Assembly: GCA_965206645.1 (NCBI GenBank)
Contig: CBDBKE010000003.1
Coordinates: 832,001 to 896,000, forward strand
Source: Terriglobia bacterium
Lineage (GTDB): Bacteria; Acidobacteriota; Terriglobia; JAJPHL01; JAPKYU01
Direction of reading: 5' to 3'
Length of the DNA: 64,000 nucleotides
Shown here piece by piece: positions 1-64,000 of the stretch. Position 1 is the first letter of the stretch; every line of letters starts with the position of its first letter. Below the pieces are notes generated by a model, which was given only the letters and a program-made list of their open reading frames with translations, had not been told where the DNA came from and did no database searches. Position numbers and translations under genes: made by a program.

Positions 1-743
1 TGCCGCGAGGTGGTGACTTTATCCACCCGGGCCCCGGTGTGCACGCGGATCTTTTGCTTCTTGAACAGGCGCTCCAGTTCGCGGGAAATCTCCTCGTCCT
101 CCACGGGGACCACCCGCGGCAGCATCTCCAGCAAGGTGACCTCGGTTCCAAAGACGCGGTAGATGGAGGCGAACTCGACGCCCACCGCCCCGGCTCCGAT
201 GATAACCATGCTGGCTGGAATGTGCTTCAGCTCCAGGACTTCGCAGTTCGTGAGGATGCGCTCGGGGTCCGCTGTTAGTCCCGGCAGCAGGCGCGCTCCC
301 GAGCCGGTGGCCAGCACGATGGCGCGGGCGCTGAGTTCCTTGGCAGCGCTGCGGCCCTCGCTTTCCACCACCACTCGTCCGGATCCCGCCAGCCGGCCCC
401 ACCCTCGGTGGGTCTCCACCTTGTTCTTCTGCAACAGAAACTTCACTCCCTGGGCGTGTCTCTTGACCACGCGGTCCCTGCGTGCCTGCACGGCGCTCCA
501 CTCCAGTTTCGGCTCTCCGCACTGGATGCCGTATTCCTTGGCCTCCAGGACGTGCTGGAAAACTTCGGCGTTGTGTAGCAGCGCCTTGGTGGGGATGCAA
601 CCGACGTGCAGGCAGGTGCCACCGAACTTGTCGTCCTTCTCGACGAGCGCCGCCTTCAGCCCGAGCTGGGTGGCGCGGATGGCGGCCACGTACCCTCCGG
701 GTCCGCTTCCAATGACCACAACGTCATAGTCGTTCGCTGGCAT
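1..743 (-). CDS. lpdA: Dihydrolipoyl dehydrogenase, N-terminal part (runs off the window edge)
   Basis: Minus-strand translation from ATG at 743 gives MPANDYDVVVIGSGPGGYVAAIRATQLG...GGTCLHVGCIPTKALL (FAD GxGxxG and redox CxxxxC), then a second GAGAVGVEFA motif. Absent from the ORF track because no stop falls in the window. Confidence 0.93.
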   Translation of the reverse strand, partial: MPANDYDVVVIGSGPGGYVAAIRATQLGLKAALVEKDDKFGGTCLHVGCIPTKALLHNAEVFQHVLEAKEYGIQCGEPKLEWSAVQARRDRVVKRHAQGVKFLLQKNKVETHRGWGRLAGSGRVVVESEGRSAAKELSARAIVLATGSGARLLPGLTADPERILTNCEVLELKHIPASMVIIGAGAVGVEFASIYRVFGTEVTLLEMLPRVVPVEDEEISRELERLFKKQKIRVHTGARVDKVTTSR

Positions 744-818
744 GGCAAAAAGGCAACCGCGATGATAGCACAGCGCCAGACGCAACGGGCTAAGCCAACC
801 GCCCGCGAGCCAGGGAGC

Positions 819-959
819 CTATCGTTCGAGTATTGCGGAGAAAAGCAGGAAAAACAGGAAGAGTCCTCCCACCAGCAGGACCAGGCAACCGATCAGGCGG
901 CCTTTGCTGCCGGTGGTGACCTCTTTCTTGCGGGCACGGGCCGGTTTCCACTTCCCCAC
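819..959 (-). CDS. Small 46-aa single-pass membrane protein
   Basis: GTG start gives MGKWKPARARKKEVTTGSKGRLIGCLVLLVGGLFLFFLLFSAILER: basic N-terminus plus one hydrophobic helix, co-oriented upstream of lpdA. Confidence 0.55.
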   Translation of the reverse strand: MGKWKPARARKKEVTTGSKGRLIGCLVLLVGGLFLFFLLFSAILER

Positions 960-1043
960 ACCATCATTATACGAGGTAACCCGGGCGGGGTGGGGCACGT
1001 CCCACGTTCGACACAGTAGTGTGTGTCGGAATCCCCCTGAAGT

Positions 1044-2018
1044 ATGGAGGCAGGTATGCGAATCATTCCCGGTATGCGAATCATTCAAGGAGCCATCCTG
1101 GTTGCCCTGGTAGCGATTACCGGGCTGCTGTATTCGATCCGCACTCAGATGACTCCGCCGCCCGCCCCGCCGGTCGAGGTCGCGCAAGCCTTGCCGGCGC
1201 CGCAGGGGCCGGCCGCCCAGGAGTTGGTAGGGGTCCAGCCCGCCGTGGCGCAGCCCGCTGTAAGACGGGCCGTAACACGGGCGGTCGCGCCCACGCCGCC
1301 GCGACGGGCCCTGCGCTGGCCGGCGCCGCCACCGGTTGCTGTGCCGCCCGAGCCATATCCGGAGCAGGATCCGGCGCCCGCTCCAATCTTCAGGCCTCCG
1401 GTAGCCCGCGTAGCCCAGCCGGTCCCACCGCCACCGCCGGCGACGCGGGTCGTGACCGTGCCGGCGGGGACCGTCATCACGGTTCGCCTGGTGGATGGAG
1501 TCAGCTCGAAGCACAATCGCCCAGGGGATACCTTCCAGGGGACACTGGAGGAGCCGCTGGCGGCTGAGGGTCTGGTGGTTGCTGAGCGGAACGCCAACGT
1601 TTTTGGGCGCGTCGTGGACACCCAGAAGTCCGGCCGCGTTTCCGGGCGGGCGGAGATGGCGCTGGAACTGGACCGCCTGCAGACAGTTGGCGGCGAGGTC
1701 CGCATCGCCAGCGATACCATGATCCGGCGCGCGGATGCCAGCAAAGGCAAGGACGCTGCGAAGATAGGCATCATGGCCGGCATCGGCGCGGCCATTGGGG
1801 CAATTGCCGGAGGTCGTAAAGGCGCTGGTGTCGGAGCCGCCGCAGGCGGCGCCGCAGGCACCGGGACGGTGCTGGCGACGCGGGGCAAACCAGTGGAGTT
1901 CCCCCCGGAGAGTCGGCTCACCTTCCGGCCCCGCGCCCCGATCACGGTGACGTTGGACGCGGATCAAGCTCGCCCGACGGGCTACGAGGGCCGCCCTCGG
2001 CTGGAACGCCGCTATTAG
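1044..2018 (+). CDS. Membrane-anchored Pro-rich protein with VirB10/TrbI-like beta domain and glycine zipper
   Basis: N-terminal TM helix, Pro-rich linker, VPAGTVITVRL...PGDTFQGTL motif, GIGAAIGAIAGGRKGAGVGAAAG zipper. Start may be 1056 or 1074. Confidence 0.75.
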   Translation: MEAGMRIIPGMRIIQGAILVALVAITGLLYSIRTQMTPPPAPPVEVAQALPAPQGPAAQELVGVQPAVAQPAVRRAVTRAVAPTPPRRALRWPAPPPVAVPPEPYPEQDPAPAPIFRPPVARVAQPVPPPPPATRVVTVPAGTVITVRLVDGVSSKHNRPGDTFQGTLEEPLAAEGLVVAERNANVFGRVVDTQKSGRVSGRAEMALELDRLQTVGGEVRIASDTMIRRADASKGKDAAKIGIMAGIGAAIGAIAGGRKGAGVGAAAGGAAGTGTVLATRGKPVEFPPESRLTFRPRAPITVTLDADQARPTGYEGRPRLERRY

Positions 2019-2063
2019 TGACGCTCAAGGCGCGGAGGTAAGACAAGGCGCCCTTGGTGTGAC

Positions 2064-2083
2064 GACAGGCCTCCCGGCCTGTC
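2064..2083. repeat. REP-like or terminator hairpin between convergent genes
   Basis: Perfect stem GACAGGCC-TCCC-GGCCTGTC. Confidence 0.45.
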
Positions 2084-2181
2084 TGCCGCGCCGAGTGCCG
2101 CTTGTTTTTCCCCGTGGTCCAATGTACCGGCCTAATGGACAGGCCTAGTGGATGGAGAAGATATCTGTCCCCAGCACCGAG

Positions 2182-2634
2182 TCAGCGGCCAGATCTTGAC
2201 CTTCGCACTTTGGACCTTGGGCGTTGGATCTTGGACCGCCTGGGCATTTTCCCGAATACCTGACCCGCCACCACCAGCGCTTCCCAGGCTGCGGGAAAGC
2301 CGGCGTAGGGCGCCAGTTGCAGCAAGGTTTCCAGCACCTCTTCGCGGGAGGCGCCGTTGTTCAGCGCCATGCGGATATTCAGCGCCAGCCCATCTTTCCT
2401 TCCCAAGGCTCCCAGCGCGGCCACCGTCACCAGCGAGCGCACTTTCAACGGCAGGCGGGGCCGGGCCCAGATCTCGCCCGCTAGAAACCCCACCACGTAG
2501 CGTTCAAACTCCGGCTCCAGCGCCCGCCAGGCCCGGCGCAGCTCGTCAGTGAATTCCGCGCCGAGCATTCGGCGCATCATTTTTTCTCCACGACGAATCT
2601 GTTCTTCTCCGCGACGAATGTTTGCTTTTTGCAT
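2182..2634 (-). CDS. Carboxymuconolactone decarboxylase (CMD/AhpD-like) family protein
   Basis: GEIWARPRLPLKVRSLVTVAAL...ALNNGASREEVLETLLQLAPYAGFPAA family signature. Likely start MQKAN at 2634. Confidence 0.85.
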   Translation of the reverse strand: MQKANIRRGEEQIRRGEKMMRRMLGAEFTDELRRAWRALEPEFERYVVGFLAGEIWARPRLPLKVRSLVTVAALGALGRKDGLALNIRMALNNGASREEVLETLLQLAPYAGFPAAWEALVVAGQVFGKMPRRSKIQRPRSKVRRSRSGR

Positions 2635-2695
2635 GGCTCTCGAAATGCTGCCTTTCCTAACGCCACGAGAAGGGCCCGGGCTAAGCCTTGTGGGG

Positions 2696-2962
2696 TTAAG
2701 CCTTGCAAGCTGGGGTAATCTGGGTGAACTCGAAGTCGCGCGGGTCCAGGTTGTCCTGCTGGAGTCGCTGGATGCATTCCTGGACCGTGTCGGCAACGGC
2801 GCGAATGCGCCGCAACTTGAACTGGATCACCGGCGTCCCCTGCTCCTCCTCCAACCTGGGGGGCGTGTACAACTCCAGCGCCATCCACTTGCCGGCGTAT
2901 TGGAGCCGCTCGGGAATGCTGAGGTCTTCCGGGGCCCGACCAACGATCGGCTTTGCGTTCAT
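2696..2962 (-). CDS. Hypothetical protein (88 aa)
   Basis: Protein-like composition (YAGKWMALELYTP), co-oriented with the CMD gene. Confidence 0.65.
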   Translation of the reverse strand: MNAKPIVGRAPEDLSIPERLQYAGKWMALELYTPPRLEEEQGTPVIQFKLRRIRAVADTVQECIQRLQQDNLDPRDFEFTQITPACKA

Positions 2963-3114
2963 CCTGATCACGAAGTTCAACGCCTTTCCTGAACCGCGTT
3001 CATAAGGCGGTTCGGCAGAGGTGCTATTCTACAACGGGTCGGGGCGTCGCGCAGCCTGGCAGGCGCAGATCGATTGGCAGCTCGGACGAATGAGGCGGCT
3101 GATTCGATGAATCC

Positions 3115-4101
3115 ATGACTCAATTCGGAAAGCTTCCTCCCCACGTGCTGGCCCGGCTGCTTGAGCGCATTCCGCCCGGGGACCCGCGGGTCGTGCTGGG
3201 CCCGCGGGTAGGCGAGGATGCCGCCGTGCTGGATTTTGGCGACCGCTACCTGGTGGCCAAGTCCGATCCCATCACCTTTACTGCCGAACGGATCGGCTGG
3301 TACGCCGTGCAGGTGAACGCCAACGACCTGGCGACTCTGGGCGCGCGGCCCCGCTGGTTCCTGCTGACCTTGCTGCTGCCCAACAACGACCTGGCGCTGG
3401 CGGAGGCCATCTTTGCCGACGTGTTGGCCGCCTGCGCCGAACTGGGGGTCACGCTGTGCGGTGGGCATACGGAGACCACCCCAGGGTTGGACCGGCCCAT
3501 TGTAGCGGGACAGATGTTGGGTGAAGTCGAGAAGGAACGGCTGGTGCGGAAGCAGCGAATTCGTCCCGGCGACGCGGTGCTGCTGAGCCGCGGGGTAGCT
3601 CTAGAAGGCACGGCCATCCTGGCGCGCGAGAAAGCTGAGGAACTGGCGGGCTGCCTGGATGCCGCCGTGCTGGACCGCGCTCGCGGTCTGCTTTTCCGCC
3701 CTGGCATCAGCGTGGTCGCCGACGCGCTGGCCGCAGCGGACGCGGCCCCCGTTCACGGCATGCATGATCCCACCGAGGGTGGCCTGCTAGGTGGCCTGTA
3801 CGAACTTGCCCAGGTGGCCGGTGTAGGCCTGAGTGTAGAAGGAGCGCGCATCCCGGTGTTGCCTGAGACCGCAGATCTGTGCGCGGCACTTGGACTCGAT
3901 CCATTGCGCCTGATTGCATCCGGTTCCTTGCTGATTGTCGTCGCCGAGCCGGATGCGGACCGGGTCCAACGGGCTCTGGCAGTGCGGGGCACGCCCACAG
4001 CGCGCATCGGCCGAGTTACGCAGCCGGAGAAGGGGCTGCGGCTGGACGACCTCCCTTTCGACTTCCCAGAATGTGACGAAATCGCTCGCGCGCTGAAGTG
4101 A
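3115..4101 (+). CDS. AIR synthase-related (PurM/HypE-like) protein
   Basis: GEDAAV, KSDPITF, NANDLATLGARP, GGHTE and MHDPTEGG motifs. Confidence 0.88.
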   Translation: MTQFGKLPPHVLARLLERIPPGDPRVVLGPRVGEDAAVLDFGDRYLVAKSDPITFTAERIGWYAVQVNANDLATLGARPRWFLLTLLLPNNDLALAEAIFADVLAACAELGVTLCGGHTETTPGLDRPIVAGQMLGEVEKERLVRKQRIRPGDAVLLSRGVALEGTAILAREKAEELAGCLDAAVLDRARGLLFRPGISVVADALAAADAAPVHGMHDPTEGGLLGGLYELAQVAGVGLSVEGARIPVLPETADLCAALGLDPLRLIASGSLLIVVAEPDADRVQRALAVRGTPTARIGRVTQPEKGLRLDDLPFDFPECDEIARALK

Positions 4102-4197
4102 AGGACCCCGAACTGGCGAGCCCTGACGCCGATGGGGTGCCCTTTGGTGGACTGGTCTCGCACCCCGAACCTCTGGATAGCTGGGGGAGAGAATTGT

Positions 4198-6210
4198 ATG
4201 ATTAGCATGCTCCATCTACATCATTCCCGAAGCGTGGGTTGGGCCGATGATGGGAAAGAATCCAGCCGGGTCTTGGTCATTGACGACGACGACTTGGTGC
4301 TAGCTATCATCCGCAAGATGCTGGATGCGGAGCTGTTTTCCGTGGATGTCTCGGTTTCGGCCCGCGAGGCCCTGGGCCGTCTGCCGGAAACCCGCTATGA
4401 CGCCATCCTCTGCGACATGTGGATGCCGGGGATGACCGGCAAGGACTTCTACAACCAGGTGAAAAAGGAATTCCCCGAGCACCAGAGCCGGATTATTTTT
4501 CTGACCGGCGATATTGCCTCGGAAACAACCTGGGAGTTCATCGAGCAAAACCGACTGCCCTACATACTGAAGCCGGTCAGCGCTCCCGAGTTGCACCGCA
4601 AGCTGCGCGAGGTGATGGGCGAGCGGCTGAAAGCAGCGCCGAAGAAGGGTGCTGAGCAACGGCGTCATCGGCGCCTCGCAATGAAGGCCAACCTCCGGGT
4701 CCGCAAGAAGAGATGGGCCGCCGCGGGTCCTGAGATTACCCTAGTCGGCAACGCCAGCAAGGAAGGCGTCTACTTCCTGACCGATCGACAATACGGCGTC
4801 GGGACCGACGTGCTGGTTTCCTTCCCCTATACCGGACAAGGCGACATCGAGCAGGAAGGCTGTGTGGTGCGAGTGGATGAGCGTTCGGATGGCCGACGGG
4901 GAGTGGCCATCGCGTTGGGAAAGGCGGCCGTGGATGCCCGCGGCCCCCTGACGCTCCCCCAGGTCAGCGGGGTCGAACCGGCGTTCGAAGTTGCTGACCT
5001 GAAGCTCCAACTGGACCGTGAGCGGAAGGAGGCGCATCGCCTGACAGACGAGCTGGCCGACCTGAAGGGCAGTTACAAGCGGGTTGCCAGCGAGCGCGAC
5101 CGGCTTGCCTCCGAGGAGTCCGACCGCGACTTTAGGGCGCGCGAACTCACTTCAACTCGGGACGCCATGGGCCGGCTCGCCGAAGAGTTAAAGCAGCAAG
5201 TACAGGACTTGCAGGAGAAGCTGGCCGCGGCCGAGCGCGGGCGGGCACAACAGGCCGAACGGGCGCATGACGCCCAGAAAGAAGCGACCAAGGCGGCCGA
5301 CCTGAAAACAGAACTGGATCAGGAGCGGAAAGCGGCCCGCCGCTTGACGCAAGAGCTGGCTGACCTGAAGGGCGTGCACCAACGCGCGGTTCAGGAACGC
5401 GACCGGCTCGCCAGCCAGGAATCCGACCGCAGCTTAAAGTTCCGTGAACTCACCTCCACCCGGGACGCCATGAGCCGGCTCGCCGAGGAGTTGAAGCAGC
5501 AGGTGCAGGACTTGCAGAAGAAGCTGGCCGCGTCCGAGCGTGAGCAGGAACAACAGGCCGAACGGGCGAGGGACACCCAGCAAAAAGCGGCCAAGGCGGC
5601 CGACCTGAAAACAGATCTGGATCAGGAACGGGAAGCGGCCCGCCGCTTGACGCAAGAGATGGCTGACCTGAAGGGTGTGCACGAACGCGCGGCTCAGGAA
5701 CGTGACCGGCTCGCCAGCCAGGAGTATGACCTCAGCTTCAAACTCCGTGAACTGACCTCCACTCGGGACACCATGAACCGGCTGGTTCGAGAATTTCGGA
5801 AAAAGATACAGGGTTTGGAAAAACACGTCGCTGGCGTCGAAGCCGAACGCGATCGGGGACAGAAGGAAGTGCGAATCGCCCGCGGCGAGGCAGAGAAGTG
5901 GCGTGCCGAAAGCCGCCGGCAGCAGCAGACTGTAGCTTCCAGTGAGCGCGCCACCCGGGGACAGGCTTCGCCGGCCAAAGAACAGAAGGGCGACGCAGCC
6001 CGGCTGCGCGAGGACCTCAAAGGGCTGCGGGCGCGCATCCAGGAATTTCAGGGCGGGGGCGTAGGGCCGCTGACCAATTTGGCGGCGAATTGCGACTTGC
6101 TCGTCATGAACAAGTCGCTGGATGCACCTACAAGAAAGTCGGCAAAGGAAATGAGCCAGCAGGCTGCCCAGCTGCGCAAAGCCTTTCAGAAACTCACCCG
6201 GAAATCCTAG
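4198..6210 (+). CDS. Response-regulator receiver + PilZ + repeated coiled-coil protein
   Basis: REC (VLVIDDD, CDMWMPGMTG, LTG, LKP), PilZ (QRRHRR...NASKEG), then tandem 101-aa coiled-coil repeats. Start codon uncertain. Confidence 0.85.
   Translation: MISMLHLHHSRSVGWADDGKESSRVLVIDDDDLVLAIIRKMLDAELFSVDVSVSAREALGRLPETRYDAILCDMWMPGMTGKDFYNQVKKEFPEHQSRIIFLTGDIASETTWEFIEQNRLPYILKPVSAPELHRKLREVMGERLKAAPKKGAEQRRHRRLAMKANLRVRKKRWAAAGPEITLVGNASKEGVYFLTDRQYGVGTDVLVSFPYTGQGDIEQEGCVVRVDERSDGRRGVAIALGKAAVDARGPLTLPQVSGVEPAFEVADLKLQLDRERKEAHRLTDELADLKGSYKRVASERDRLASEESDRDFRARELTSTRDAMGRLAEELKQQVQDLQEKLAAAERGRAQQAERAHDAQKEATKAADLKTELDQERKAARRLTQELADLKGVHQRAVQERDRLASQESDRSLKFRELTSTRDAMSRLAEELKQQVQDLQKKLAASEREQEQQAERARDTQQKAAKAADLKTDLDQEREAARRLTQEMADLKGVHERAAQERDRLASQEYDLSFKLRELTSTRDTMNRLVREFRKKIQGLEKHVAGVEAERDRGQKEVRIARGEAEKWRAESRRQQQTVASSERATRGQASPAKEQKGDAARLREDLKGLRARIQEFQGGGVGPLTNLAANCDLLVMNKSLDAPTRKSAKEMSQQAAQLRKAFQKLTRKS
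4993..5820 (+). repeat. Intragenic tandem repeat, 303-bp period, about 2.7 copies
   Basis: Units begin at the ADLK codons at 4993, 5296 and 5599. Confidence 0.9.
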
Positions 6211-6473
6211 CTCGGCGGCAGCCCTGCCTTGATCTTAGCGGCCGAACGATGACTTCCTTAGTAGTAGACCACCGAGTAGTAGACCATTGAGGCTTCGTCG
6301 CAGCTCTGCAGCCCGATGTAACCAAATTCAGGGAGCGGGCCGCGCCTCGGGTCGCGGCTGCGCTTGGGGGCGGCTGGCCGCCGACAATGGTGAGGCACCT
6401 CCCCAACTTTGTCACCCGGTCTAGCCCGCCGCCTCATCTAGCCCATTTCGCAAGCCTCCGGTAGACTGCCAGT

Positions 6474-8129
6474 ATGGGTTTCGGACTTGGAGGAGCTGGA
6501 AGCGGAGGGCGGAATTCGCCTTCAAAGAAGACAAGGCGGACCAGCCGCCCGGCGTGCTTGTTCCTGTTTGCGGCAGTGGCGCTAGCGCCGCTACCCACGA
6601 TTGTGGCAGCAACTGCGTCCCCACCGCCGGCTCAGCCGGAGGCCGCGCTGCTGGAGCGCCTCAAACAGTTTAGTCAGGTGGGGAGGCAAGCGGGCGAGGC
6701 GGTCTGGCCAGGGTGGGATCCTACGGCGACTTCGCTGGCCATCTTCAAGAAGAATGAGCTAGGCCTGCTAGTAGGGCATCCCTCGCCGCCGTCTCACTTC
6801 CGCCGGCTGGACGCCCCGATGGTGTCGGCTCCGGTATTTGTCGCCGATTCCACGGCAGGGATGGTGCTGGTCAACACCACCCGGCCCTTCGCCGGCGCGC
6901 TGACTACGTTCGTCTCCTACCAGGATTTTGCGGGCAAGCCCGCGGTGGAAGCCCTGGCTACTACCCTCCACGAGCTATTCCACGCGCACCAGCAGCGCAT
7001 TGTGCCGGGTAAGCTCGGCGACATCCGGGTGGTGCTCTTAGGCGAGTACCCGGAATTTTCCGCGCAAAACCGCGCGTTGATGGCGCTGGAAGCCCAGTTG
7101 CTCCACGAGGCGGCCACTGCCGCCAACCCACAGGAGGCACGACGCAGCGCGGCTGGCTTCCTGGGCATGAGGGCTGCGCGGCGCAAGAAACTGACTCCGG
7201 AGGTGGCGCGTTACGAAAGCGGGGAAGAATCCAGCGAAGGGCTGGCCGTCTACATCCAGTTGCGCCTGTTCCAATTTCTGCCCCGGTTGGTCGCGGCCGC
7301 CGCGGCCGGTGCCAGCCAGGTATCCGAATCCCCGCTGCCAGCCGCCCTGGATGAGGCCGCGAGCAAGCAGGCCCTTCAGGTTGCCGAGAAATGGCTAGAG
7401 CCGTTGCTTCACATTCACCGGGTGGGGGGCGACCGAGAACGCTTTTACGCCTTGGGTATGGCGCAGGCCCTACTGCTGGATCGCTTCCGGCCCGGCTGGA
7501 AGAAAGAATTCGAGACTGGTCCGCAGCTTCTGGACCAACTGCTGGCCGCCTCGGTCCCCTCGGCCTCGCCCGCAGAGACCGCGCGCTTGATGAAGCGCTT
7601 GCGTTTCCGGAGAGTGTTGAAGGAGCAGGAGCAGGCGGTGGCCCGGCGGCGCGAGCAGGGCACGCAACGCCTGGCGACGCTGATGGCCGAGGCGGGCGAC
7701 CGCGTGGTGGTGGAGGTCGGCGCCGCCAAAGAGCAGGTCAACCTGCGTGGTTTCAATGCCAATGGCACGGTAGTGGTGGGACCTGGGCTGGTGGTGCACA
7801 CCTTGCTCCTGCTGGACCTCGGCGCGGAACCGGGGCTTTGGATGCGCCTGGAGTTCCGCGGGCTGCCAGCCGTTTACGAGCAAGAGCACGAAGTGCTGTG
7901 GTTCGTGCTGCCACGGGAGGCGATTACCAAGGCCTTGGAGAGCTACACCCGCGACGTCGGCACGGGACCTGCTCGTTTGGTCTTACGGACGAAACGCTTC
8001 TTCGGTGAATTCACGGGGGTGGAGGTGAAACGGCGAGGCCGCGAGCTGCGCATCCATCCCGCCGAAGATCTGCTCCGTGCTCCGGCGCTGAAGTCTCCCG
8101 AATTCGTACGCCCGAAAAAGAAGCCCTGA
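6474..8129 (+). CDS. Secreted hypothetical protein with zincin-like HExxH motif
   Basis: Signal-like hydrophobic stretch, LHELFHAHQQ and downstream EGLAVY. Start uncertain. Confidence 0.7.
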   Translation: MGFGLGGAGSGGRNSPSKKTRRTSRPACLFLFAAVALAPLPTIVAATASPPPAQPEAALLERLKQFSQVGRQAGEAVWPGWDPTATSLAIFKKNELGLLVGHPSPPSHFRRLDAPMVSAPVFVADSTAGMVLVNTTRPFAGALTTFVSYQDFAGKPAVEALATTLHELFHAHQQRIVPGKLGDIRVVLLGEYPEFSAQNRALMALEAQLLHEAATAANPQEARRSAAGFLGMRAARRKKLTPEVARYESGEESSEGLAVYIQLRLFQFLPRLVAAAAAGASQVSESPLPAALDEAASKQALQVAEKWLEPLLHIHRVGGDRERFYALGMAQALLLDRFRPGWKKEFETGPQLLDQLLAASVPSASPAETARLMKRLRFRRVLKEQEQAVARRREQGTQRLATLMAEAGDRVVVEVGAAKEQVNLRGFNANGTVVVGPGLVVHTLLLLDLGAEPGLWMRLEFRGLPAVYEQEHEVLWFVLPREAITKALESYTRDVGTGPARLVLRTKRFFGEFTGVEVKRRGRELRIHPAEDLLRAPALKSPEFVRPKKKP

Positions 8130-8234
8130 CACTCAGGACAGACCCGGCTGTCAGCAGCGCTTTCCGCTGGTTGTCGCCTTGTCGGAGTCCTAAAATGCAG
8201 TGGGGCGGGAATCCCCGGCGCCCGGCGAAGCTTC

Positions 8235-8672
8235 CTACTGTTCTGGAGAGGGCAGGGAGATGTAGGCACGCATCAGGCGTACTTCGTCGCCCTTCTGTTG
8301 CAAGTCTGCCAGCAACAGGTCGCGCATCGTCACCAGACCGAGCAGGCGGCCGGCCAGGAAGACGGGAAGGTGGCGGATGCCTGCTTGGCGCATTCGCTCC
8401 AGGCAGGCGCTGGGCGCGTCGTCGGCATCGGCCACCAGTGGATCGCGCGTGATGACCTCGGCTAGGGGGGTCTGGCGAGGGTCGCGGGCCGCTACCACCA
8501 CCCGCTTCATCAGATCGCGCTCGGAGAAGATGCCTACCAACCGCTCTTGTTCCAGCACCGAGACAGCCCCTACCTTGCGCTCGGCCATGTACACCACCGC
8601 CTCGGCCACCGTGGCTCGGAGCGGTACTGAGTAGACGGGCCGGTTTTCCACCAATTCGCCGACGCGCTTCAT
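8235..8672 (-). CDS. CBS-domain pair protein
   Basis: LVGIFSERDL and IRHLPV...LLGLVTMRDLL. Overlaps the bioY stop (ATGA). Confidence 0.9.
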   Translation of the reverse strand: MKRVGELVENRPVYSVPLRATVAEAVVYMAERKVGAVSVLEQERLVGIFSERDLMKRVVVAARDPRQTPLAEVITRDPLVADADDAPSACLERMRQAGIRHLPVFLAGRLLGLVTMRDLLLADLQQKGDEVRLMRAYISLPSPEQ

Positions 8673-9310
8673 ATGGATGGGGGCGCCGAAGCCGGACCTT
8701 CGCGGTCGTGGCTCGGATGATCCTGTTGCTCACCGCCGCGGCGTCCTCCCAGAACCGAAGCCAGCCAGAGCACCAGCGCGACTTTCAGCACTTCCCCTGG
8801 GAGGAAGGGCCACACCGCAGCCAGCAGCAACGCGCTTCGCGGCTGCGGCAGCACCGTTCCCAGCCATGCGGTGCCGAACAGGAAGATAACGGCTTCTCCG
8901 CACAGCAGAGCCAGCAGCAACCGTGCTTTGCCCGGCACACCACCCTCCGGTGTTCCTGTCCGGCGCGTTGTCAGATAGCCCACCACGAACGCCGCAAAGG
9001 GATAGCTGAGCAGGTAGCCCCCGGTGGGACCCAGTAGCGGGGCCAGGCCCCAGGAACCAAGAGCAAACACCGGCAGTCCGGCCAGCCCCTGCCCCAGATA
9101 GAGCACCATGGCGGCGGCGGCCCGTGGACCGCCCAAGACCACTCCCGCCAGCAGCACGCCGAGCGTCTGCCCGGTCACCGGAACGGGCGTAAAGGGAAGC
9201 GGCACCGAGACCTGCGCCAGCAACCCCATCAAGATGCTGAATCCGAATACCAACGCCGCGCTCTCAGCGCGGGATTGCTGCCGGCTTTGAGCCAGCGAAA
9301 GCAGTTTCAC
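8669..9310 (-). CDS. bioY: Biotin transporter BioY
   Basis: PFTPVPVTGQTLGV, GLPVF, GPTGGYLL and PFLPGEVLK signatures. Confidence 0.92.
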   Translation of the reverse strand: MKLLSLAQSRQQSRAESAALVFGFSILMGLLAQVSVPLPFTPVPVTGQTLGVLLAGVVLGGPRAAAAMVLYLGQGLAGLPVFALGSWGLAPLLGPTGGYLLSYPFAAFVVGYLTTRRTGTPEGGVPGKARLLLALLCGEAVIFLFGTAWLGTVLPQPRSALLLAAVWPFLPGEVLKVALVLWLASVLGGRRGGEQQDHPSHDREGPASAPPSI

Positions 9311-9549
9311 TGCTGCGCTCCCTAATGCGCGAATTGCACAACTAAACCAGCCAAGGATACCACAGGGGTGTCAGCCCGCTGGTAGTTTGGCGCTCGTACA
9401 GTGAAGTCGCCCTCAACGTGGCACCTACAGGTTCTACGGCAGGTTCTAGTTGACAGACCACTTCCTCGGGTTCTAATGCCTGAGGGCCCCAGGCGGCCTT
9501 TTTCGCCTGCAGGGATCGAGCGCTTTTGTGTTCCCTGAAGGGGGATGCC

Positions 9550-12065
9550 ATGAAAAAACTTCTTATTATCGCAGCGTTGGCGACTTTGTTTTCAGTGGAT
9601 GCCGGGGCCACCCTACTCCCCACTCTAAACGAGCAGGTGATAACCACGTTGAAGTTTAACAACATTCCGGCTGGGCAGAGTCCCACTGGGCAGCCCCCCT
9701 CCTGCAAGCTGGTTAAGTGCGATGAGACGATAAGGGTTTACTATGAATTTGTGGGGAGTACTGTGCCGGAACCCTTTAGCGTCATTATCCCCTCTCCCCC
9801 CCCTCTTCCCCCCAGTGGTTGAGTGCGATGCCGTCTAGTGCAACCACACCCGCGGACATACAGCTTGTGGTTGACACAGCGGGACTAGCCGAGGGGTTCA
9901 GCCAGACAGTCACAATTCAATTCAGTGGACAGTTCGGCTCAGGCTCGCTCATGGTTATGCTGACCGTGGGTCCGGCGCTCGAGTTCCAAGCGGGTACTTC
10001 CAGCAGCTCCATCACTGTGACCTTGGCGCCCGGACAGAAAACGGAGACTACCTTCGAAGTAAGGTCCGGTGCTAATGCAGCCCAGCAGGGCGCGAGCGGC
10101 AAGGGTGTACCTTCCTTTGCCGTTGGCGAGGTGAACTGGACCGCGGTTGTGACGCTACTGAGTGAGCCTGGGACCGATTGGTTTACCATCAGTCCTACCT
10201 CTGGTACAGCCACCCCGGATAACCCCTCGCTGGTTACGGCCACGGTGGATGCCACGAAACTGCCGGGGCCGGGCACGTATCAGGCCGAGATTGCGGTCAC
10301 CAGCAACCCGACGGTGATCGTTCCGGTGACGGTCGTTGTCCGGCCAGCTGGCCCCAGGTTGTCGGTGAGCCAGACCGCAATCCTGTTTCAAAGCGTAAGT
10401 AGCGGACCTTTTACGATATCGGAGACGGTGACGATTACCAATGAAGGAGACGGAACGCTGAACTGGTCGCTTTCCGGGCTGCCTTCCTGGCTGACGGCTG
10501 AGCCTGACTCTGGGAGCGTTGTCAGTGGGCCCGCGGGTGAAGACGTCGTGCTGACGGCTGATCCATCGAGCTTCGGTTCCGGCATCAACAGCGCGCTGCT
10601 GACGGTATCGGCTCCAGAGGCCAGCAACAACCCGCAAGTAGTGGCGGCCGTGCTGCTGACGGTGCCGGGCGCTACTCCTGCAACGGCCGAGGTCAGCCCG
10701 AACGCGCTAGTATTTGTGGCCGTGCAGGGCCAGGGGGTGCCGCCCAGTCAAACCGTTGCGGTCAGCAACGTCGGTGGCGGGACGCTCTCCTTTAACTTCA
10801 ACGCTACGATCACTTCCCCTTCGGGTGGCAGTTGGCTGACTCTGGCTGGGCAGGGGGGAGTCGCTCCGGGACAATTCACTGTCTTGGTGAACCCTTCCGG
10901 CCTGCCCCTCGGCATATATCGCGCAACACTGACAGGTACCTTCACTGGCGGAGGGCAACGGGTGGTGGAGGTGGTGTTGTTTGTGGTGCAAGCGGGGAGT
11001 GCGTTGCGGGCGCAGGCGCTGGGTCTGCCCGGCGCGGCCCAGTGCGCTCCGACAGGGCTGGAGTTGCTGGCCACAACCATCGGAAGTGGCCTGAGCCTGC
11101 CGGTTTCCTTTCCCCGGGTGCTCACCGCGCTGGTGGTGGACGACTGCGGTACCGCCGTCAACAACGCCACACTGGTAGCCAGCGTGGAAGGTTTGAACAT
11201 CCCGCTGCGCACGCTGGGCACCGGTTTTTACAGCGGCACGTGGACGCCGGTGAGCGCGGCGGACGAGGTGACGGTCACCTTTGCGGCGCTGCATCCCACC
11301 CTTCCCAAGGCGCAGCGCTCCTTTACGGTGGAGACGGCGGCCGCGCCGGGGGATGTGAGTTTGCCGCTGTTGTTTGCCGACGGAGTGGTGGAAGGGGCCG
11401 GTTTCACGAAGCGGCGTCCGCTGTCTCCCGGCGGTATCATTTCCCTGTTCGGTGCGAGCTTTGCTACCGAGAACAATTTTGCCAGCCAGCTTCCGCTGGA
11501 GCGGGAGCTGGCCAAGGTCAGAGTGCGCATTGGCGGCCAGGATGCGCCGCTTTATTTCGTCGGCCCGGGGCAGATTAACGCGCAAGTGCCGTATGAGGTG
11601 AGCACGGGCGACAGCGTTCCGGTCGCGACCAGTGTAGATGGCTTACTGACCGCACCGCAGAACTACCTGATTGCTGCTGGGCAGCCAGGCATTTTCATTT
11701 CCGGCGAAAACGCCGCCATCCTGAACGCCTCGTTCCAGCTGGTGACGCCGCAGAACCCAGTCCGCGCCGGAGACACCATCCAGATTTTCGCCACCGGCTT
11801 AGGTGCCGTGCAGGAGCAGGTGGAAACGGGAGCCCCCGCCCCTTCGTTCAGCACGGTGAAACTGCCGGTAACCGTGATGATCGGGGGAATTGACGCTGCG
11901 GTAGTCTTCCAGGGGCTGGCGCCGAACTTTGTGGGGCTCTACCAGGTGAACGCGGTGGTGCCCGCCGGCGTTGCGCCGGGCAACGCGGTCCCGCTGGTGC
12001 TCACGCAGAACGGGATTGTCGCCAACCCGGATCGGTCCGTGACCATCCCCGTCCAGGCGCCCTGA
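9550..12065 (+). CDS. Secreted BACON-repeat protein with Solibacter-type C-terminal domain, split by a frameshift in a poly-C tract near 9800
   Basis: 9550-9822 carries the signal peptide. The other frame reads PQWLSAMPSSATTP (BACON motif) and continues to SPGQINAQ-like and GLAPNFVGLYQVN motifs. Confidence 0.8.
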
Positions 12066-12133
12066 GGCCGTCGGCCCCGGGTGCGAAGACCCTATGCCGG
12101 GCCGCTTTGCTCAGATACGAACTTTAACCAGGG

Positions 12134-12742
12134 TCAGATACGAATTTTGACCAGCGGTATCCCGTCCCGGCACAGCGGGCAGGATTCCGCACTTTCCCAA
12201 TACGTGAGCTGCAGGCGAGCCAACGAGTAGATCGGCAACGGGCCAAAATCCACTGTGTCCAGCGTCGGCTGGTGCACGATTACAGCCATCGCCAGCACTC
12301 GCGCCCTGTGCGCAAGTAGCAGGTTACGCAATTTGCTGAGCATCTTGCCCGAACGCAGGATGTCATCCACCACAATGCATTGCTCGTTCTTGTGGGTCTC
12401 CATGAATTGGCGGAACTCCATCCGGTCCTCGACCTTTTCCGCCCAGTAGATCTGGCTGGCGCGCAGCGCCTCGCCCAGGCCGTAGGCCACCGGGATCCCG
12501 CCAGTGGCTGATGAGACGATGCTGACCTGCGGCAGGTGGCGCGCGATTTCCGGGTCGCTGCGCAGCAGCCGGCTGAGCGCTACGCTGAGCGTCTTGGCTT
12601 CCTGGTAGTAGCGCATGGCGAGCGGCATCTGCAGATAGTGGTCGGTGTGCCGCCCGGAAGTCAGTTCAAAGTGGCCTTCCCGCATGGCGCCGGTCCGCCG
12701 CAAAATGTCCAGCACCTCCTGCTGGCTCGGAATAAGTTCCAC
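12134..12742 (-). CDS. pyrE: Orotate phosphoribosyltransferase-like protein
   Basis: EGHFELTSGRHT, PRPP-binding IVVDDILRSG, C-terminal CPLCRDGIP. Confidence 0.8.
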   Translation of the reverse strand: MELIPSQQEVLDILRRTGAMREGHFELTSGRHTDHYLQMPLAMRYYQEAKTLSVALSRLLRSDPEIARHLPQVSIVSSATGGIPVAYGLGEALRASQIYWAEKVEDRMEFRQFMETHKNEQCIVVDDILRSGKMLSKLRNLLLAHRARVLAMAVIVHQPTLDTVDFGPLPIYSLARLQLTYWESAESCPLCRDGIPLVKIRI

Positions 12743-13135
12743 GTCCGTTGTATAGCACAAAACTGCGGGCTTGGCCGATGTCGGCGGCACCGCTTGTAGT
12801 GCTCAAGCCGGGGTCGTGAGCTGCTGTTCAGGTCGCCTAGTGGGGTCGCTGGATGAAGCTGGGCATTCTGCTGCCATCCCCTCAGCTTCATCGCTTGCGT
12901 GGCCCACTGCATAGAGGACAGAATGTTTTCTTGCCGACACTTCCGTTCCATGGGGCCGCGGTTTGGATGGCCTCTGGGTGGGCCTCGGCCATAGCTTTCT
13001 GCTTTTCCCTTGGTCTACCTTGTCCTATAATCTCGCCAGCTTCCCTGGGAGCTCTCTCGCGCTCCATCCAACACTAAGCGGGCACTAAGCGGGAGGTTCG
13101 GCGGTGGGTGGTATGGTCGGCGAAGGAGCCGGGTC

Positions 13136-16100
13136 ATGAAGCAATCACAGAAGCTTGCTGCCCCTTTGGGCTTTTGTCTGACGGCGAGCTTCTGCATGGC
13201 CACGGTGGCGGTAGCGCAATCGGGGCTGGAAAAGGCGCGCGCCCATCAGCAGGCTGGCCAGACGGCGCAACTGAGAACGGCTGTCGCCGAAGTGCTTCGC
13301 CAGCGTGCGCAAGACCCGGCAGTTCTGTTGGCCGCCGCCGAATTGCTGGATTTATCCGGGTCGGACGACCGCGCCCAAGCCTATCGCCGCGTGCTGGAGG
13401 CGGCGCCGTCTCCGGAAAGCCTGGAGGCGAAGGCTGCCCGACGCCGATTGATTCTGCTGCATCTGCAGGCAGGCAAGTATCCGCAAGCCCAGCGCGAATT
13501 AGAGGTCTACCACCGCGCCGGCGGATCGGACCTGCCGGGCTGGTCGGATGCGGTGGCGGCCCCGCGCCTCCCTGTGGGGTACATTGAGATCCCTGGCCCG
13601 CTGCTTCCCTTCCTGCGCATGGCGGCAATTCGCCCCCAAACTCCGCCCGAGGAGCTGCTGCCGGCATTGGCGCGCAACTTGGTCTCCATCGGCCACCAGT
13701 ATTCACACCTGTACATGAAGATCACGCCCACGGAGTATCTCAGGTTGCTGCTGGCCTATCTGGAACACGCGCGCGAGCTGCAGGCGCTGGCAGACAGCGA
13801 CGGGCTTTTAAGCTTGAACGAATGCCAACAGGCCGAACCGCTGCTGCAAATTCTGGGATACCGGCTGCGTGGAGCTGGCTGTGCCGCCGGGCCGAAGGCT
13901 GGCCTGGAGGTGGACGACCCGGTTCGCGCCTTCCTCACCTCCGACTCTGCTTTTCCCCTGGTGCAACTGGAAGAGGCCATCCAAGGCAAACGTCCTTTCG
14001 AGCATTCAGTACGCTCCACTCGGGTACCTGTACTGCTGGGACCCGAGGCGTGGGTGAAACCCGGCACGCCCTGGATTGACGCTCTCCTGGAAGACCGGCT
14101 GCTGGCCCGATTCTACGTCGCACTGTCGCGTCTTCCGGCGCCCACGCTGGAAGCGCTTCGACAGGATGCCACCATGGAACAGCTGAAGCCGCTCAGTCCG
14201 GTGTTGGATTTCTTCGGCAGGATGTTGCGGGTGCAAGGCGGGAGCGTGGTCGTGCCCGGGGGTGCCGCCGGCAATCAGGTCTGGAAAGGGCTGGCGGACG
14301 CCCGGCCTGACCGCCCGGGCGAGTTTCTGCGCAAGCTTCTGGAAAAGGACAACGGCTGGCTGGCCGCCTATTTCGATGCGCTGTCTCGCGTTGGCCCCGC
14401 CGCGCAGAACTACTTCACCGCCAGCAAACGGCTGGCGCGCTTCTACCGCGCCTTGCGGGGCAAGGACGCCATGCCCGGCCCGGCCCGGCCGGTCTTCCAG
14501 AACAACGCCCAATTACTGCTTCTGGTCACACGCCTGCGCCTGCGGGCCGATGGCCGCCCATATTTAGCCGGTGGAGTCGAAACGTGGAATGCCATCTTCC
14601 GCCTCCGCCTGGCCAAGCCCGGCAGGAAGGGAGGCCGCGCCCGCCTGCTAGGCGATCCGGATGACGTGGTTGAAGCCCTGTTCGGCCGCGTGCGCGAGGC
14701 CGATGAGAACGGCCCGCTCAATGTCTTCCTGTCGATCAACGAAATCGACCGGCTGCGCACCAAGCCGCTCGCCCCAGACACAGTCCTGCTGCTGATGACG
14801 CAATACCCGCGCTTCAGCCAGCATTACTTTTTGTTCGCCGAATGGCCCCACCTGTCGGATTCCACCATCGAGCGCTTCCTGGAAGTGCTGGAATCGCTGA
14901 CCCAGATCAGCGAGCCGCTGGTGCGCGCCGATGGCCTCGGCTCCCTGCAGGCAGTGGTGGCCTTATGGGAAATCCTGGCCCGGCAGGAGGAAATCCCGGA
15001 ATCGCAGCTGGAGCCGACGCTGCAGCGGCTGATTGAGCCCTTTGCCGATGCCAACAAGGCCGAGGAGGTGCTGGATGCCGCACTCCAAGCGGTACAGACG
15101 CTTCTCTCCTTCGCTCCGCCCGAACCCAGCTCCCTGCAGGAGAAGATGATTGGCTTGCTGGCCGCTCCCCCTGGCCTGGATGGAGGGGCGCGGCGGGCGC
15201 GCGACGAGGTGGCGGAGCGCATCCGGGCAGCCTTGGATGCCCAACGGCTAGTCCCGCTGGATACCCTGTTTACTCTGGCCGAGCAACTGGAGCGTGCGGC
15301 CACGACCCAGTCCCGTCCCGGCCCAGAGTTTTTCCAGTTGGTCTCGCGCCTCAAGGAACTGAATTTGCCCAACCCCTTTCCTACGGCTGTGGAAAGGAGG
15401 GCAGCCTTCTTCGGCTATTGGGCTGAGCGGCACATCAACGCCGAACGCGAAGCCGACTTGGCAGGGGTAGCCAAGCTCGAAAATCCCGAGAAGCTGGCTC
15501 GGGCCCTCGGCCTGCTGGCCCCGCATCTACGCGATACACTGGTCGGGCTGGTCTATGCTTATTACGCGCCACCGGGCGCGATGGTGCTTCACCACAACCC
15601 GTTGTTTGTCCGTTCTCACGATTTCCTGGGGGACTCGGGGAGGGGCACGGGAAACGAGGTCCGGGGCCCCGGTCACGTCTACAGCCTGGGCTGGCCTTGG
15701 AGCGGCGGCGGTCGCCTCATCGGCTCGCTTTCCGGCGTGGCCTATGCGTTGGCAGATGCCGAAAAGGATTTCCTGGTACCGCAGCAAACCCAGTCGCTGA
15801 TCTGGGGAGACCTGGCTCCGCAGATGCTGCTTTCCTCAGTCGTGCCGCGTTGGTGGCGTGTCTCGGCTCGCACTCAGCACTGGGTGGCACTGCACCTCCG
15901 CCTGGGCCAGGACCTTCTGGCCGAGGCGGCCGCTTCCGCTGAGGCCCGGCAAATGGTGCTGAATGCTTTGTCGCCCATGGAGGCGCAGCGGCGGGAGCGC
16001 ATCGAAGCCGAACTGGCGCGGGGCCGCGCCGCCCATGCCCTGCGCCTGGTGAACCCCGCCGAACTCTACCAGCTCTCCCGGAATCTGCTTGCAGCGGCCA

Positions 16101-16555
16101 GCTCCGCAGCCGGTGCGGAGCTGGCGCGGCGGGTGGGACCGGCGGCCGCCGCCTTAGAGCAGATGTCCCGGCAGTTTCCCCAGGAGGCTTCAGAGGCAGC
16201 CGCCAGCTCTGCCTTCGGCGTGCCGCATCCCAAAATCGCCCGTTCCTACCGGCCGGAGCTTTTGCATCTCCCTCTCTTTCCCGCTCTGATGGGCTACTCC
16301 AGCCGGTTGCTTGCTGAATCCTGGGAATCCAGCAATCTGTATTGGGCGCAACTGGCCGACGAGCTGGGTTTGCCTCCGGCCGAGCTGAATCGGATTGTGC
16401 CGCAACTGACCCGGCGAATGCTGGAAGGCATTTTTGCTAATCACCTGGAAGACTGGCCGGCAATGTTGACCGCCATGCGCGCGACCGGTGAGGAGTTTCG
16501 GCGCAAGGCTCTAGCCGAAGCGGCCTCGCCCGCGCTGGCCGCTGCCGGGCCATGA
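13136..16555 (+). CDS. Large secreted hypothetical protein (1139 aa, N-terminal TPR-like helices)
   Basis: Long uninterrupted ORF with signal peptide, GGAG RBS upstream. Confidence 0.85.
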   Translation: MKQSQKLAAPLGFCLTASFCMATVAVAQSGLEKARAHQQAGQTAQLRTAVAEVLRQRAQDPAVLLAAAELLDLSGSDDRAQAYRRVLEAAPSPESLEAKAARRRLILLHLQAGKYPQAQRELEVYHRAGGSDLPGWSDAVAAPRLPVGYIEIPGPLLPFLRMAAIRPQTPPEELLPALARNLVSIGHQYSHLYMKITPTEYLRLLLAYLEHARELQALADSDGLLSLNECQQAEPLLQILGYRLRGAGCAAGPKAGLEVDDPVRAFLTSDSAFPLVQLEEAIQGKRPFEHSVRSTRVPVLLGPEAWVKPGTPWIDALLEDRLLARFYVALSRLPAPTLEALRQDATMEQLKPLSPVLDFFGRMLRVQGGSVVVPGGAAGNQVWKGLADARPDRPGEFLRKLLEKDNGWLAAYFDALSRVGPAAQNYFTASKRLARFYRALRGKDAMPGPARPVFQNNAQLLLLVTRLRLRADGRPYLAGGVETWNAIFRLRLAKPGRKGGRARLLGDPDDVVEALFGRVREADENGPLNVFLSINEIDRLRTKPLAPDTVLLLMTQYPRFSQHYFLFAEWPHLSDSTIERFLEVLESLTQISEPLVRADGLGSLQAVVALWEILARQEEIPESQLEPTLQRLIEPFADANKAEEVLDAALQAVQTLLSFAPPEPSSLQEKMIGLLAAPPGLDGGARRARDEVAERIRAALDAQRLVPLDTLFTLAEQLERAATTQSRPGPEFFQLVSRLKELNLPNPFPTAVERRAAFFGYWAERHINAEREADLAGVAKLENPEKLARALGLLAPHLRDTLVGLVYAYYAPPGAMVLHHNPLFVRSHDFLGDSGRGTGNEVRGPGHVYSLGWPWSGGGRLIGSLSGVAYALADAEKDFLVPQQTQSLIWGDLAPQMLLSSVVPRWWRVSARTQHWVALHLRLGQDLLAEAAASAEARQMVLNALSPMEAQRRERIEAELARGRAAHALRLVNPAELYQLSRNLLAAASSAAGAELARRVGPAAAALEQMSRQFPQEASEAAASSAFGVPHPKIARSYRPELLHLPLFPALMGYSSRLLAESWESSNLYWAQLADELGLPPAELNRIVPQLTRRMLEGIFANHLEDWPAMLTAMRATGEEFRRKALAEAASPALAAAGP

Positions 16556-16591
16556 GAGCGCTATCAAGGTGTAGCATGATCAAGATGTAAC

Positions 16592-17620
16592 ATGCGACGT
16601 GCCCTCAAAAGCGTTTGCCTCCCGATTCTGCTGCTGGCGTCGCTCGCCTGGCCAGACCCCCAGGAACAGCCCCGCCAGGCGGTCTACCGCGTGGAAGTGG
16701 ACTTGGTCCAAGTTACGGTGGCCGTCACCGATCGCGGCGGACGCTACATGCGGGGCCTGCGTCCCGGCGATTTCCACATTTATGAGGATGGCGTCCTGCA
16801 AAAGCTGGCCATGTTCAGCGAGGGTGGCGCCTTGCCCGAGTCGGTGTGGGAAATCCAAGAGCGCGAGCGGGAGACCGGCCGCCCGGTGCCTGTCGTGGTC
16901 GCCGGATCCCACGTCTTTATCCTGTTCGACACCAGCAACTTCATGTATCGGGGCTTTTTTGTCCACGCCCAAGACGCTGTTACTGAATTCATCCGCAGCC
17001 TGAACATACACGATTCCATCGCAGTGTACGCTTTCAGCCGCAACTTGCTGCGGGCCTGCCCACCGACGCTGGATCGGCGCCGTGCCCTGCTGGCGCTGCG
17101 CCAGTTCGTCGCCGGTGCTGACACCGCCCTCTACAACGCCCTGCTGCTTACTCTTCAAGATGCAGCTCGGGTGTCGGGCCGCAAGGTGGTGGTGGTGTTC
17201 TCCAACGGACCTGACGTCGGCAGCATCGTGTCGCCCGAGGCGGTGCGCGAACTGGCCGAGAATGAAGGCATCCCCATCTACATCATCAGCACCCAAGATG
17301 CCAACAAGGACAAGGTCTCGACTACTGTCTTCCGGCGTCTGTCAGGGCGCACGGGCGGCCAAGCCTACATGGCCAACACCTGGGGGGAGCAGACAGAGGC
17401 CTTCAAGGCGATCGGCCAAGATGTCAGGCACCTCTACCTGTTGAGCTACTATCCAGCGCTCAATGCCAAGCGGGGCTGGCGCAGCATCACCGTGGAACTG
17501 GCCGACGAACAGGCCAAGAAGTACCGTATCCGCACTCGCAGCGGCTACCGCTCCAGGGTCCGGACGGCCGACCGATTTGGGCTGGGGAGCTTTCCCGCAG
17601 GTGCAGCCAACAGCCCGTAA
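16592..17620 (+). CDS. VWA domain protein (acidobacterial type)
   Basis: YRVEVDLVQVTVAVTDRGG...DFHIYEDG, variant MIDAS DTSNFM, TALYNAL and TGG motifs. Confidence 0.88.
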   Translation: MRRALKSVCLPILLLASLAWPDPQEQPRQAVYRVEVDLVQVTVAVTDRGGRYMRGLRPGDFHIYEDGVLQKLAMFSEGGALPESVWEIQERERETGRPVPVVVAGSHVFILFDTSNFMYRGFFVHAQDAVTEFIRSLNIHDSIAVYAFSRNLLRACPPTLDRRRALLALRQFVAGADTALYNALLLTLQDAARVSGRKVVVVFSNGPDVGSIVSPEAVRELAENEGIPIYIISTQDANKDKVSTTVFRRLSGRTGGQAYMANTWGEQTEAFKAIGQDVRHLYLLSYYPALNAKRGWRSITVELADEQAKKYRIRTRSGYRSRVRTADRFGLGSFPAGAANSP

Positions 17621-17658
17621 GCCCTCGTGTCCAAAAATTCTGCTCGCAGGAGAGGTGG

Positions 17659-18936
17659 TTGATGAGACGAGTTGCATGGTTCCGGGGTGGACCTCGGCGC
17701 AATCTGTGTCTATGCGTTGAAATCGCCTTGAGCTGGGCTGCCCTGACCCTGTGCGCCGTCGCTGCCGACTGGCCGCAGTTCGGCGGCCCCCACCGAAACT
17801 TCACGACGGATTCCAAGGGCTTAGCTTCATCCTGGCCGCCGGAGGGCCCGCGTCGCCTCTGGAGCCGCCAGATGGGGGACGGTTACTCCGGCATCACCGC
17901 GGATGACGGCACTCTGTTTACCATGTATCGCAAGGGGAAGCAGGAGGTCGTCATCGCTTTGGACGCCGGGACCGGCAAGACGCTCTGGGAGCACGCCTAC
18001 GCGGCACCCTTTCTCAGCTCGATGGACATGAAGCACGGTCCCGGCCCTCACTCCACTCCGCTGGTGGCGGGCGGGCGTGTGTTCACGGTGGGAGTCACCG
18101 GGAAGTTCTTCGCGCTCGACAAGAAAACCGGAAAGGTGGAATGGTTTCACGATCTCTACCGGGATTTCCGTATCGACCAAAGGAACCGCGGTTTCTCCTG
18201 TAGCCCCATTGCTTACCGGGACAAGGTGATCCTGCAAACCGGAGGCGCAGGCAACTCCATCATGGCCTTCCGGCAGACGGACGGCGCCGTGGCCTGGAAG
18301 AAGGAGAGCTTCTCCAACTCTGCTTCCTCTCCCGTGCTGATCCACTTCGCAGGCCAGGAACAGTTGGTGGTGTTCATGGCGAAGCAGGTCGTTGGCCTGG
18401 ACCCCGGCAACGGCGAACTGATTTGGATGATCCCCCACCGAATCAGAAATGGGCTGAACATCAGCATGCCCGTGTGGGGGGAAGGCAACCTGTTGTTTTG
18501 CTCCTCGGCGTATGACGGAGGGAGCCGTCTCATCAAGCTGAGCAAGGTGGCCGGCAGAACTGTGGCCAGCGATATGTGGCACACCAACCAGATGCGTGTG
18601 CACATCGGGAGCATTCTGCGGCTGGGCGACTACGTGTACGGTTCCAGTGGCGACTTCGGGCCGGCCTTCATCACCGCCCTCAATGTGCGCACCGGCAAGA
18701 TCGCCTGGCGGGATCGCAGCTTTGCCAAGGCCAACCTGGTTTATGCCAATGGGAAACTCATCATCCTGGATGAGGACGGCCGCCTCGCTCTCGCCACAGT
18801 CTCCCCCGAAGGCCTGACGGTTCTCTCCCAGGTGGATTTGCTGCAGAGCAACTGCTGGACAGCCCCCTCTCTGGTCGGCAGGACCCTCTACGTGCGCGAC
18901 AGAAAGAGCATCGTGGCTCTGGACCTGGGGGGCTAG
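17659..18936 (+). CDS. PQQ-binding-like beta-propeller repeat protein
   Basis: ADWPQFGGP start, repeated ALDxxTGKxxW motifs. Confidence 0.9.
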   Translation: MMRRVAWFRGGPRRNLCLCVEIALSWAALTLCAVAADWPQFGGPHRNFTTDSKGLASSWPPEGPRRLWSRQMGDGYSGITADDGTLFTMYRKGKQEVVIALDAGTGKTLWEHAYAAPFLSSMDMKHGPGPHSTPLVAGGRVFTVGVTGKFFALDKKTGKVEWFHDLYRDFRIDQRNRGFSCSPIAYRDKVILQTGGAGNSIMAFRQTDGAVAWKKESFSNSASSPVLIHFAGQEQLVVFMAKQVVGLDPGNGELIWMIPHRIRNGLNISMPVWGEGNLLFCSSAYDGGSRLIKLSKVAGRTVASDMWHTNQMRVHIGSILRLGDYVYGSSGDFGPAFITALNVRTGKIAWRDRSFAKANLVYANGKLIILDEDGRLALATVSPEGLTVLSQVDLLQSNCWTAPSLVGRTLYVRDRKSIVALDLGG

Positions 18937-18971
18937 CCCAGCAACCGGTCGGGGGAGCCAGGGTCGATTGC

Positions 18972-20108
18972 CTACTGGTTAACGGCGGGGAGGGCCATGT
19001 GAGCTTTAAGCTGCCGAATCGTGGCTTCCAGCGGCGAGGGTGCCGGGTCCAGGGCGGCGGCCCGTTTTAGGTAGTTGAGCAAGCCAGTGCGGGAATTCGT
19101 TGGGAGCTCAAGCTTCTTCCCCCGGTGCAAGGCGTAGGCGCGATTCTTCTCAATCAGCAAACAAGCCAGTCGGCCGCCGTAGAATATCGCCAGGCCTATA
19201 TCGATCAAGATGACACGACCTCCGAATCGGGGCATGACCGCTCCGGGGGTAGCCGAGTGGGCCACGACGATTCTATCGCAACCGTAGTTACTCAACACCG
19301 TCTCCAGCTGGGACTCCAGGGCCCCCTCATCTCTTCCCGCTAGCCCCCTGTACCACAGGGGCCCTTCTTCATCCATCACGACTCCACCCCGAAGCTTGCT
19401 CCAATCTCGGAGCTCCTCCCGAACCCGCTCATTGATTCGGCGGATGGAATCGTTTGCGTATTTCGGGCTGATCCCGCCGTGCATGAAAATCGTGTCGTTA
19501 ATCTTAATCACAGTATTGTGACGCCGAACCCACTTTCCGTATTTCCCGTTGGGCCCGAAATGGTAACGGTGCTCGGAATATCCCAGCGGATGCCGAGACT
19601 CCCACTGTTTGCGGTAAGCTCCATCGAAAGCCGGTAGTCCTTCCGGCGGAGGGGATTCCTTCATCTTCTTAATATGCTGTTTATAGAAGAGATCGCGCTT
19701 CTTTTCCGATTTTTCATCACGAAACGCGGCATACTCCTCAGGCGAAACATAGCGAAGATCGCCGTACATATTCATCGCCTCGTGATTGCCGATCAAGGCG
19801 TGCACATAGCCCCCGGCTTTGCGAGCCTCCCGTTCCAGGCGCATCAACAGGTCCATCACCTTGCGCGACTCCGGTCCCCGATCGAGGACGTCGCCGGTCT
19901 GTACCAGATGGGTCTTTCCTCCGGTCCATTCCTGCTTCGCGTTGATGAGGCCGGCCGAGTCAAGGAGAGCGACAAACTGCTCATAGTCCCCATGGACGTC
20001 CCCGATCGCCACGATCCTCTCCACTCCCTTCCAGACATCCTGACCGGCCACCGCCCAGTCGGCTGGCAAGGTAAGGAACAAGAGCAGAATCAGCGGACGA
20101 AATACCAT
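18972..20108 (-). CDS. Secreted metallophosphoesterase (Shewanella-like phosphatase type)
   Basis: GDVHGD, GDVLDRG, GNHE, HGG, LWYRG and IDIG motifs. Confidence 0.9.
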   Translation of the reverse strand: MVFRPLILLLFLTLPADWAVAGQDVWKGVERIVAIGDVHGDYEQFVALLDSAGLINAKQEWTGGKTHLVQTGDVLDRGPESRKVMDLLMRLEREARKAGGYVHALIGNHEAMNMYGDLRYVSPEEYAAFRDEKSEKKRDLFYKQHIKKMKESPPPEGLPAFDGAYRKQWESRHPLGYSEHRYHFGPNGKYGKWVRRHNTVIKINDTIFMHGGISPKYANDSIRRINERVREELRDWSKLRGGVVMDEEGPLWYRGLAGRDEGALESQLETVLSNYGCDRIVVAHSATPGAVMPRFGGRVILIDIGLAIFYGGRLACLLIEKNRAYALHRGKKLELPTNSRTGLLNYLKRAAALDPAPSPLEATIRQLKAHMALPAVNQ

Positions 20109-20396
20109 GGTTCACTCTCCAAAAGCGTATGTACCGGAATTTCCATTTTGAGCTTCCTCTTCACCCGAAAAGCTATGCCTCGTACCCTGTCGTGTCAACC
20201 GCAAACAGCTCTGGCCTCTTTGAGGTGGTAGTGCGGCACATTTTGGCTGTTCTTCGGAGTCGCTGTGCGGGTTTCGCCTGCCCAGCCTGCCGCGCCGCTG
20301 ATACTTATCCGGCCCGACCACTTCTGAGCACCTGAAATTAGGGGATTGCTAACCTAAGTAGCCAAGCTCACATTAAATAGTAATGGGAAGAAGGGT

Positions 20397-20540
20397 TTAC
20401 CGGCGGGGCTTCTCTTTGGTGAAGCCAGCGCCGCTCACCACTGCCTTGACCAGCTTTTCTGGAGTTGTGGTGGAAAGCACTCGCAGGTTGTCTCTGTATT
20501 GCTTTGATCTCGTCTTGCGGCCAGTTTTCTTGTCGCTCAT
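20397..20540 (-). CDS. Small basic hypothetical protein (47 aa), probable IS1595 passenger
   Basis: AGGAG upstream. MSDKKTGRK...TTPEKLVKAV, co-oriented with the IS1595 transposase. Confidence 0.45.
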   Translation of the reverse strand: MSDKKTGRKTRSKQYRDNLRVLSTTTPEKLVKAVVSGAGFTKEKPRR

Positions 20541-20720
20541 GGGGTTGCTCTCTCCTCTTTGGTCATGCCCTGTGTCCTCCCCCGCTGACATACAGTAACT
20601 ACACTACCGTATTTCCGCTTGACATGCAACGCCACGTAGCGTTAGCCTTTTCTTGCCAAACATCACAGGTGCCGCCCCATCGTCGTGAGGTAGGATTTGA
20701 ATCTGGCGGCACGGAGGCCT

Positions 20721-21464
20721 ATGCAGGACCTAGAGGGGAAGGAACGGCTCGACGTTCCGACGCACGAGCGTGCGTTTGAACTCGTTGACAGGCTCGACAA
20801 CGTGTCCTTCTTTAAAGTTGGCTTAGAGCTGCTTTTGGCCGGAGATGTGCTCGGGTTCATTAAAAAGCTCCAAGAGCGACGTTCTGTTCATGGTGGTGTG
20901 TTTGTCGATCTGAAGCTCTCTGGAGACATCGGTAACACAATCAATAGGGTCGTTAAGGGATGCGTGGCCCTAAATGTAAAGTTCCTCACATTGGTGGAGA
21001 CGAACCCACTGGCCATCACGCTCTCGACACTGAAGACGATTGGGATGACGCGAGGTTCAGCTAGGACCCCTCTGGTGCTAATGGTCCCGCTTCTGTCGAG
21101 CCTTGATACGGATGACCTCGCACAGATCGGAATAGTGAAGGATCCAAAGGATTACATCGTCGAGCGTGGGAGGGCCATGCTGTCGCACGGGTGCGACGGG
21201 TTGATCGTGTCTGGTCAAGCCATACGAACCTGTCGAGAAACTTTTCCGGACATCGACATTGTCAGTCCGGGAATACGGCCAAGATGGGCAACGTCGGACG
21301 ACCACAAGCGATTCACAACCCCGTCTGAAGCAATACAAATGGGTGCCGATTACCTCGTTGTAGGACGCCCGATCAGGGAAGACAGGGATCCTCGACGGGC
21401 TGCTCAGCGCATCATTGACGAGATCGATGAAGCGCTTCAACCGGCGTCCCCACGTCTTCAGTAG
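20721..21464 (+). CDS. pyrF: Orotidine-5'-phosphate decarboxylase (atypical)
   Basis: FFKVGLEL, FVDLKLSGDIGNT, SPGIRP, DDHKR and GADYLVVGRPI. GGAGG RBS. Lower GC than the core genes. Confidence 0.85.
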   Translation: MQDLEGKERLDVPTHERAFELVDRLDNVSFFKVGLELLLAGDVLGFIKKLQERRSVHGGVFVDLKLSGDIGNTINRVVKGCVALNVKFLTLVETNPLAITLSTLKTIGMTRGSARTPLVLMVPLLSSLDTDDLAQIGIVKDPKDYIVERGRAMLSHGCDGLIVSGQAIRTCRETFPDIDIVSPGIRPRWATSDDHKRFTTPSEAIQMGADYLVVGRPIREDRDPRRAAQRIIDEIDEALQPASPRLQ

Positions 21465-21716
21465 CACTTCGGTCCCTTGCAGCGTCTCGGAATCAGTGTT
21501 CTCGACTACCACTTGCGCGAACCTGATTAGATGTTCGATCCTTAGGGTTTATCAGGTAGGATTTATAATCCCCAAGCTAAGCGCAGGGCCTCATACTCCT
21601 CTTTTTCCTGCGGATCAGCAATTTCATCCAGGTAGGATTGCACTGGGCACACTCCTGTGATAGCTTTGGATTGAGCCCAGTGCTTCTCTGGAGCCGACTG
21701 CCATCGGCTCCTTGTA

Positions 21717-22642
21717 TTATCCCACCAAATCCTGATACCGCAACCGCTTCCCGTCCATGCCCTTGGCGATGTTCGCCATCTGGTCAATGGTGTCCAGCTC
21801 GCGGACGTTGTGGCGGACTCGCCCACGTAGCGACCCAGATGCTTAACGCTCATCTTGTGGAAGGTTCCGTGGTAGCCCCGCTTGAGTAGTGACCAGAATG
21901 ACTCGACTCCGTTCGTGTGAGCCATGCCGTTCACAAACTGGCCCGTGCTGTGCTTGACGGTGGTGTGATTCGGCAGTCCCCGATAGGAGATATGCTCATC
22001 GGTGTAGATGTCAGCGCCAGGCTCCGTGTTGCCGAGAATGAAGTCTTGCAGAGTTTCCATGCCTGTGTCGCTCACCACTTCGGCATTCACCTTCCCCGTC
22101 GCCCGGTCCTTGACGCCAGCCACAATCGCCTTGCCGATAGGACCGCGACCGGCATCCAATTTCTTTTTGCCGTGCTTGTTTCGTTCCTTGCCGCCGATAA
22201 AGGTTTCATCCACTTCGACCGGGCCAGCGAACAACTCCCCCTTGTCCTCGAACGCTTTCCGCAGGCGGTGCGCCATATACCAAGCCGATTTCTGCGATAT
22301 TCCCAGATCACGATGCAGCTTCATGCTGGAGGTACCCTTGAGGCCCGTCGTGAACAGGTAAATGGAGATGATCCATGCCTGATAGCTGATATTGGACCTT
22401 TGCATGACCGTGCCCGTCTTCGCGCTGAAGTGCTTGCGGCAACCTCGGCAGCGGTAAGGCATGGTGGGATGGTTGACCTTCGAGGTGCTTACCGATCCGC
22501 AGAGCGGGCAGCAGATTCCATTCGGCCAGCGTTGCTGCTCGAACCACACCTCGGCAGCCTGATCGTCCGGGAACATGCGGAAAAGCCTTGCGAGCGTGAT
22601 GCCCTCCCTATAACTTTTACCGGGCGCTTTGCGTTTCTTCAT
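21717..22642 (-). mobile_element. IS1595-family transposase, frameshifted near 21820
   Basis: Zinc ribbon CPLC/CRGC, VEVDETFIGG, YTDE, HTNGVESFW. The expected C-terminus HNVRELDTIDQM...GKRLRYQDL lies in another frame. Confidence 0.9.
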
Positions 22643-22671
22643 AATGGAACAATAGTAGCCAACTGGGAAGC

Positions 22672-23921
22672 TGACCTGACCGGCACTTTTTGTACCAAGT
22701 GGAAAGAGAGAGAATCCACTTGAGGAGGAAGTGAGGTCATGCCGACAAGGAGTTACAAGCCGGAGCAGATTGTAGCGGTGCTACGGCAGATAGAAGTGCA
22801 GATGGGGAACGGGAAGACTGCGCCCCAAGCCTGCAAAGAAGCTGGAATCCACACCCAAACCTACTGCCGGTGGCGGAAGGAATACGGCGGGCTGAAGGTG
22901 GTGCAGGCAAAACGGCTAAAGGAGTTGGAGAAGGAAAACACGCGGCTGAAGCGGTTGGTAGCGGAGCTTTCTCTGGAGAAGCAGGTGCTGCGGGATGTGG
23001 CACAGGGAAACTTCTGAGCCCTGAGCGGCGGCGTTGTGCGGTGGAGCGTGCGTGGGAGCAACACGGGTTGTCGGAACGGCATGCCTGCCGGCTGCTGGGG
23101 CAATGGCGAGGGACACAACGATACGAGCCGATTCATCGGGTGGACGAGGATGCTCTGACCCGAGCGATCATTGCCCTGGGAGCGAACTACGGGCGATATG
23201 GCTACCGGAGGATCACAGCGTTGCTGCGGAGTGCGGGCTGGGAAGTGGGCAAGGACCGGGTGCAGCGGATTTGGCGGCGGGAAGGGCTGAAAGTGCCGCA
23301 AAAACAAAGGCCGCGAGGACGGCTGTGGCTGAACGACGGTTCCTGTGTACGACTGAGGCCGGAGCGACCGAACCACGTGTGGAGCTACGACTTCATGAGT
23401 GCCAGAACGCACGAGGGGAGAACGCTGCGGCTGCTGACCTTGCTGGATGAGTACACGCGGGAATGCCTGGCGATCCGGGTGGAGCGGAGGATGGGCAGCC
23501 AACAAATCATTGAGGCGTTGTCGGACGTGATGTTGTGGCGAGGGATACCGGAACAGATTCGATCCGACAATGGTCCCGAGTTCATCGCCAAACAACTGCG
23601 CCAGTGGTTGGCAAATCTAGGGACCGGGACACTGCACATCGAACCGGGCAGTCCCTGGGAGAACGGGTACTGCAAGAGTTTCAATGGGAAGCTGCGGGAC
23701 GAATGCCTGAATGGAGAGATCTTCTACTCGTTGAAGGAGGCACAGGTGGTGATTGAACAGTGGAGGGTGCAATACAACACGGTGCGGCCGCACTCGGCGC
23801 TCGGCTATAGGCCCCCGGCGCCGGGGGCCTATAGCCCTCCCCTGCCACTGAAACCAGTTTCACAGCCCCAGGCTGCGATGTAAACTCTCACTACGGTTGG
23901 TACAAAAAATCGGTCTGGTCA
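22672..23921 (+). mobile_element. IS3-family element, copy 1 (orfA 22739-23017, orfB to 23883, -1 frameshift at GGGAAAC)
   Basis: IRL TGACCTGACCGGCACTTTTTGTACCAA, IRR TTGGTACAAAAAATCGGTCTGGTCA. DDE motifs WSYDF and SDNGPEF, but the catalytic Glu reads Lys (YCKSF) in this copy. No TSD. Confidence 0.95.
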
Positions 23922-23976
23922 CCCATTGCCGCCTGACTCCGGATCACCAAACTTTGAAAACTCGAACGAACTGTCG

Positions 23977-24603
23977 ATGAACGAAAAGATTGCCTGGTCT
24001 GGGGCTGTCACTTCGGTCCAACCTCGAATTCGCCTGACCCGTTCTTTCGATGAACGGAGCCACACTTATCTGGGTTACCTGTTGCGGATTGAGGGAACAG
24101 TCGGCGGAGTTTCTGCTGAATTTCGAGTCGGTATTGGCTTCGGAACCCACGCCAAACACCAATTCCGAATGGGTGACCGCGTCGAGGGGCTGGGGCATCG
24201 AGTTGCGGATCCGCGACTCGAAACCGCCGACATCTATGGAGTCAGCAAACTGAAACTGATCCGGCGTGGAGAAGAGCAGGCCTTAGCGGCACCATGGCAT
24301 GGAGTGCCTCCTCCGTTGCCCGCCTATCGCGAGCGCGGGCATCGGCGCCTGGCGGTAACGACCTACGATTCCAAATGTAATAGCTGTATCTGGGGCTGTG
24401 CCATGGCTGTGGAAATGATCATCGACCAATGGAACCCCGACCGACGGCGCTACAGGACGGAAACCTTCTGTTACGGACCTCTGTCCTGTTCCAGCTACAA
24501 GCCCGGTCCCACCCGAAAGGTTCCCGGTCGCCACGGCATGACCTATGAAGAGGAAGACTGGGTCGACCAGGACGCCACCGCGCATCGCGGTCCGAATGAA
24601 TAG
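23977..24603 (+). CDS. Hypothetical protein with Cys-rich C-terminus
   Basis: Intact 208-aa ORF with CNSCIWGC and CYGPLSC. Confidence 0.75.
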   Translation: MNEKIAWSGAVTSVQPRIRLTRSFDERSHTYLGYLLRIEGTVGGVSAEFRVGIGFGTHAKHQFRMGDRVEGLGHRVADPRLETADIYGVSKLKLIRRGEEQALAAPWHGVPPPLPAYRERGHRRLAVTTYDSKCNSCIWGCAMAVEMIIDQWNPDRRRYRTETFCYGPLSCSSYKPGPTRKVPGRHGMTYEEEDWVDQDATAHRGPNE

Positions 24604-24729
24604 CAGCGATCCGGCTGATCAAGGACGCGCTTCCGTTTCTCCAGAAGGTCCTCTTTGAGGGCGTTATTAGTAATTCGCCAGCGACAGGCAAACAGGTCGA
24701 TTTTTGATGCGCCATGGAAATAGGGTTTG

Positions 24730-24758
24730 TTGAGGATGAAGGAGTTAGGAGTTAGAAT
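24730..24758 (+). promoter_or_regulatory. Sigma70-like promoter for tRNA-Arg
   Basis: TTGAGG-N17-TAGAAT ending 8 bp before the tRNA. Confidence 0.6.
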
Positions 24759-24766
24759 GCACGTAT

Positions 24767-24842
24767 GCGCCCGTAGCTCAGAGGATAGAGCATCTGCCTT
24801 CTAAGCAGAGGGTCGCAGGTTCGAGTCCTGCCGGGCGCGCCA
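24767..24842 (+). tRNA. tRNA-Arg(TCT)
   Basis: Acceptor stem GCGCCCG/CGGGCGC, anticodon arm TCTGC-CT-TCT-AA-GCAGA, GTTCGAG T-loop, encoded CCA. Confidence 0.97.
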
Positions 24843-24998
24843 TCCTTTTCAACCGGTTAGAGGGGACCAGTTCCCACGGTCTGCCCGCTTGTCCACACAG
24901 ATGTCCACACGAGTCCGGTAGATGCGGTGTTTTGTGCCGGTCTCCGATGTTTAGTGGCCGTTCGCAATTGCACACAATCCCCCGGCCGGCGCGAGATC

Positions 24999-25120
24999 AT
25001 GCGACGTTTCGCTGGCATCTACGCGCTCTATCGCCGAAAACGTCTCTACTACATCGGCCTGACTACGAACCTCCTAGGCCGAATCAAATGGCATCTCCGA
25101 GACCGGCACGCGCGGAAGTG
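24999..25120 (+). pseudogene. GIY-YIG-like nuclease fragment
   Basis: FAGIYALYRRKRLYYIGLTTNLLGRIKWH, then loss of similarity. Confidence 0.55.
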
Positions 25121-25169
25121 GGGTCTGCGCATTGCCGATCAAGCCGATCAAGGACCGCGTGGGACGACG

Positions 25170-25335
25170 ATGGCAAGGTTGAGTATCGCGATCGCCTCCT
25201 TGGTTCTGGCGTCCTCGGCCGCAACCTGGATGGTGACTGAGCCTGACGCAACGGAGATCGTCAGGCTCTCCGACCTAGCCATCCGAGGCAAAACGCTGCA
25301 GGGAAAGTCCTCCATGACGGTTCGTACTCCCGACC
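25170..25335 (+). pseudogene. N-terminal fragment of a LolA-like lipoprotein-sorting protein
   Basis: Signal peptide followed by DATEIVRLSDLAIRGKT...MTVRTPD, then truncated. Confidence 0.45.
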
Positions 25336-25518
25336 GTCGGAGCGCACCAGGCAGGGCCCGGAGGACTCGTTGAAGGCGAGGCCAAACTGCGCGCCCGGCA
25401 CGGTGGTGATCATCACCTCGTAGAGGTCCCCTACCGTCTTGATAAAGTGGGATTGCCCAATCACCACGTTGGCCCCTTCGGGAATTTCGATGCCGACAGC
25501 GTGCAGATTTACAGCCAT
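25332..25518 (-). pseudogene. Adenosine-specific kinase (DUF355-type) N-terminal fragment
   Basis: NVVIGQSHFIKTV and FGLAFNESSGPCLVR, truncated after about 62 codons. Confidence 0.75.
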
Positions 25519-25551
25519 CCTTTCCTCCAGAAAAACAGCAGCATCGCCAGG

Positions 25552-27474
25552 TGTCAAGGGCGGAGTAAAACTAGACCACTCCGGCGGAGAGAAAGTAGAC
25601 CAGTTCAGGGGTGGTGGAAGCTTTGATTTGAGAGGGAGTTGCGGGGGCGGTTGGAGCGGAGGCCTGCGACGCCCGCAGGGCGGCGCGGTTAGGCCGGAGT
25701 GGAAGCCGCTCTCGCAACTCGTCGCCCAGTATTGGGTGAGATCAGGCGCGAGGCTTTCCGGAACGCCTTCGTTTGCTGTCCTTGAGCCGGCAACTTTCCC
25801 CGTTCATCTCCAGGATGTGGACATGGTGGGTGAGACGATCCAGCAGGGCTCCGGTCAGCCGCTCCGATCCGAAGGCCTCCGTCCATTCGTTGAACGGCAG
25901 GTTGCTGGTCACCACGGTGGCGCTGCGTTCGTAGCGCCGGCTGAAGACCTCAAACAGCAACTCCGCCCCAGTCTTGGATAGCGGCACGAAACCCAGCTCG
26001 TCAATGATCAACAGCTCGAAACTGGAGAGCATCTTCTGGAACCGCATCAGGCGCCGCTCGTCCTTGGCCTCGATCAGCTCATGCGCCAGGGAGGCCGCCG
26101 TAGTGAACCGGACCCGGAACCCTTTCTGACAGGCGGCCAGTCCCAGCGCCAACGCAATGTGGGTTTTTCCCGTGCCCGAGTTCCCTAAAGCCAGGATGTT
26201 CTCCTTGCGTTCGATGAACTCGCCTCGGGCCAGCTCGAGCACCAAGGCCTTATTCAGCGACGGAAGGGCCAGGAAATCGAAACTGTCGAGGCTCTTCACC
26301 ACGTCGAACCTGGCTTGGTGAATGCGCCGCTCGGTGGCGCGCCGTTCCCGGTCCAGCAGCTCCAGCTCCGTCAACCGCAGCAGGTAGCGCGGGAAGTCCA
26401 CGCCCTCGGCAGCGCACTGCTGCGCCACCTTGTCGTACTCACGCAAAAAGGTGGGTAATTGCAGGGCCTTCAGATGGTGTTCCAGCAACACCTGGGGCGT
26501 GTCCATCAGCAGACTCCTTCCCGGAGCAGGGTCAGATAGTCGGCGGCGGCTGTGGTGGCCACCTGCGTCGCCGGCAGGTGCGGATAGTGCTCCAGGTCCA
26601 GCCGCGCCGGCCGCTGCTCGATCCGGCCCAGCAGCAGATGCTTGACCGCGTCAGACCAGATCGCCCCCAGCCGCAAGGCGTCCTCGACGGCCAGCGACAC
26701 TTCCGTCCAACGGAACGTCTCCAGCCGTCGCAGGACCTGCACATACTCCCGCTTGCCCTTCTTGCCTAACCGCGCCTCCATCAGCCGCCGCAGTTGCGCG
26801 AAGCCTTCCGGCAACTCCCAGCCGGCCAGGGGGGCGGCCTGGTTCAACGCGTTCGGCTTCTGCTCCAGCAGCGCCAGATAGTGCAACGGATCGAAGATCA
26901 TCTCTTCCCGTTCCTAGCTCCGGACATGGCGTGCGATCACTTCGCTCGCTGCACAGATCACCACTTCCTCGACGAATCCCTTCACCAGCACCTCCCGGTG
27001 CCCCCAAGCCACCGGCACCGAATAGTCGTTGGATCGATACCGCACCAGCGACAGTGACGTCACCCGTGTGGTCCGTTTGTCGCAGGCCTCATAGGGCGTC
27101 GCCGGCAGGGGCAGCAGCCTCTGTTGATCCTTCGCGAACCGCTCGCCGATCGTCTCTTGATGTCCTCGCAGACGCCGCTCTCGCCGCCGGGTGCACTGTT
27201 CCCGCAGCTTCGCGTGCAACTCCTCCCAGCTGGCACACCGCGGCACCGGCACCAGGAAGTTCCGCCGCACGTAACCCACTAGTCCTTCCACTTTCCCTTT
27301 GTCATTGCCCTTGCCCGGTCGTCCGAACTTCTCCGCAAACAGGTAGTGACTCTGCAGTTCGGAGAACGCCCGCGTCTTGTTCCGTGTTCCGTCACCCAGG
27401 ATCTGCCTCACCGCCAGCTTGGTGTTGTCGTACAGGATCGTGCGAGGCACTCCGCCGAAGTAGCCGAACGCCTG
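25552..27474 (-). mobile_element. IS21-family element, truncated by IS3: intact istB (25742-26506), partial istA with an internal TAG near 26915
   Basis: IstB GNSGTGKTH, IIDELG, LLDRLTHH. IstA YDN and KGKVE motifs. End TGTCAAGGGCGGAGTAAAACTAGACCA with a second internal repeat. Confidence 0.92.
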
Positions 27475-30093
27475 TGACCAGACCGATTTTTTGTACCAAC
27501 CGTAGTGAGAGTTTACATCGCAGCCTGGGGCTGTGAAACTGGTTTCAGTGGCAGGGGAGGGCTATAGAGTCTGTGTGAAAACCGCTCTTGCGAGTCACGT
27601 ATAATGCGCCTTAAGGGGGCGCGATGAAATTCTTGACCTACAACCCGGAGCAAGCGTATCTGCTACCGCCCAGCGTGCGGGAGGTGCTGGGAGAAGATCA
27701 CATCTGTTTTTTTGTGCACCAAGTCGTGGAGCGGCTGGAACTGAGTGCGTTTGAGCAGGGCTACGTGGAAGAAGGCCGCCCGGCCTATCATCCGGCGCTG
27801 TTGCTGAAGGTGTGGCTGTATGCCTACGCGCTGGGCGTGACCTCGGCCCGCCGTCTGGAACAGCGGGTGCGGGAGGACCTGGCGTTCCGTTATCTGGCGG
27901 CCGGAGCGGGGCCGGACTTTTGGACGCTGAACCAGTTTCGGACGCGGCACGCCCGTGCCCTGAACGATCTGTTCACACAGGTGGTGGAGTTGGCGCGGTC
28001 GCTGGGGATGGGGCGGCTGGGACACGTGGCCATGGACTCGACGCGGGTGGCGGCCAACGCCTCGCAGGACCGGGTGGAGACGGTGGCCAAGTTGAGGGCA
28101 GAGCGAGCCAAAATTCGGCGGCAGATTCGTCGCTTGCAGAAACAATGTGACACGCAGTCCTGCGAGGAAGCGGCTGGCCAGCAACTGAGCGGCAAGCAGA
28201 TGGCAGCGCTGGAGAAGCGGCTGGAAGAAATCCCGCGATGCCTGGAGCGGTTGCGCAAAAGCGGGCTGAAGCGGCGTTCGGAAACCGATCCCGACAGCCG
28301 GTTTTTGCCGACCGCAAGGGATTCACGCTGGGTTACACGGCGGAGGTGGCGGTCAGCGAAGATCATCTGATTGTCGAGCAGCACGTGGGGCAAAACGCCA
28401 CCGACAACGCGACGCTGGTCCCTCTGGTGGAGGCGGTCGAGCGGCACTGCCGGGAACGCCCGCGAAGGTCAGCGCCGACAGCGGCTTCTTTTGTGGAGAC
28501 CATCGTGGAAGCCCAGCGTGGCCGACGTCTATGTGCCCGACTCGAACTTGGCGCGGGAACTGAACCGAGGCCAACGCGCGCCCGGAGCACCTGCTGTACG
28601 GCATCCGGAACATCGGCGAATGCGACGCAAGCTGCGCGACCCGGCCGGCCGGGCGGTTTATCAGCGGCGCAAGGCGATCGTGGAACCAGTGATCGGGGTT
28701 TTGAAAGAACAGCGTGGAATGCGGCAGTTCCGGCGGCGGGGCCTGGAGAAGGTCGCGGTGGAGTTCGCGCTGGCCGCAACGGCCTTCAACCTCACCCGCC
28801 TGTGGCGCAACAAACCGAAGCTAAATCAGGAAGGCTAGTTCAGCAGACTCCCGGACCGGCGACTCGGCGAAGATCGAAACACCAGAATTCTGGAGCGAAT
28901 CATGAGATTTCCAGCCAGCTAAACCGAGGGCTATAGGCCCCCGGCGCCGGGGGCCTATAGGCGAGCGCCGAGTGCGGCCGCACCGTGTTGTATTGCACCC
29001 TCCACTGTTCAATCACCACCTGTGCCTCCTTCAACGAGTAGAAGATCTCTCCATTCAGGCATTCGTCCCGCAGCTTCCCATTGAAACTCTCGCAGTACCC
29101 GTTCTCCCAGGGACTGCCCGGTTCGATGTACAGTGTCCCGGTCCCTAGATTTGCCAACCACTGGCGCAGTTGTTTGGCGATGAACTCGGGACCATTGTCG
29201 GATCGAATCTGTTCCGGTATCCCTCGCCACAACATCACGTCCGACAACGCCTCAATGATTTGTTGGCTGCCCATCCTCCGCTCCACCCGGATCGCCAGGC
29301 ATTCCCGCGTGTACTCATCCAGCAAGGTCAGCAGCCGCAGCGTTCTCCCCTCGTGCGTTCTGGCACTCATGAAGTCGTAGCTCCACACGTGGTTCGGTCG
29401 CTCCGGCCTCAGTCGTACACAGGAACCGTCGTTCAGCCACAGCCGTCCTCGCGGCCTTTGTTTTTGCGGCACTTTCAGCCCTTCCCGCCGCCAAATCCGC
29501 TGCACCCGGTCCTTGCCCACTTCCCAGCCCGCACTCCGCAGCAACGCTGTGATCCTCCGGTAGCCATATCGCCCGCACTTCGCTCCCAGGGCAATGATCG
29601 CTCGGGTCAGAGCATCCTCGTCCACCCGATGAATCGGCTCGTATCGTTGTGTCCCTCGCCATTGCCCTAGCAGCCGGCAGGCATGCCGTTCCGACAACCC
29701 GTGTTGCTCCCACGCACGCTCCACCGCACAACGCCGCCGCTCAGGGCTCAGAAGTTTCCCTGTGCCACATCCCGCAGCACCTGCTTCTCCAGAGAAAGCT
29801 TCGCTACCAACCGCTTCAGCCGCGTGTTTTCCTTCTCCAACTCCTTTAGCCGTTTTGCCTGCACCACCTTCAGCCCGCCGTATTCCTTCCGCCACCGGTA
29901 GTAGGTTTGGGTGTGGATTCCAGCTTCTTTGCAGGCTTGGGGCGCAGTCTTCCCGTTCCCCATCTGCACTTCTATCTGCCGTAGCACCGCTACAATCTGC
30001 TCCGGCTTGTAACTCCTTGTCGGCATGACCTCACTTCCTCCTCAAGTGGATTCTCTCTCTTTCCACTTGGTACAAAAAGTGCCGGTCAGGTCA
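27475..30093 (-). mobile_element. IS3-family element, copy 2 (inverted, near-identical to copy 1), interrupted by IS1182
   Basis: Same IRs at 27475 and 30093, orfA 29748-30026, retains YCESF. Confidence 0.95.
27567..28925 (+). mobile_element. IS1182-family element with frameshifted transposase (27624-28838)
   Basis: GRPAYHP, PDFWTLNQFR, MDSTRVAANAS, ETDPDS, YQRRKAIVEPV. Flanked by the direct repeat GAGGGCTATA (27557-27566 and 28926-28935). Confidence 0.9.
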
Positions 30094-30510
30094 GCGAAGC
30101 CTTTAGTTTCGACGATTAGCGAGCACTTAGAAGTGATCTTGTGGAAGCTCCTTGTGAATCCCGCAATGTCTATTTTGCCTCCAGCAACTGGAAATTCAAC
30201 TTTGAGCTTCCGCTCAGCCCATCCCAACGAAAGCAAAAGAGGAAGCACAAGAAACGAGCACGTTTCATGCTCACAGACTTCGGCCCAGTCACAGTAGTTG
30301 TAGTAGTAGTCAGCCAGGAGTCTGATTCGTCGGAACGTATTCGTTAGCTCCTCCGCAGCATCCGGGCGTAGCCCCTCCGCGGCAAAATGTGGCAGGTGAT
30401 GCTCATTCTGGTCGGCTTGGTGGCGAGCATCTGCCGGGCCGAATATGTTCCCCTGACTTGGCCAGAACTCGTCCTGGATCTGATCGCCTTTCACGATCCG
30501 ACTTTGCATG
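30094..30510 (-). pseudogene. Internal fragment of a PD-(D/E)xK / HsdR-N-like nuclease
   Basis: EHETCSFLVLPLLLSLGW...VEFPVAGGKIDIAGF...LIVETK, cut by IS3 on one side and IS6 on the other. Confidence 0.6.
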
Positions 30511-31461
30511 GGCTTTGTCAAGTTAAGGCAGAATCAGGTAGTGGGCTACTTTGAATCCGCAGGAGCTGTCGTAGCGGCGGCCTTTAGGCCGCCATGGGTC
30601 TTGGCAGTCTGAAGCCTGCCGCTACGCCAACAACCCGTGGCAGCCTGAAGCGTCCAAAAGGATCAAAGTAGCCCACTACCCAGAATCAGGCACAATTGGC
30701 GGATGAAATCACAATATCGAGGGCATCGCTTTCCAGCTGAAACTATCAGTCACGCCGTCTGGCTGTACCATCGGTTCACGATGAGCTTTCGCGACGTCGA
30801 AGACCTGCTTGCTGAGCGAGGCAGCATCGTTTCTTACGAGGCAATTCGATATTGGTGTCTGAAGTTCGGGCCGGCCTATGCTCGCAATCTGCGGAGGAAG
30901 CAGGGGCGACTCGGCGACATCTGGCATGTAGATGAGCTCTTCATCAAAATCCGAGGTTAGCACTTCTATCTGTGGCGAGCTGTCGATCAGGATGGAGACG
31001 TAATCGATATTCTGGTTACCAAATGTAGAGATCGTCGAGCCGCTACGCGCTTCTTTCGTAAGATGTTGCAATATCAGAAACGACCACCCTGGCAACTGAT
31101 CACCGACAAGCTGCGCAGTTATAGGGCAGCGCATCGAGAGGTCTTTCCTGGCTGTCGTTCATCGCACCGGTCGATACGAGAACAACAGGGCTGAAGCCTC
31201 GCATCAGCCAACGCGTCAGCAAGAACGCCGGATGAGACGGTTCAAATCAATAGAACATACACAACGTTTTCTCTCAGTCCACGGCCCCATTCAGAACTTG
31301 TTCCGAGTCGGTCGTCATCATCTGAAAGCGCACCATCATCGACTCCTCCGCACCCGGGCTTTTTCCGATTGGAAAGAGATGACGTGCGCCTGTTGAGTAA
31401 TTGCAAAACTCCATTCGTTTTCGGGAGAATCTTGCCTCGGCTCCGTTAACTTGACAAAGCC
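30511..31461 (+). mobile_element. IS6-family element, defective, copy A
   Basis: IRs GGCTTTGTCAAGTTAA / TTAACTTGACAAAGCC. Transposase YRGHRFP and WHVDE with a premature TAG at 30958 and a frameshift near 31150. Confidence 0.93.
30537..30680. mobile_element. 144-bp MITE with 18-bp perfect TIR and 8-bp TSD, carrying an inverted REP-like pair
   Basis: TIR GGTAGTGGGCTACTTTGA, TSD CAGAATCA. The empty site is visible in IS6 copy B. Confidence 0.92.
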
Positions 31462-31575
31462 CTCTACGAAGCTCTTGACTTGCCCGGCCAGCCGCTTCTG
31501 CTCCTGTGCGTATTGCCCGGCCGGTTTGCCTAATTCGTCCGTCAATTGCTGCTCTAGCTGGGTCATAGATCTTCT

Positions 31576-33852
31576 TCAGCCGCGCTTCCACGCTGGCGAT
31601 CTGCGCGGTTTTATCTGTGACCTGCCGGGTGTAATCGTCGCGCTCGCGGCGATCCGCCCGCTGGCCGGATCGCCGAGCCATTCGTCCAGCTTCGACCACC
31701 GCCGCCCCGAGACGTTACGCACTGCGATGGCCACCGCCTTTTTTTGGCCGACCAGCACAACCAGCCGTCTACCGCGCGTCACGCCGGTGTAGAGCAGATT
31801 CCGCTGGAGCATGGCGTAGTGCTGAGTCAGCACGGGGATGACGACGGCGGGATACTCTGAGCCCTGGCTCTTGTGAATAGTTACGGCGTATGCGGGAACC
31901 AGCGTATCAAGCTCGCCGAAGCCATAAGCGACGGCGCGCCCGTCGAAACTCGCGTTCAGCTCCCCGGCATTGGGATCGACATCTTCGATATAGCCGATGT
32001 CGCCGTTATAAACTTCTTTGTCGTAATCGTTTTCGATCTGCATCACCTTGTCTCCAGGCGCAAAGGTCCAACCGAAGCGTTCGACCTTGCACTCGCCGGC
32101 GGGATTGAGGGCGGCCTGCAGCTCAATGTTGAGCGAGCGGGTGCCGGCGCCGCCACGGTTCATCGGGCACAGCACCTGGATGTCGCGGACGGGATCGAGC
32201 CCGAAGCGCTTCGGGATGCGCGTCTTCACCAATTCGATGATCTGCAGGACCGCGGTTTCCAGATCGTCTGCCTGTACGAAGTAGAAGTCGCTGTCGCCCT
32301 TAGGTTTTGAAAGATCTGGAATGGAGCCCCGATTGATCCTGTGTGCGCTGGTGACGATCCGGCTCAGCGCCGCCTGACGGAAAACCTCGGTCAGCCGCAC
32401 GACGGGGACCGTGCCGGAGGAAATGATGTCGGCAAGCACCTGGCCCGGACCGACTGAGGGGAGTTGGTCGATGTCGCCGACAATCAGCAACGCGGCACCG
32501 TCGGGGACTGCCTTCAGCAAGGCCTGCATCAGCATGATGTCCACCATCGAGGTCTCGTCGACTACCAGCAGGCCGCAGTCAAGAGGGTTGTCGGCGTTGC
32601 GCTTGAACCCGCCGGCCCTGGGATCGACTTCGAGCAGCCGGTGGATCGTCCTGGCCTCGAACCCGCTGGCCTCGGTTATCCGTTTGGCGGCGCGGCCGGT
32701 TGGCGCGCAGAGCAGAAGGTTCACGCCCTTGGCGGCCAGGATGCGCAGAATGGCGTTGACGATGGTTGTCTTGCCCACGCCCGGCCCTCCGGTGATGACC
32801 AATGCCTTGGAGATCAGAGCCAGGCGAACCGCATCGGCCTGGCTTGCCGCCAGCGACAGGCCGGTCTTCCGCTCGACCCAGGGTATCGCCTTGCCGGCAT
32901 CGATATCCGGCCAGGGGAGCTTGCCATCCGCAATCCGTAGAAACCGTTCGGCAATCGCCCGTTCGGCCCGGTACAGACCGCCGAGGAAAATACAGGGGGT
33001 GTCGGCAACCGTGTCCGCAACGATCGTCCCTTCGCCCAATTCGAGATCCAGTGCGCTCTGAACCAACTCATTTGAGACTTCCAGCAATTCGACGGCGTGC
33101 GGCACAAGCTCTTCGGCGGGCAGGCCGCAATGACCGTCGTCCATCGCCTCGGTGAGCGCATAGGAGATCCCCGCGCGAACCCGGATCATGGCGGCCTTCC
33201 CGATGCCGAGCTTCATGGCGATCGCGTCGGCGGTCTTGAACCCGATGCCCCGAATGTCCCGTGCAAGGCGGTACGGGTTCTCGGTCATGACCTGAACGGC
33301 ATCCGCGCCGTAGGTCTTGTAGATCCGCACCGCGGTCGCCGTGCCAACGCCATGACTGTGCAGAAAAACCATGATCTCGCGAACGATCTTCTGTTCCGCC
33401 CAGGCGTCAGTGATCCGCCCGGCGCGTACGCGCCCGATTCCGGTTACCTCGCACAGCCGTTCCGGCTCCGCCTCGATGATATCGAACACTTTTACACCGA
33501 ACGTCTTGATCATCTTCCCGGCGTAGACCGGCCCGATGCCGCGGATCATGCCGGAGCCGAGGTATTTCTCGATGCCGTCGATCGACGACGGTGCCGAGGT
33601 GCGTATAAAACGCGCCTTGAATTGCTGACCATGGGTACGGTCGTTAACCCATTCCCCCGATGCCGAAATCCACTCCCCCGCCGAGACGATGGCGGCGTGG
33701 CCGACGACCGTCACAAAATCGTGATGGCCCCGGACCTTGGTGCGTAGGACACAAAATCCGTTATCGGCATTGTGGAACGTCACCCGCTCGACAAGGCCGG
33801 CCAGGACTTCTCGAGCCGACGATTCCGGTTGTCGCTTGACTGTGGTTGTCAC
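31576..33852 (-). CDS. recD2: ATP-dependent RecD-like DNA helicase (RecD2)
   Basis: N-terminal VERVTFHNADNGF and HhH repeats, GGPGVGKT, VDETSM, HKSQGSE. The extreme C-terminus runs into unrelated, possibly mobilisation-gene-derived sequence. Confidence 0.93.
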   Translation of the reverse strand: MTTTVKRQPESSAREVLAGLVERVTFHNADNGFCVLRTKVRGHHDFVTVVGHAAIVSAGEWISASGEWVNDRTHGQQFKARFIRTSAPSSIDGIEKYLGSGMIRGIGPVYAGKMIKTFGVKVFDIIEAEPERLCEVTGIGRVRAGRITDAWAEQKIVREIMVFLHSHGVGTATAVRIYKTYGADAVQVMTENPYRLARDIRGIGFKTADAIAMKLGIGKAAMIRVRAGISYALTEAMDDGHCGLPAEELVPHAVELLEVSNELVQSALDLELGEGTIVADTVADTPCIFLGGLYRAERAIAERFLRIADGKLPWPDIDAGKAIPWVERKTGLSLAASQADAVRLALISKALVITGGPGVGKTTIVNAILRILAAKGVNLLLCAPTGRAAKRITEASGFEARTIHRLLEVDPRAGGFKRNADNPLDCGLLVVDETSMVDIMLMQALLKAVPDGAALLIVGDIDQLPSVGPGQVLADIISSGTVPVVRLTEVFRQAALSRIVTSAHRINRGSIPDLSKPKGDSDFYFVQADDLETAVLQIIELVKTRIPKRFGLDPVRDIQVLCPMNRGGAGTRSLNIELQAALNPAGECKVERFGWTFAPGDKVMQIENDYDKEVYNGDIGYIEDVDPNAGELNASFDGRAVAYGFGELDTLVPAYAVTIHKSQGSEYPAVVIPVLTQHYAMLQRNLLYTGVTRGRRLVVLVGQKKAVAIAVRNVSGRRWSKLDEWLGDPASGRIAASATITPGRSQIKPRRSPAWKRG

Positions 33853-34619
33853 GACGTACTGATCGCGGTGGCGGTCAACAATTTCTTACTGACATCGAAT
33901 TGCCGCGCCCGCTCCGCCCTCGCCGCCGGTCTTTCGGAGGCTGACTCGTCGCCTTCCATAGTGGCCAGAGTGGTTTCATGGCGAAAGCGCTCGATGCACG
34001 CGAGGTGTGTCCGTATCTCCTGCGGCGTAAACATGCGCTTCACCCCGAAAACAAACCGGGGTAGTGCGCGCAGCGCACCGCAAGTTCCTACCAGTGAATA
34101 TAACTGGAGTCTATGACGCATTGCTCAAGCTATGCAACCCGTTTGGAACCTCAATCCTCGACGTGTGGAGAACCGGCAACGCCATCCCTCATGAGGTGCC
34201 AGCCGAGTCGAGGCTGGAACGGCATTGGGCGCCGCCGCTTGGCGCGGTGCTGGGGTGCGCACCCGCGCTGGTGGGCGAGTTGCTGTTCTAGGAAGCTGTC
34301 GGATTTGCCGCGCAAGCGGCAAGGCGTCGCTTGAGCTGAGGTGAAACGCAGCATCTATGGAAGCAGCGCGGTTTTGATGCTGGTAGTACTACCCAACGGG
34401 AATCGCCTCAGCAGCGGCTTTAGCCTTTTCCTTAGCGCGCTCCAATCTCGCGTAGTACCTCGTAAACCTTACTCACGATAAGGATCGGAGAGCGGCGGGG
34501 ATCGGCCCCGCCGCTCTCTGATGTCTGCGGCACGCTGGGACTCGCCCTCCGGCTCTTCTTCCTGCGGAAGCTCGAGGATTCGCGGCCGAGTGCGGCCCAG
34601 ATTGCTGCAAAAATATCCT

Positions 34620-35222
34620 TCTAGTCGCACCAACTTCGTTGGATACGCGCACTCGGTGGCTTTTCCGTCCGGTCCTTAAATCTGTCCTTGAAGATGCATA
34701 GCATGTCCTCAATCTCGTGCGGTTCTAAGGCCCTCAACGCAGGAGGAAGGACGGACCTGCTCAAGGTCTTCGCTTTCTGGTCGAAACCGAGTGCACGAGC
34801 GCCGACTCGCGTTCCTGCATGCAGGTAGACCTTGGTTGGAAATAGCCCAAGCTTTGCGCCTCTCCGGAGAGATGTATCGTAGACGTAAAGTTCGCCAACA
34901 CCGAATACGTCCTCCAGCGCCGTTTCAGCGAGTTGGACAACTTATCGAAGCTTTCCGCCTTCCTGAGTTGACGTTTATGCGCCAAAAGGACGTCCAATGC
35001 CTGCTCCAGAGTCTTTCTCTTGAGTCGACGTTGATGCGAATATCGCTTGCCTCGACTGTTGATTGCGAGTGCCGCGTGATCTATCGCCCTTTGGAGACTC
35101 GGTTGTGCCTCGAACCACTGCAACTCAGCCTGGGCGCGGGGACGGATGTTTCTGGCGTATGTGCGACCGGCCGATGTCAATTTCAAGAGAAAGGCCTCCG
35201 GTGAAGTCTCTGTTCTCATCAA
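34620..35222 (-). pseudogene. Frameshifted hypothetical protein
   Basis: N-terminal half has RYSHQRR. Another frame continues GVGELYVYDTSLR...VYLHAGTRVGA...EIEDMLCIFK. Shift near 34940. Confidence 0.6.
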
Positions 35223-35681
35223 AGAGCAAGACAGGGGCGAAAGGAGGGTCTCCGATAAGATTCCGAGGCATCAGAATAGCTCCCGGAGCGGAACGCCGAG
35301 AGCCGCTAGAGCTGCCGAGTCACAAGCACCCCTCTCTTTCGTGTACGGATAGGATAATCCTTGGGATGCGTAACTAAGAGAGAGAATATGGCGAACAGAA
35401 AACACTACTTATCAAGTGTGTGCTCAAGGGCTCGCTTGATGCGAGGGATTAAGCGTCGGAGCTGAGTCCCACTAGATACGTTGGAAGCGCGCCATCCAGG
35501 ACTTTCCTTGAAACTAACGTGAAGATGCTTTTTCGTAGGCTGATACCAACAAAGTTTTGCGTCACCCGATAATAGCCCGCATTTCTATTTTGAAAACGCA
35601 GCGGCAACCTTCAGCTAACCTCCAACGTCAATATCGATACTGGTTGCAGCATCAATCGGAGCGTTCGGAGGCGTAAACCCA

Positions 35682-36380
35682 ATGGGTGAGAGCGGAAAAC
35701 AGGGATTTCAGCTGTCGTTCAACCGATTTCTGCGAGTCGGGTTTCAGGGATCACGGGTGACTTCCAATGGTGGACTGATTCTGGTCCGGGAGTTGGATGA
35801 GCGTCCGGGATTCAGCGAACTCATTGACGAGCACCTGACCGATTCGCGGGCAAACAATGCTCGGTTTTCTTTCGCGGACTTGCTGCGGCAGTCGGTCTAC
35901 AGTCGCCTAGCTGGATACGAGGATGTAAATGATGCCGAGCGGCTGTCGCAAGACCCGACCTTTCAGCTGATTGGTTCAGAGAAGACTTGGGAACGAGGCG
36001 CGGCGCTGACCTCCAGGTTGCAAACTTTCGAGACGGAGATGCTGGCGAAGGTGGAGAACTTCGTCGGGTTAGCCCGGATCAACCGGGAACTGATCGGAAA
36101 GGTCGAAGCCTTCCAGTGGCACTACCGAGCGGTGCTGGATATGGACTCAACCGAGATTCCGGTCTACGGGGAGCAGGAACAGAGCGCCTACAACGGACAC
36201 TTCGAGTCGGTCTGCTATCACCCGCTGCTTTTGTTCAATCGAGACGGCGACTGTCTGGCGGGCCAGCTCCGTCCCGGCAACGTGCACAGTGCCGAGGGTT
36301 GGGATGAGCTGCTGCTGCCCGAGATTGAGCGCCAACAGGCCGAAGGGAAACACGTGACGTTCCGGGTCAAGAGGGCCTGA
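35682..36380 (+). mobile_element. IS1380-family transposase, C-terminally truncated
   Basis: VTSNGGL, AGYEDVND, LDMDST, YHPL and LRPGNVHS. Ends at about half the usual length. Confidence 0.88.
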
Positions 36381-36494
36381 ACAGACGGGGAAGGAAGTCG
36401 AGCGTGACAGGGACGCCAGAATACCGCTGCGCAAGCAACTCCAAATTCGTGTACACTGCCCGTTCCCGGAGGGCCAAAACGGAAATCTCCGTCT

Positions 36495-39400
36495 ATGTTT
36501 CATATAATCAGATTCTTGGCTTTTTGGAACTGGCGTTTTCTTATCCCTTTCTCCTACGTTCGGTGCCCGGTACGCCAACTGAGAACCGTCCTGGGGCTTC
36601 TGCTGGCCAGTGGCGCTCTGGTGCAGGCTCAGACCAACACTGGCAACATCCGCGGCTATGTGTACGACGAAACACGAGCGGTTGTTCCGGGCACAACCGT
36701 AACGGTAGTTGATCAGAGCCGTGGTGTGAGGCGGCAGACACGCACGTCGGCTCTCGGTGAATATTTCTTCAGTCATCTCGATCCGGGCCTTCACACGTTG
36801 CGTTTCGAGGTAGAGAACTTTGCCTCGTATCTCCTCGAGGATTTCGAGGTGCGTATCGGAGAGACGGAGTCATTTTCCCCCCGGCTTGCACTGGCCGCAG
36901 CCGAGGAGCATATCGTTATCTCGGCAGAATCATCCCAGCCAGCTCTTGAGCCCGACAGAACGCAGCAGTCCGACCGTATCGATTTCGTCAGCATCCAGAA
37001 TCTTCCCATCAACCGCCGGGACTACCTGGACTTGGCTCTGCTGACTCCGGGAGTAGTGGACACAAACTACATTGCAGACGACCGGGATTTCCGCATCGCC
37101 CCTACGCCGCAGTCCGGACTGGGCATCGGCGGCACGAACGGGCGCGGCAACACATTCATGCTGGACGGCTTGACCAATGTCTACAACTCTGGCAGCGTGC
37201 GCTCCTCGATCAGCCAGGAAGCGGTGCGCGAGTTTCAGATTAACCGCAATTCGTTTTCATCGGAACTAGGCGGGGCGCCAGGCGGAGCGATCAACATCGT
37301 CACCAAGGGAGGTACGAACAAGCTGCATGGATCCCTTTTCGGGGTACTCCGCAACCGCCGCTTCCAGGCCCGCAACTTCTTCGACCCAAGGAAGTCCGCG
37401 TACACGCGCGCACAGAGCGGCGTGTCCATTGGCGGTCCCATCTCGCGTAACAAGACGTTCTTCTACAGCGCTTACGAGCGCCTCGACCGTCACGAATCGG
37501 CGTTCGTTCCACTGCTTCAGGACAGATCATTTTTGTATCGGTTGACGCCTTCGCAGCAGGCCTTGGTGAATGCGCTCGGCTCCGGGGCGGCTCCGCCCCA
37601 GCTTCTCCCGTTGGTCAAAGAGCTTTCGGCGGCGCTGGTTCCGGGCAATTACCCCCACGTGGTCTCTCTGTTCGAGAACAACAGCGGTGTGTTCCCGTTC
37701 TCGGAACAACGCCAGCAATTCCTATCGCGCATCGACCACACGGTGCGAGATGGGCACAACCTCTTCCTGCGGGGGAACTGGATGGGCCAGGATAACGAGA
37801 ATACATCCTTCGGTTCGCTGGTTGGTTATACCCGCGGGCGGATCGGTAAAATCAACGATTTCTCGATTGCATTGGGCGATACTCTGGTGATTGGTCCGCG
37901 GTGGGTCAGCGAGACCCGGTTGGGCCTCGCGTATCACGACGCCGGGTCATACCCGACCGACCCGTACGGTCCGTCGATCGACATCAACGGCTTTGGTTTT
38001 TTCGGACGGGACTTCATTCTACCGGGCCGTGTGGTGGAACGCGCGTGGCAACTGCGACAGAACTTCACGCGCGTCTCCGGTCGACATATCTTCAAGTTTG
38101 GTGCGGACATCAACCCCCTACGCGACAGCGCGCAGGTGGAAACGTTCTTCAGTGGACGATTCATCTTCGGAGAGGCCGTACCTCTTGCGAATCTGATTGA
38201 CAGTGCTGCTGGCGCCGGCACTTCGCAATTTCTCAAGGCTACACTGTCCGGAGCCGGTGCTCCCGAACTCGCAGCAGCGGTCGGTGAACCCGTCTCTGCC
38301 TTGCAGTCCTATGCGTTAGGCCTGCCGATCATCTATCAGCAGGGATTCGGCAACCCCAACTGGGCTGGCTGGGCGAATCGCTACAGCTTCTTTGCTGAGG
38401 ACTCGTGGCGCTTGGCGCAGAACTTCTTGCTCACCCTCGGCGGGCGTCATGAATTCGAGATGAAGACGGGGTTCCCGCGCGACAACAACAACTTTGCACC
38501 AAGAGCAGGATTTGCCTGGAGTCCGGATACCAAGACGGTCGTTCGGGGCGGTTACGGAATCTTCTATTCGCGGATCGACAGCCAGGTCGTGTACGTCAAC
38601 GACCTGCTCGGAGAGAAGCAGCAGATTTACCAGGTTTTCGTGCCCCTGACTGGACTGCCGGGAATCAACAGCGCTCTGACCGGCCAGCCGCTCACGTCCG
38701 CGGAAATCTATCAGACAGCATTGGCCAGGGGGATCCTCGGCAAACGGCAGATCACTCCCGAGGACCTTAAGATTCATGGCATTGATCCTGGCCCCGGGCT
38801 ACCTCTGCGCGTGCAGTTCCGGGTGGCCCGGGATACCGTAAACCCCTACTCCCAGCAGGGTAGTTTCGAGATCCAAAGAGAGGTTGCCGGCTATGCGCTC
38901 TCTGCGGGGTACAACTTCAACCGTGGCCTCCATCTAATCCGCCCGCTCGACGTCAACGCCTATCGCGCCGGGACGAATGACCAAGGAAGGCCGATTGTGG
39001 GTTTTCATAATCCGTTACTCCTGCAGGACAACGTCTACGGCAGCTGGGGTAATTCCTACTATCACGCCTTGATCCTCCAGCTGAAGAAGCGCTTCTCCCA
39101 GGGTTTCATGATTTCCGCTCATCACACGTGGAGCAAGGCGATCGACGAGAACACGGATTACAACTCGTCGTTCGAGCCCCACTTGCAGTGGATTGCCAAG
39201 AATGAACGCGCCCTGTCTTCCTACCACCGCGGACATCGCTTCGTTGCGCACACTGTGGTGAATTCCCCTTGGAAGAAGGACAAGGGCAGCGGGTTCCTCC
39301 ACAACTTACTCAGTGACTTCACGCTTTCCGGGATCGTGATCGCGCGCTCGTTTGCCCCGTTCAACCTCAATGCGGGCTACGACAACATTGGCGACCGCCA

Positions 39401-39710
39401 CACTGACACCCACCGCCCATGGGGTATGGGCCGCAACACCGGAATCGGGCCCAACTTCTTCACTCTCGACATCCGCCTGATGCGCCAGTTCCCGCTCGGC
39501 TTGGACAAGAACATCCAGGTCGTTGCCGAGGCGTTCAACCTACTCAATCGCACCAATTTCAGGCATGTCAACAGCACCGTTGGAAAGCTACGCCTCGAGG
39601 AACTTCCGACCTTGCTGAAGGGACGCCGGGGGCCTGTGACGGAGCCGTTCTCGTTCACTTCGGCATTCGATCCGAGGCAGTTCCAGTTTTCGCTGCGTTT
39701 CAATTTCTGA
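36495..39710 (+). CDS. TonB-dependent receptor with N-terminal carboxypeptidase-regulatory-like domain
   Basis: IQNLPINRRDY, EAVREFQI, NIVTKGGTN, NNFAPRAGFAW, C-terminal PRQFQFSLRFNF. Start uncertain. Confidence 0.93.
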   Translation: MFHIIRFLAFWNWRFLIPFSYVRCPVRQLRTVLGLLLASGALVQAQTNTGNIRGYVYDETRAVVPGTTVTVVDQSRGVRRQTRTSALGEYFFSHLDPGLHTLRFEVENFASYLLEDFEVRIGETESFSPRLALAAAEEHIVISAESSQPALEPDRTQQSDRIDFVSIQNLPINRRDYLDLALLTPGVVDTNYIADDRDFRIAPTPQSGLGIGGTNGRGNTFMLDGLTNVYNSGSVRSSISQEAVREFQINRNSFSSELGGAPGGAINIVTKGGTNKLHGSLFGVLRNRRFQARNFFDPRKSAYTRAQSGVSIGGPISRNKTFFYSAYERLDRHESAFVPLLQDRSFLYRLTPSQQALVNALGSGAAPPQLLPLVKELSAALVPGNYPHVVSLFENNSGVFPFSEQRQQFLSRIDHTVRDGHNLFLRGNWMGQDNENTSFGSLVGYTRGRIGKINDFSIALGDTLVIGPRWVSETRLGLAYHDAGSYPTDPYGPSIDINGFGFFGRDFILPGRVVERAWQLRQNFTRVSGRHIFKFGADINPLRDSAQVETFFSGRFIFGEAVPLANLIDSAAGAGTSQFLKATLSGAGAPELAAAVGEPVSALQSYALGLPIIYQQGFGNPNWAGWANRYSFFAEDSWRLAQNFLLTLGGRHEFEMKTGFPRDNNNFAPRAGFAWSPDTKTVVRGGYGIFYSRIDSQVVYVNDLLGEKQQIYQVFVPLTGLPGINSALTGQPLTSAEIYQTALARGILGKRQITPEDLKIHGIDPGPGLPLRVQFRVARDTVNPYSQQGSFEIQREVAGYALSAGYNFNRGLHLIRPLDVNAYRAGTNDQGRPIVGFHNPLLLQDNVYGSWGNSYYHALILQLKKRFSQGFMISAHHTWSKAIDENTDYNSSFEPHLQWIAKNERALSSYHRGHRFVAHTVVNSPWKKDKGSGFLHNLLSDFTLSGIVIARSFAPFNLNAGYDNIGDRHTDTHRPWGMGRNTGIGPNFFTLDIRLMRQFPLGLDKNIQVVAEAFNLLNRTNFRHVNSTVGKLRLEELPTLLKGRRGPVTEPFSFTSAFDPRQFQFSLRFNF

Positions 39711-39768
39711 GTGCAGCGCCGGTCGAAACCAGCTTATTCATTATAGCCCAATAAGTCCTGCCAACTCA

Positions 39769-39984
39769 TGTACTCGTCCAGTAGATTAGTGACACTTTGC
39801 CTCCTTGGAAAGGGATTGGTTTTGGTGAGGAACTCAAGAGGGGTAAGGTAACCGAGAGCTTGGTGAGGGCGCACGGTATTGTAGATGCGTTCCCAAGCCC
39901 GGAGATCGCGATTGAGGGCGGGGAGTTGGAACGAGTCGGGGATAACCTCATAGAACTCCTCGGTATGGGTACGTTGGGCGGGTT
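39769..39984 (-). mobile_element. IS481-family remnant (transposase C-terminus and end)
   Basis: QRTHTEEFY...YNTVRPHQALGYLTP...VTNLLDEY, terminal TGT. Confidence 0.75.
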
Positions 39985-40762
39985 TGACGTGACCGGGGTT
40001 TTTTGTACCAGGTGAAATGAGAGAGAATTCACCTGAGAAGGAGCCCCGATCCTGTCGACGAAGAGGTATAAGCCGGAGCAGGTTGTAAACCTCCTCCGGC
40101 AGATCGAAGTGGAGACTGCCAACGGGAAGACCACGCCGCAAGCCTGCCGGGATGCTCAGCTCACGGTGCAGACGTAGTATCGCTGGCGGAAGGAGTTTGG
40201 CGGGCTGAAGCTAGACCAAGCGAAGCGGCTGAAGGAACTCGAGAAAGAGAACTCTCGGCTCAAGCGGTTGGTGGCCGAGCTTTCCCTGGAGAAGCAGGTT
40301 TTGCGGGATGTGGCGCAGGGAAACTTGTAAGCCCTGAGCGGCGGCGTTGTGCGGTAGAGCGTGCGCGGGAGCAACACGGGTTGTCGGAACGGCATGGCTG
40401 CCGGCTGCTGGGGCAATGGCGAGGGACACAACGATACGAGCCGAATCCTGTGCTGGACGAAGATGGCCTCACCCGAGCGATCGTTGCCCTGGCGACGCAG
40501 TACGGGCGCTACGGCTACCGGAGGATCGCGGCACTGCTGCGGGGTGCAGGCTGGCCAGTGGGCAAGGATCGGGTGCAGCGGATCTGGCGGCGGGAGGGGC
40601 TGAAAGTGCCGCAAAAGCAAAGACCCCGGGGACGATTGTGGCTGAATGAGGGTTCCTGTGTGCGGCTGCGGCCGGAACGGCCGAATCATGTTTGAAGCTA
40701 TGACTTCGTGAGTGCCAGAACGCATGAGGGGAAAACGTTGCGGTTATTGACGCTGATCGATG
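39985..40762 (+). mobile_element. Degenerate, truncated IS3-family element related to copies 1 and 2
   Basis: IRL TGACGTGACCGGGGTTTTTTGTACCA. orfA/orfB homology with internal stops. Confidence 0.88.
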
Positions 40763-40870
40763 TGAGGTGGCCCCGGAAAATCGGACAGACGTTTAAGCCG
40801 CGTCGTGTTGTGTACCATCGCTTTTCCGACTCGCTCATGTGTCATGGCTTCTGAGGTCGAATGCCCCCGC
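40763..40870 (-). mobile_element. Isolated end of another IS3-like element
   Basis: TGAGGTGGCCCCGGAAAATCGGACA end motif truncating the preceding IS. Confidence 0.55.
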
Positions 40871-40934
40871 GCGTTCGGCGGGTGGTGGGACGGGCGTGTC
40901 GTAGGCGACCAACGGACCGTGGCTCACGTCGTGA

Positions 40935-41145
40935 CGATGCGTGTTCCGAGCGGACGAATCACCCGCGCGAGGTGGTCGAGGCTGCGCTCGCGCACGTGGT
41001 CAGTGACCAGGCGGAAGCGGCCTACGCGCGGTCGGACCTGTTCGAGCGCCGCCGCCACCTGATGGACGACTGGGCGTCGGCAATCGAGGCTACACCTCAA
41101 ACCCGTTCGCTCGATCAGACGCACTACTCGGCCGCTTCTTCGTAG
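40935..41145 (+). pseudogene. C-terminal fragment of a P4-type tyrosine integrase
   Basis: VVEAALAHVV...AAYARSDLFERRRHLMDDWA (catalytic His and Tyr region). Confidence 0.8.
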
Positions 41146-41191
41146 TCATCCAAGACTGTATCTGACAGGTCTGTAAGGTGAGGCTGTTCTA

Positions 41192-41470
41192 CTAGTTCCT
41201 TGACGAGACGACTGGGTTAACACGGAAGCGAATAACAAAGGGGTCATCCTCCGGATAGAAGATCGGCGAACTCTCCTCGTAGGGTCCGTCCGAAACCTCC
41301 AACAGACCAATCTGCCGAGAGAGCTTCGTCAGGTAACAGACGAAAATATCACCTCGTCTAATGCGACTCGCCGCGTGGCGTTGTCTTCTTCTGAAGCCAG
41401 ATACGGTTTGTTCCGACTGCTCAAATGCTGCGTAGGTTTCTGGTGAGAACAAGTTCAGGTAGTAAGCCGT
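41192..41470 (-). pseudogene. EVE-domain-like N-terminal fragment (start codon reads ACG)
   Basis: AYYLNLFSPETY...IRRGDIFVCYLT, truncated. Confidence 0.6.
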
Positions 41471-41542
41471 CTATTGCTTAGTGCACGATTGTCCCGTTTC
41501 GTGAGGTGACCCCTAATCGGTAGCTTGCATCTATCGCGGGGC

Positions 41543-41571
41543 GGGTTGATCCCCGCGTGTGCGGGAGAAAC
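41543..41571 (-). CRISPR. Solitary type I-E-like CRISPR repeat (no array, no cas genes in window)
   Basis: GTTTCTCCCGCACACGCGGGGATCAACCC, 29 nt with CCCGC-ACAC-GCGGG hairpin, resembling I-E repeats. Confidence 0.65.
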
Positions 41572-41677
41572 TTGCAATGAAGGGTGCCGCCCAGATTGCT
41601 GCACAAATATCCTTTAAGCTAAAATAGTTGAGCTTGTCTTCAGCATTCAAACTAAGTTTATTGAAGTTGATCCAGCA

Positions 41678-42265
41678 CTAAAGCTCCGCACGGGCGATTT
41701 GATGAAGTCGGTCGCAATCTGACCAGCCAATAGTGATTGGTCTCTTGGCTATAAATTTCCTTGGCTGGCTAGAATTCACCGGTTCAGGTGGTGGGTCTTC
41801 GAGCGCGTCGAAGGCTTTGTTTTCATTCTTCCATTGTTTGGCAGTAAGTGGTGTACCGTATCTGCCTGACCACATTAGCACTTGCTTAACAAGCAGAAGA
41901 CGATACTTGTCCTCGCGCGGCAATTCGGGAAGCCCGGCATCTGTCCACAGCTTAGGTAGGTCATGCGTTGCTGGAACGCATTCGGTTGCAGGATTGGCAC
42001 CCCTCACTTGGAGTTTGCGAGCGATTACGGCCTTTACAACAAGTTCAAGCGCGATGGCGCTCTCTCTCTGAAATGCTTCGCGCAAAGCAAGACCGGCATC
42101 GCCGCCAGTATAGGCGGACTCACGCACCATCTCGCTAAGCCGCGACTCCTCCATCCCGTGCCATAGCACGAAGGCTGCAAAGTGGGCCTTTTCGGCGCTC
42201 GTGCTCCAGTGTCCATATCGCCGCCACTCGATGACGTCTTGCTCGATACTCCACGGCTTTTTCAT
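41678..42265 (-). CDS. Hypothetical protein, HEPN-like
   Basis: ALELVVKA...THDLPKL...WSGRYG pattern. Confidence 0.6.
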   Translation of the reverse strand: MKKPWSIEQDVIEWRRYGHWSTSAEKAHFAAFVLWHGMEESRLSEMVRESAYTGGDAGLALREAFQRESAIALELVVKAVIARKLQVRGANPATECVPATHDLPKLWTDAGLPELPREDKYRLLLVKQVLMWSGRYGTPLTAKQWKNENKAFDALEDPPPEPVNSSQPRKFIAKRPITIGWSDCDRLHQIARAEL

Positions 42266-42748
42266 GCGTCTATTTTGCAACAGCGGGTAGCCCCGGTGCC
42301 GCTTTTCCCTGTCGTGGTTTTGTCCATGTAAAGCGTCAAGACGGCGCCCGAATAAAACGTGTGGCATGGAAAATTGTGCGCGGCCTGTATTTCTATCACC
42401 ACGGGGCCATTCTACTGGATTCTTTCTCCGTAGATTGCACCCTCACTGCTAAGGGCCGGCCGCTCCCTGAGCACATTCGGGCGGTGATTGGCCTTTTGGA
42501 GGATGAAGGACATGGCCAGTATCCCGGTTAAGAGGAGTTTCTCGCAAAGGCGCTGACCACAGCCAAGCTCGTTGACAAAAGCCGCCTGTTCTGTGTGAGG
42601 CGCAGGTAGGCTTTGCCAGGCCAGTTCCGAAATGACCCCTCCGGGGTCAGGGTCTATGTCAGGCGTAATTGCTGTCCCATGCGCTGGCGATCCACCCGGG
42701 TGGGTCGGATGGAGACAATTCTTCTTCTGCTGCCCTGCTGCTACACGT

Positions 42749-43666
42749 CTATTGTGCCACCCTCCGACATACCCCTTGAAAGTAGGTGAGAAGTGATATC
42801 GCCCTGAAACTATTCTGCTCAGTCGCATAACTGACGGATTCACCGTGCAGTACTTGGTGCCGATTGAGTGCGTCGAACAAAACACCTCTTTCCTTTTCGT
42901 TGGCCCATAATGGGTTATTTGTTCTCGGCTCCCTCGGCTCCAGAAGGTTCAACATCGTTGCAACATATTGGAGTTGGGGATCATTCCTGAAGTCTCGCAT
43001 CGTAGATGTCAGCTTGTTCTTCTGGAGGACATTCTTACGAAACTGATCCCGCCAAATCCCATCGGCCTGAGAAAGGAATGCTGGAACTGACAGTGTATAT
43101 TGTCCTGCTCTGTGAGCCTCGAATGCATCATGAAGGATTTGACTGCGAAGGGGATATGACTTGGATAGTTCACTCTCTATTGAATCTATCCGCATCCTAA
43201 AATGAGAACAAATGGCATCTGTTTTCCCACTACTATCATTCGCCCCTAACGAGTCCGTAAAGAGCTGAAGTTGCTCTATAGGTGTGTCCGGACTCAAGAA
43301 CCACCCGTGAGTGCTCAGCGTTTCCAAGCACTCCTGTTGTTGTGTACTCAATTGCTCAAGCCGAACTACGATCGACGTGATCTTCTTTTTGATCTCTGCC
43401 GTTGCCTCCCCGATGGTACTTGTCGGGCCTTGCTGAAGCCACAACACAGTCAGCCGCTGAAGATCTTGAGTGTGTCGATTTAAACATTCGTCATCTTCTT
43501 CCGGACTGGGTCCCGACGCATCAATCGTAAGGTCGTGTCGAGCAGATTTCATCTCTTCAATTTCGCACATATCGGAGAAACCGGAAGGCACGCCATCTAT
43601 CCAGGATTTCCTTTTTGGCCATCGCAGCAAGGTTAGGATAGCTGACCCGGAATTGCCATGCAGCAT
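42749..43666 (-). CDS. Hypothetical protein with C-terminal HEPN-like RxxxxH motif
   Basis: LNRHQVLHGES, lower GC than flanking core genes. Confidence 0.65.
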   Translation of the reverse strand: MLHGNSGSAILTLLRWPKRKSWIDGVPSGFSDMCEIEEMKSARHDLTIDASGPSPEEDDECLNRHTQDLQRLTVLWLQQGPTSTIGEATAEIKKKITSIVVRLEQLSTQQQECLETLSTHGWFLSPDTPIEQLQLFTDSLGANDSSGKTDAICSHFRMRIDSIESELSKSYPLRSQILHDAFEAHRAGQYTLSVPAFLSQADGIWRDQFRKNVLQKNKLTSTMRDFRNDPQLQYVATMLNLLEPREPRTNNPLWANEKERGVLFDALNRHQVLHGESVSYATEQNSFRAISLLTYFQGVCRRVAQ

Positions 43667-43685
43667 TTTTCTGTGTTCCTGTCGC

Positions 43686-43747
43686 GTTCAACCCTCCGTT
43701 CAAACCCGCGCGGGGCGTCAAACACGGTGCGAAGGGCGCGTTTAGGC
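43686..43747. other. attC-like (integron cassette) site
   Basis: GTTCAAC-N5-GTTCAAAC...GTTTAGGC imperfect palindrome, 19 bp from the start of the 305-aa gene. Confidence 0.45.
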
Positions 43748-44206
43748 TGACCCGGGGCCATGCGACGACACCTCTCCGACGTGGCCCCTCAGCAACTCCT
43801 CATTCCGGCCGCTTCGCGAGGCGCTTTAGCCATACAGGTCGGGTTGCTGAGCAACCAGGGCGACTCCGGGACACAGCCGGCGGGCCTCGGCAATGGATGT
43901 CCCGGTCCGGATGCCGCTGCGCTTGGCGAGCTCGTTGGCCGCGATCACGCAGCTATGGACCGCATCGGCGAAGGGAATCACTCCGATGGGACGGTCCTGC
44001 AAGCGAGGGTCGGCCTGCTCTTCGCAGGCCGCAAAGAAGCCGTCGGAATCGACGTACAGACGCTCCGGCTGGAGAGGTTTTCGCAGGAGGGTACTGTCAA
44101 GTTGAGCAGAATCCGCCCGTTTTGCGGAAGGATTCTGCTGGATCAGAGACTGAGAATCAATGACTTAGCGGTGGCGGCGGGCGGCGAGAATGCCGCCAAA
44201 CTACTT

Positions 44207-44220
44207 AACTTGACAGTACC
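44207..44220. mobile_element. Solo IS6-type terminal repeat
   Basis: AACTTGACAGTACC, identical to the right end of the IS6 at 50864-51667. Confidence 0.6.
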
Positions 44221-44562
44221 CCCCGGAGTGCCTCCAGATGACACGCCGAAGCTCACCTCCCTCCTGGCACTTTATTGAATCACCGCCCGGTTCTCGACAG
44301 AATAGAATTTGCTCTGCGTGACTGGGCCAAGGTTTCCAGCAACGTGGAGGCGACTTCCCTAGCCCCTCCTACGGCGAAGATGGTGATCTCCTCCTGCCCG
44401 GCTCCTGACCCAGTGGGACAAGTTCGGCCGGCCAGCACCAGCCGCTGGCGATCATCCCGGCCGGCTGGTTGGCCGGCGGGTTAGGTTGTTAGTTTGGCAA
44501 AGCCCAGGTGTGAAACGCTGCTATTATGGCAGCAGATCGCCCTATCGCGCGAATGTAAGAGC

Positions 44563-44883
44563 ATGCCCGATAAGCCCAAATTCGAGGGACCCGACCGGCG
44601 TCAGCGGTACCGGGTCACCAACGAGGTCAAGATCCTGGTCAAGGCTGGCAAGTTGTTTTCCCAAGTGGGAAGCGTCAAGAACCTCACCCGCAATGGAATC
44701 TTTTTTGAGGCTTTTGGTGATTACCAGCCGGGCATGGGGATGGAAGTCATGTTTCCCTACGACCCATCAAAGCCCTCGATGGAACGGCCCATGAGTGCCG
44801 AAGTCGTGCGGGTCCAAGAAATCGAAGGCTCAATCAAAAAGGGCGTGGCCATCAAGCTGCTTGGCATTTTCCTGAAACCCTAA
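44563..44883 (+). CDS. Single-domain PilZ protein
   Basis: DRRQRYR, NLTRNG and AEVVRV...GVAI. Confidence 0.75.
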   Translation: MPDKPKFEGPDRRQRYRVTNEVKILVKAGKLFSQVGSVKNLTRNGIFFEAFGDYQPGMGMEVMFPYDPSKPSMERPMSAEVVRVQEIEGSIKKGVAIKLLGIFLKP

Positions 44884-45041
44884 ACAAATTGCAGGAAAAA
44901 CTGCGCCCCAGCCCCCAAGTGTCTTTTGTTCCCACGCCCCGCGCAGCAGTTGGTGCAATTTATCGAGTCGCCATTGCTCGGGAGCACTCACCTCCGCTGA
45001 TTCAGGTTTTCACTTCCCTCCGCCGCATTGGCGCCCCGCAC

Positions 45042-45430
45042 TCAAGACCATCGCCGCCAGCGACGTTCTGCTTGCCGCACTTGCTGCTCGTTCAGGCCGA
45101 AGTAATGTCCCACCTCGTGCCAAAGCGTCTCCCGGACGATTTGCCGAAGGTGTCTTTCGTTGCGCGCCAGCCGCTCGATCGGTCCCCGATAAATGGAGAC
45201 CTTGTCGGGCAGTACCAAGCCGTAGCCCGTAGTGCGCTGGGTCAGCGGGACCCCGTGGTAGAGCCCGAGCAGTGTGGAGTCGAGTGGGCAGTCTGCTCGT
45301 TCGAGGTCCTCTGCACTCGGTTCTTCCTCGATCGCGATTGCCACGTTGGCGATGCGGCGGCGGAAGTGCGCCGGGATTTGCAGACAAGCCTCCTCGACTA
45401 GGCGGGCAAACTCCTCCCGCTTGATGTGAC
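45042..45430 (-). CDS. Minimal zincin-like metallopeptidase family protein (start uncertain)
   Basis: LLGLYHGVPL, PDKVSIYRGPI and HEVGHYFG. Confidence 0.85.
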
Positions 45431-45567
45431 GCGCACGCTTACCGGCCTGTAGCTTGTGGCTCGTGCCGAATAGCTTATCACGCGGGAAAATGCACGCTGG
45501 AGCAAGCTCCGCACGGCCGGGCGCGCTTGCCGTTGCATTGTGATACACTGCACAAACAGCCGGCCTC

Positions 45568-47676
45568 ATGCTTAGCCTGGTTGTTCCCACATACAACGAA
45601 CGGCACAACCTGCCGACGCTGCTTGAGCGTCTGCAGTCGGCCCTGGCCGACTGCGGCGAGCCGTTTGAGGTGATCGTCGTGGATGACGACAGCCCTGACG
45701 GTACGGCCGCCGCAGCTCGCTCCCTTCAGCCAAGATTCCCCTGGCTGCGGGTCCGTGCCCGCAAGCACCAGCGCGACCTATCTACGGCGGTACTGGCCGG
45801 CTGGTTTGAAGGACGCGGCGACATTCTGGGCGTGATTGACGGCGACCTGCAGCACCCGCCGGAGTTGCTGCCCACCTTGCTCCGCCGTTTGAAAGAAACG
45901 GGCGCCGACCTGGTGATTGCCAGCCGCCACGTCCGCGGCGGCGGCGTCAGCCGCTGGAGTCCCCTGCGGCGCCTGATCTCCTGGGGTGCCACCCTGATGG
46001 CCGGTTTTATCCTGCCGGGCACGCTCAGCCGCGTGCGCGACCCGATGTCCGGCTACTTCTTGGTGCGCCGCGCCATCATCGAAGGCGCTCCGCTGCGTCC
46101 GGTGGGGTACAAGATCCTGCTGGAAGTGCTGGCTAAGGGCGAATATCAAGAGGTCGAGGAAATCCCCTACATTTTCCAGGAGCGTCTCCGCGGCGGCAGC
46201 AAGCTGAGTGCGCGCCACGGCTGGCAATACCTGCTGCACCTGACCTCGATCGCCCTGGACACCGGCGAGCTGCGCCGCGTGCTTTCCTACGGGGCCGTCG
46301 GTTTCTCCGGCGCGATCGTAAACCTGGGCGCACTGGCAGCGCTGGTGCGTCTGGTCGGTCTGCCCGCTTCGGTCGCCCTGCCAGGAGCGACGGCACTGGC
46401 CATCGTGAACAATTTTGCGCTGAACGACCGCTTTAGCTTTCCTGAGGCGCGCCGCAGAAACCCCGGCCCTGCTGCCACATTCACTCGATTCCTGCGGTTC
46501 CTTTGGATCGTGCTGGCCGGCGTGCTGCTGAATTTCTCTATCGCCATCGCACTGATTCGCTTTGCACAGGTGCCACTGGAGCTGGCCGTGTTGTGCGGCA
46601 TCAGCGCCGCGGCTTGCTGGAATTTCCTGCTGAACTCGCGCGTCACTTGGCGGGCCTGGTGGGATCGCAGCGTGCACCTGCGGCGCTGGCGAAGCGCCGC
46701 CGTGCCACCACCCCCGTCCGACCTGGCCTGCAATCTGTGTGGCGGACGGCAATTTGTGGTGCTGTTCCGCGGGCGCGGCTCCAGGCCGGTCGGACGCCCG
46801 GAGCTGTTCTGTTGCACCAGCATGGACCACGGTGACTACACCAACATTCTGCGCTGCGTCTCCTGCTCACTGGTGGTGCTGGCGCCCTCCGATCCGGTGC
46901 CCGAAGTTGAACAGTTCTACCGCGGCGTGGAAGACCCGCTGTACTTGCGCGAGGAGCGGGGGCGTGTGCGCACCTTCGACCGCTTGACGGACGAGATCGG
47001 AGAGCTGCGCAGCGGCGGGCGCCTGCTCGATGTGGGTTGCTATACGGGCGTCTTCCTGGAGCGGGCCCAGCGGCGGGGCTGGGAGGTCACCGGCCTGGAA
47101 CCCAGCCAATGGGCGGCCGGCGTGGCGCGCAGCCGCGGCCTGAACGTCCTCGAAGGATTGCTGGCGGAAAACAACCTGCCGCCGGAAAGTTTTGACGTCG
47201 TCACCGTATGGGATGCCATCGAGCATTTTGGCGACCCGCGCGCCGAGATCGACCGCCTGGCCCATCTGCTAAAACCCGGCGGGCTGCTGGCTCTCTCCAC
47301 CATGGACGTGGAAAGCGGGTTTGCCCGCCTGTTGGGACCGCGCTGGCCCTGGTTCATGCGCATGCACCTGTATTACTTTTCTCCGGACACGCTGCGCGCC
47401 TTGCTGGCGCAGTGCAACCTGGAAGTGGCCAGGGTGCGGCGCCACCGGCGAATCGTCAGTGCACGCTATCTGTTGGAAAAAGCTGCGGCACAGTTTCCGT
47501 GGGCGAGCGGAGCTCTGGTCCTGCTGGCCCGGTTGCCCTTGCTGGGGCGAGTTCACCTGCCGGTGAACTTCGGTGACATCATCAACGTCTGCGCGATTAA
47601 GACGACGCAGCCTGTCGCTGTCGATGCAACCCCCGCGGCAGAAACGAGAGAAAATCCGACGACCCACAGACGATGA
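45568..47676 (+). CDS. Fusion of GT2 (polyprenol-phosphate mannosyltransferase-like), GtrA-like flippase and class I SAM methyltransferase
   Basis: VVPTYNE, DDDSPDGT, IDGDLQHPP, DPMSG. Four-TM GtrA-like segment. CNLC/CVSC, LLDVGCYTG, WDAIEH, LKPGG. Confidence 0.88.
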   Translation: MLSLVVPTYNERHNLPTLLERLQSALADCGEPFEVIVVDDDSPDGTAAAARSLQPRFPWLRVRARKHQRDLSTAVLAGWFEGRGDILGVIDGDLQHPPELLPTLLRRLKETGADLVIASRHVRGGGVSRWSPLRRLISWGATLMAGFILPGTLSRVRDPMSGYFLVRRAIIEGAPLRPVGYKILLEVLAKGEYQEVEEIPYIFQERLRGGSKLSARHGWQYLLHLTSIALDTGELRRVLSYGAVGFSGAIVNLGALAALVRLVGLPASVALPGATALAIVNNFALNDRFSFPEARRRNPGPAATFTRFLRFLWIVLAGVLLNFSIAIALIRFAQVPLELAVLCGISAAACWNFLLNSRVTWRAWWDRSVHLRRWRSAAVPPPPSDLACNLCGGRQFVVLFRGRGSRPVGRPELFCCTSMDHGDYTNILRCVSCSLVVLAPSDPVPEVEQFYRGVEDPLYLREERGRVRTFDRLTDEIGELRSGGRLLDVGCYTGVFLERAQRRGWEVTGLEPSQWAAGVARSRGLNVLEGLLAENNLPPESFDVVTVWDAIEHFGDPRAEIDRLAHLLKPGGLLALSTMDVESGFARLLGPRWPWFMRMHLYYFSPDTLRALLAQCNLEVARVRRHRRIVSARYLLEKAAAQFPWASGALVLLARLPLLGRVHLPVNFGDIINVCAIKTTQPVAVDATPAAETRENPTTHRR

Positions 47677-47682
47677 CAGTAG

Positions 47683-48944
47683 TGACCTGCCCCCCTTCAA
47701 TCGGTCCAGTTGATAAGTTAGAGGTTAGGGTACGGACTGGACATGGAAGGGGGGAGGAATGCCGAAGAAGCGATATCCAGCCGAACAGATCATCCGACAT
47801 CTACGAGAGGCGGAAGTGGAGCTGGCCAAGGGCCAGACAACGGGAGGGGTCTGTCGGAAGTTGGGAATTACGGAGCAGACCTATTACCGATGGCGGAAGG
47901 AGTACGGGAGCTTACGAGTGGATCAGGTGAGGCGTCTGAAGGAACTGGAAGGGGAGAATGGCCGACTGAAGAAGTTGGTAGCAGATCAGGCGTTGGACCT
48001 TGCGATTCTGAAGGAGACATCCTCGGGAAACTTCTGAGCCCGCCCCGACGGCGGCAGGCAGTGAAGCATGTCTGCCAAGCCATGGGGGTGTCGGAGCGGC
48101 GGGCGTGTCGGGTGGTAGGACAGAATCGATCCACGCAACGGCATCGAACCTTGGCGCCACAGGATGAACCGAGCCTGGCAACTCGGACGCTGCAGTTAGC
48201 CGGCGAGTACGGCCGTTATGGCTATCGGCGGATCACGGCGCTGTTGCGCCGGGAGGGGTGGCGGGTGAACCACAAGCGGGTAGAGAGAATCTGGCGGCAG
48301 GAGGGACTGAAAGTGCCGAAGAAACAGCCCCGCAGAGGCCGGCTGTGGTTGAACGATGGGTCGTGCCTTCGGTTAAGACCGTGCTGGCAGGATCATGTCT
48401 GGGCGTACGATTTTGTGGCAGATCGAACCCACGATGGTCGTCCACTGAAGATCTTGACGGTGGTGGATGAATACACGCGAGAGTGTTTGGCGATCGACGT
48501 AGAACGGCGAGCCGATTCGATGAGTGTTTTGGAACGGCTAGCAGCCTTGTTTGTGGAGCGGGGAGTTCCCGATTACCTTCGCTCGGATAATGGGTCCGAG
48601 TTCACCGCTCGGTTGGTACGGGACTGGCTGGAACGGGTCGGGGTGAAAACCCTGTTCATCGAGCCTGCGAGCCCCTGGGAAAACGGGTATGTGGAATCGT
48701 TTAACGGGAAGTTTCGAGACGAGCTTCTGAATGGAGAGATCTTTTACACCTTGCGGGAAGCGAAGGTGTTGATTGAGGGATGGCGGCGGGAGTATAACAG
48801 AGTTCGCCCGCACAGCGCGTTGGGCTACCGGCCGCCAGCCCCGGAAGTGATCCTGCCGTTACCGCCGGGTTCCGCTCCGCTCCACCCGGCTGCAACGGCG
48901 TATGGACTACCATGGAAGGTGGACCAATAACCGGGGGCAGGTCA
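47683..48944 (+). mobile_element. IS3-family element, apparently intact (orfA 47759-48037, orfB to 48930)
   Basis: IRs TGACCTGCCCCC / GGGGGCAGGTCA, GGGAAAC slip site, WAYDF, SDNGSEF, YVESF. Confidence 0.95.
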
Positions 48945-49068
48945 AGGCCGAACTGAACGATTTCTGGCACATTTCTAGCACAGTTTGAGGCGAACAGGTC
49001 GATTTTTGATGCGCCATGGAAGTAGGGTTTGTTGAGAATGAAGGAGTTAGGTGTTAGGAGGCACGTAT

Positions 49069-49110
49069 GGGCGGTTAGCTCAGTTGGTCAGAGCGCCTGC
49101 CTTACAAGCA
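49069..49110 (+). tRNA. 5' half of tRNA-Val(TAC), non-functional, att-like
   Basis: GGGCGGTTAGCTCAGTTGGTCAGAGCGCCTGCCTTACAAGCA. Similarity stops within the 3' strand of the anticodon stem. Confidence 0.85.
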
Positions 49111-49319
49111 CTGAACTCCTCTCTATTGCGTCTATCTGCTTCTATATTGTTCAATAACTTAGGGACTCTGCTTTTCGCTCAAAGCTAATCCCAACCGACT
49201 CAGATTCGGGGGTTTTGTCACGGTTTTGTCACGGTCGTAAATCGGTCCTCGCAAGTCCCTTACACAGTTTATTCACACCTCGTCACCAGGCATTCCTCCC
49301 CACGAAATCGTCACCTACA

Positions 49320-49725
49320 TTCATCACGCCGGGAATCTCGGCGCTTCAGCTCCAGAGACAACTGGGGTTGAGCCGCTACGAGACCTCCTGGACGATGCTC
49401 CAGCGCCTGAGGGCAGCGATGGTTCGACCAAAGCGGGACAGAATATCGGGACCCGTAAAAGTCGACGAGACCTACGTGGGAGGTCGGGCGAGCTGGCGGT
49501 CGGTTACGCAACAGCAAAAAAGTCATTGTAGTTGGGGCAGTTGAGGCCCGAGGTCGGTGATCGGGGCGCATTCGCCTGGCCGCTGTAAAAGATGTATCGG
49601 CAGCGTCACTTGCCACCTTCGTCGAGCAATCCGTGGCGCCTGGAAGCATCGTTCTGACTGATGCTTGGCAAGGCTACGCACCACTCGGAATGCGGGGTTA
49701 CGATCACCGGCCGAAGACGCAGGGG
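49320..49725 (+). mobile_element. Degenerate IS1595-family transposase fragment
   Basis: GISALQLQRQLGL...VDETYVGG...TDAWQGY with frameshifts and a stop. Confidence 0.8.
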
Positions 49726-49878
49726 TGACCTGACCGGCACTTTTTGTACCAAGTGGAAAGAGAGAGAATCCACTTGAGGAGGAAGTCAGGTCATGCCAAC
49801 CCGGAATTACAAACCAGAGCAGATCGTAACGATCCTACGGCAGATTGAGGTGCAGATGGCGAACGGGAAGACCAGCAA
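49726..49878 (+). mobile_element. Left end and orfA start of an IS3 closely related to copies 1 and 2
   Basis: Same IRL TGACCTGACCGGCACTTTTTGTACCAAG, MPTRNYKPEQIV, truncated. Confidence 0.85.
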
Positions 49879-49940
49879 TCTATCCCGGGACGTCCGCTGC
49901 CATCATCGGTGCGCTAAAGCGTGGCCGGCATTGCGACCAT

Positions 49941-50234
49941 TCATGGTTCGTCGTGTCTAACCTTTTGCCGCAGGAGTTGGTCCACGTCTACCACCTTCCC
50001 GCCCCGGCGAACCTCGGGCAACGACTCGCGTCCTTTTGCTTGTTCAAGATCCTCCATATCGAGCCGCTGAAGCTCGCGCTTGAGATGAAAGGTCTCACGC
50101 TCGGCCTTGATCGCCGTCTTCAGCGCAGGCGATTTCGGCGTCAGTTCCCGCCGTAACTTGAAGGCGACCTCGGACAGGCCGACGTGAGCCTCGGCTACCG
50201 TTCTGAGCAGATACTGGCGTTCGTCTTCGGTCAT
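49941..50234 (-). CDS. Hypothetical helical protein (97 aa)
   Basis: Protein-like composition, MTEDERQYLL... Confidence 0.55.
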   Translation of the reverse strand: MTEDERQYLLRTVAEAHVGLSEVAFKLRRELTPKSPALKTAIKAERETFHLKRELQRLDMEDLEQAKGRESLPEVRRGGKVVDVDQLLRQKVRHDEP

Positions 50235-50387
50235 GTTCGTCAGAATTGTACGAAACTGAGACACTACCACCAATTGACTTGCGGCGCATCGACATCCACC
50301 CTACTCTAATCTTTCGATCCGGGGCCAACTCCTGGCATGGAGGAGTGAATTGCATACTGAAAACTCCCCGTTCGAATGGGAGGAACT

Positions 50388-50837
50388 ATGAGGACCGCTC
50401 ATTCCAGAGCTTCCGCTTCTTCTCGATGGCGTTACTGGAAGACGCCGGTGCTGTTTGGCATCGGATTCTGTGTCCTGCAACTTCTGGTCGCCCTAGCCCG
50501 ATTCGGCTCCATGGATTCTTGGAATCCAGCGGAATTGCTGTTTGCGATTCCGGCCATACTGTCCGGACTGATCCTGTTCTTTCTGGGCGGCTTGCTGATC
50601 GGGTTGCTGGCGCAACGCTTCTTGAGAGGAGTTGTCGGGTCCTGGCGCAGAGGGTTATGGGTCGCCATCGCGGTGGCGACTCCGCTTGCCGTACTGTTCA
50701 GCCTTGTCGGCGGATTGCTCGGCCCCCATATGGTGGTTATAGGTGCCCTCGTTCCGTACCTGCTCCTGGTCGGAATCCCTCTGTTGATCCGGCAATTCGT
50801 GCAGCGTCTCCGCAGTCCGCCTAGACCGGAGGAGTGA
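50388..50837 (+). CDS. Hypothetical four-TM membrane protein
   Basis: GGAGG RBS, four hydrophobic segments. Confidence 0.7.
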   Translation: MRTAHSRASASSRWRYWKTPVLFGIGFCVLQLLVALARFGSMDSWNPAELLFAIPAILSGLILFFLGGLLIGLLAQRFLRGVVGSWRRGLWVAIAVATPLAVLFSLVGGLLGPHMVVIGALVPYLLLVGIPLLIRQFVQRLRSPPRPEE

Positions 50838-50863
50838 TTAGCGCCCGTGCCCGGATTGACGGC

Positions 50864-51667
50864 GGTACTGTCAAGTTCAGTGGGAGCGTGGCAGACTTGG
50901 CCGATGAAACGCGACACGCTGAACTACCATGGATATCGATTCCCACCCGACATTATCAGCCACGCCGTCTGGCTGTATCACCGCTTCGGTGTGAGCTTTC
51001 GCGATGTCGAAGATCTCCTGGCCCAACGCGGCATTACGGTGTCCTACGAAGCGATCCGGCTGTGGTGCCTCACGTTCGGTTCAGTATACGCTCGCCGGCT
51101 CAAGCGTCGACAGGGCCGGCTGGGCGACATCTGGCACCTGGACGAGGTCTTCGTCACCATCCAGGGACAGCGGCGCTATCTCTGGCGTGCCGTCGATCAA
51201 GATGGTGACGTCATCGATATCCTCGTCCAGTCGCGTCGCGACTGTCGGGCGGCTACACGCTTTTTCCGCAAGCTGTTGAAGGGCCAGGAGCGTACGCCTG
51301 GGCGGTTGGTCACCGACAAGCTGAGCAGCTACAGGGCTGCGCACCGAGCGGTCATGCCGTCCGTCGCCCATCGCACGGACCGATACGAGAACAATCGCGC
51401 CGAAGTCTCCCACCAGCCCACACGGCAACGCGAGCGACAAATGCGCCGGTTCAAATCTCCCGGGCAGGCACAACGATTCTTGTCCGTGCATGGACTCGTC
51501 CGCAACCTCTTCCGCGTTGGCCGTCACCTGGTGCGAGCGGTGCATCATCGGGAGCTACGAGGACGCTCTTTTCTCATTTGGGATGCAGTCACGATCGCCG
51601 CCTGACTCGAACTGAGATCACGATCCCGAGTACCGGCTCGCTCGACGAACGCTAACTTGACAGTACC
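50864..51667 (+). mobile_element. IS6-family element, intact transposase (50904-51605)
   Basis: IRs GGTACTGTCAAGTT / AACTTGACAGTACC. WHLDE, VTDK, NNRAE. Confidence 0.95.
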
Positions 51668-51944
51668 TCCGCCGGGACGCCTCTAGCCACAGTCCATCCT
51701 CGCAGAATCTCGGGCACCGGTTGGCTGGTCGGGAGCGCCATGGCCTACCACTCCTCCCCCACCTACTGGTAGAAGCAGTAGCATTTTATCGAGTTTGGAT
51801 CGACGGCGTCAAGATCCCAGTGCGGCACAAGCACTTTATTATTCAAATAGTTATGGACGAAGCCGGACGCCGCTGGACCATATGGGCTAGCAACGGAACC
51901 GCTCCTGGTCCTTGCCGAAGAGTGGTCGACCAGCGTGGAGACGG

Positions 51945-52421
51945 TTACCCACGCCTCAACCATCGAGCCAGCGCCTTGTCCGGATCGGGCAGTTCCTCGA
52001 TCGAGGCATACCAACTGGCTTCCCAGCCGGTTTCCGGAAGGCCGGTGAACAACATCAAGTTGAGGGGGTAGCCTTCGCTGTCGGTACAACGCCGGAAATC
52101 GTCCCGGAACAGGAAGACCGGCTTCTCCCAGGCGATCGCCATGCCCAGCTCCACCATGACGCCCTCGTCGGGGGGACAGCCGTTGACAACTGCAAATAAC
52201 CCATCCGCCTCGCGGACGTCGCGAAGATCGGCCTGACCGATCTGGTACGCCCAAGTCGGACTCGTCTGGTCGATCTGGTTGTTGCGGGCAAACGGCTCCC
52301 ACACCTCGGCGCCCATCGATTCCAGTTTCTCCACGAGTTCCTGCAGCGGCCCCTCTCGTTGCTGTGCCGAGAAGCCGTACGGATTGGCCAGATACAGAGT
52401 CTTTTTCGATACCATGCTCAT
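51945..52421 (-). CDS. Nucleoside 2-deoxyribosyltransferase-family protein
   Basis: LYLANPYGFS, DLRDVREAD, PDEGVMVELGMA and NLM motifs. Confidence 0.88.
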   Translation of the reverse strand: MSMVSKKTLYLANPYGFSAQQREGPLQELVEKLESMGAEVWEPFARNNQIDQTSPTWAYQIGQADLRDVREADGLFAVVNGCPPDEGVMVELGMAIAWEKPVFLFRDDFRRCTDSEGYPLNLMLFTGLPETGWEASWYASIEELPDPDKALARWLRRG

Positions 52422-52546
52422 TCCAGCAAACCTCCGGAAGCGGGCCGACGTAAAGCGCGTCGGGCAATTAAACCATATCCCGCCTCACGCCGTCCCGTGC
52501 TCCCGCACACTCTCCCGTCCTCTAAGAATGTACTCGCAGGCCCTTA

Positions 52547-53640
52547 CTGAGTCCCGCATAATATAAGGTAACCATTTAGAGAGGGCGGACGTCTTTTGAA
52601 TATGGGTTTTCCAAAAGGCGTGAAACGAGACTTTTGCCGCGTTGGAGCGGCGGCGGATCAAGGCGGTGCGGCTGGTGGTCGAAGAGGGTCTCAGCCAAGA
52701 CGAAGCGGCGCGGCGAGTCAAAGCGGCGCAACAGAGCGTGAGCGGCTGGGTGCGTCAGTACCGCGAACGCGGCGCAGCCGGTCTGGCGAAGGCTGGGCGT
52801 GCCGGCCGCAAGCCGTTGCTGAGCCAGGTGCAACTCGCGCAACTGGAGACTTTCCTTCTCGAAGGCCCTGGAGCCCACGGCTTCCCGACACCGCTGTGGA
52901 CCTGTCCCCGGGTGGCGCGGTTGATCCAAGACCGTTTTGACGTGCGCTACCACGAAGGTCACGTTTGGAAACTCCTGCGTGCCCTCAACTGGAGCCCGCA
53001 ACGGCCCGTCGGCAAGGCCCGCGAGCGCAACCAGGAAGCGATCCGCAAGTGGAAACGCACGACTTGGCCCGGCATTAAAAAAAAGCCCGCGAACAGGGGC
53101 GCACGATCGTCTTCCTCAACGAAAGCGGACTAAGCCAGAGGCCGCATCGCTGCCGCGCTTGGGCGCCGCGTGGGCAGACGCCCGTACTGGAGTTCAACTT
53201 CAACTGGGAGAAGCTCTCGGCGGCGGCCGGGATCACGTTTCACAACTTCTACTTCCGGCTCTATCCCGACGCCATCCGCGGTCCCGAAGTGATCGATTTT
53301 CTCAAATCCCTGGTGCGGCACATCCGTCGTCCGCTGCTCGTCGTCTGGGATCGGTTGCCGGCGCACAAAAGCGCGCTGGTGCAAGAGTTCCTGGGCTACT
53401 CGGAAGGCTATATCGAGACCGAGTATCTGCCCGCCTACGCGCCCGAGCTCAACCCGGTTGAATACCTCTGGGGCTACTGGAAGCAGCACCAGTTGCCGAA
53501 CGTCTGTCCGAAGGACTACTGGGACCTCGACGCGCGCGCTCGTCAGGCCTTACGCCGTATGCGCAAGCCACGCCTGATCGCCGCCTTTTGGAAGCAGTCT
53601 TCTTTGTCCCTGGATTAACTGAATATTATGCGAGAGTCAG
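52547..53640 (+). mobile_element. IS630-family element (split transposase, A8 slip site near 53080)
   Basis: TA duplication on both sides, IRs CTGAGTCCCGCATAATAT / ATATTATGCGAGAGTCAG, WDRLPAH, YAPELNPVE. Confidence 0.93.
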
Positions 53641-54035
53641 TAAGTATGTACGGGCAACTCCAAAGATGCGAGGCGGGATTTCAAATCGCTGGAGAAGCGC
53701 CGTCTACGTGATGAGATCGCCGCCGACCTCAAGCAGGTTGGACGGGAAATTCAAATGATGCCGCAGGAGGTCATCGGGTGGCACATCTAAGCCTGCATGA
53801 CAGAAAGGTGGATACGATCTTCCACCTGCTCGGGAAGACCGCGGACGGAATGACCAAAAGCTTTGGCTGGGGTCTGTCACAAGTTCTATCTTTTTTAGAC
53901 CGCCTTGGCAGTGCACTCGGCACGCCCGACCTGAGCGCTCACAACGCCTTTGTTAAGTTGCAGGAGTATCACAACCTGGAACCAGGATCACCGATCTTGA
54001 GATCTACCCGCGCGGCTAATCTCCAGGACAGTCCA

Positions 54036-56724
54036 CTAGTTATGACGCGTCCACGTTTCGAAGTTCCACAGCTCCGAATCCCAACCGTTCATCCGGACAC
54101 CCTCGATGTCGCTTGAGTGAGCCGACACACTTCCGCGGTGAACCAGAGGGATGATCGAGTAGCTTCCAACAAGCAGGTCGTTGAGCGCAATCGCGATCTG
54201 GTTACGCTGTTCCCTATCGACCGTGTTCTGCAACTCGGCATAGAGCCGATCGTATTGGTCAGACTGGAAGCGCTGGACGTTTCGACCGAGGAACGAGTTG
54301 GCCGCTCCAGCGATCTGGGCGGTGATCCAGGAGCCCATGTAGCTCTCCGGGTCCACGCCGGTTGAGCTGTCGGCGTACATCTGAACGTCGGCGTAGAACC
54401 TGCCCAGGGTGTCCGGGCTGTCCGGGTCACCGCCGAAGAACACCGATGGATCGATATTCTTCAGTTCGGTCTCGACGCCAAGCTCCGCCCACCAGACCTT
54501 GATGCGTTCCTGGGTGGCCTGCCGCACCGAGTTGTCGAAGTCTGGAAGAGGATCTTCAGCGGAACGCCTTCCCGCTCCCGCACGCCATCGCCATCAGAAT
54601 CCACGATCCCGGCATCGTCGAGAATCTCTCTCGCGAGAGAGATGTTCTGGACGAGGCATTCATCGTTGTTGGTCGATGCCTGGGCCGGTGGAGCCGGCCA
54701 GACATTGCACGTCGGCCGGCCGGCGTGCTCACCGTAACCGATCCTGACCAAGGTGTCGCGGTCGATTGCCAGTGAAAGAGCCCGGCCGACGACCGGATCG
54801 ATCAAAAACGGGTGCGGGTTCGTGCCGTCTGCATACTCCGAACGAAACTCGCCCAGACTGGCATCCGGATTGGTTTGGTTGATCATAAGGCGCTCGACTT
54901 CCGTGGCGAAAGCCGAGACAACGGTTCCGCTACCGCCCGCCGCCATCGATGCGAGGATTTCGGGTTCGATCTGGAGGTTCCAGGCATAGTCGGCCTCGTT
55001 GAGCTGAAGAACAGACCTCGCCGCAGCGGCCGCGTCCCCCCCTCCTTTTAGGACAACCTCATTAAAATACGGAAGACCGGATTCGACGCCGCGGTAGAGA
55101 GGATTGAACCCGTAGAGGACGGTGTCATTGGTGCGGAAATCGGCCGCGACGTATGGACCCGTGCCGATGGGCCCGAAGTTCGCATCGGTGCATTCGACCG
55201 CCGCCGCGCCCAGGCAGTCGACGAACTGCGAGGCTTGGAGGATCGGGCTGCTATAGGACACAAACGGGGCATAGGGGAACGACGTCGGTCCATCGAACGT
55301 GATGGTGACGGTTCGCTCATCGACTGCATCGACGGAAGCCACATTCTCAAAGCTCGACGATTGGGCACAGCCACCGTCGGGTGCGGTGCAGTATCGCCAC
55401 GTAAAAACAATGTTGTTCGCGGTGAGCGACGTGCCGTCGGACCAGACTACATCCTCCCGGATATTCCAGGTGATCCTGGTCCGGTCGGCCGAGATGCCGC
55501 CGTTCTCGAGGGTCGGGACCCGGGTAGCCAGAACAGCGACTATTTCGCCGTTCGGGTTGTACTCGGCAAGCGGCTCGATGACGAGCGATGCCGCCTCGAC
55601 ATCCTTGGTGCCGCTGGAGAGGTACGGGTTAAGGATTGTTGGCGCCTGCCAATAGAGGAGTGTTGCGCGCCTGCACTAAGGGAGTCGCCACCTGGTGGGC
55701 GTCCCTCACTGCCGTTCCCACCCCCTACCAACCCCGGTCGAACACCCTCGTCCAGATAATAGCCGGCTCCGACCAGGATCGGCAGACCATAGGCCAAGAC
55801 CCTCTTGACGAAAGTCACCTTGCGCTGGGGCATTCCGGTCGAGGGATTGCGCGTCGAGTAGTACAGGAAGGTTTCACCGAACGCGTCGCCGACACTCACC
55901 ACATCCCGGCCGCCGAAGGGTCCCTCCGCATAGTCGTTCAACTCGGGAGCAAGTGTGCCATACCCCTGGCTGTAGGGATCGCCGCTGAACAGCGCGTTGC
56001 CGTACGTATCTATGCCAAACAAGTAGATCGAGCCGTTCCTCCAACGCGGATCGGTCGACAGTGTGATGGTGGCGAAGTACCCTTTCGATTCCAGCTCCAT
56101 GGCGGCGCAGCGGACAAACTCCTGCAACTTTTCGTCGCTTGGGGCGGCCTCCAACAAGGCCGCGTTCACTTCCGTGCTATTGCACGTGCCAGGCAGGTCG
56201 CGGCGGTAGATCCCCGCGCCGATCGCGGCGGGGACCCCGTTCCAGTCGATGCTCTTGATGTAGGAAGCCTTCGGTTCATCCCTGCCCGTCGCTGGGTTGG
56301 TGAAGGAGTAGTAGATCCAGCCCTCGCCGAAGTTGTTCACGAGGCGATACTGTTCTTTGAACCAGTCGTTGCCGAAGACATCGATCAGCAGTCCCCACGG
56401 GGCCCCTTCCCGCGACGGGTCGGGTGGGAAGACGAACGCCCGTGCTGTATCAGTCATGGGTGTCACTTCAACAACGAAGAGATAGGTCGGGCCGCTTCTC
56501 CAACGCTCCTCCTCGTGGAAGGCCCGGCGGGCCTCCTCAAACCCGACCTCCTGGACGAACTCGTAGGCGCATTGAACGAACACCTGAATGTCCTCCGCTG
56601 TGCGCACAGCGCTGGCGACGATGGAGTTATCCGAACAAGACAGAGGTTCAGCGGCGCTGAAAGTCGGCGCGGCGCACAGCAGGATTAAGAGAATCAGAAA
56701 TGGGGGGAGACGATGTTTCATCAT
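54036..56724 (-). pseudogene. Tandem Cache domains fused to a peptide ABC substrate-binding domain, with frameshifts near 55670 and 54530
   Basis: Signal peptide and two Cache units (Y...NPATG...K...GAGIY twice). The next frame reads LLYWQAPTILNPYLSSGTKD, WSDG, PIGTGPY with no start of its own. Confidence 0.8.
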
Positions 56725-56946
56725 TATAACCCAGAGATTACCATGAGCAGATATGTTATCAAGAATGCCGTTTCCTGTCCCGGAACTGCCCTCTGACAAC
56801 TCCCAGAAGAACAAAGCTCAGCCACAAAGGGGAGACCCGACGCCCTCGAAGAGAAGCTCACCCGGTCCTCCAGCTCGAAATCGCCTCCGTCACCAACTCG
56901 GCGAAGAGACGCACCCAGGAAATCCGCCTGCGGCCACGATTCCAGC

Positions 56947-57745
56947 GGCTTTGTCAAGTTAAGGCAGAATCAGGCACAATTGGCGGATGAAATCACAATA
57001 TCGAGGGCATCGCTTTCCAGCTGAAACTATCAGTCACGCCGTCTGGCTGTACCATCGGTTCACGATGAGCTTTCGCGACGTCGAAGACCTGCTTGCTGAG
57101 CGAGGCAGCATCGTTTCTTACGAGGCAATTCGATATTGGTGTCTGAAGTTCGGGCCGGCCTATGCTCGCAATCTGCGGAGGAAGCAGGGGCGACTCGGCG
57201 ACATCTGGCATGTAGATGAGCTCTTCATCAAAATCCGAGGTTAGCACTTCTATCTGTGGCGAGCTGTCGATCAGGATGGAGACGTAATCGATATTCTGGT
57301 TACCAAATGTAGAGATCGTCGAGCCGCTACGCGCTTCTTTCGTAAGATGTTGCAATATCAGAAACGACCACCCTGGCAACTGATCACCGACAAGCTGCGC
57401 AGTTATAGGGCAGCGCATCGAGAGGTCTTTCCTGGCTGTCGTTCATCGCACCGGTCGATACGAGAACAACAGGGCTGAAGCCTCGCATCAGCCAACGCGT
57501 CAGCAAGAACGCCGGATGAGACGGTTCAAATCAATAGAACATACACAACGTTTTCTCTCAGTCCACGGCCCCATTCAGAACTTGTTCCGAGTCGGTCGTC
57601 ATCATCTGAAAGCGCACCATCATCGACTCCTCCGCACCCGGGCTTTTTCCGATTGGAAAGAGATGACGTGCGCCTGTTGAGTAATTGCAAAACTCCATTC
57701 GTTTTCGGGAGAATCTTGCCTCGGCTCCGTTAACTTGACAAAGCC
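56947..57745 (+). mobile_element. IS6-family element, defective, copy B (same as copy A without the MITE)
   Basis: Same IRs, same premature TAG and same frameshift. Confidence 0.93.
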
Positions 57746-59379
57746 GTGCTGAGTTTTTCGAGCAGTCCCGTGCGGCGGGGCGGGCGCTGTTGGCAGGCCG
57801 CGCGCACGGCCGCCTCGTCGGCCGCGATCAGTATCTTCGATCGTGCTCGGGTCACGCCGGTGTACAGCAACTCGGGTCCGGCGAGTTCGTGGGCCTGGGG
57901 GGGCAGTACCAGCAGCACCGACTCGAATTCGCTGCCCTGCGAGCGGTGCACCGTCATTGCCCAGGCCGTGTCATGGCTGGGCAGTGCTGCCAGCGGCACA
58001 CTGCGGGGTTCCTGGAGGCTGGGAAACCACGCCATGACCCCGCGCCCATCTTGCCTGTCCAGGAGCACGCCGACGTCGCCGTTGAAGAGTCCGCTGTGGG
58101 GATCGTTGGCCGTCACCAGTACGGGGCGACCATGGGTCCATTCGCCGGCAGGTCGCCCCTCGCGACGCAGCCTCGCCTCGACCCGGGCGTTGATGCCTTC
58201 AACGCCATAGCGGCCCCGCCGCAGCGCGCACAGGATACGCACGCGCGCCACAGCGGCCAAGACCAGTGCCGGTTCCGGTGCCCGGACCACCTCTATGATC
58301 TGCGGCCAGACGTGGCCCAGGGCATCGTCTATCTGTTCGGACGAGTAGTGGGCCAGTTCTTCTCGATACGCGGCGCTGGTTAGGGTTTCGACCGCTGCCG
58401 TGGCTTCGTACTGGCGAATGGCGGCCGCGAGGCGGCTGATCCCCGGGTGCGACTCGAAGCGATAGTTATGGTCCAGTTCGACGCGGCACCTGTGCAGGGC
58501 CCCGCCATCAGCCGCGACAATCATGTCAGCCAGCACGCGACCCGGCTGCACGCTCTCCAACTGGCGATGGTCGCCGAGCACGACAAGGCGGGTGCCGCGT
58601 CCCAGGGCGGACAGCAACCGGTCCCACAGGGCCAAGTCCAGCATCGACGCCTCGTCGACGACGACCACGTCAGCGGGTAAAGGGTTGCCGGCATGGAACC
58701 GGCAGCGGTCGGTGCGCGGATTCCAGCCCAGGAGTCGGTGCAGCGTGCGCGCCTGGCCGGCCGCGCGCTCCAGTTGGGGACGGACAGGTGCCAGCGGTCC
58801 GTCGAGCGTCCGGGCGGTCCGGCCGATAGCCTCGCCCAGCCGGGCGGCAGCCTTTCCAGTGGGTGCCGCCAGCGCGACGCGGAGTCCAGAATCGCGGTTC
58901 GCCAGGAGGGCCAGCAGGCGCGCCGCCGTGGTGGTCTTGCCCGTCCCGGGACCGCCGGTCACCAGCGTGAGCATTCGCCGGAGGCCCAGCTCCGCCGTGC
59001 GCCGTTGCGCCGATTGCGGGTCAGGAAAGAGCTGCGCGAGATCGTCAGCCGCCTCAGGGGCCGCACGGCCAGTTGGCGTGCGTGCGCCAGGACCATCCTC
59101 ATGGGCCAGCGCTCGCAGTCTGGTGGCCACCCGGGTCTCGGCCTGATCCAGGCGCCAGGACTGTAGCCGCGTGCCGCGTAGGACGAGCGGGGCCGGACCG
59201 TTGCCGTCCGTGCCAGTCGTGACGGCAGGGCTGGATGCCAGCAGTTCGGCTTCTTCGTCGCTGAGCTCGAGCGAGGTATGACCGGCGGCCCACGCGCTGA
59301 AGAAGCGACTGAGTACTGGTGTGGCAGCGTCTGGCAGGCCCCACCGGCGCTTCAACATCTGGATGGCGGCCTGGCTCAT
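57730..59379 (-). CDS. recD: Exodeoxyribonuclease V alpha subunit
   Basis: GGPGTGKTT, VDEASM, HRSQGSEF. The stop codon is supplied by the IS6 end. Confidence 0.92.
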   Translation of the reverse strand: MSQAAIQMLKRRWGLPDAATPVLSRFFSAWAAGHTSLELSDEEAELLASSPAVTTGTDGNGPAPLVLRGTRLQSWRLDQAETRVATRLRALAHEDGPGARTPTGRAAPEAADDLAQLFPDPQSAQRRTAELGLRRMLTLVTGGPGTGKTTTAARLLALLANRDSGLRVALAAPTGKAAARLGEAIGRTARTLDGPLAPVRPQLERAAGQARTLHRLLGWNPRTDRCRFHAGNPLPADVVVVDEASMLDLALWDRLLSALGRGTRLVVLGDHRQLESVQPGRVLADMIVAADGGALHRCRVELDHNYRFESHPGISRLAAAIRQYEATAAVETLTSAAYREELAHYSSEQIDDALGHVWPQIIEVVRAPEPALVLAAVARVRILCALRRGRYGVEGINARVEARLRREGRPAGEWTHGRPVLVTANDPHSGLFNGDVGVLLDRQDGRGVMAWFPSLQEPRSVPLAALPSHDTAWAMTVHRSQGSEFESVLLVLPPQAHELAGPELLYTGVTRARSKILIAADEAAVRAACQQRPPRRTGLLEKLSTALSS

Positions 59380-62300
59380 GACGGCACGCCGCGGTCAGGG
59401 ATCGCAAAGAGACGGTCGAGTTCGTCTAGCAACGGTTCGGACGGCATGATCTCGAGCACGCCCTGACTCGTCCCTGGACGCACACCACGTACGAACAGCA
59501 GGCTGCCCGACACGGCCGTCCCACCGGAATCGTAGAGCTGCAGGTAGCGGCGCAGCGCCACCAGATATAAATGCAGCTGCAGCAGATAGTGCTGTCTCGC
59601 CGCGCAGCGCCACAGGGCCTGCCGGCTGTAGTCGGCGACACGCGAGCCCAAGTAATTGCTCTTCCAGTCCACGACGCCCCAACGGCCATCGGTCCGCACC
59701 AGACGGTCGATGTATCCGGTGAGCATGCCCGCCAGCGCTTGGCTTGGCAGGCCGGCCAGATCCTGGGCGTAGTGGCGTTCGTCTGTGGTACGGGCGTGAC
59801 GGGCGAAGATATCTGACAGGGCTTGGCCGGTGATGCCGGCCCGCCCCAGCGGCAGCAGGAACTCCCATTCAGACAGGGTCTTGTTCGAGGCGGCCGTGTC
59901 GAGGCGAGCATCCAGGCCGTCGAGGCGAGTGGTTTTCAGCGCGGCGAGTGTGTGCCGCACTGCATCGGCAGCCTCGGTGGAATAGAGCCGGTGTCGTCGT
60001 AAGCTGCGGTCCACCAATACCGCCGTGTCCTCGTGGAAGTCCCATTGCTCCAGGAGCTGGTGCAGGCAATTGCCGGCGTGGGTTCCGCGAGCAAAGGTAG
60101 CCAGGGGCACGTCAGCGTCCATGGCGTCGGCAACCGCACCGATGGCGCCGGCGTCATCGGGTTCCGCCACTGCGTCTCGATGGTCCCGTTCGTTATGTCT
60201 TCCATGGGCCAGCTGCGAGAAGCTGGTTAAGTGCCACGCATGGAGATCGAGTACAGGGGCGGGACGCGCCTGCATGGCGGTGGCGCCATGGCCACGGGTA
60301 GTCCGGATCGTCTCAGTGGGCGATGGAGGGGGCAATACGGTCAGCACGTCTGGATACGCCGCGCGCAGGCGGCGTAAGGTGATGCCATGTTCGCAGGCGG
60401 CGGCATCCTTCTTCCGATCGGTCACGTTCTTGTACCAGTCTTCCAGGCTGTCGACCTGTTCGTCGGCCCGCAGCAGCCAGTCGAGGGCGGTCGGAGGCAG
60501 TGTCGCCATTGCGGTGTAGCCCAAGGGGCCGGTGAGCAGCGTCACACGGCGACGGGCGCGGGTCAGCGCCACGTAGGCCAGCCGTACGTCTTCCCGAAGG
60601 CGCTCAGCGGTAGAGGCGCGGTGTTCTGTCTGATTGTCCCGTTGTGTGCCGTCGGCGAGCACCCAGCCGTTGTCGCGGCGGATGAGCAGACGGTCGGTGA
60701 CACGGGCGTCCGATAGCGCCGACCACAGGTAGGGGCAATACACAAAGTCGAATTCCAGCCCCTTGGCCCGGTGTACCGTGACGACTTGTACGGCGTCGCC
60801 GTCTTCTTCCAGCCGGTGGAGGCGTTCATCCGCCGAGCTGCTTTCCGACATCCGCTCGCCCTCGAACCACTGCAGCAGCTTGATGGGCGCATGCTGGCCC
60901 TCGGCTTCCCGGGCCTGCAACAGTTCGACCAGATGGCTCAAGTCGGTCAGGTGCCGCGCGCCGGTCGGCGCGCGGGCGAGTCGCAGGGTGGCGCTGGAAT
61001 CTGCTTCCAGACGAGCCATCAGCGTGGCGATCCCGTGACGATGCCACAGGTCGTTCCATGTCGAGAAAGTATTCAGCCATCGATCGGCGTCTGCCGTGGT
61101 GAGCGCGGCCAGCATGGCCGAGTCGTAGCCGAACAGACGGGTCGCCATCGCGGCGCGTCGCCACCCGGGGTGGGTGGGCGACAGGACCGCCTTCAGAATC
61201 GCCGCGAGGTCGGATGCCGTGTCGCTCTGCATGACGTCCCCGTCGTCGCGGACCACACTCGGCACGCGTCGGGCCCGCAGGGCCTCATGGACCAGCCTGG
61301 CCTCAAGGTTGGTGCGTGTCAGCACGGCCACGTGTGACGGATTGACCCGTGTCGCGCCGGCTCCCATCGTCCGGTCCAGCAGATCCACGATAGCCGTGGC
61401 GGTGCAGGCGGCCGCGCGCGCGCGACGCGGCTGGGCACGAGTCCAGTCCTCGGTGTCGACGTCGGAGCTCACCCAGGCGACCAGCCGTCCGTGCCCGTCA
61501 TCCGGCAAGGGCAGGTCTTCGTCCCGGCGGGCCGCGGTCGCCACAGGGTAGGACAGGTCGGGAGTGGCGAAGGCGTGGGGGCGTCCGAACAGAGCATTGA
61601 GCGCCGTCACCAGGCCAGGGGCCGACCGATAGGTCGTGGCCAGACTGCTGATGCGTGCGTCATCCGTCGGTCGGGCCGAGAGGTACGCGTCGAGGTCCCC
61701 GCCACGAAAACTGTAAATGGCCTGCTTTGGGTCACCCACCAGGATGAGCCGCCCCGGTTCCCTCCCGCGGTCAAAGATGGCCCTAAAAACGTCTAACTGT
61801 TGCTGGTCGGTGTCCTGACTCTCGTCAATCAGGCCCACCTTCCACTTCTCCGCCAGCCGCTGGGCGAGCGTCGCGCGGTTGAGCCCCGCGCACAGCGCAC
61901 GATGCAGGTGCTGAATCAATCCGTCGTACGTGACGGCGTTGGTGCGGCGCAGGCTGCGTTGATAGCGGTGCCCAGCGGCCTGATTCAGGTGCGCCAGCCA
62001 AGCCCATCCGGTCGCGCCGAGGCTGGCCTCCACCGCTCCGGCTGCGGCCACAATCGGCAACGCGCCCGCCTCGTCCGAGACAGCCCTGCCCACCGTGCCT
62101 CTCCGGCCAAACCAGGATGTCGCACCCGCGAGTCGCGTGGCAACGTGAAAAATATCAGCCGGGGGCTGCTGTGGGTCCAGGGTCTCAATCGTCGCGTGCC
62201 ACGTGTCCAGCTGCGCGATCGAATCTTTACCAGGATTCTGTGCCGACCTATTTAGGCTCACTGCGTTCCGGCCGGCGATCTCCTGCAGTCGACGGATGTC

Positions 62301-62993
62301 GGCGCGGGTCGCCTGCAGGGCTTCGAGCGCCTTCGCCACCCCGTCTCGTGCGTCCTGCAGCGAGAGTGGCTCCGGCTCCATGCGGGTGGAGGGTCGCCGG
62401 GTCAACGAGCGCCAGGCCTTCAGATCGTCCTCGACTGACCAGTTCCCGCAGGCGGCCACCGCGGCCAACAACGAATCGGCACCGAGATCGGTGCGCCACG
62501 TATCTTTGATGGCATCCGACTGCGCATCGCCGGGGTCCGGCAGGACCTCGAACCCGGCAGGCATACCGCACAAGAACCCCTCGGCTCCGAGCACTTGCTT
62601 GCAGAAGGCATGAATGGTCGAGACCGCGAGCTGGTCGCTTTCATCCAGTGCCAGCCGCAGCCGCAGCACGGCCGTGTGGCGCGCAATGTCGGGGAGAGCC
62701 TCAAGACGGTCCAGCAGCAGACGAATGCCCTGCTGGTGCTCGGCGGGCTGGGTGCCGGCATCGGCATGCCCGACGAGGGTCGCCAACTGGCGGCGGATCT
62801 GCTCGCCCATTTCGCGGGCCGCGTCCTCAGTAAACGTGACCAGTAGCAGGTCGCCGATGTCGCTGACCACCCCGTCCACCAGCAGGCGAGGGACCAGATG
62901 CGAGATGGTCCAGGTTTTCCCAGTGCCCGCGCTGGCTTCAATGACCGACAGGCCGGGGGGCACGTCGGTGGTGCGCAGGTCGAAATTAGCCAC
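59376..62993 (-). CDS. recB: Exodeoxyribonuclease V beta subunit
   Basis: EASAGTGKT, IDESQDTD, GDPKQAIYSFRG, nuclease motif GYID...VDWKSN. Confidence 0.93.
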   Translation of the reverse strand: MANFDLRTTDVPPGLSVIEASAGTGKTWTISHLVPRLLVDGVVSDIGDLLLVTFTEDAAREMGEQIRRQLATLVGHADAGTQPAEHQQGIRLLLDRLEALPDIARHTAVLRLRLALDESDQLAVSTIHAFCKQVLGAEGFLCGMPAGFEVLPDPGDAQSDAIKDTWRTDLGADSLLAAVAACGNWSVEDDLKAWRSLTRRPSTRMEPEPLSLQDARDGVAKALEALQATRADIRRLQEIAGRNAVSLNRSAQNPGKDSIAQLDTWHATIETLDPQQPPADIFHVATRLAGATSWFGRRGTVGRAVSDEAGALPIVAAAGAVEASLGATGWAWLAHLNQAAGHRYQRSLRRTNAVTYDGLIQHLHRALCAGLNRATLAQRLAEKWKVGLIDESQDTDQQQLDVFRAIFDRGREPGRLILVGDPKQAIYSFRGGDLDAYLSARPTDDARISSLATTYRSAPGLVTALNALFGRPHAFATPDLSYPVATAARRDEDLPLPDDGHGRLVAWVSSDVDTEDWTRAQPRRARAAACTATAIVDLLDRTMGAGATRVNPSHVAVLTRTNLEARLVHEALRARRVPSVVRDDGDVMQSDTASDLAAILKAVLSPTHPGWRRAAMATRLFGYDSAMLAALTTADADRWLNTFSTWNDLWHRHGIATLMARLEADSSATLRLARAPTGARHLTDLSHLVELLQAREAEGQHAPIKLLQWFEGERMSESSSADERLHRLEEDGDAVQVVTVHRAKGLEFDFVYCPYLWSALSDARVTDRLLIRRDNGWVLADGTQRDNQTEHRASTAERLREDVRLAYVALTRARRRVTLLTGPLGYTAMATLPPTALDWLLRADEQVDSLEDWYKNVTDRKKDAAACEHGITLRRLRAAYPDVLTVLPPPSPTETIRTTRGHGATAMQARPAPVLDLHAWHLTSFSQLAHGRHNERDHRDAVAEPDDAGAIGAVADAMDADVPLATFARGTHAGNCLHQLLEQWDFHEDTAVLVDRSLRRHRLYSTEAADAVRHTLAALKTTRLDGLDARLDTAASNKTLSEWEFLLPLGRAGITGQALSDIFARHARTTDERHYAQDLAGLPSQALAGMLTGYIDRLVRTDGRWGVVDWKSNYLGSRVADYSRQALWRCAARQHYLLQLHLYLVALRRYLQLYDSGGTAVSGSLLFVRGVRPGTSQGVLEIMPSEPLLDELDRLFAIPDRGVPS

Positions 62994-64000
62994 CGTCGGC
63001 CTCGTGCCGCGACGGGGTCGCCATGGTCGCGAACCAAGCCTCCACCGGGCCGAAGACTGCTGCGGCCAAGCGTCGCCACTCGTCGAAGATCTCCTCCGCG
63101 AAGGGGTCTCGATCGCGCCACGTCAGCCGCGCAGAGGCACTGTCGCCTTCACCCGGCGGGCCCTGGTGCTGCTGGTACCAGGCCTGCATGGCTCTGTCGG
63201 TCTCGTTGACGCCACGTTGACCCGCGGCGAACACCGCAAAGCTGGTCTTCGGCCCGAATGGCAACGGATACCGCCGTGCGTGTGCACACAGGTGCAGCAG
63301 ATGGTCGAGCGCGGCGCGCGCCTGATCTGAGGCCATGGCCGGCCGCTGGTCCACCCTCGTGCGCTCTCCATTTCTCGACACCACCACGGTGTCGCCGCGC
63401 ATGCCGCAGGCGGCGGCGAAGGTCGCGCGGACCCACACATCGAGACGATGATGGGCGGCGGCCTTCAGCTCTGTGGGCCTGACCAGCACGTGCAGCCGGC
63501 GGTCAGGGGTGACGGCAATGTTGCCGGCCACCGGCGGGCACCCGTCTCGGTACACCAGACGCTGTGGCTGCAGTCGGCCGCCCGCCTCGTGCAGGGCGCG
63601 TCGGGCCAGGGACTCGGCTTCCTGCACCGCCTGTCTGCCCATCGCGGCGCCCAGGATCCCATACGGCAGCAGCCGGTTGGCCGCCAGACGTTCCTTCAGA
63701 AACGAGGTCCGTCCCTCGAGTACGGCATCAATGACCGCGGTCTGCAGTTGCCACCGGTCCAGGCCCGCTGGGGCGGCCACCGGCTCCCGATCCAGAGCAA
63801 ACGGATCGTCCCAGGATTGTGGGATCTCGACCCCCAGGGACCCCAGCCAGGCCGCCCAGGGATCCTTGAGAATCCGAATCATCTCGTGCAACTCGAGGTC
63901 GGCCGACTGGACCGCTTCGGGCGGCTCGAACACGTTGGCGTGGAACGGTGTGGCCTCTTCCTGCCGCTGCTGGCACGCGCGGGCAACCTCGAGGCGGCCG
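62986..64000 (-). CDS. recC: Exodeoxyribonuclease V gamma subunit, C-terminal part
   Basis: Open frame from the window edge overlapping the recB start. RecC-like C-terminus (GLDRWQL, LLPYG, PLPFGPKTS) and recC-recB-recD order. Confidence 0.8.
   Translation of the reverse strand, partial: GRLEVARACQQRQEEATPFHANVFEPPEAVQSADLELHEMIRILKDPWAAWLGSLGVEIPQSWDDPFALDREPVAAPAGLDRWQLQTAVIDAVLEGRTSFLKERLAANRLLPYGILGAAMGRQAVQEAESLARRALHEAGGRLQPQRLVYRDGCPPVAGNIAVTPDRRLHVLVRPTELKAAAHHRLDVWVRATFAAACGMRGDTVVVSRNGERTRVDQRPAMASDQARAALDHLLHLCAHARRYPLPFGPKTSFAVFAAGQRGVNETDRAMQAWYQQHQGPPGEGDSASARLTWRDRDPFAEEIFDEWRRLAAAVFGPVEAWFATMATPSRHEADGG

Follow-up and report, generated by a model that had tools for sequence, protein, structure and literature searches.

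Two near-identical segments in the window (the whole 64,000-nucleotide stretch of Terriglobia DNA that was analysed) very likely stem from a family of Terriglobia tyrosine-integrase elements, in which they form the promoter-proximal end of the right arm; members of this family would use the anticodon loop of a tRNA gene as their recombination site and, oriented the reverse of the usual way, would replace both the 5′ half of the gene and its promoter. We name the repeated segment arm C. Its two copies (24691-24766 and 48993-49068; Table 1) are identical at 71/76 bases (93.4%) without a gap (E 7e-26 in a search of the window's own 4.4-Mb genome, G000), and both terminate in GCACGTAT directly before tRNA base +1. 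No third copy of the 76-mer is present in these 4.4 Mb, where the next-best matches are 13-14 nt.

A preliminary description, made from sequence alone, had reported a 76-bp segment that occurs twice with five differences, abutting tRNA-Arg(TCT) and a 42-nt half of tRNA-Val(TAC). That much held (71/76 identities, an ARAGORN call and a 42/42 match, respectively), but 76 bp is not the size of the segment: the true similarity spans 81 nt at the Arg copy (from 24686), and at the Val copy the arm runs for 126 nt (from 48943). The limit of 76-81 nt is a point of truncation by other insertions, not a natural arm end; both copies are orphans, cut upstream by those insertions. The same description had seen no intact integrase in the window, and this held for the arm C family, of which tblastn finds no member there; the closest integrase anywhere in G000 is at most 63% identical to that of arm C elements. 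Nor was a displaced 5′ half of tRNA-Arg found in the window. In the absence of both, our reading of the window depends on relatives.

Table 1. Features of the Arg locus (22670-24910) and the Val locus (47683-49327), in window coordinates
Feature	Position	Strand	Remark
IS3-family insertion sequence	22670..23921	+	adjoins repeat X, upstream of Arg locus
Repeat X	23922..24685	.	three genome copies; right end substitutes for upstream part of arm C
Arm C remnant, 81 nt	24686..24766	+	aligns with relatives' arm C up to -1
Sigma-70-like promoter candidate, TTGAGG-N17-TAGAAT	24730..24758	+	ends 8 nt before tRNA +1
Intact tRNA-Arg(TCT)	24767..24842	+	ARAGORN
39-nt 5′ part of tRNA-Arg, inferred to be element-supplied	24767..24805	+	same 39 nt adjoin arm C in G218 and G054
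Tandem TGTCCACAC repeats	24890..24910	+	downstream of tRNA-Arg
IS3-family insertion sequence	47683..48942	+	right end truncates arm C of Val copy
Arm C remnant, 126 nt	48943..49068	+	94% identity with G003 arm positions 10-135
Tandem 11-nt repeats TTTCTGGCACA and TTTCTAGCACA	48961..48982	+	within arm C remnant
Dead 5′ half of tRNA-Val(TAC)	49069..49110	+	anticodon loop 49101-49107
Left arm B of second superfamily element	49111..49327	+	TTTTGTCACGG repeats at 49213 and 49224

Instructive evidence came from 401 genomes of the class Terriglobia, among which arm C is present in 11, spread over 9 of 147 genera (in two of the 11 the match covers only a 44-nt part), with 84-100% identity between families. 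In eight other genomes of the class, arm C can be followed farther upstream, across tandem repeats, as far as the stop codon of a tyrosine integrase gene that runs in the same direction. The integrase ORF (391-393 aa) ends 113 nt before tRNA +1 and is whole in integrated copies; the protein of G017 matches PF00589 (E 1.6e-15). This gene lies upstream in every case where arm C is uncut, and upstream of it in turn are genes for a VirB11-like T2SSE ATPase and a TraG-D_C domain protein. Bearing in mind that only 20 of the 40 ORFs of a single element (G017) were scanned and annotated, and that no relaxase or pore genes were found among those 20, we tentatively liken arm C elements to integrative conjugative or mobilizable elements.

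Both limits of a single element could be set in G017 (51.0 kb), G054 (56.8 kb) and G140 (28.8 kb). Each of the three elements has 39-nt tRNA repeats at its ends, and the length given is the spacing of these repeats on one strand. All three have the same order: native leader, 39-nt dead 5′ half, left arm A, cargo, integrase, arm C, intact tRNA. G131 contains a tandem unit of 25.4 kb. The succession of a native leader, a 39-42-nt 5′ half and a left arm occurs in G017, G033, G054, G140, G131 and G218. An unoccupied site is preserved in G099 (L080), in which the same host gene and TATACT leader are followed by an uninterrupted tRNA-Arg(TCT). How the elements are built and bounded, the existence of an unoccupied site and the set of tRNAs that they occupy are shown, not inferred. 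Leaders of arms A and D retain scraps of an earlier tRNA-Val.

With regard to that range, 21 copies of arm C in nine genomes lie before Arg(TCT) (9), Lys(TTT) (6), Val(TAC) (4), Arg(CCT) (1) and Ala(TGC) (1); 13 precede intact tRNA genes (ARAGORN) and eight precede halves that are followed by left arms. Every one of the 21 ends at -1, within 1-2 nt of tRNA +1. All five target tRNAs have the anticodon stem CTGC/GCAG in common, and neither acceptor stem nor leader; the integrases beside different tRNAs are identical or 98% identical, and identical ones are found even within one genome. In G000, CTGC[CT]TNNNAAGCAG occurs in only two of 50 tRNAs, namely those that arm C abuts; because the motif itself was built from the targets, this test is not independent. 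The preliminary description had inferred an element-family end that supplies the 5′ part of a tRNA together with a promoter, and that switched its target while keeping its arm. Both inferences held, the former through the delimited elements and the unoccupied site (use of the promoter remains inferred) and the latter through the five tRNA species. It had also proposed a search with the 76-mer and a comparison with relatives that lack the island: the hits abut +1 of five tRNA types, with an integrase nearby where the arm is uncut, and G099 supplies the unoccupied tRNA-Arg site.

Within the window, the Arg copy of arm C (95% identical to the arm of G218 and 90% to that of G054) is very likely the promoter-proximal end of the right arm of such a 5′-supplying element, and 24686-24842 is very likely the rebuilt gene (attR), now the cell's only tRNA-Arg(TCT): it is the sole TCT tRNA among 50 tRNA genes. 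Its 5′ 39 nt are identical in G218 and G054, which belong to another family (f12) and have the arm variant GGAGTTAGAATGCAC in common with G000, and its 3′ part is identical to that of the congener G003, in which the D-loop differs. Hence we consider it very likely that this gene has a chimeric history, its 5′ and 3′ halves allying with different relatives; we place the crossover, by inference, in the anticodon loop (24798-24804). Upstream, repeat X is 98.8% identical to C2:815644-816407, and part of it (24530-24688) is 98% identical to C4:2035836-2035994; beyond repeat X, the three copies run into three different sequences, and its ORF (23926-24603) has no Pfam match. The adjoining insertion sequence has 71-79 further genome copies at ≥85% identity, and its ORF (22870-23883) matches Pfam rve, rve_3 and HTH_21.

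At the Val locus, the insertion sequence that cuts the arm has 7-14 further genome copies (ORF 47743-48930; rve, rve_3 and HTH_21 matches); upstream of 48943, contigs of three public runs carry on as unbroken arm C. The tandem repeats in this remnant correspond to two copies of TTTTTGGCACA in relatives' arms, and left arm A has similar repeats; they are candidate arm-type integrase-binding sites, although binding is only inferred. The 42 nt that follow arm C match, at 42/42 positions, the start of the intact tRNA-Val(TAC) at C4:c2048746-2048822 and then diverge; ARAGORN calls no tRNA here. Next comes left arm B, which is 98.8% identical to C3:689682-689442 and 94% to C3:286048-285799, and which elsewhere follows an Arg half (G003, G033, G131) or an Ala half (G131). 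The displaced half adjoins arm C and not a native leader because, as we read it, the locus was a tandem array: 48943-49327 is very likely a junction from that former array. A second element, bearing left arm B, would have integrated into the already rebuilt tRNA-Val gene, so displacing arm C and the Val 5′ half together.

The promoter candidate of the Arg copy (TTGAGG at 24730 through TAGAAT at 24758) has 9/12 matches in a promoter scan that returned one site versus 0.2 expected in shuffled sequences. The scan finds none in the Val copy, in which the second hexamer reads TAGGAG. This hexamer had been interpreted as decay in front of a dead gene; that interpretation failed, since TAGGAG also lies upstream of an intact tRNA-Val in G003. 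Among 12 aligned arm copies, TTGAG and TAG are conserved and the -10 hexamer varies (TAGAAT, TAGGAT, TAGGTT, TAGAGT, TAGGAG, TAAGAT). Given that only 81 nt of arm C stand before the sole tRNA-Arg(TCT), either a working promoter lies within them or the gene is read through from repeat X. It is likely that this essential, single-copy gene now relies on a promoter brought in by an element that has since been lost, with the reservations that promoter function is inferred without transcription-start data and that read-through from repeat X is still a possible alternative.

We hypothesize that these loci describe states of the following process. The attP would comprise, in order, the integrase gene, the tandem arm repeats, a promoter-bearing leader of about 85 nt, 39-42 nt from the start of the target tRNA, and the left arm. 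Recombination with a tRNA gene would take place in the anticodon loop, in an orientation reverse to the usual one; the host promoter and 5′ half would thereby be displaced as a dead fragment, and a live gene would be reassembled from the element's promoter, the element's 5′ half and the host's 3′ half. The integrase appears to read the common anticodon stem CTGC/GCAG, the loop and the carried 5′ half of each variant choosing the tRNA. The arm copies in the window would later have lost their integrase through insertions and IS-driven rearrangement. The position of crossover, promoter activity, recognition by the integrase, the route of switching and current mobility are all inferred; no circular or excised form, nor any transcription start, has been observed.

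The principal rival retains the same attP and moves strand exchange to the 5′ boundary of the tRNA (about -1/+1): the intact tRNA would be wholly host-derived, only the promoter would be replaced, and the dead half by the native leader would be the element's copy. The preliminary description had raised a similar alternative, insertion at +1 whatever the tRNA. In its favour are the constant end of the arm at +1, the identical integrases at different tRNAs of one genome, and halves beside the arm that fit the host acceptor stem (GGGCGCG in G017 and G033 versus GCGCCCG in G000 and G003). Against it, the other end of the repeated block always falls in the anticodon loop or 1-3 nt past it, at all junctions read and whichever tRNA or left arm is involved; what the targets share is the anticodon stem, not the acceptor stem or leader; both arm C copies of G131 go with the D-loop variant CTGGACAG, whereas its two left arm D copies follow different variants; G003 has one Arg variant before two different left arms; and the 5′ half in G000 is that of the f12 genomes while its 3′ half is that of the congener. 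D-loop variants thus track the right arm, and we regard exchange at the 5′ boundary as very unlikely. Exchange in the anticodon loop is favoured by this variant linkage, as an inference without cleavage mapping. Crossover in the loop does not explain the exact joining of one arm to +1 of five tRNAs, since it cannot part an arm from its half.

Two further explanations are all but excluded. One, which the preliminary description had named as a refutation of its own reading, is that several core tRNA genes of this lineage have the segment as their normal leader, inherited vertically and duplicated along with them; in its favour, every copy adjoins a tRNA, and one of the copies serves a tRNA that is both essential and single-copy. 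Yet arm C was not found in 390 of the 401 genomes of the class, nor in four other genomes of the window's family outside its genus, and is nonetheless 84-95% identical over five families; in eight other genomes of the class, the native tRNA-Arg(TCT) leaders bear no relation to it; native leaders sit displaced beside dead halves; and an integrase lies upstream of every uncut arm. The other is that assembly of an IS-rich genome created the half-tRNA junction as a chimera: one insertion sequence has at least 70 copies, an IS ends 126 nt before the half begins, 48600-49700 is not bridged by any one public contig, and short-read contigs leave the Val junction in pieces. On the other hand, 48943-49327 contains no repeat longer than the 81-nt arm; contigs of other runs read through both transitions, from arm to tRNA at 48993-49088 and from half to left arm B at 49090-49327, the latter with 0 differences; G003 has the same layout of arm C, half and left arm B, with an Arg half; and the unit of half plus left arm B is found again at C3:689682.

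Nearly all tRNA-integrating elements replace the 3′ end, so that the gene keeps its own promoter, and replacement of the 5′ end is described as rare or seldom encountered (PMC6563490; PMC8371274). The anticodon-loop tyrosine integrases are reported to have a 7-nt loop as the likely overlap, a symmetric anticodon stem on either side of it and several tRNA identities per subfamily (Williams 2002, NAR 30:866). With this classical class the arm C family shares a tyrosine integrase, repeats in tandem in the arm, the rebuilding of a functional tRNA and the use of several tRNA targets. It is the 3′ part, however, that the classical elements bring, so that the original promoter is retained 'with very few exceptions' (PMC8371274), whereas arm C elements carry the 5′ part. 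In Mesorhizobium loti, an element that integrates at a tRNA in reverse orientation has been reported, as a single element at a single tRNA (Zhao and Williams 2002, J Bacteriol 184:859). A bacterial integrase reportedly recombines there, as by inference in the arm C family, with the 5′ tRNA part instead of the usual 3′ part, so the element has to supply that part and its expression signals. Integration by the 5′ part is already known, but rare; what sets the arm C family apart from the M. loti element is that one combination of arm, promoter and integrase recurs at five tRNA species across nine genomes. The arm C family also differs in its tandem arrays, scraps of earlier targets, and 3′-orientation sister elements at the same tRNAs.

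The pTN3-like integrases of Thermococcales likewise use a tRNA 5′ half as attB, the rebuilt gene being expressed from element-borne signals (Cossu et al. 2017; PMC8371274). These are archaeal, with an att inside the integrase gene, which is split on integration, and with expression from the integrase promoter (PMC8371274); the arm C integrase, in contrast, stays whole and ends 113 nt before +1, with a separate promoter-like site between. We rejected membership of this 'suicidal' class, as the arm C integrase ORF is not split in integrated copies. In tRNA-dependent lysogeny of actinobacteriophages, the host tRNA is not rebuilt on integration, and its loss is made good by a complete tRNA gene that the phage carries separately (PMC10865867). 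Both systems depart from simple rebuilding by a phage-borne 3′ half; unlike these phages, the arm C family rebuilds the gene in place from the element's 5′ half.

The family provides many natural replicates of a rare orientation within one bacterial class, among them one arm at five tRNAs, sisters in the usual orientation, unoccupied sites and leader scraps of a previous target; how an integrase lineage gains a new tRNA target without killing the gene becomes a testable question. A bolder reading, which we put forward only as a possibility, is a retargetable system: one integrase reads only CTGC/GCAG, an anticodon stem common to a subset of tRNAs, and the target is set by an exchangeable cassette of 39-42 nt, which two conserved arms enclose and which consists of the 5′ acceptor strand, D-arm and anticodon. 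Such cassettes would be rewritten from host tRNA genes through integrase-initiated heteroduplex or gene conversion. The conversion tract would stop where tRNA homology stops (+1 and the loop), hence the exact -1/+1 boundary; rewriting would also account for identical integrases beside different tRNAs and for 5′ halves that fit the host acceptor stem. The tRNA-Val scraps in the leaders of arms A and D may then be failed or older, cruder switches. If loop and cassette alone do set specificity, a compact, retargetable integration module is suggested.

Sister elements of the same superfamily occupy the same tRNAs in the usual 3′ orientation. Downstream of the tRNA-Arg of the window, the TGTCCACAC repeats are, by inference only, a candidate arm of a separate 3′-side element; at C4:551470 and C4:554838 there are 3′ fragments of tRNA-Arg that have been displaced.

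The two copies of the 76-mer form the tRNA-proximal end of arm C, the right arm of an element, which extends from the stop codon of an integrase, across tandem repeats and a promoter-like leader, to position -1 of a tRNA. The copies match without gaps at 71 of 76 positions (E 7e-26, search of the window organism's own genome, G000), and both finish in GCACGTAT. They are the only two in this 4.4-Mb, four-contig genome, where the next-best matches are 13-14 nt long, and both are tRNA-adjacent: one is directly followed by tRNA-Arg(TCT), the sole TCT tRNA among the 50 tRNA genes of G000, and the other by a 42-nt stretch that reproduces the beginning of the intact tRNA-Val(TAC) of contig C4 without a mismatch and then departs from it. 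The preliminary description had reported a near-identical 76-bp segment at +1 of tRNA-Arg and of a half tRNA-Val (a half being the first 39-42 nt of the gene), and both junctions are confirmed. Its statement that the window has no intact integrase also held; a tblastn search for the integrase, ATPase and TraG-like genes of the arm C family came up empty there.

Locations of the features discussed (window positions unless a contig is named)
Feature	Location	Detail
76-mer, Arg copy	24691-24766
Arm C remnant, Arg copy	from 24686	81 nt left
tRNA-Arg(TCT)	24767-24842
TTGAGG-N17-TAGAAT	24730-24758	ends 8 nt before +1
76-mer, Val copy	48993-49068
Arm C remnant, Val copy	from 48943	126 nt left
RNA-library contig	48993-49088
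Region compared with public runs	48600-49700
Repeat X	23922-24688	225-aa ORF
Tandem TGTCCACAC repeats	within 24843-24930	downstream of tRNA-Arg
Displaced tRNA-Arg 3' fragments	C4:551470-551519; C4:554838-554885	48-50 nt
Truncated third copy of left arm B	C3:286048
80-aa integrase fragment	C4:1110083	3'-orientation type
207-bp repeat	20134-20340	43-44 other copies, 93-99% identity, all four contigs
130-bp repeat	44090-44218	~35 copies
IS copies	22670-23921; 28972-30093; 49727-49872	also elsewhere
Match to last 1216 nt of C4	62785-64000	100% identical, reverse orientation

Because both window copies of the arm are cut upstream, 76 bp is merely a truncation length. The Arg copy is directly preceded by repeat X, which occurs three times in G000, and the Val copy is cut off by an IS3-family element, whose right end adjoins it. 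In three public runs, contigs whose alignment begins where the Val remnant begins carry the arm on upstream, uninterrupted. No single piece from the public runs spans the region compared with them (short contigs only, with depth uninformative), and the RNA-library contig cannot reveal a transcription start. The best match to the arm C integrase in G000 as a whole is 63%, and no displaced tRNA-Arg 5' half was found in it (25-mer without a second copy). The integrase fragment on C4 was considered as the arm C integrase and rejected on account of its type. Also rejected was the idea that the two copies are the ends of one element of 24 kb: the stretch between them contains IS copies and genes for a RecD2-like helicase, a TonB-type outer-membrane protein and a glycosyltransferase-methyltransferase, and it lacks any integrase or VirB11-like or TraG-like gene. 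Both copies are very likely remnants that have been orphaned, and the one before tRNA-Arg now serves an essential tRNA, although its use as a promoter is inferred.

Searching 40 relatives with the 76-mer plus tRNA-Arg placed the 76-mer in one congener, G003, and in two members of another family of the class, G017 and G033; in this search three same-family genomes outside the genus matched the tRNA part only, the 76-mer being absent. Upstream of it in G003, G017 and G033 the sequence (...GATTTTTGGCACATTTTTGGCACAG...) reaches the stop codon of a 391-aa integrase, which ends in ...KLDRQANEHRQISSTARPN and terminates 113 nt before tRNA +1; a VirB11-like ATPase (T2SSE) and a TraG-D_C domain protein lie upstream of this integrase. 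Searching the whole class gave arm C in 11 of 401 genomes (9 of 147 genera, several families, 84-100% identity), two of which match in the 44-nt repeat part alone, there within elements of the usual 3' orientation at tRNA-Ala(GGC). A separate pattern scan of genome contigs gave 3 stretches in 2 Terriglobia MAG records; the distribution figures are those of the class-wide search.

The organization of a complete element is clearest in G017, in which both ends are delimited on one strand, ~51.0 kb apart. At the left junction a host gene and a leader with a TATACT -10 precede a 39-nt tRNA-Arg 5' half and then left arm A (left arms A, B and D are the sequences that follow tRNA 5' halves at the far ends of elements); at the right junction an integrase is followed by arm C and intact tRNA-Arg(TCT). 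The ATTTCTGACACATATTTGGCACAG repeats present in left arm A are similar to the repeats of arm C. The same layout recurs in G054 (56.8 kb, Arg) and G140 (28.8 kb, Lys), and G131 has a 25.4-kb tandem unit. The corresponding unoccupied site is provided by G099: the host gene and TATACT leader of G017, then an uninterrupted tRNA-Arg(TCT). Native tRNA-Arg(TCT) leaders in eight other genomes of the class bear no relation to arm C, which counts against the possibility that the segment is the ordinary leader of core tRNA genes. From the single-element layout, the unoccupied site and the unrelated native leaders taken together, we conclude that integration very likely pushes aside the host promoter and 5' half, the elements bringing replacements for both, with promoter activity inferred. 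The main proposal of the preliminary description, an element end supplying a 5' tRNA portion plus a promoter, is therefore supported, with corrections, by the delimited elements, the unoccupied site and the range of tRNAs in relatives.

At three loci syntenic with the left attachment site (attL) of G017 (L081 in G025, L082 in G085 and L084 in G071), the anticodon loop of tRNA-Arg(TCT) is interrupted by a group I intron (214-244 nt; Rfam RF00028, 53-66 bits), with the splice junction CTGCCTT / CTAAGCAG. These intron-bearing sites are unoccupied, and the intron splits the sequence that the elements appear to use; that it shields the site from integration is a possibility we raise only as speculation.

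Elements of this kind are also evident at tRNA-Val in G000, where the first 26 nt of the tRNA are present seven times and the junctions are of three types. Four of them consist of a conserved upstream segment (integrase stop codon, tandem TTTTGTCACGG or TTTTGATACA repeats, TAGAAT-type promoter), a 40-nt half and then a conserved left arm A; in one, the same segment precedes the intact tRNA-Val; and in two, including the window, a 42-nt half leads into left arm B, which has TTTTGTCACGG repeats like those of the conserved segment. A truncated third copy of left arm B lies on contig C3. A 380-aa tyrosine integrase (PF00589) lies upstream of the intact tRNA-Val and is codirectional with it; a second integrase, on the other side, faces the opposite direction. 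Since promoter and tRNA 5' half adjoin an integrase at these junctions, G000 has several related elements of that kind, probably scattered by its extreme IS load.

The 21 arm C copies counted across nine genomes are a minimum: nine at Arg(TCT), six at Lys(TTT), four at Val(TAC) and one each at Arg(CCT) and Ala(TGC). Thirteen precede intact tRNA genes (ARAGORN), and eight precede halves followed by left arm A, B, D or another type; in 21/21 the arm reaches within 1-2 nt of +1. All five target tRNAs share CTGC-[C/T]T-NNN-AA-GCAG. Within G000 this motif is found in 2 of 50 tRNAs, precisely the two joined to arm C, and its Lys(TTT), Arg(CCT) and Ala(TGC) genes lack the motif and are not used. The test is at most partly independent, because the motif was derived from the targets.

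A mirror-image family was observed downstream of tRNAs (L001, L021, L022, L029, L033, L043, L059, L069, L070, L075, L076). Its conserved arm (TTTAACTT...GACGGAAACGTAAAGAAACCGTCAGAAAAC) begins immediately downstream of the CCA in the genes for tRNA-Val, tRNA-Arg(TCT), tRNA-Lys and tRNA-Arg(CCT), and its inward-facing 390-aa integrase is ~61% identical to that of arm C; with one arm after four tRNA genes, elements of the same superfamily in the usual 3' orientation have also switched among those tRNAs.

Where is the crossover made? In every junction read, whatever the tRNA, the repeated block ends within the anticodon loop or 1-3 nt beyond, at a point set by the left arm (A, ...AAG; B, ...AAGCA; D, ...AAGC). 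Variants in the D-loop track the right arm, not the left: both arm C copies of G131 have CTGGACAG, while its two left arm D copies follow differing variants, and in G003 one Arg half variant precedes both left arm B and left arm D. Furthermore, tRNA-Arg in G000 is chimeric by comparison with relatives: G218 and G054, members of another family, have exactly its first 39 nt and share the arm variant GGAGTTAGAATGCAC, and the congener G003, with a different D-loop, has exactly its 3' part. These three lines of evidence, although inferential, make it likely that crossover occurs in the loop and that the 5' half is carried by the element. They disfavour the alternative, strand exchange at +1, without formally excluding it.

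A crossover in the loop leaves an arm and its half joined; exchange of the 39-42-nt cassette therefore calls for a different process. Integrases beside different tRNAs can be identical (Arg half and intact Val in G003; Ala half and Arg in G131) or 98% identical (Arg and Lys in G033), and tRNA labels do not cluster on the integrase tree (8 changes; minimum possible 5, shuffled mean 9.4, 15/200 shuffles as low). This tree holds near-identical rows and can neither date nor count switches. Resemblance among arms goes by genome, not by tRNA. At L030 in G003, arm D leads into nt 5-24 of tRNA-Val, a GCGCC microhomology and then +1 of an intact tRNA-Arg; in G218 (L061, L065) a degenerate scrap of Val lies between arm A and an Arg half; and at L066 in G131 arm A ends exactly where Arg +1 begins. 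The scraps in the leaders of G003 arm D and G218 arm A are, we infer from their sequence, probably remains of a previous target tRNA. We hypothesize that an element would gain a new tRNA target through an illegitimate or a conversion event, and that the arms of elements sharing a genome would then be kept alike by gene conversion up to the end of homology at +1.

A promoter scan recovered TTGAGG-N17-TAGAAT in the Arg copy; in 12 aligned arm copies TTGAG and TAG are kept and the last three -10 bases vary. The earlier reading of TAGGAG as decay before a dead half failed, as TAGGAG also precedes the intact tRNA-Val of G003. Bearing in mind that the sole tRNA-Arg(TCT) of G000 retains 81 nt of arm, a working promoter must lie there or in read-through from repeat X, an inference made without transcription-start data.

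In PMC6563490 (section 7, where Zhao and Williams 2002 is among the works cited), recombination with the 5'-distal part of a tRNA is called "considerably less frequent" than recombination at the 3' part, and integration at the 5' part is "seldomly encountered in bacteria" (PMC8371274, section 18). Archaeal pTN3-like integrases use a tRNA 5' half as attB (PMC8371274); unlike them, the arm C integrase is not split. The M. loti case (Zhao and Williams 2002) is reportedly a single element at the 5'-distal part of a tRNA, from which the arm C family would differ in scale and in its cassette-like exchange of tRNA halves, a tentative comparison. Neither this Terriglobia family nor one arm fused to several tRNAs was described in the literature searched (prime-sign terms were unsearchable, so misses are possible). 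The family thus very likely represents a known but rare kind of integration in a form that we did not find described.

Other repeats were noted around the copies. The ORF of repeat X has no Pfam match, and the repeat was matched to no mobile element; its three copies share a right end and then continue into arm C, a HigB-like gene or an aldo/keto-reductase-like gene (both genes judged by eye). The displaced tRNA-Arg 3' fragments, which lie on a different contig from the gene itself, start at the anticodon stem or loop and, together with the TGTCCACAC repeats, may point to past 3'-side integrations that were later rearranged. Two thirds of the sampled words from the region compared with public runs occur in 14 runs from 8 studies, and runs with a small share of it include some RNA runs labelled sponge metagenome; much of this region is IS sequence, and so we draw no habitat conclusion. 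The match to the end of C4 could be a contig-end repeat or an unresolved join. One 1.25-kb IS3-family element exceeds 70 copies and several other IS families have 7-20 each, and the 207-bp repeat has the appearance of a miniature mobile element, which it may be.
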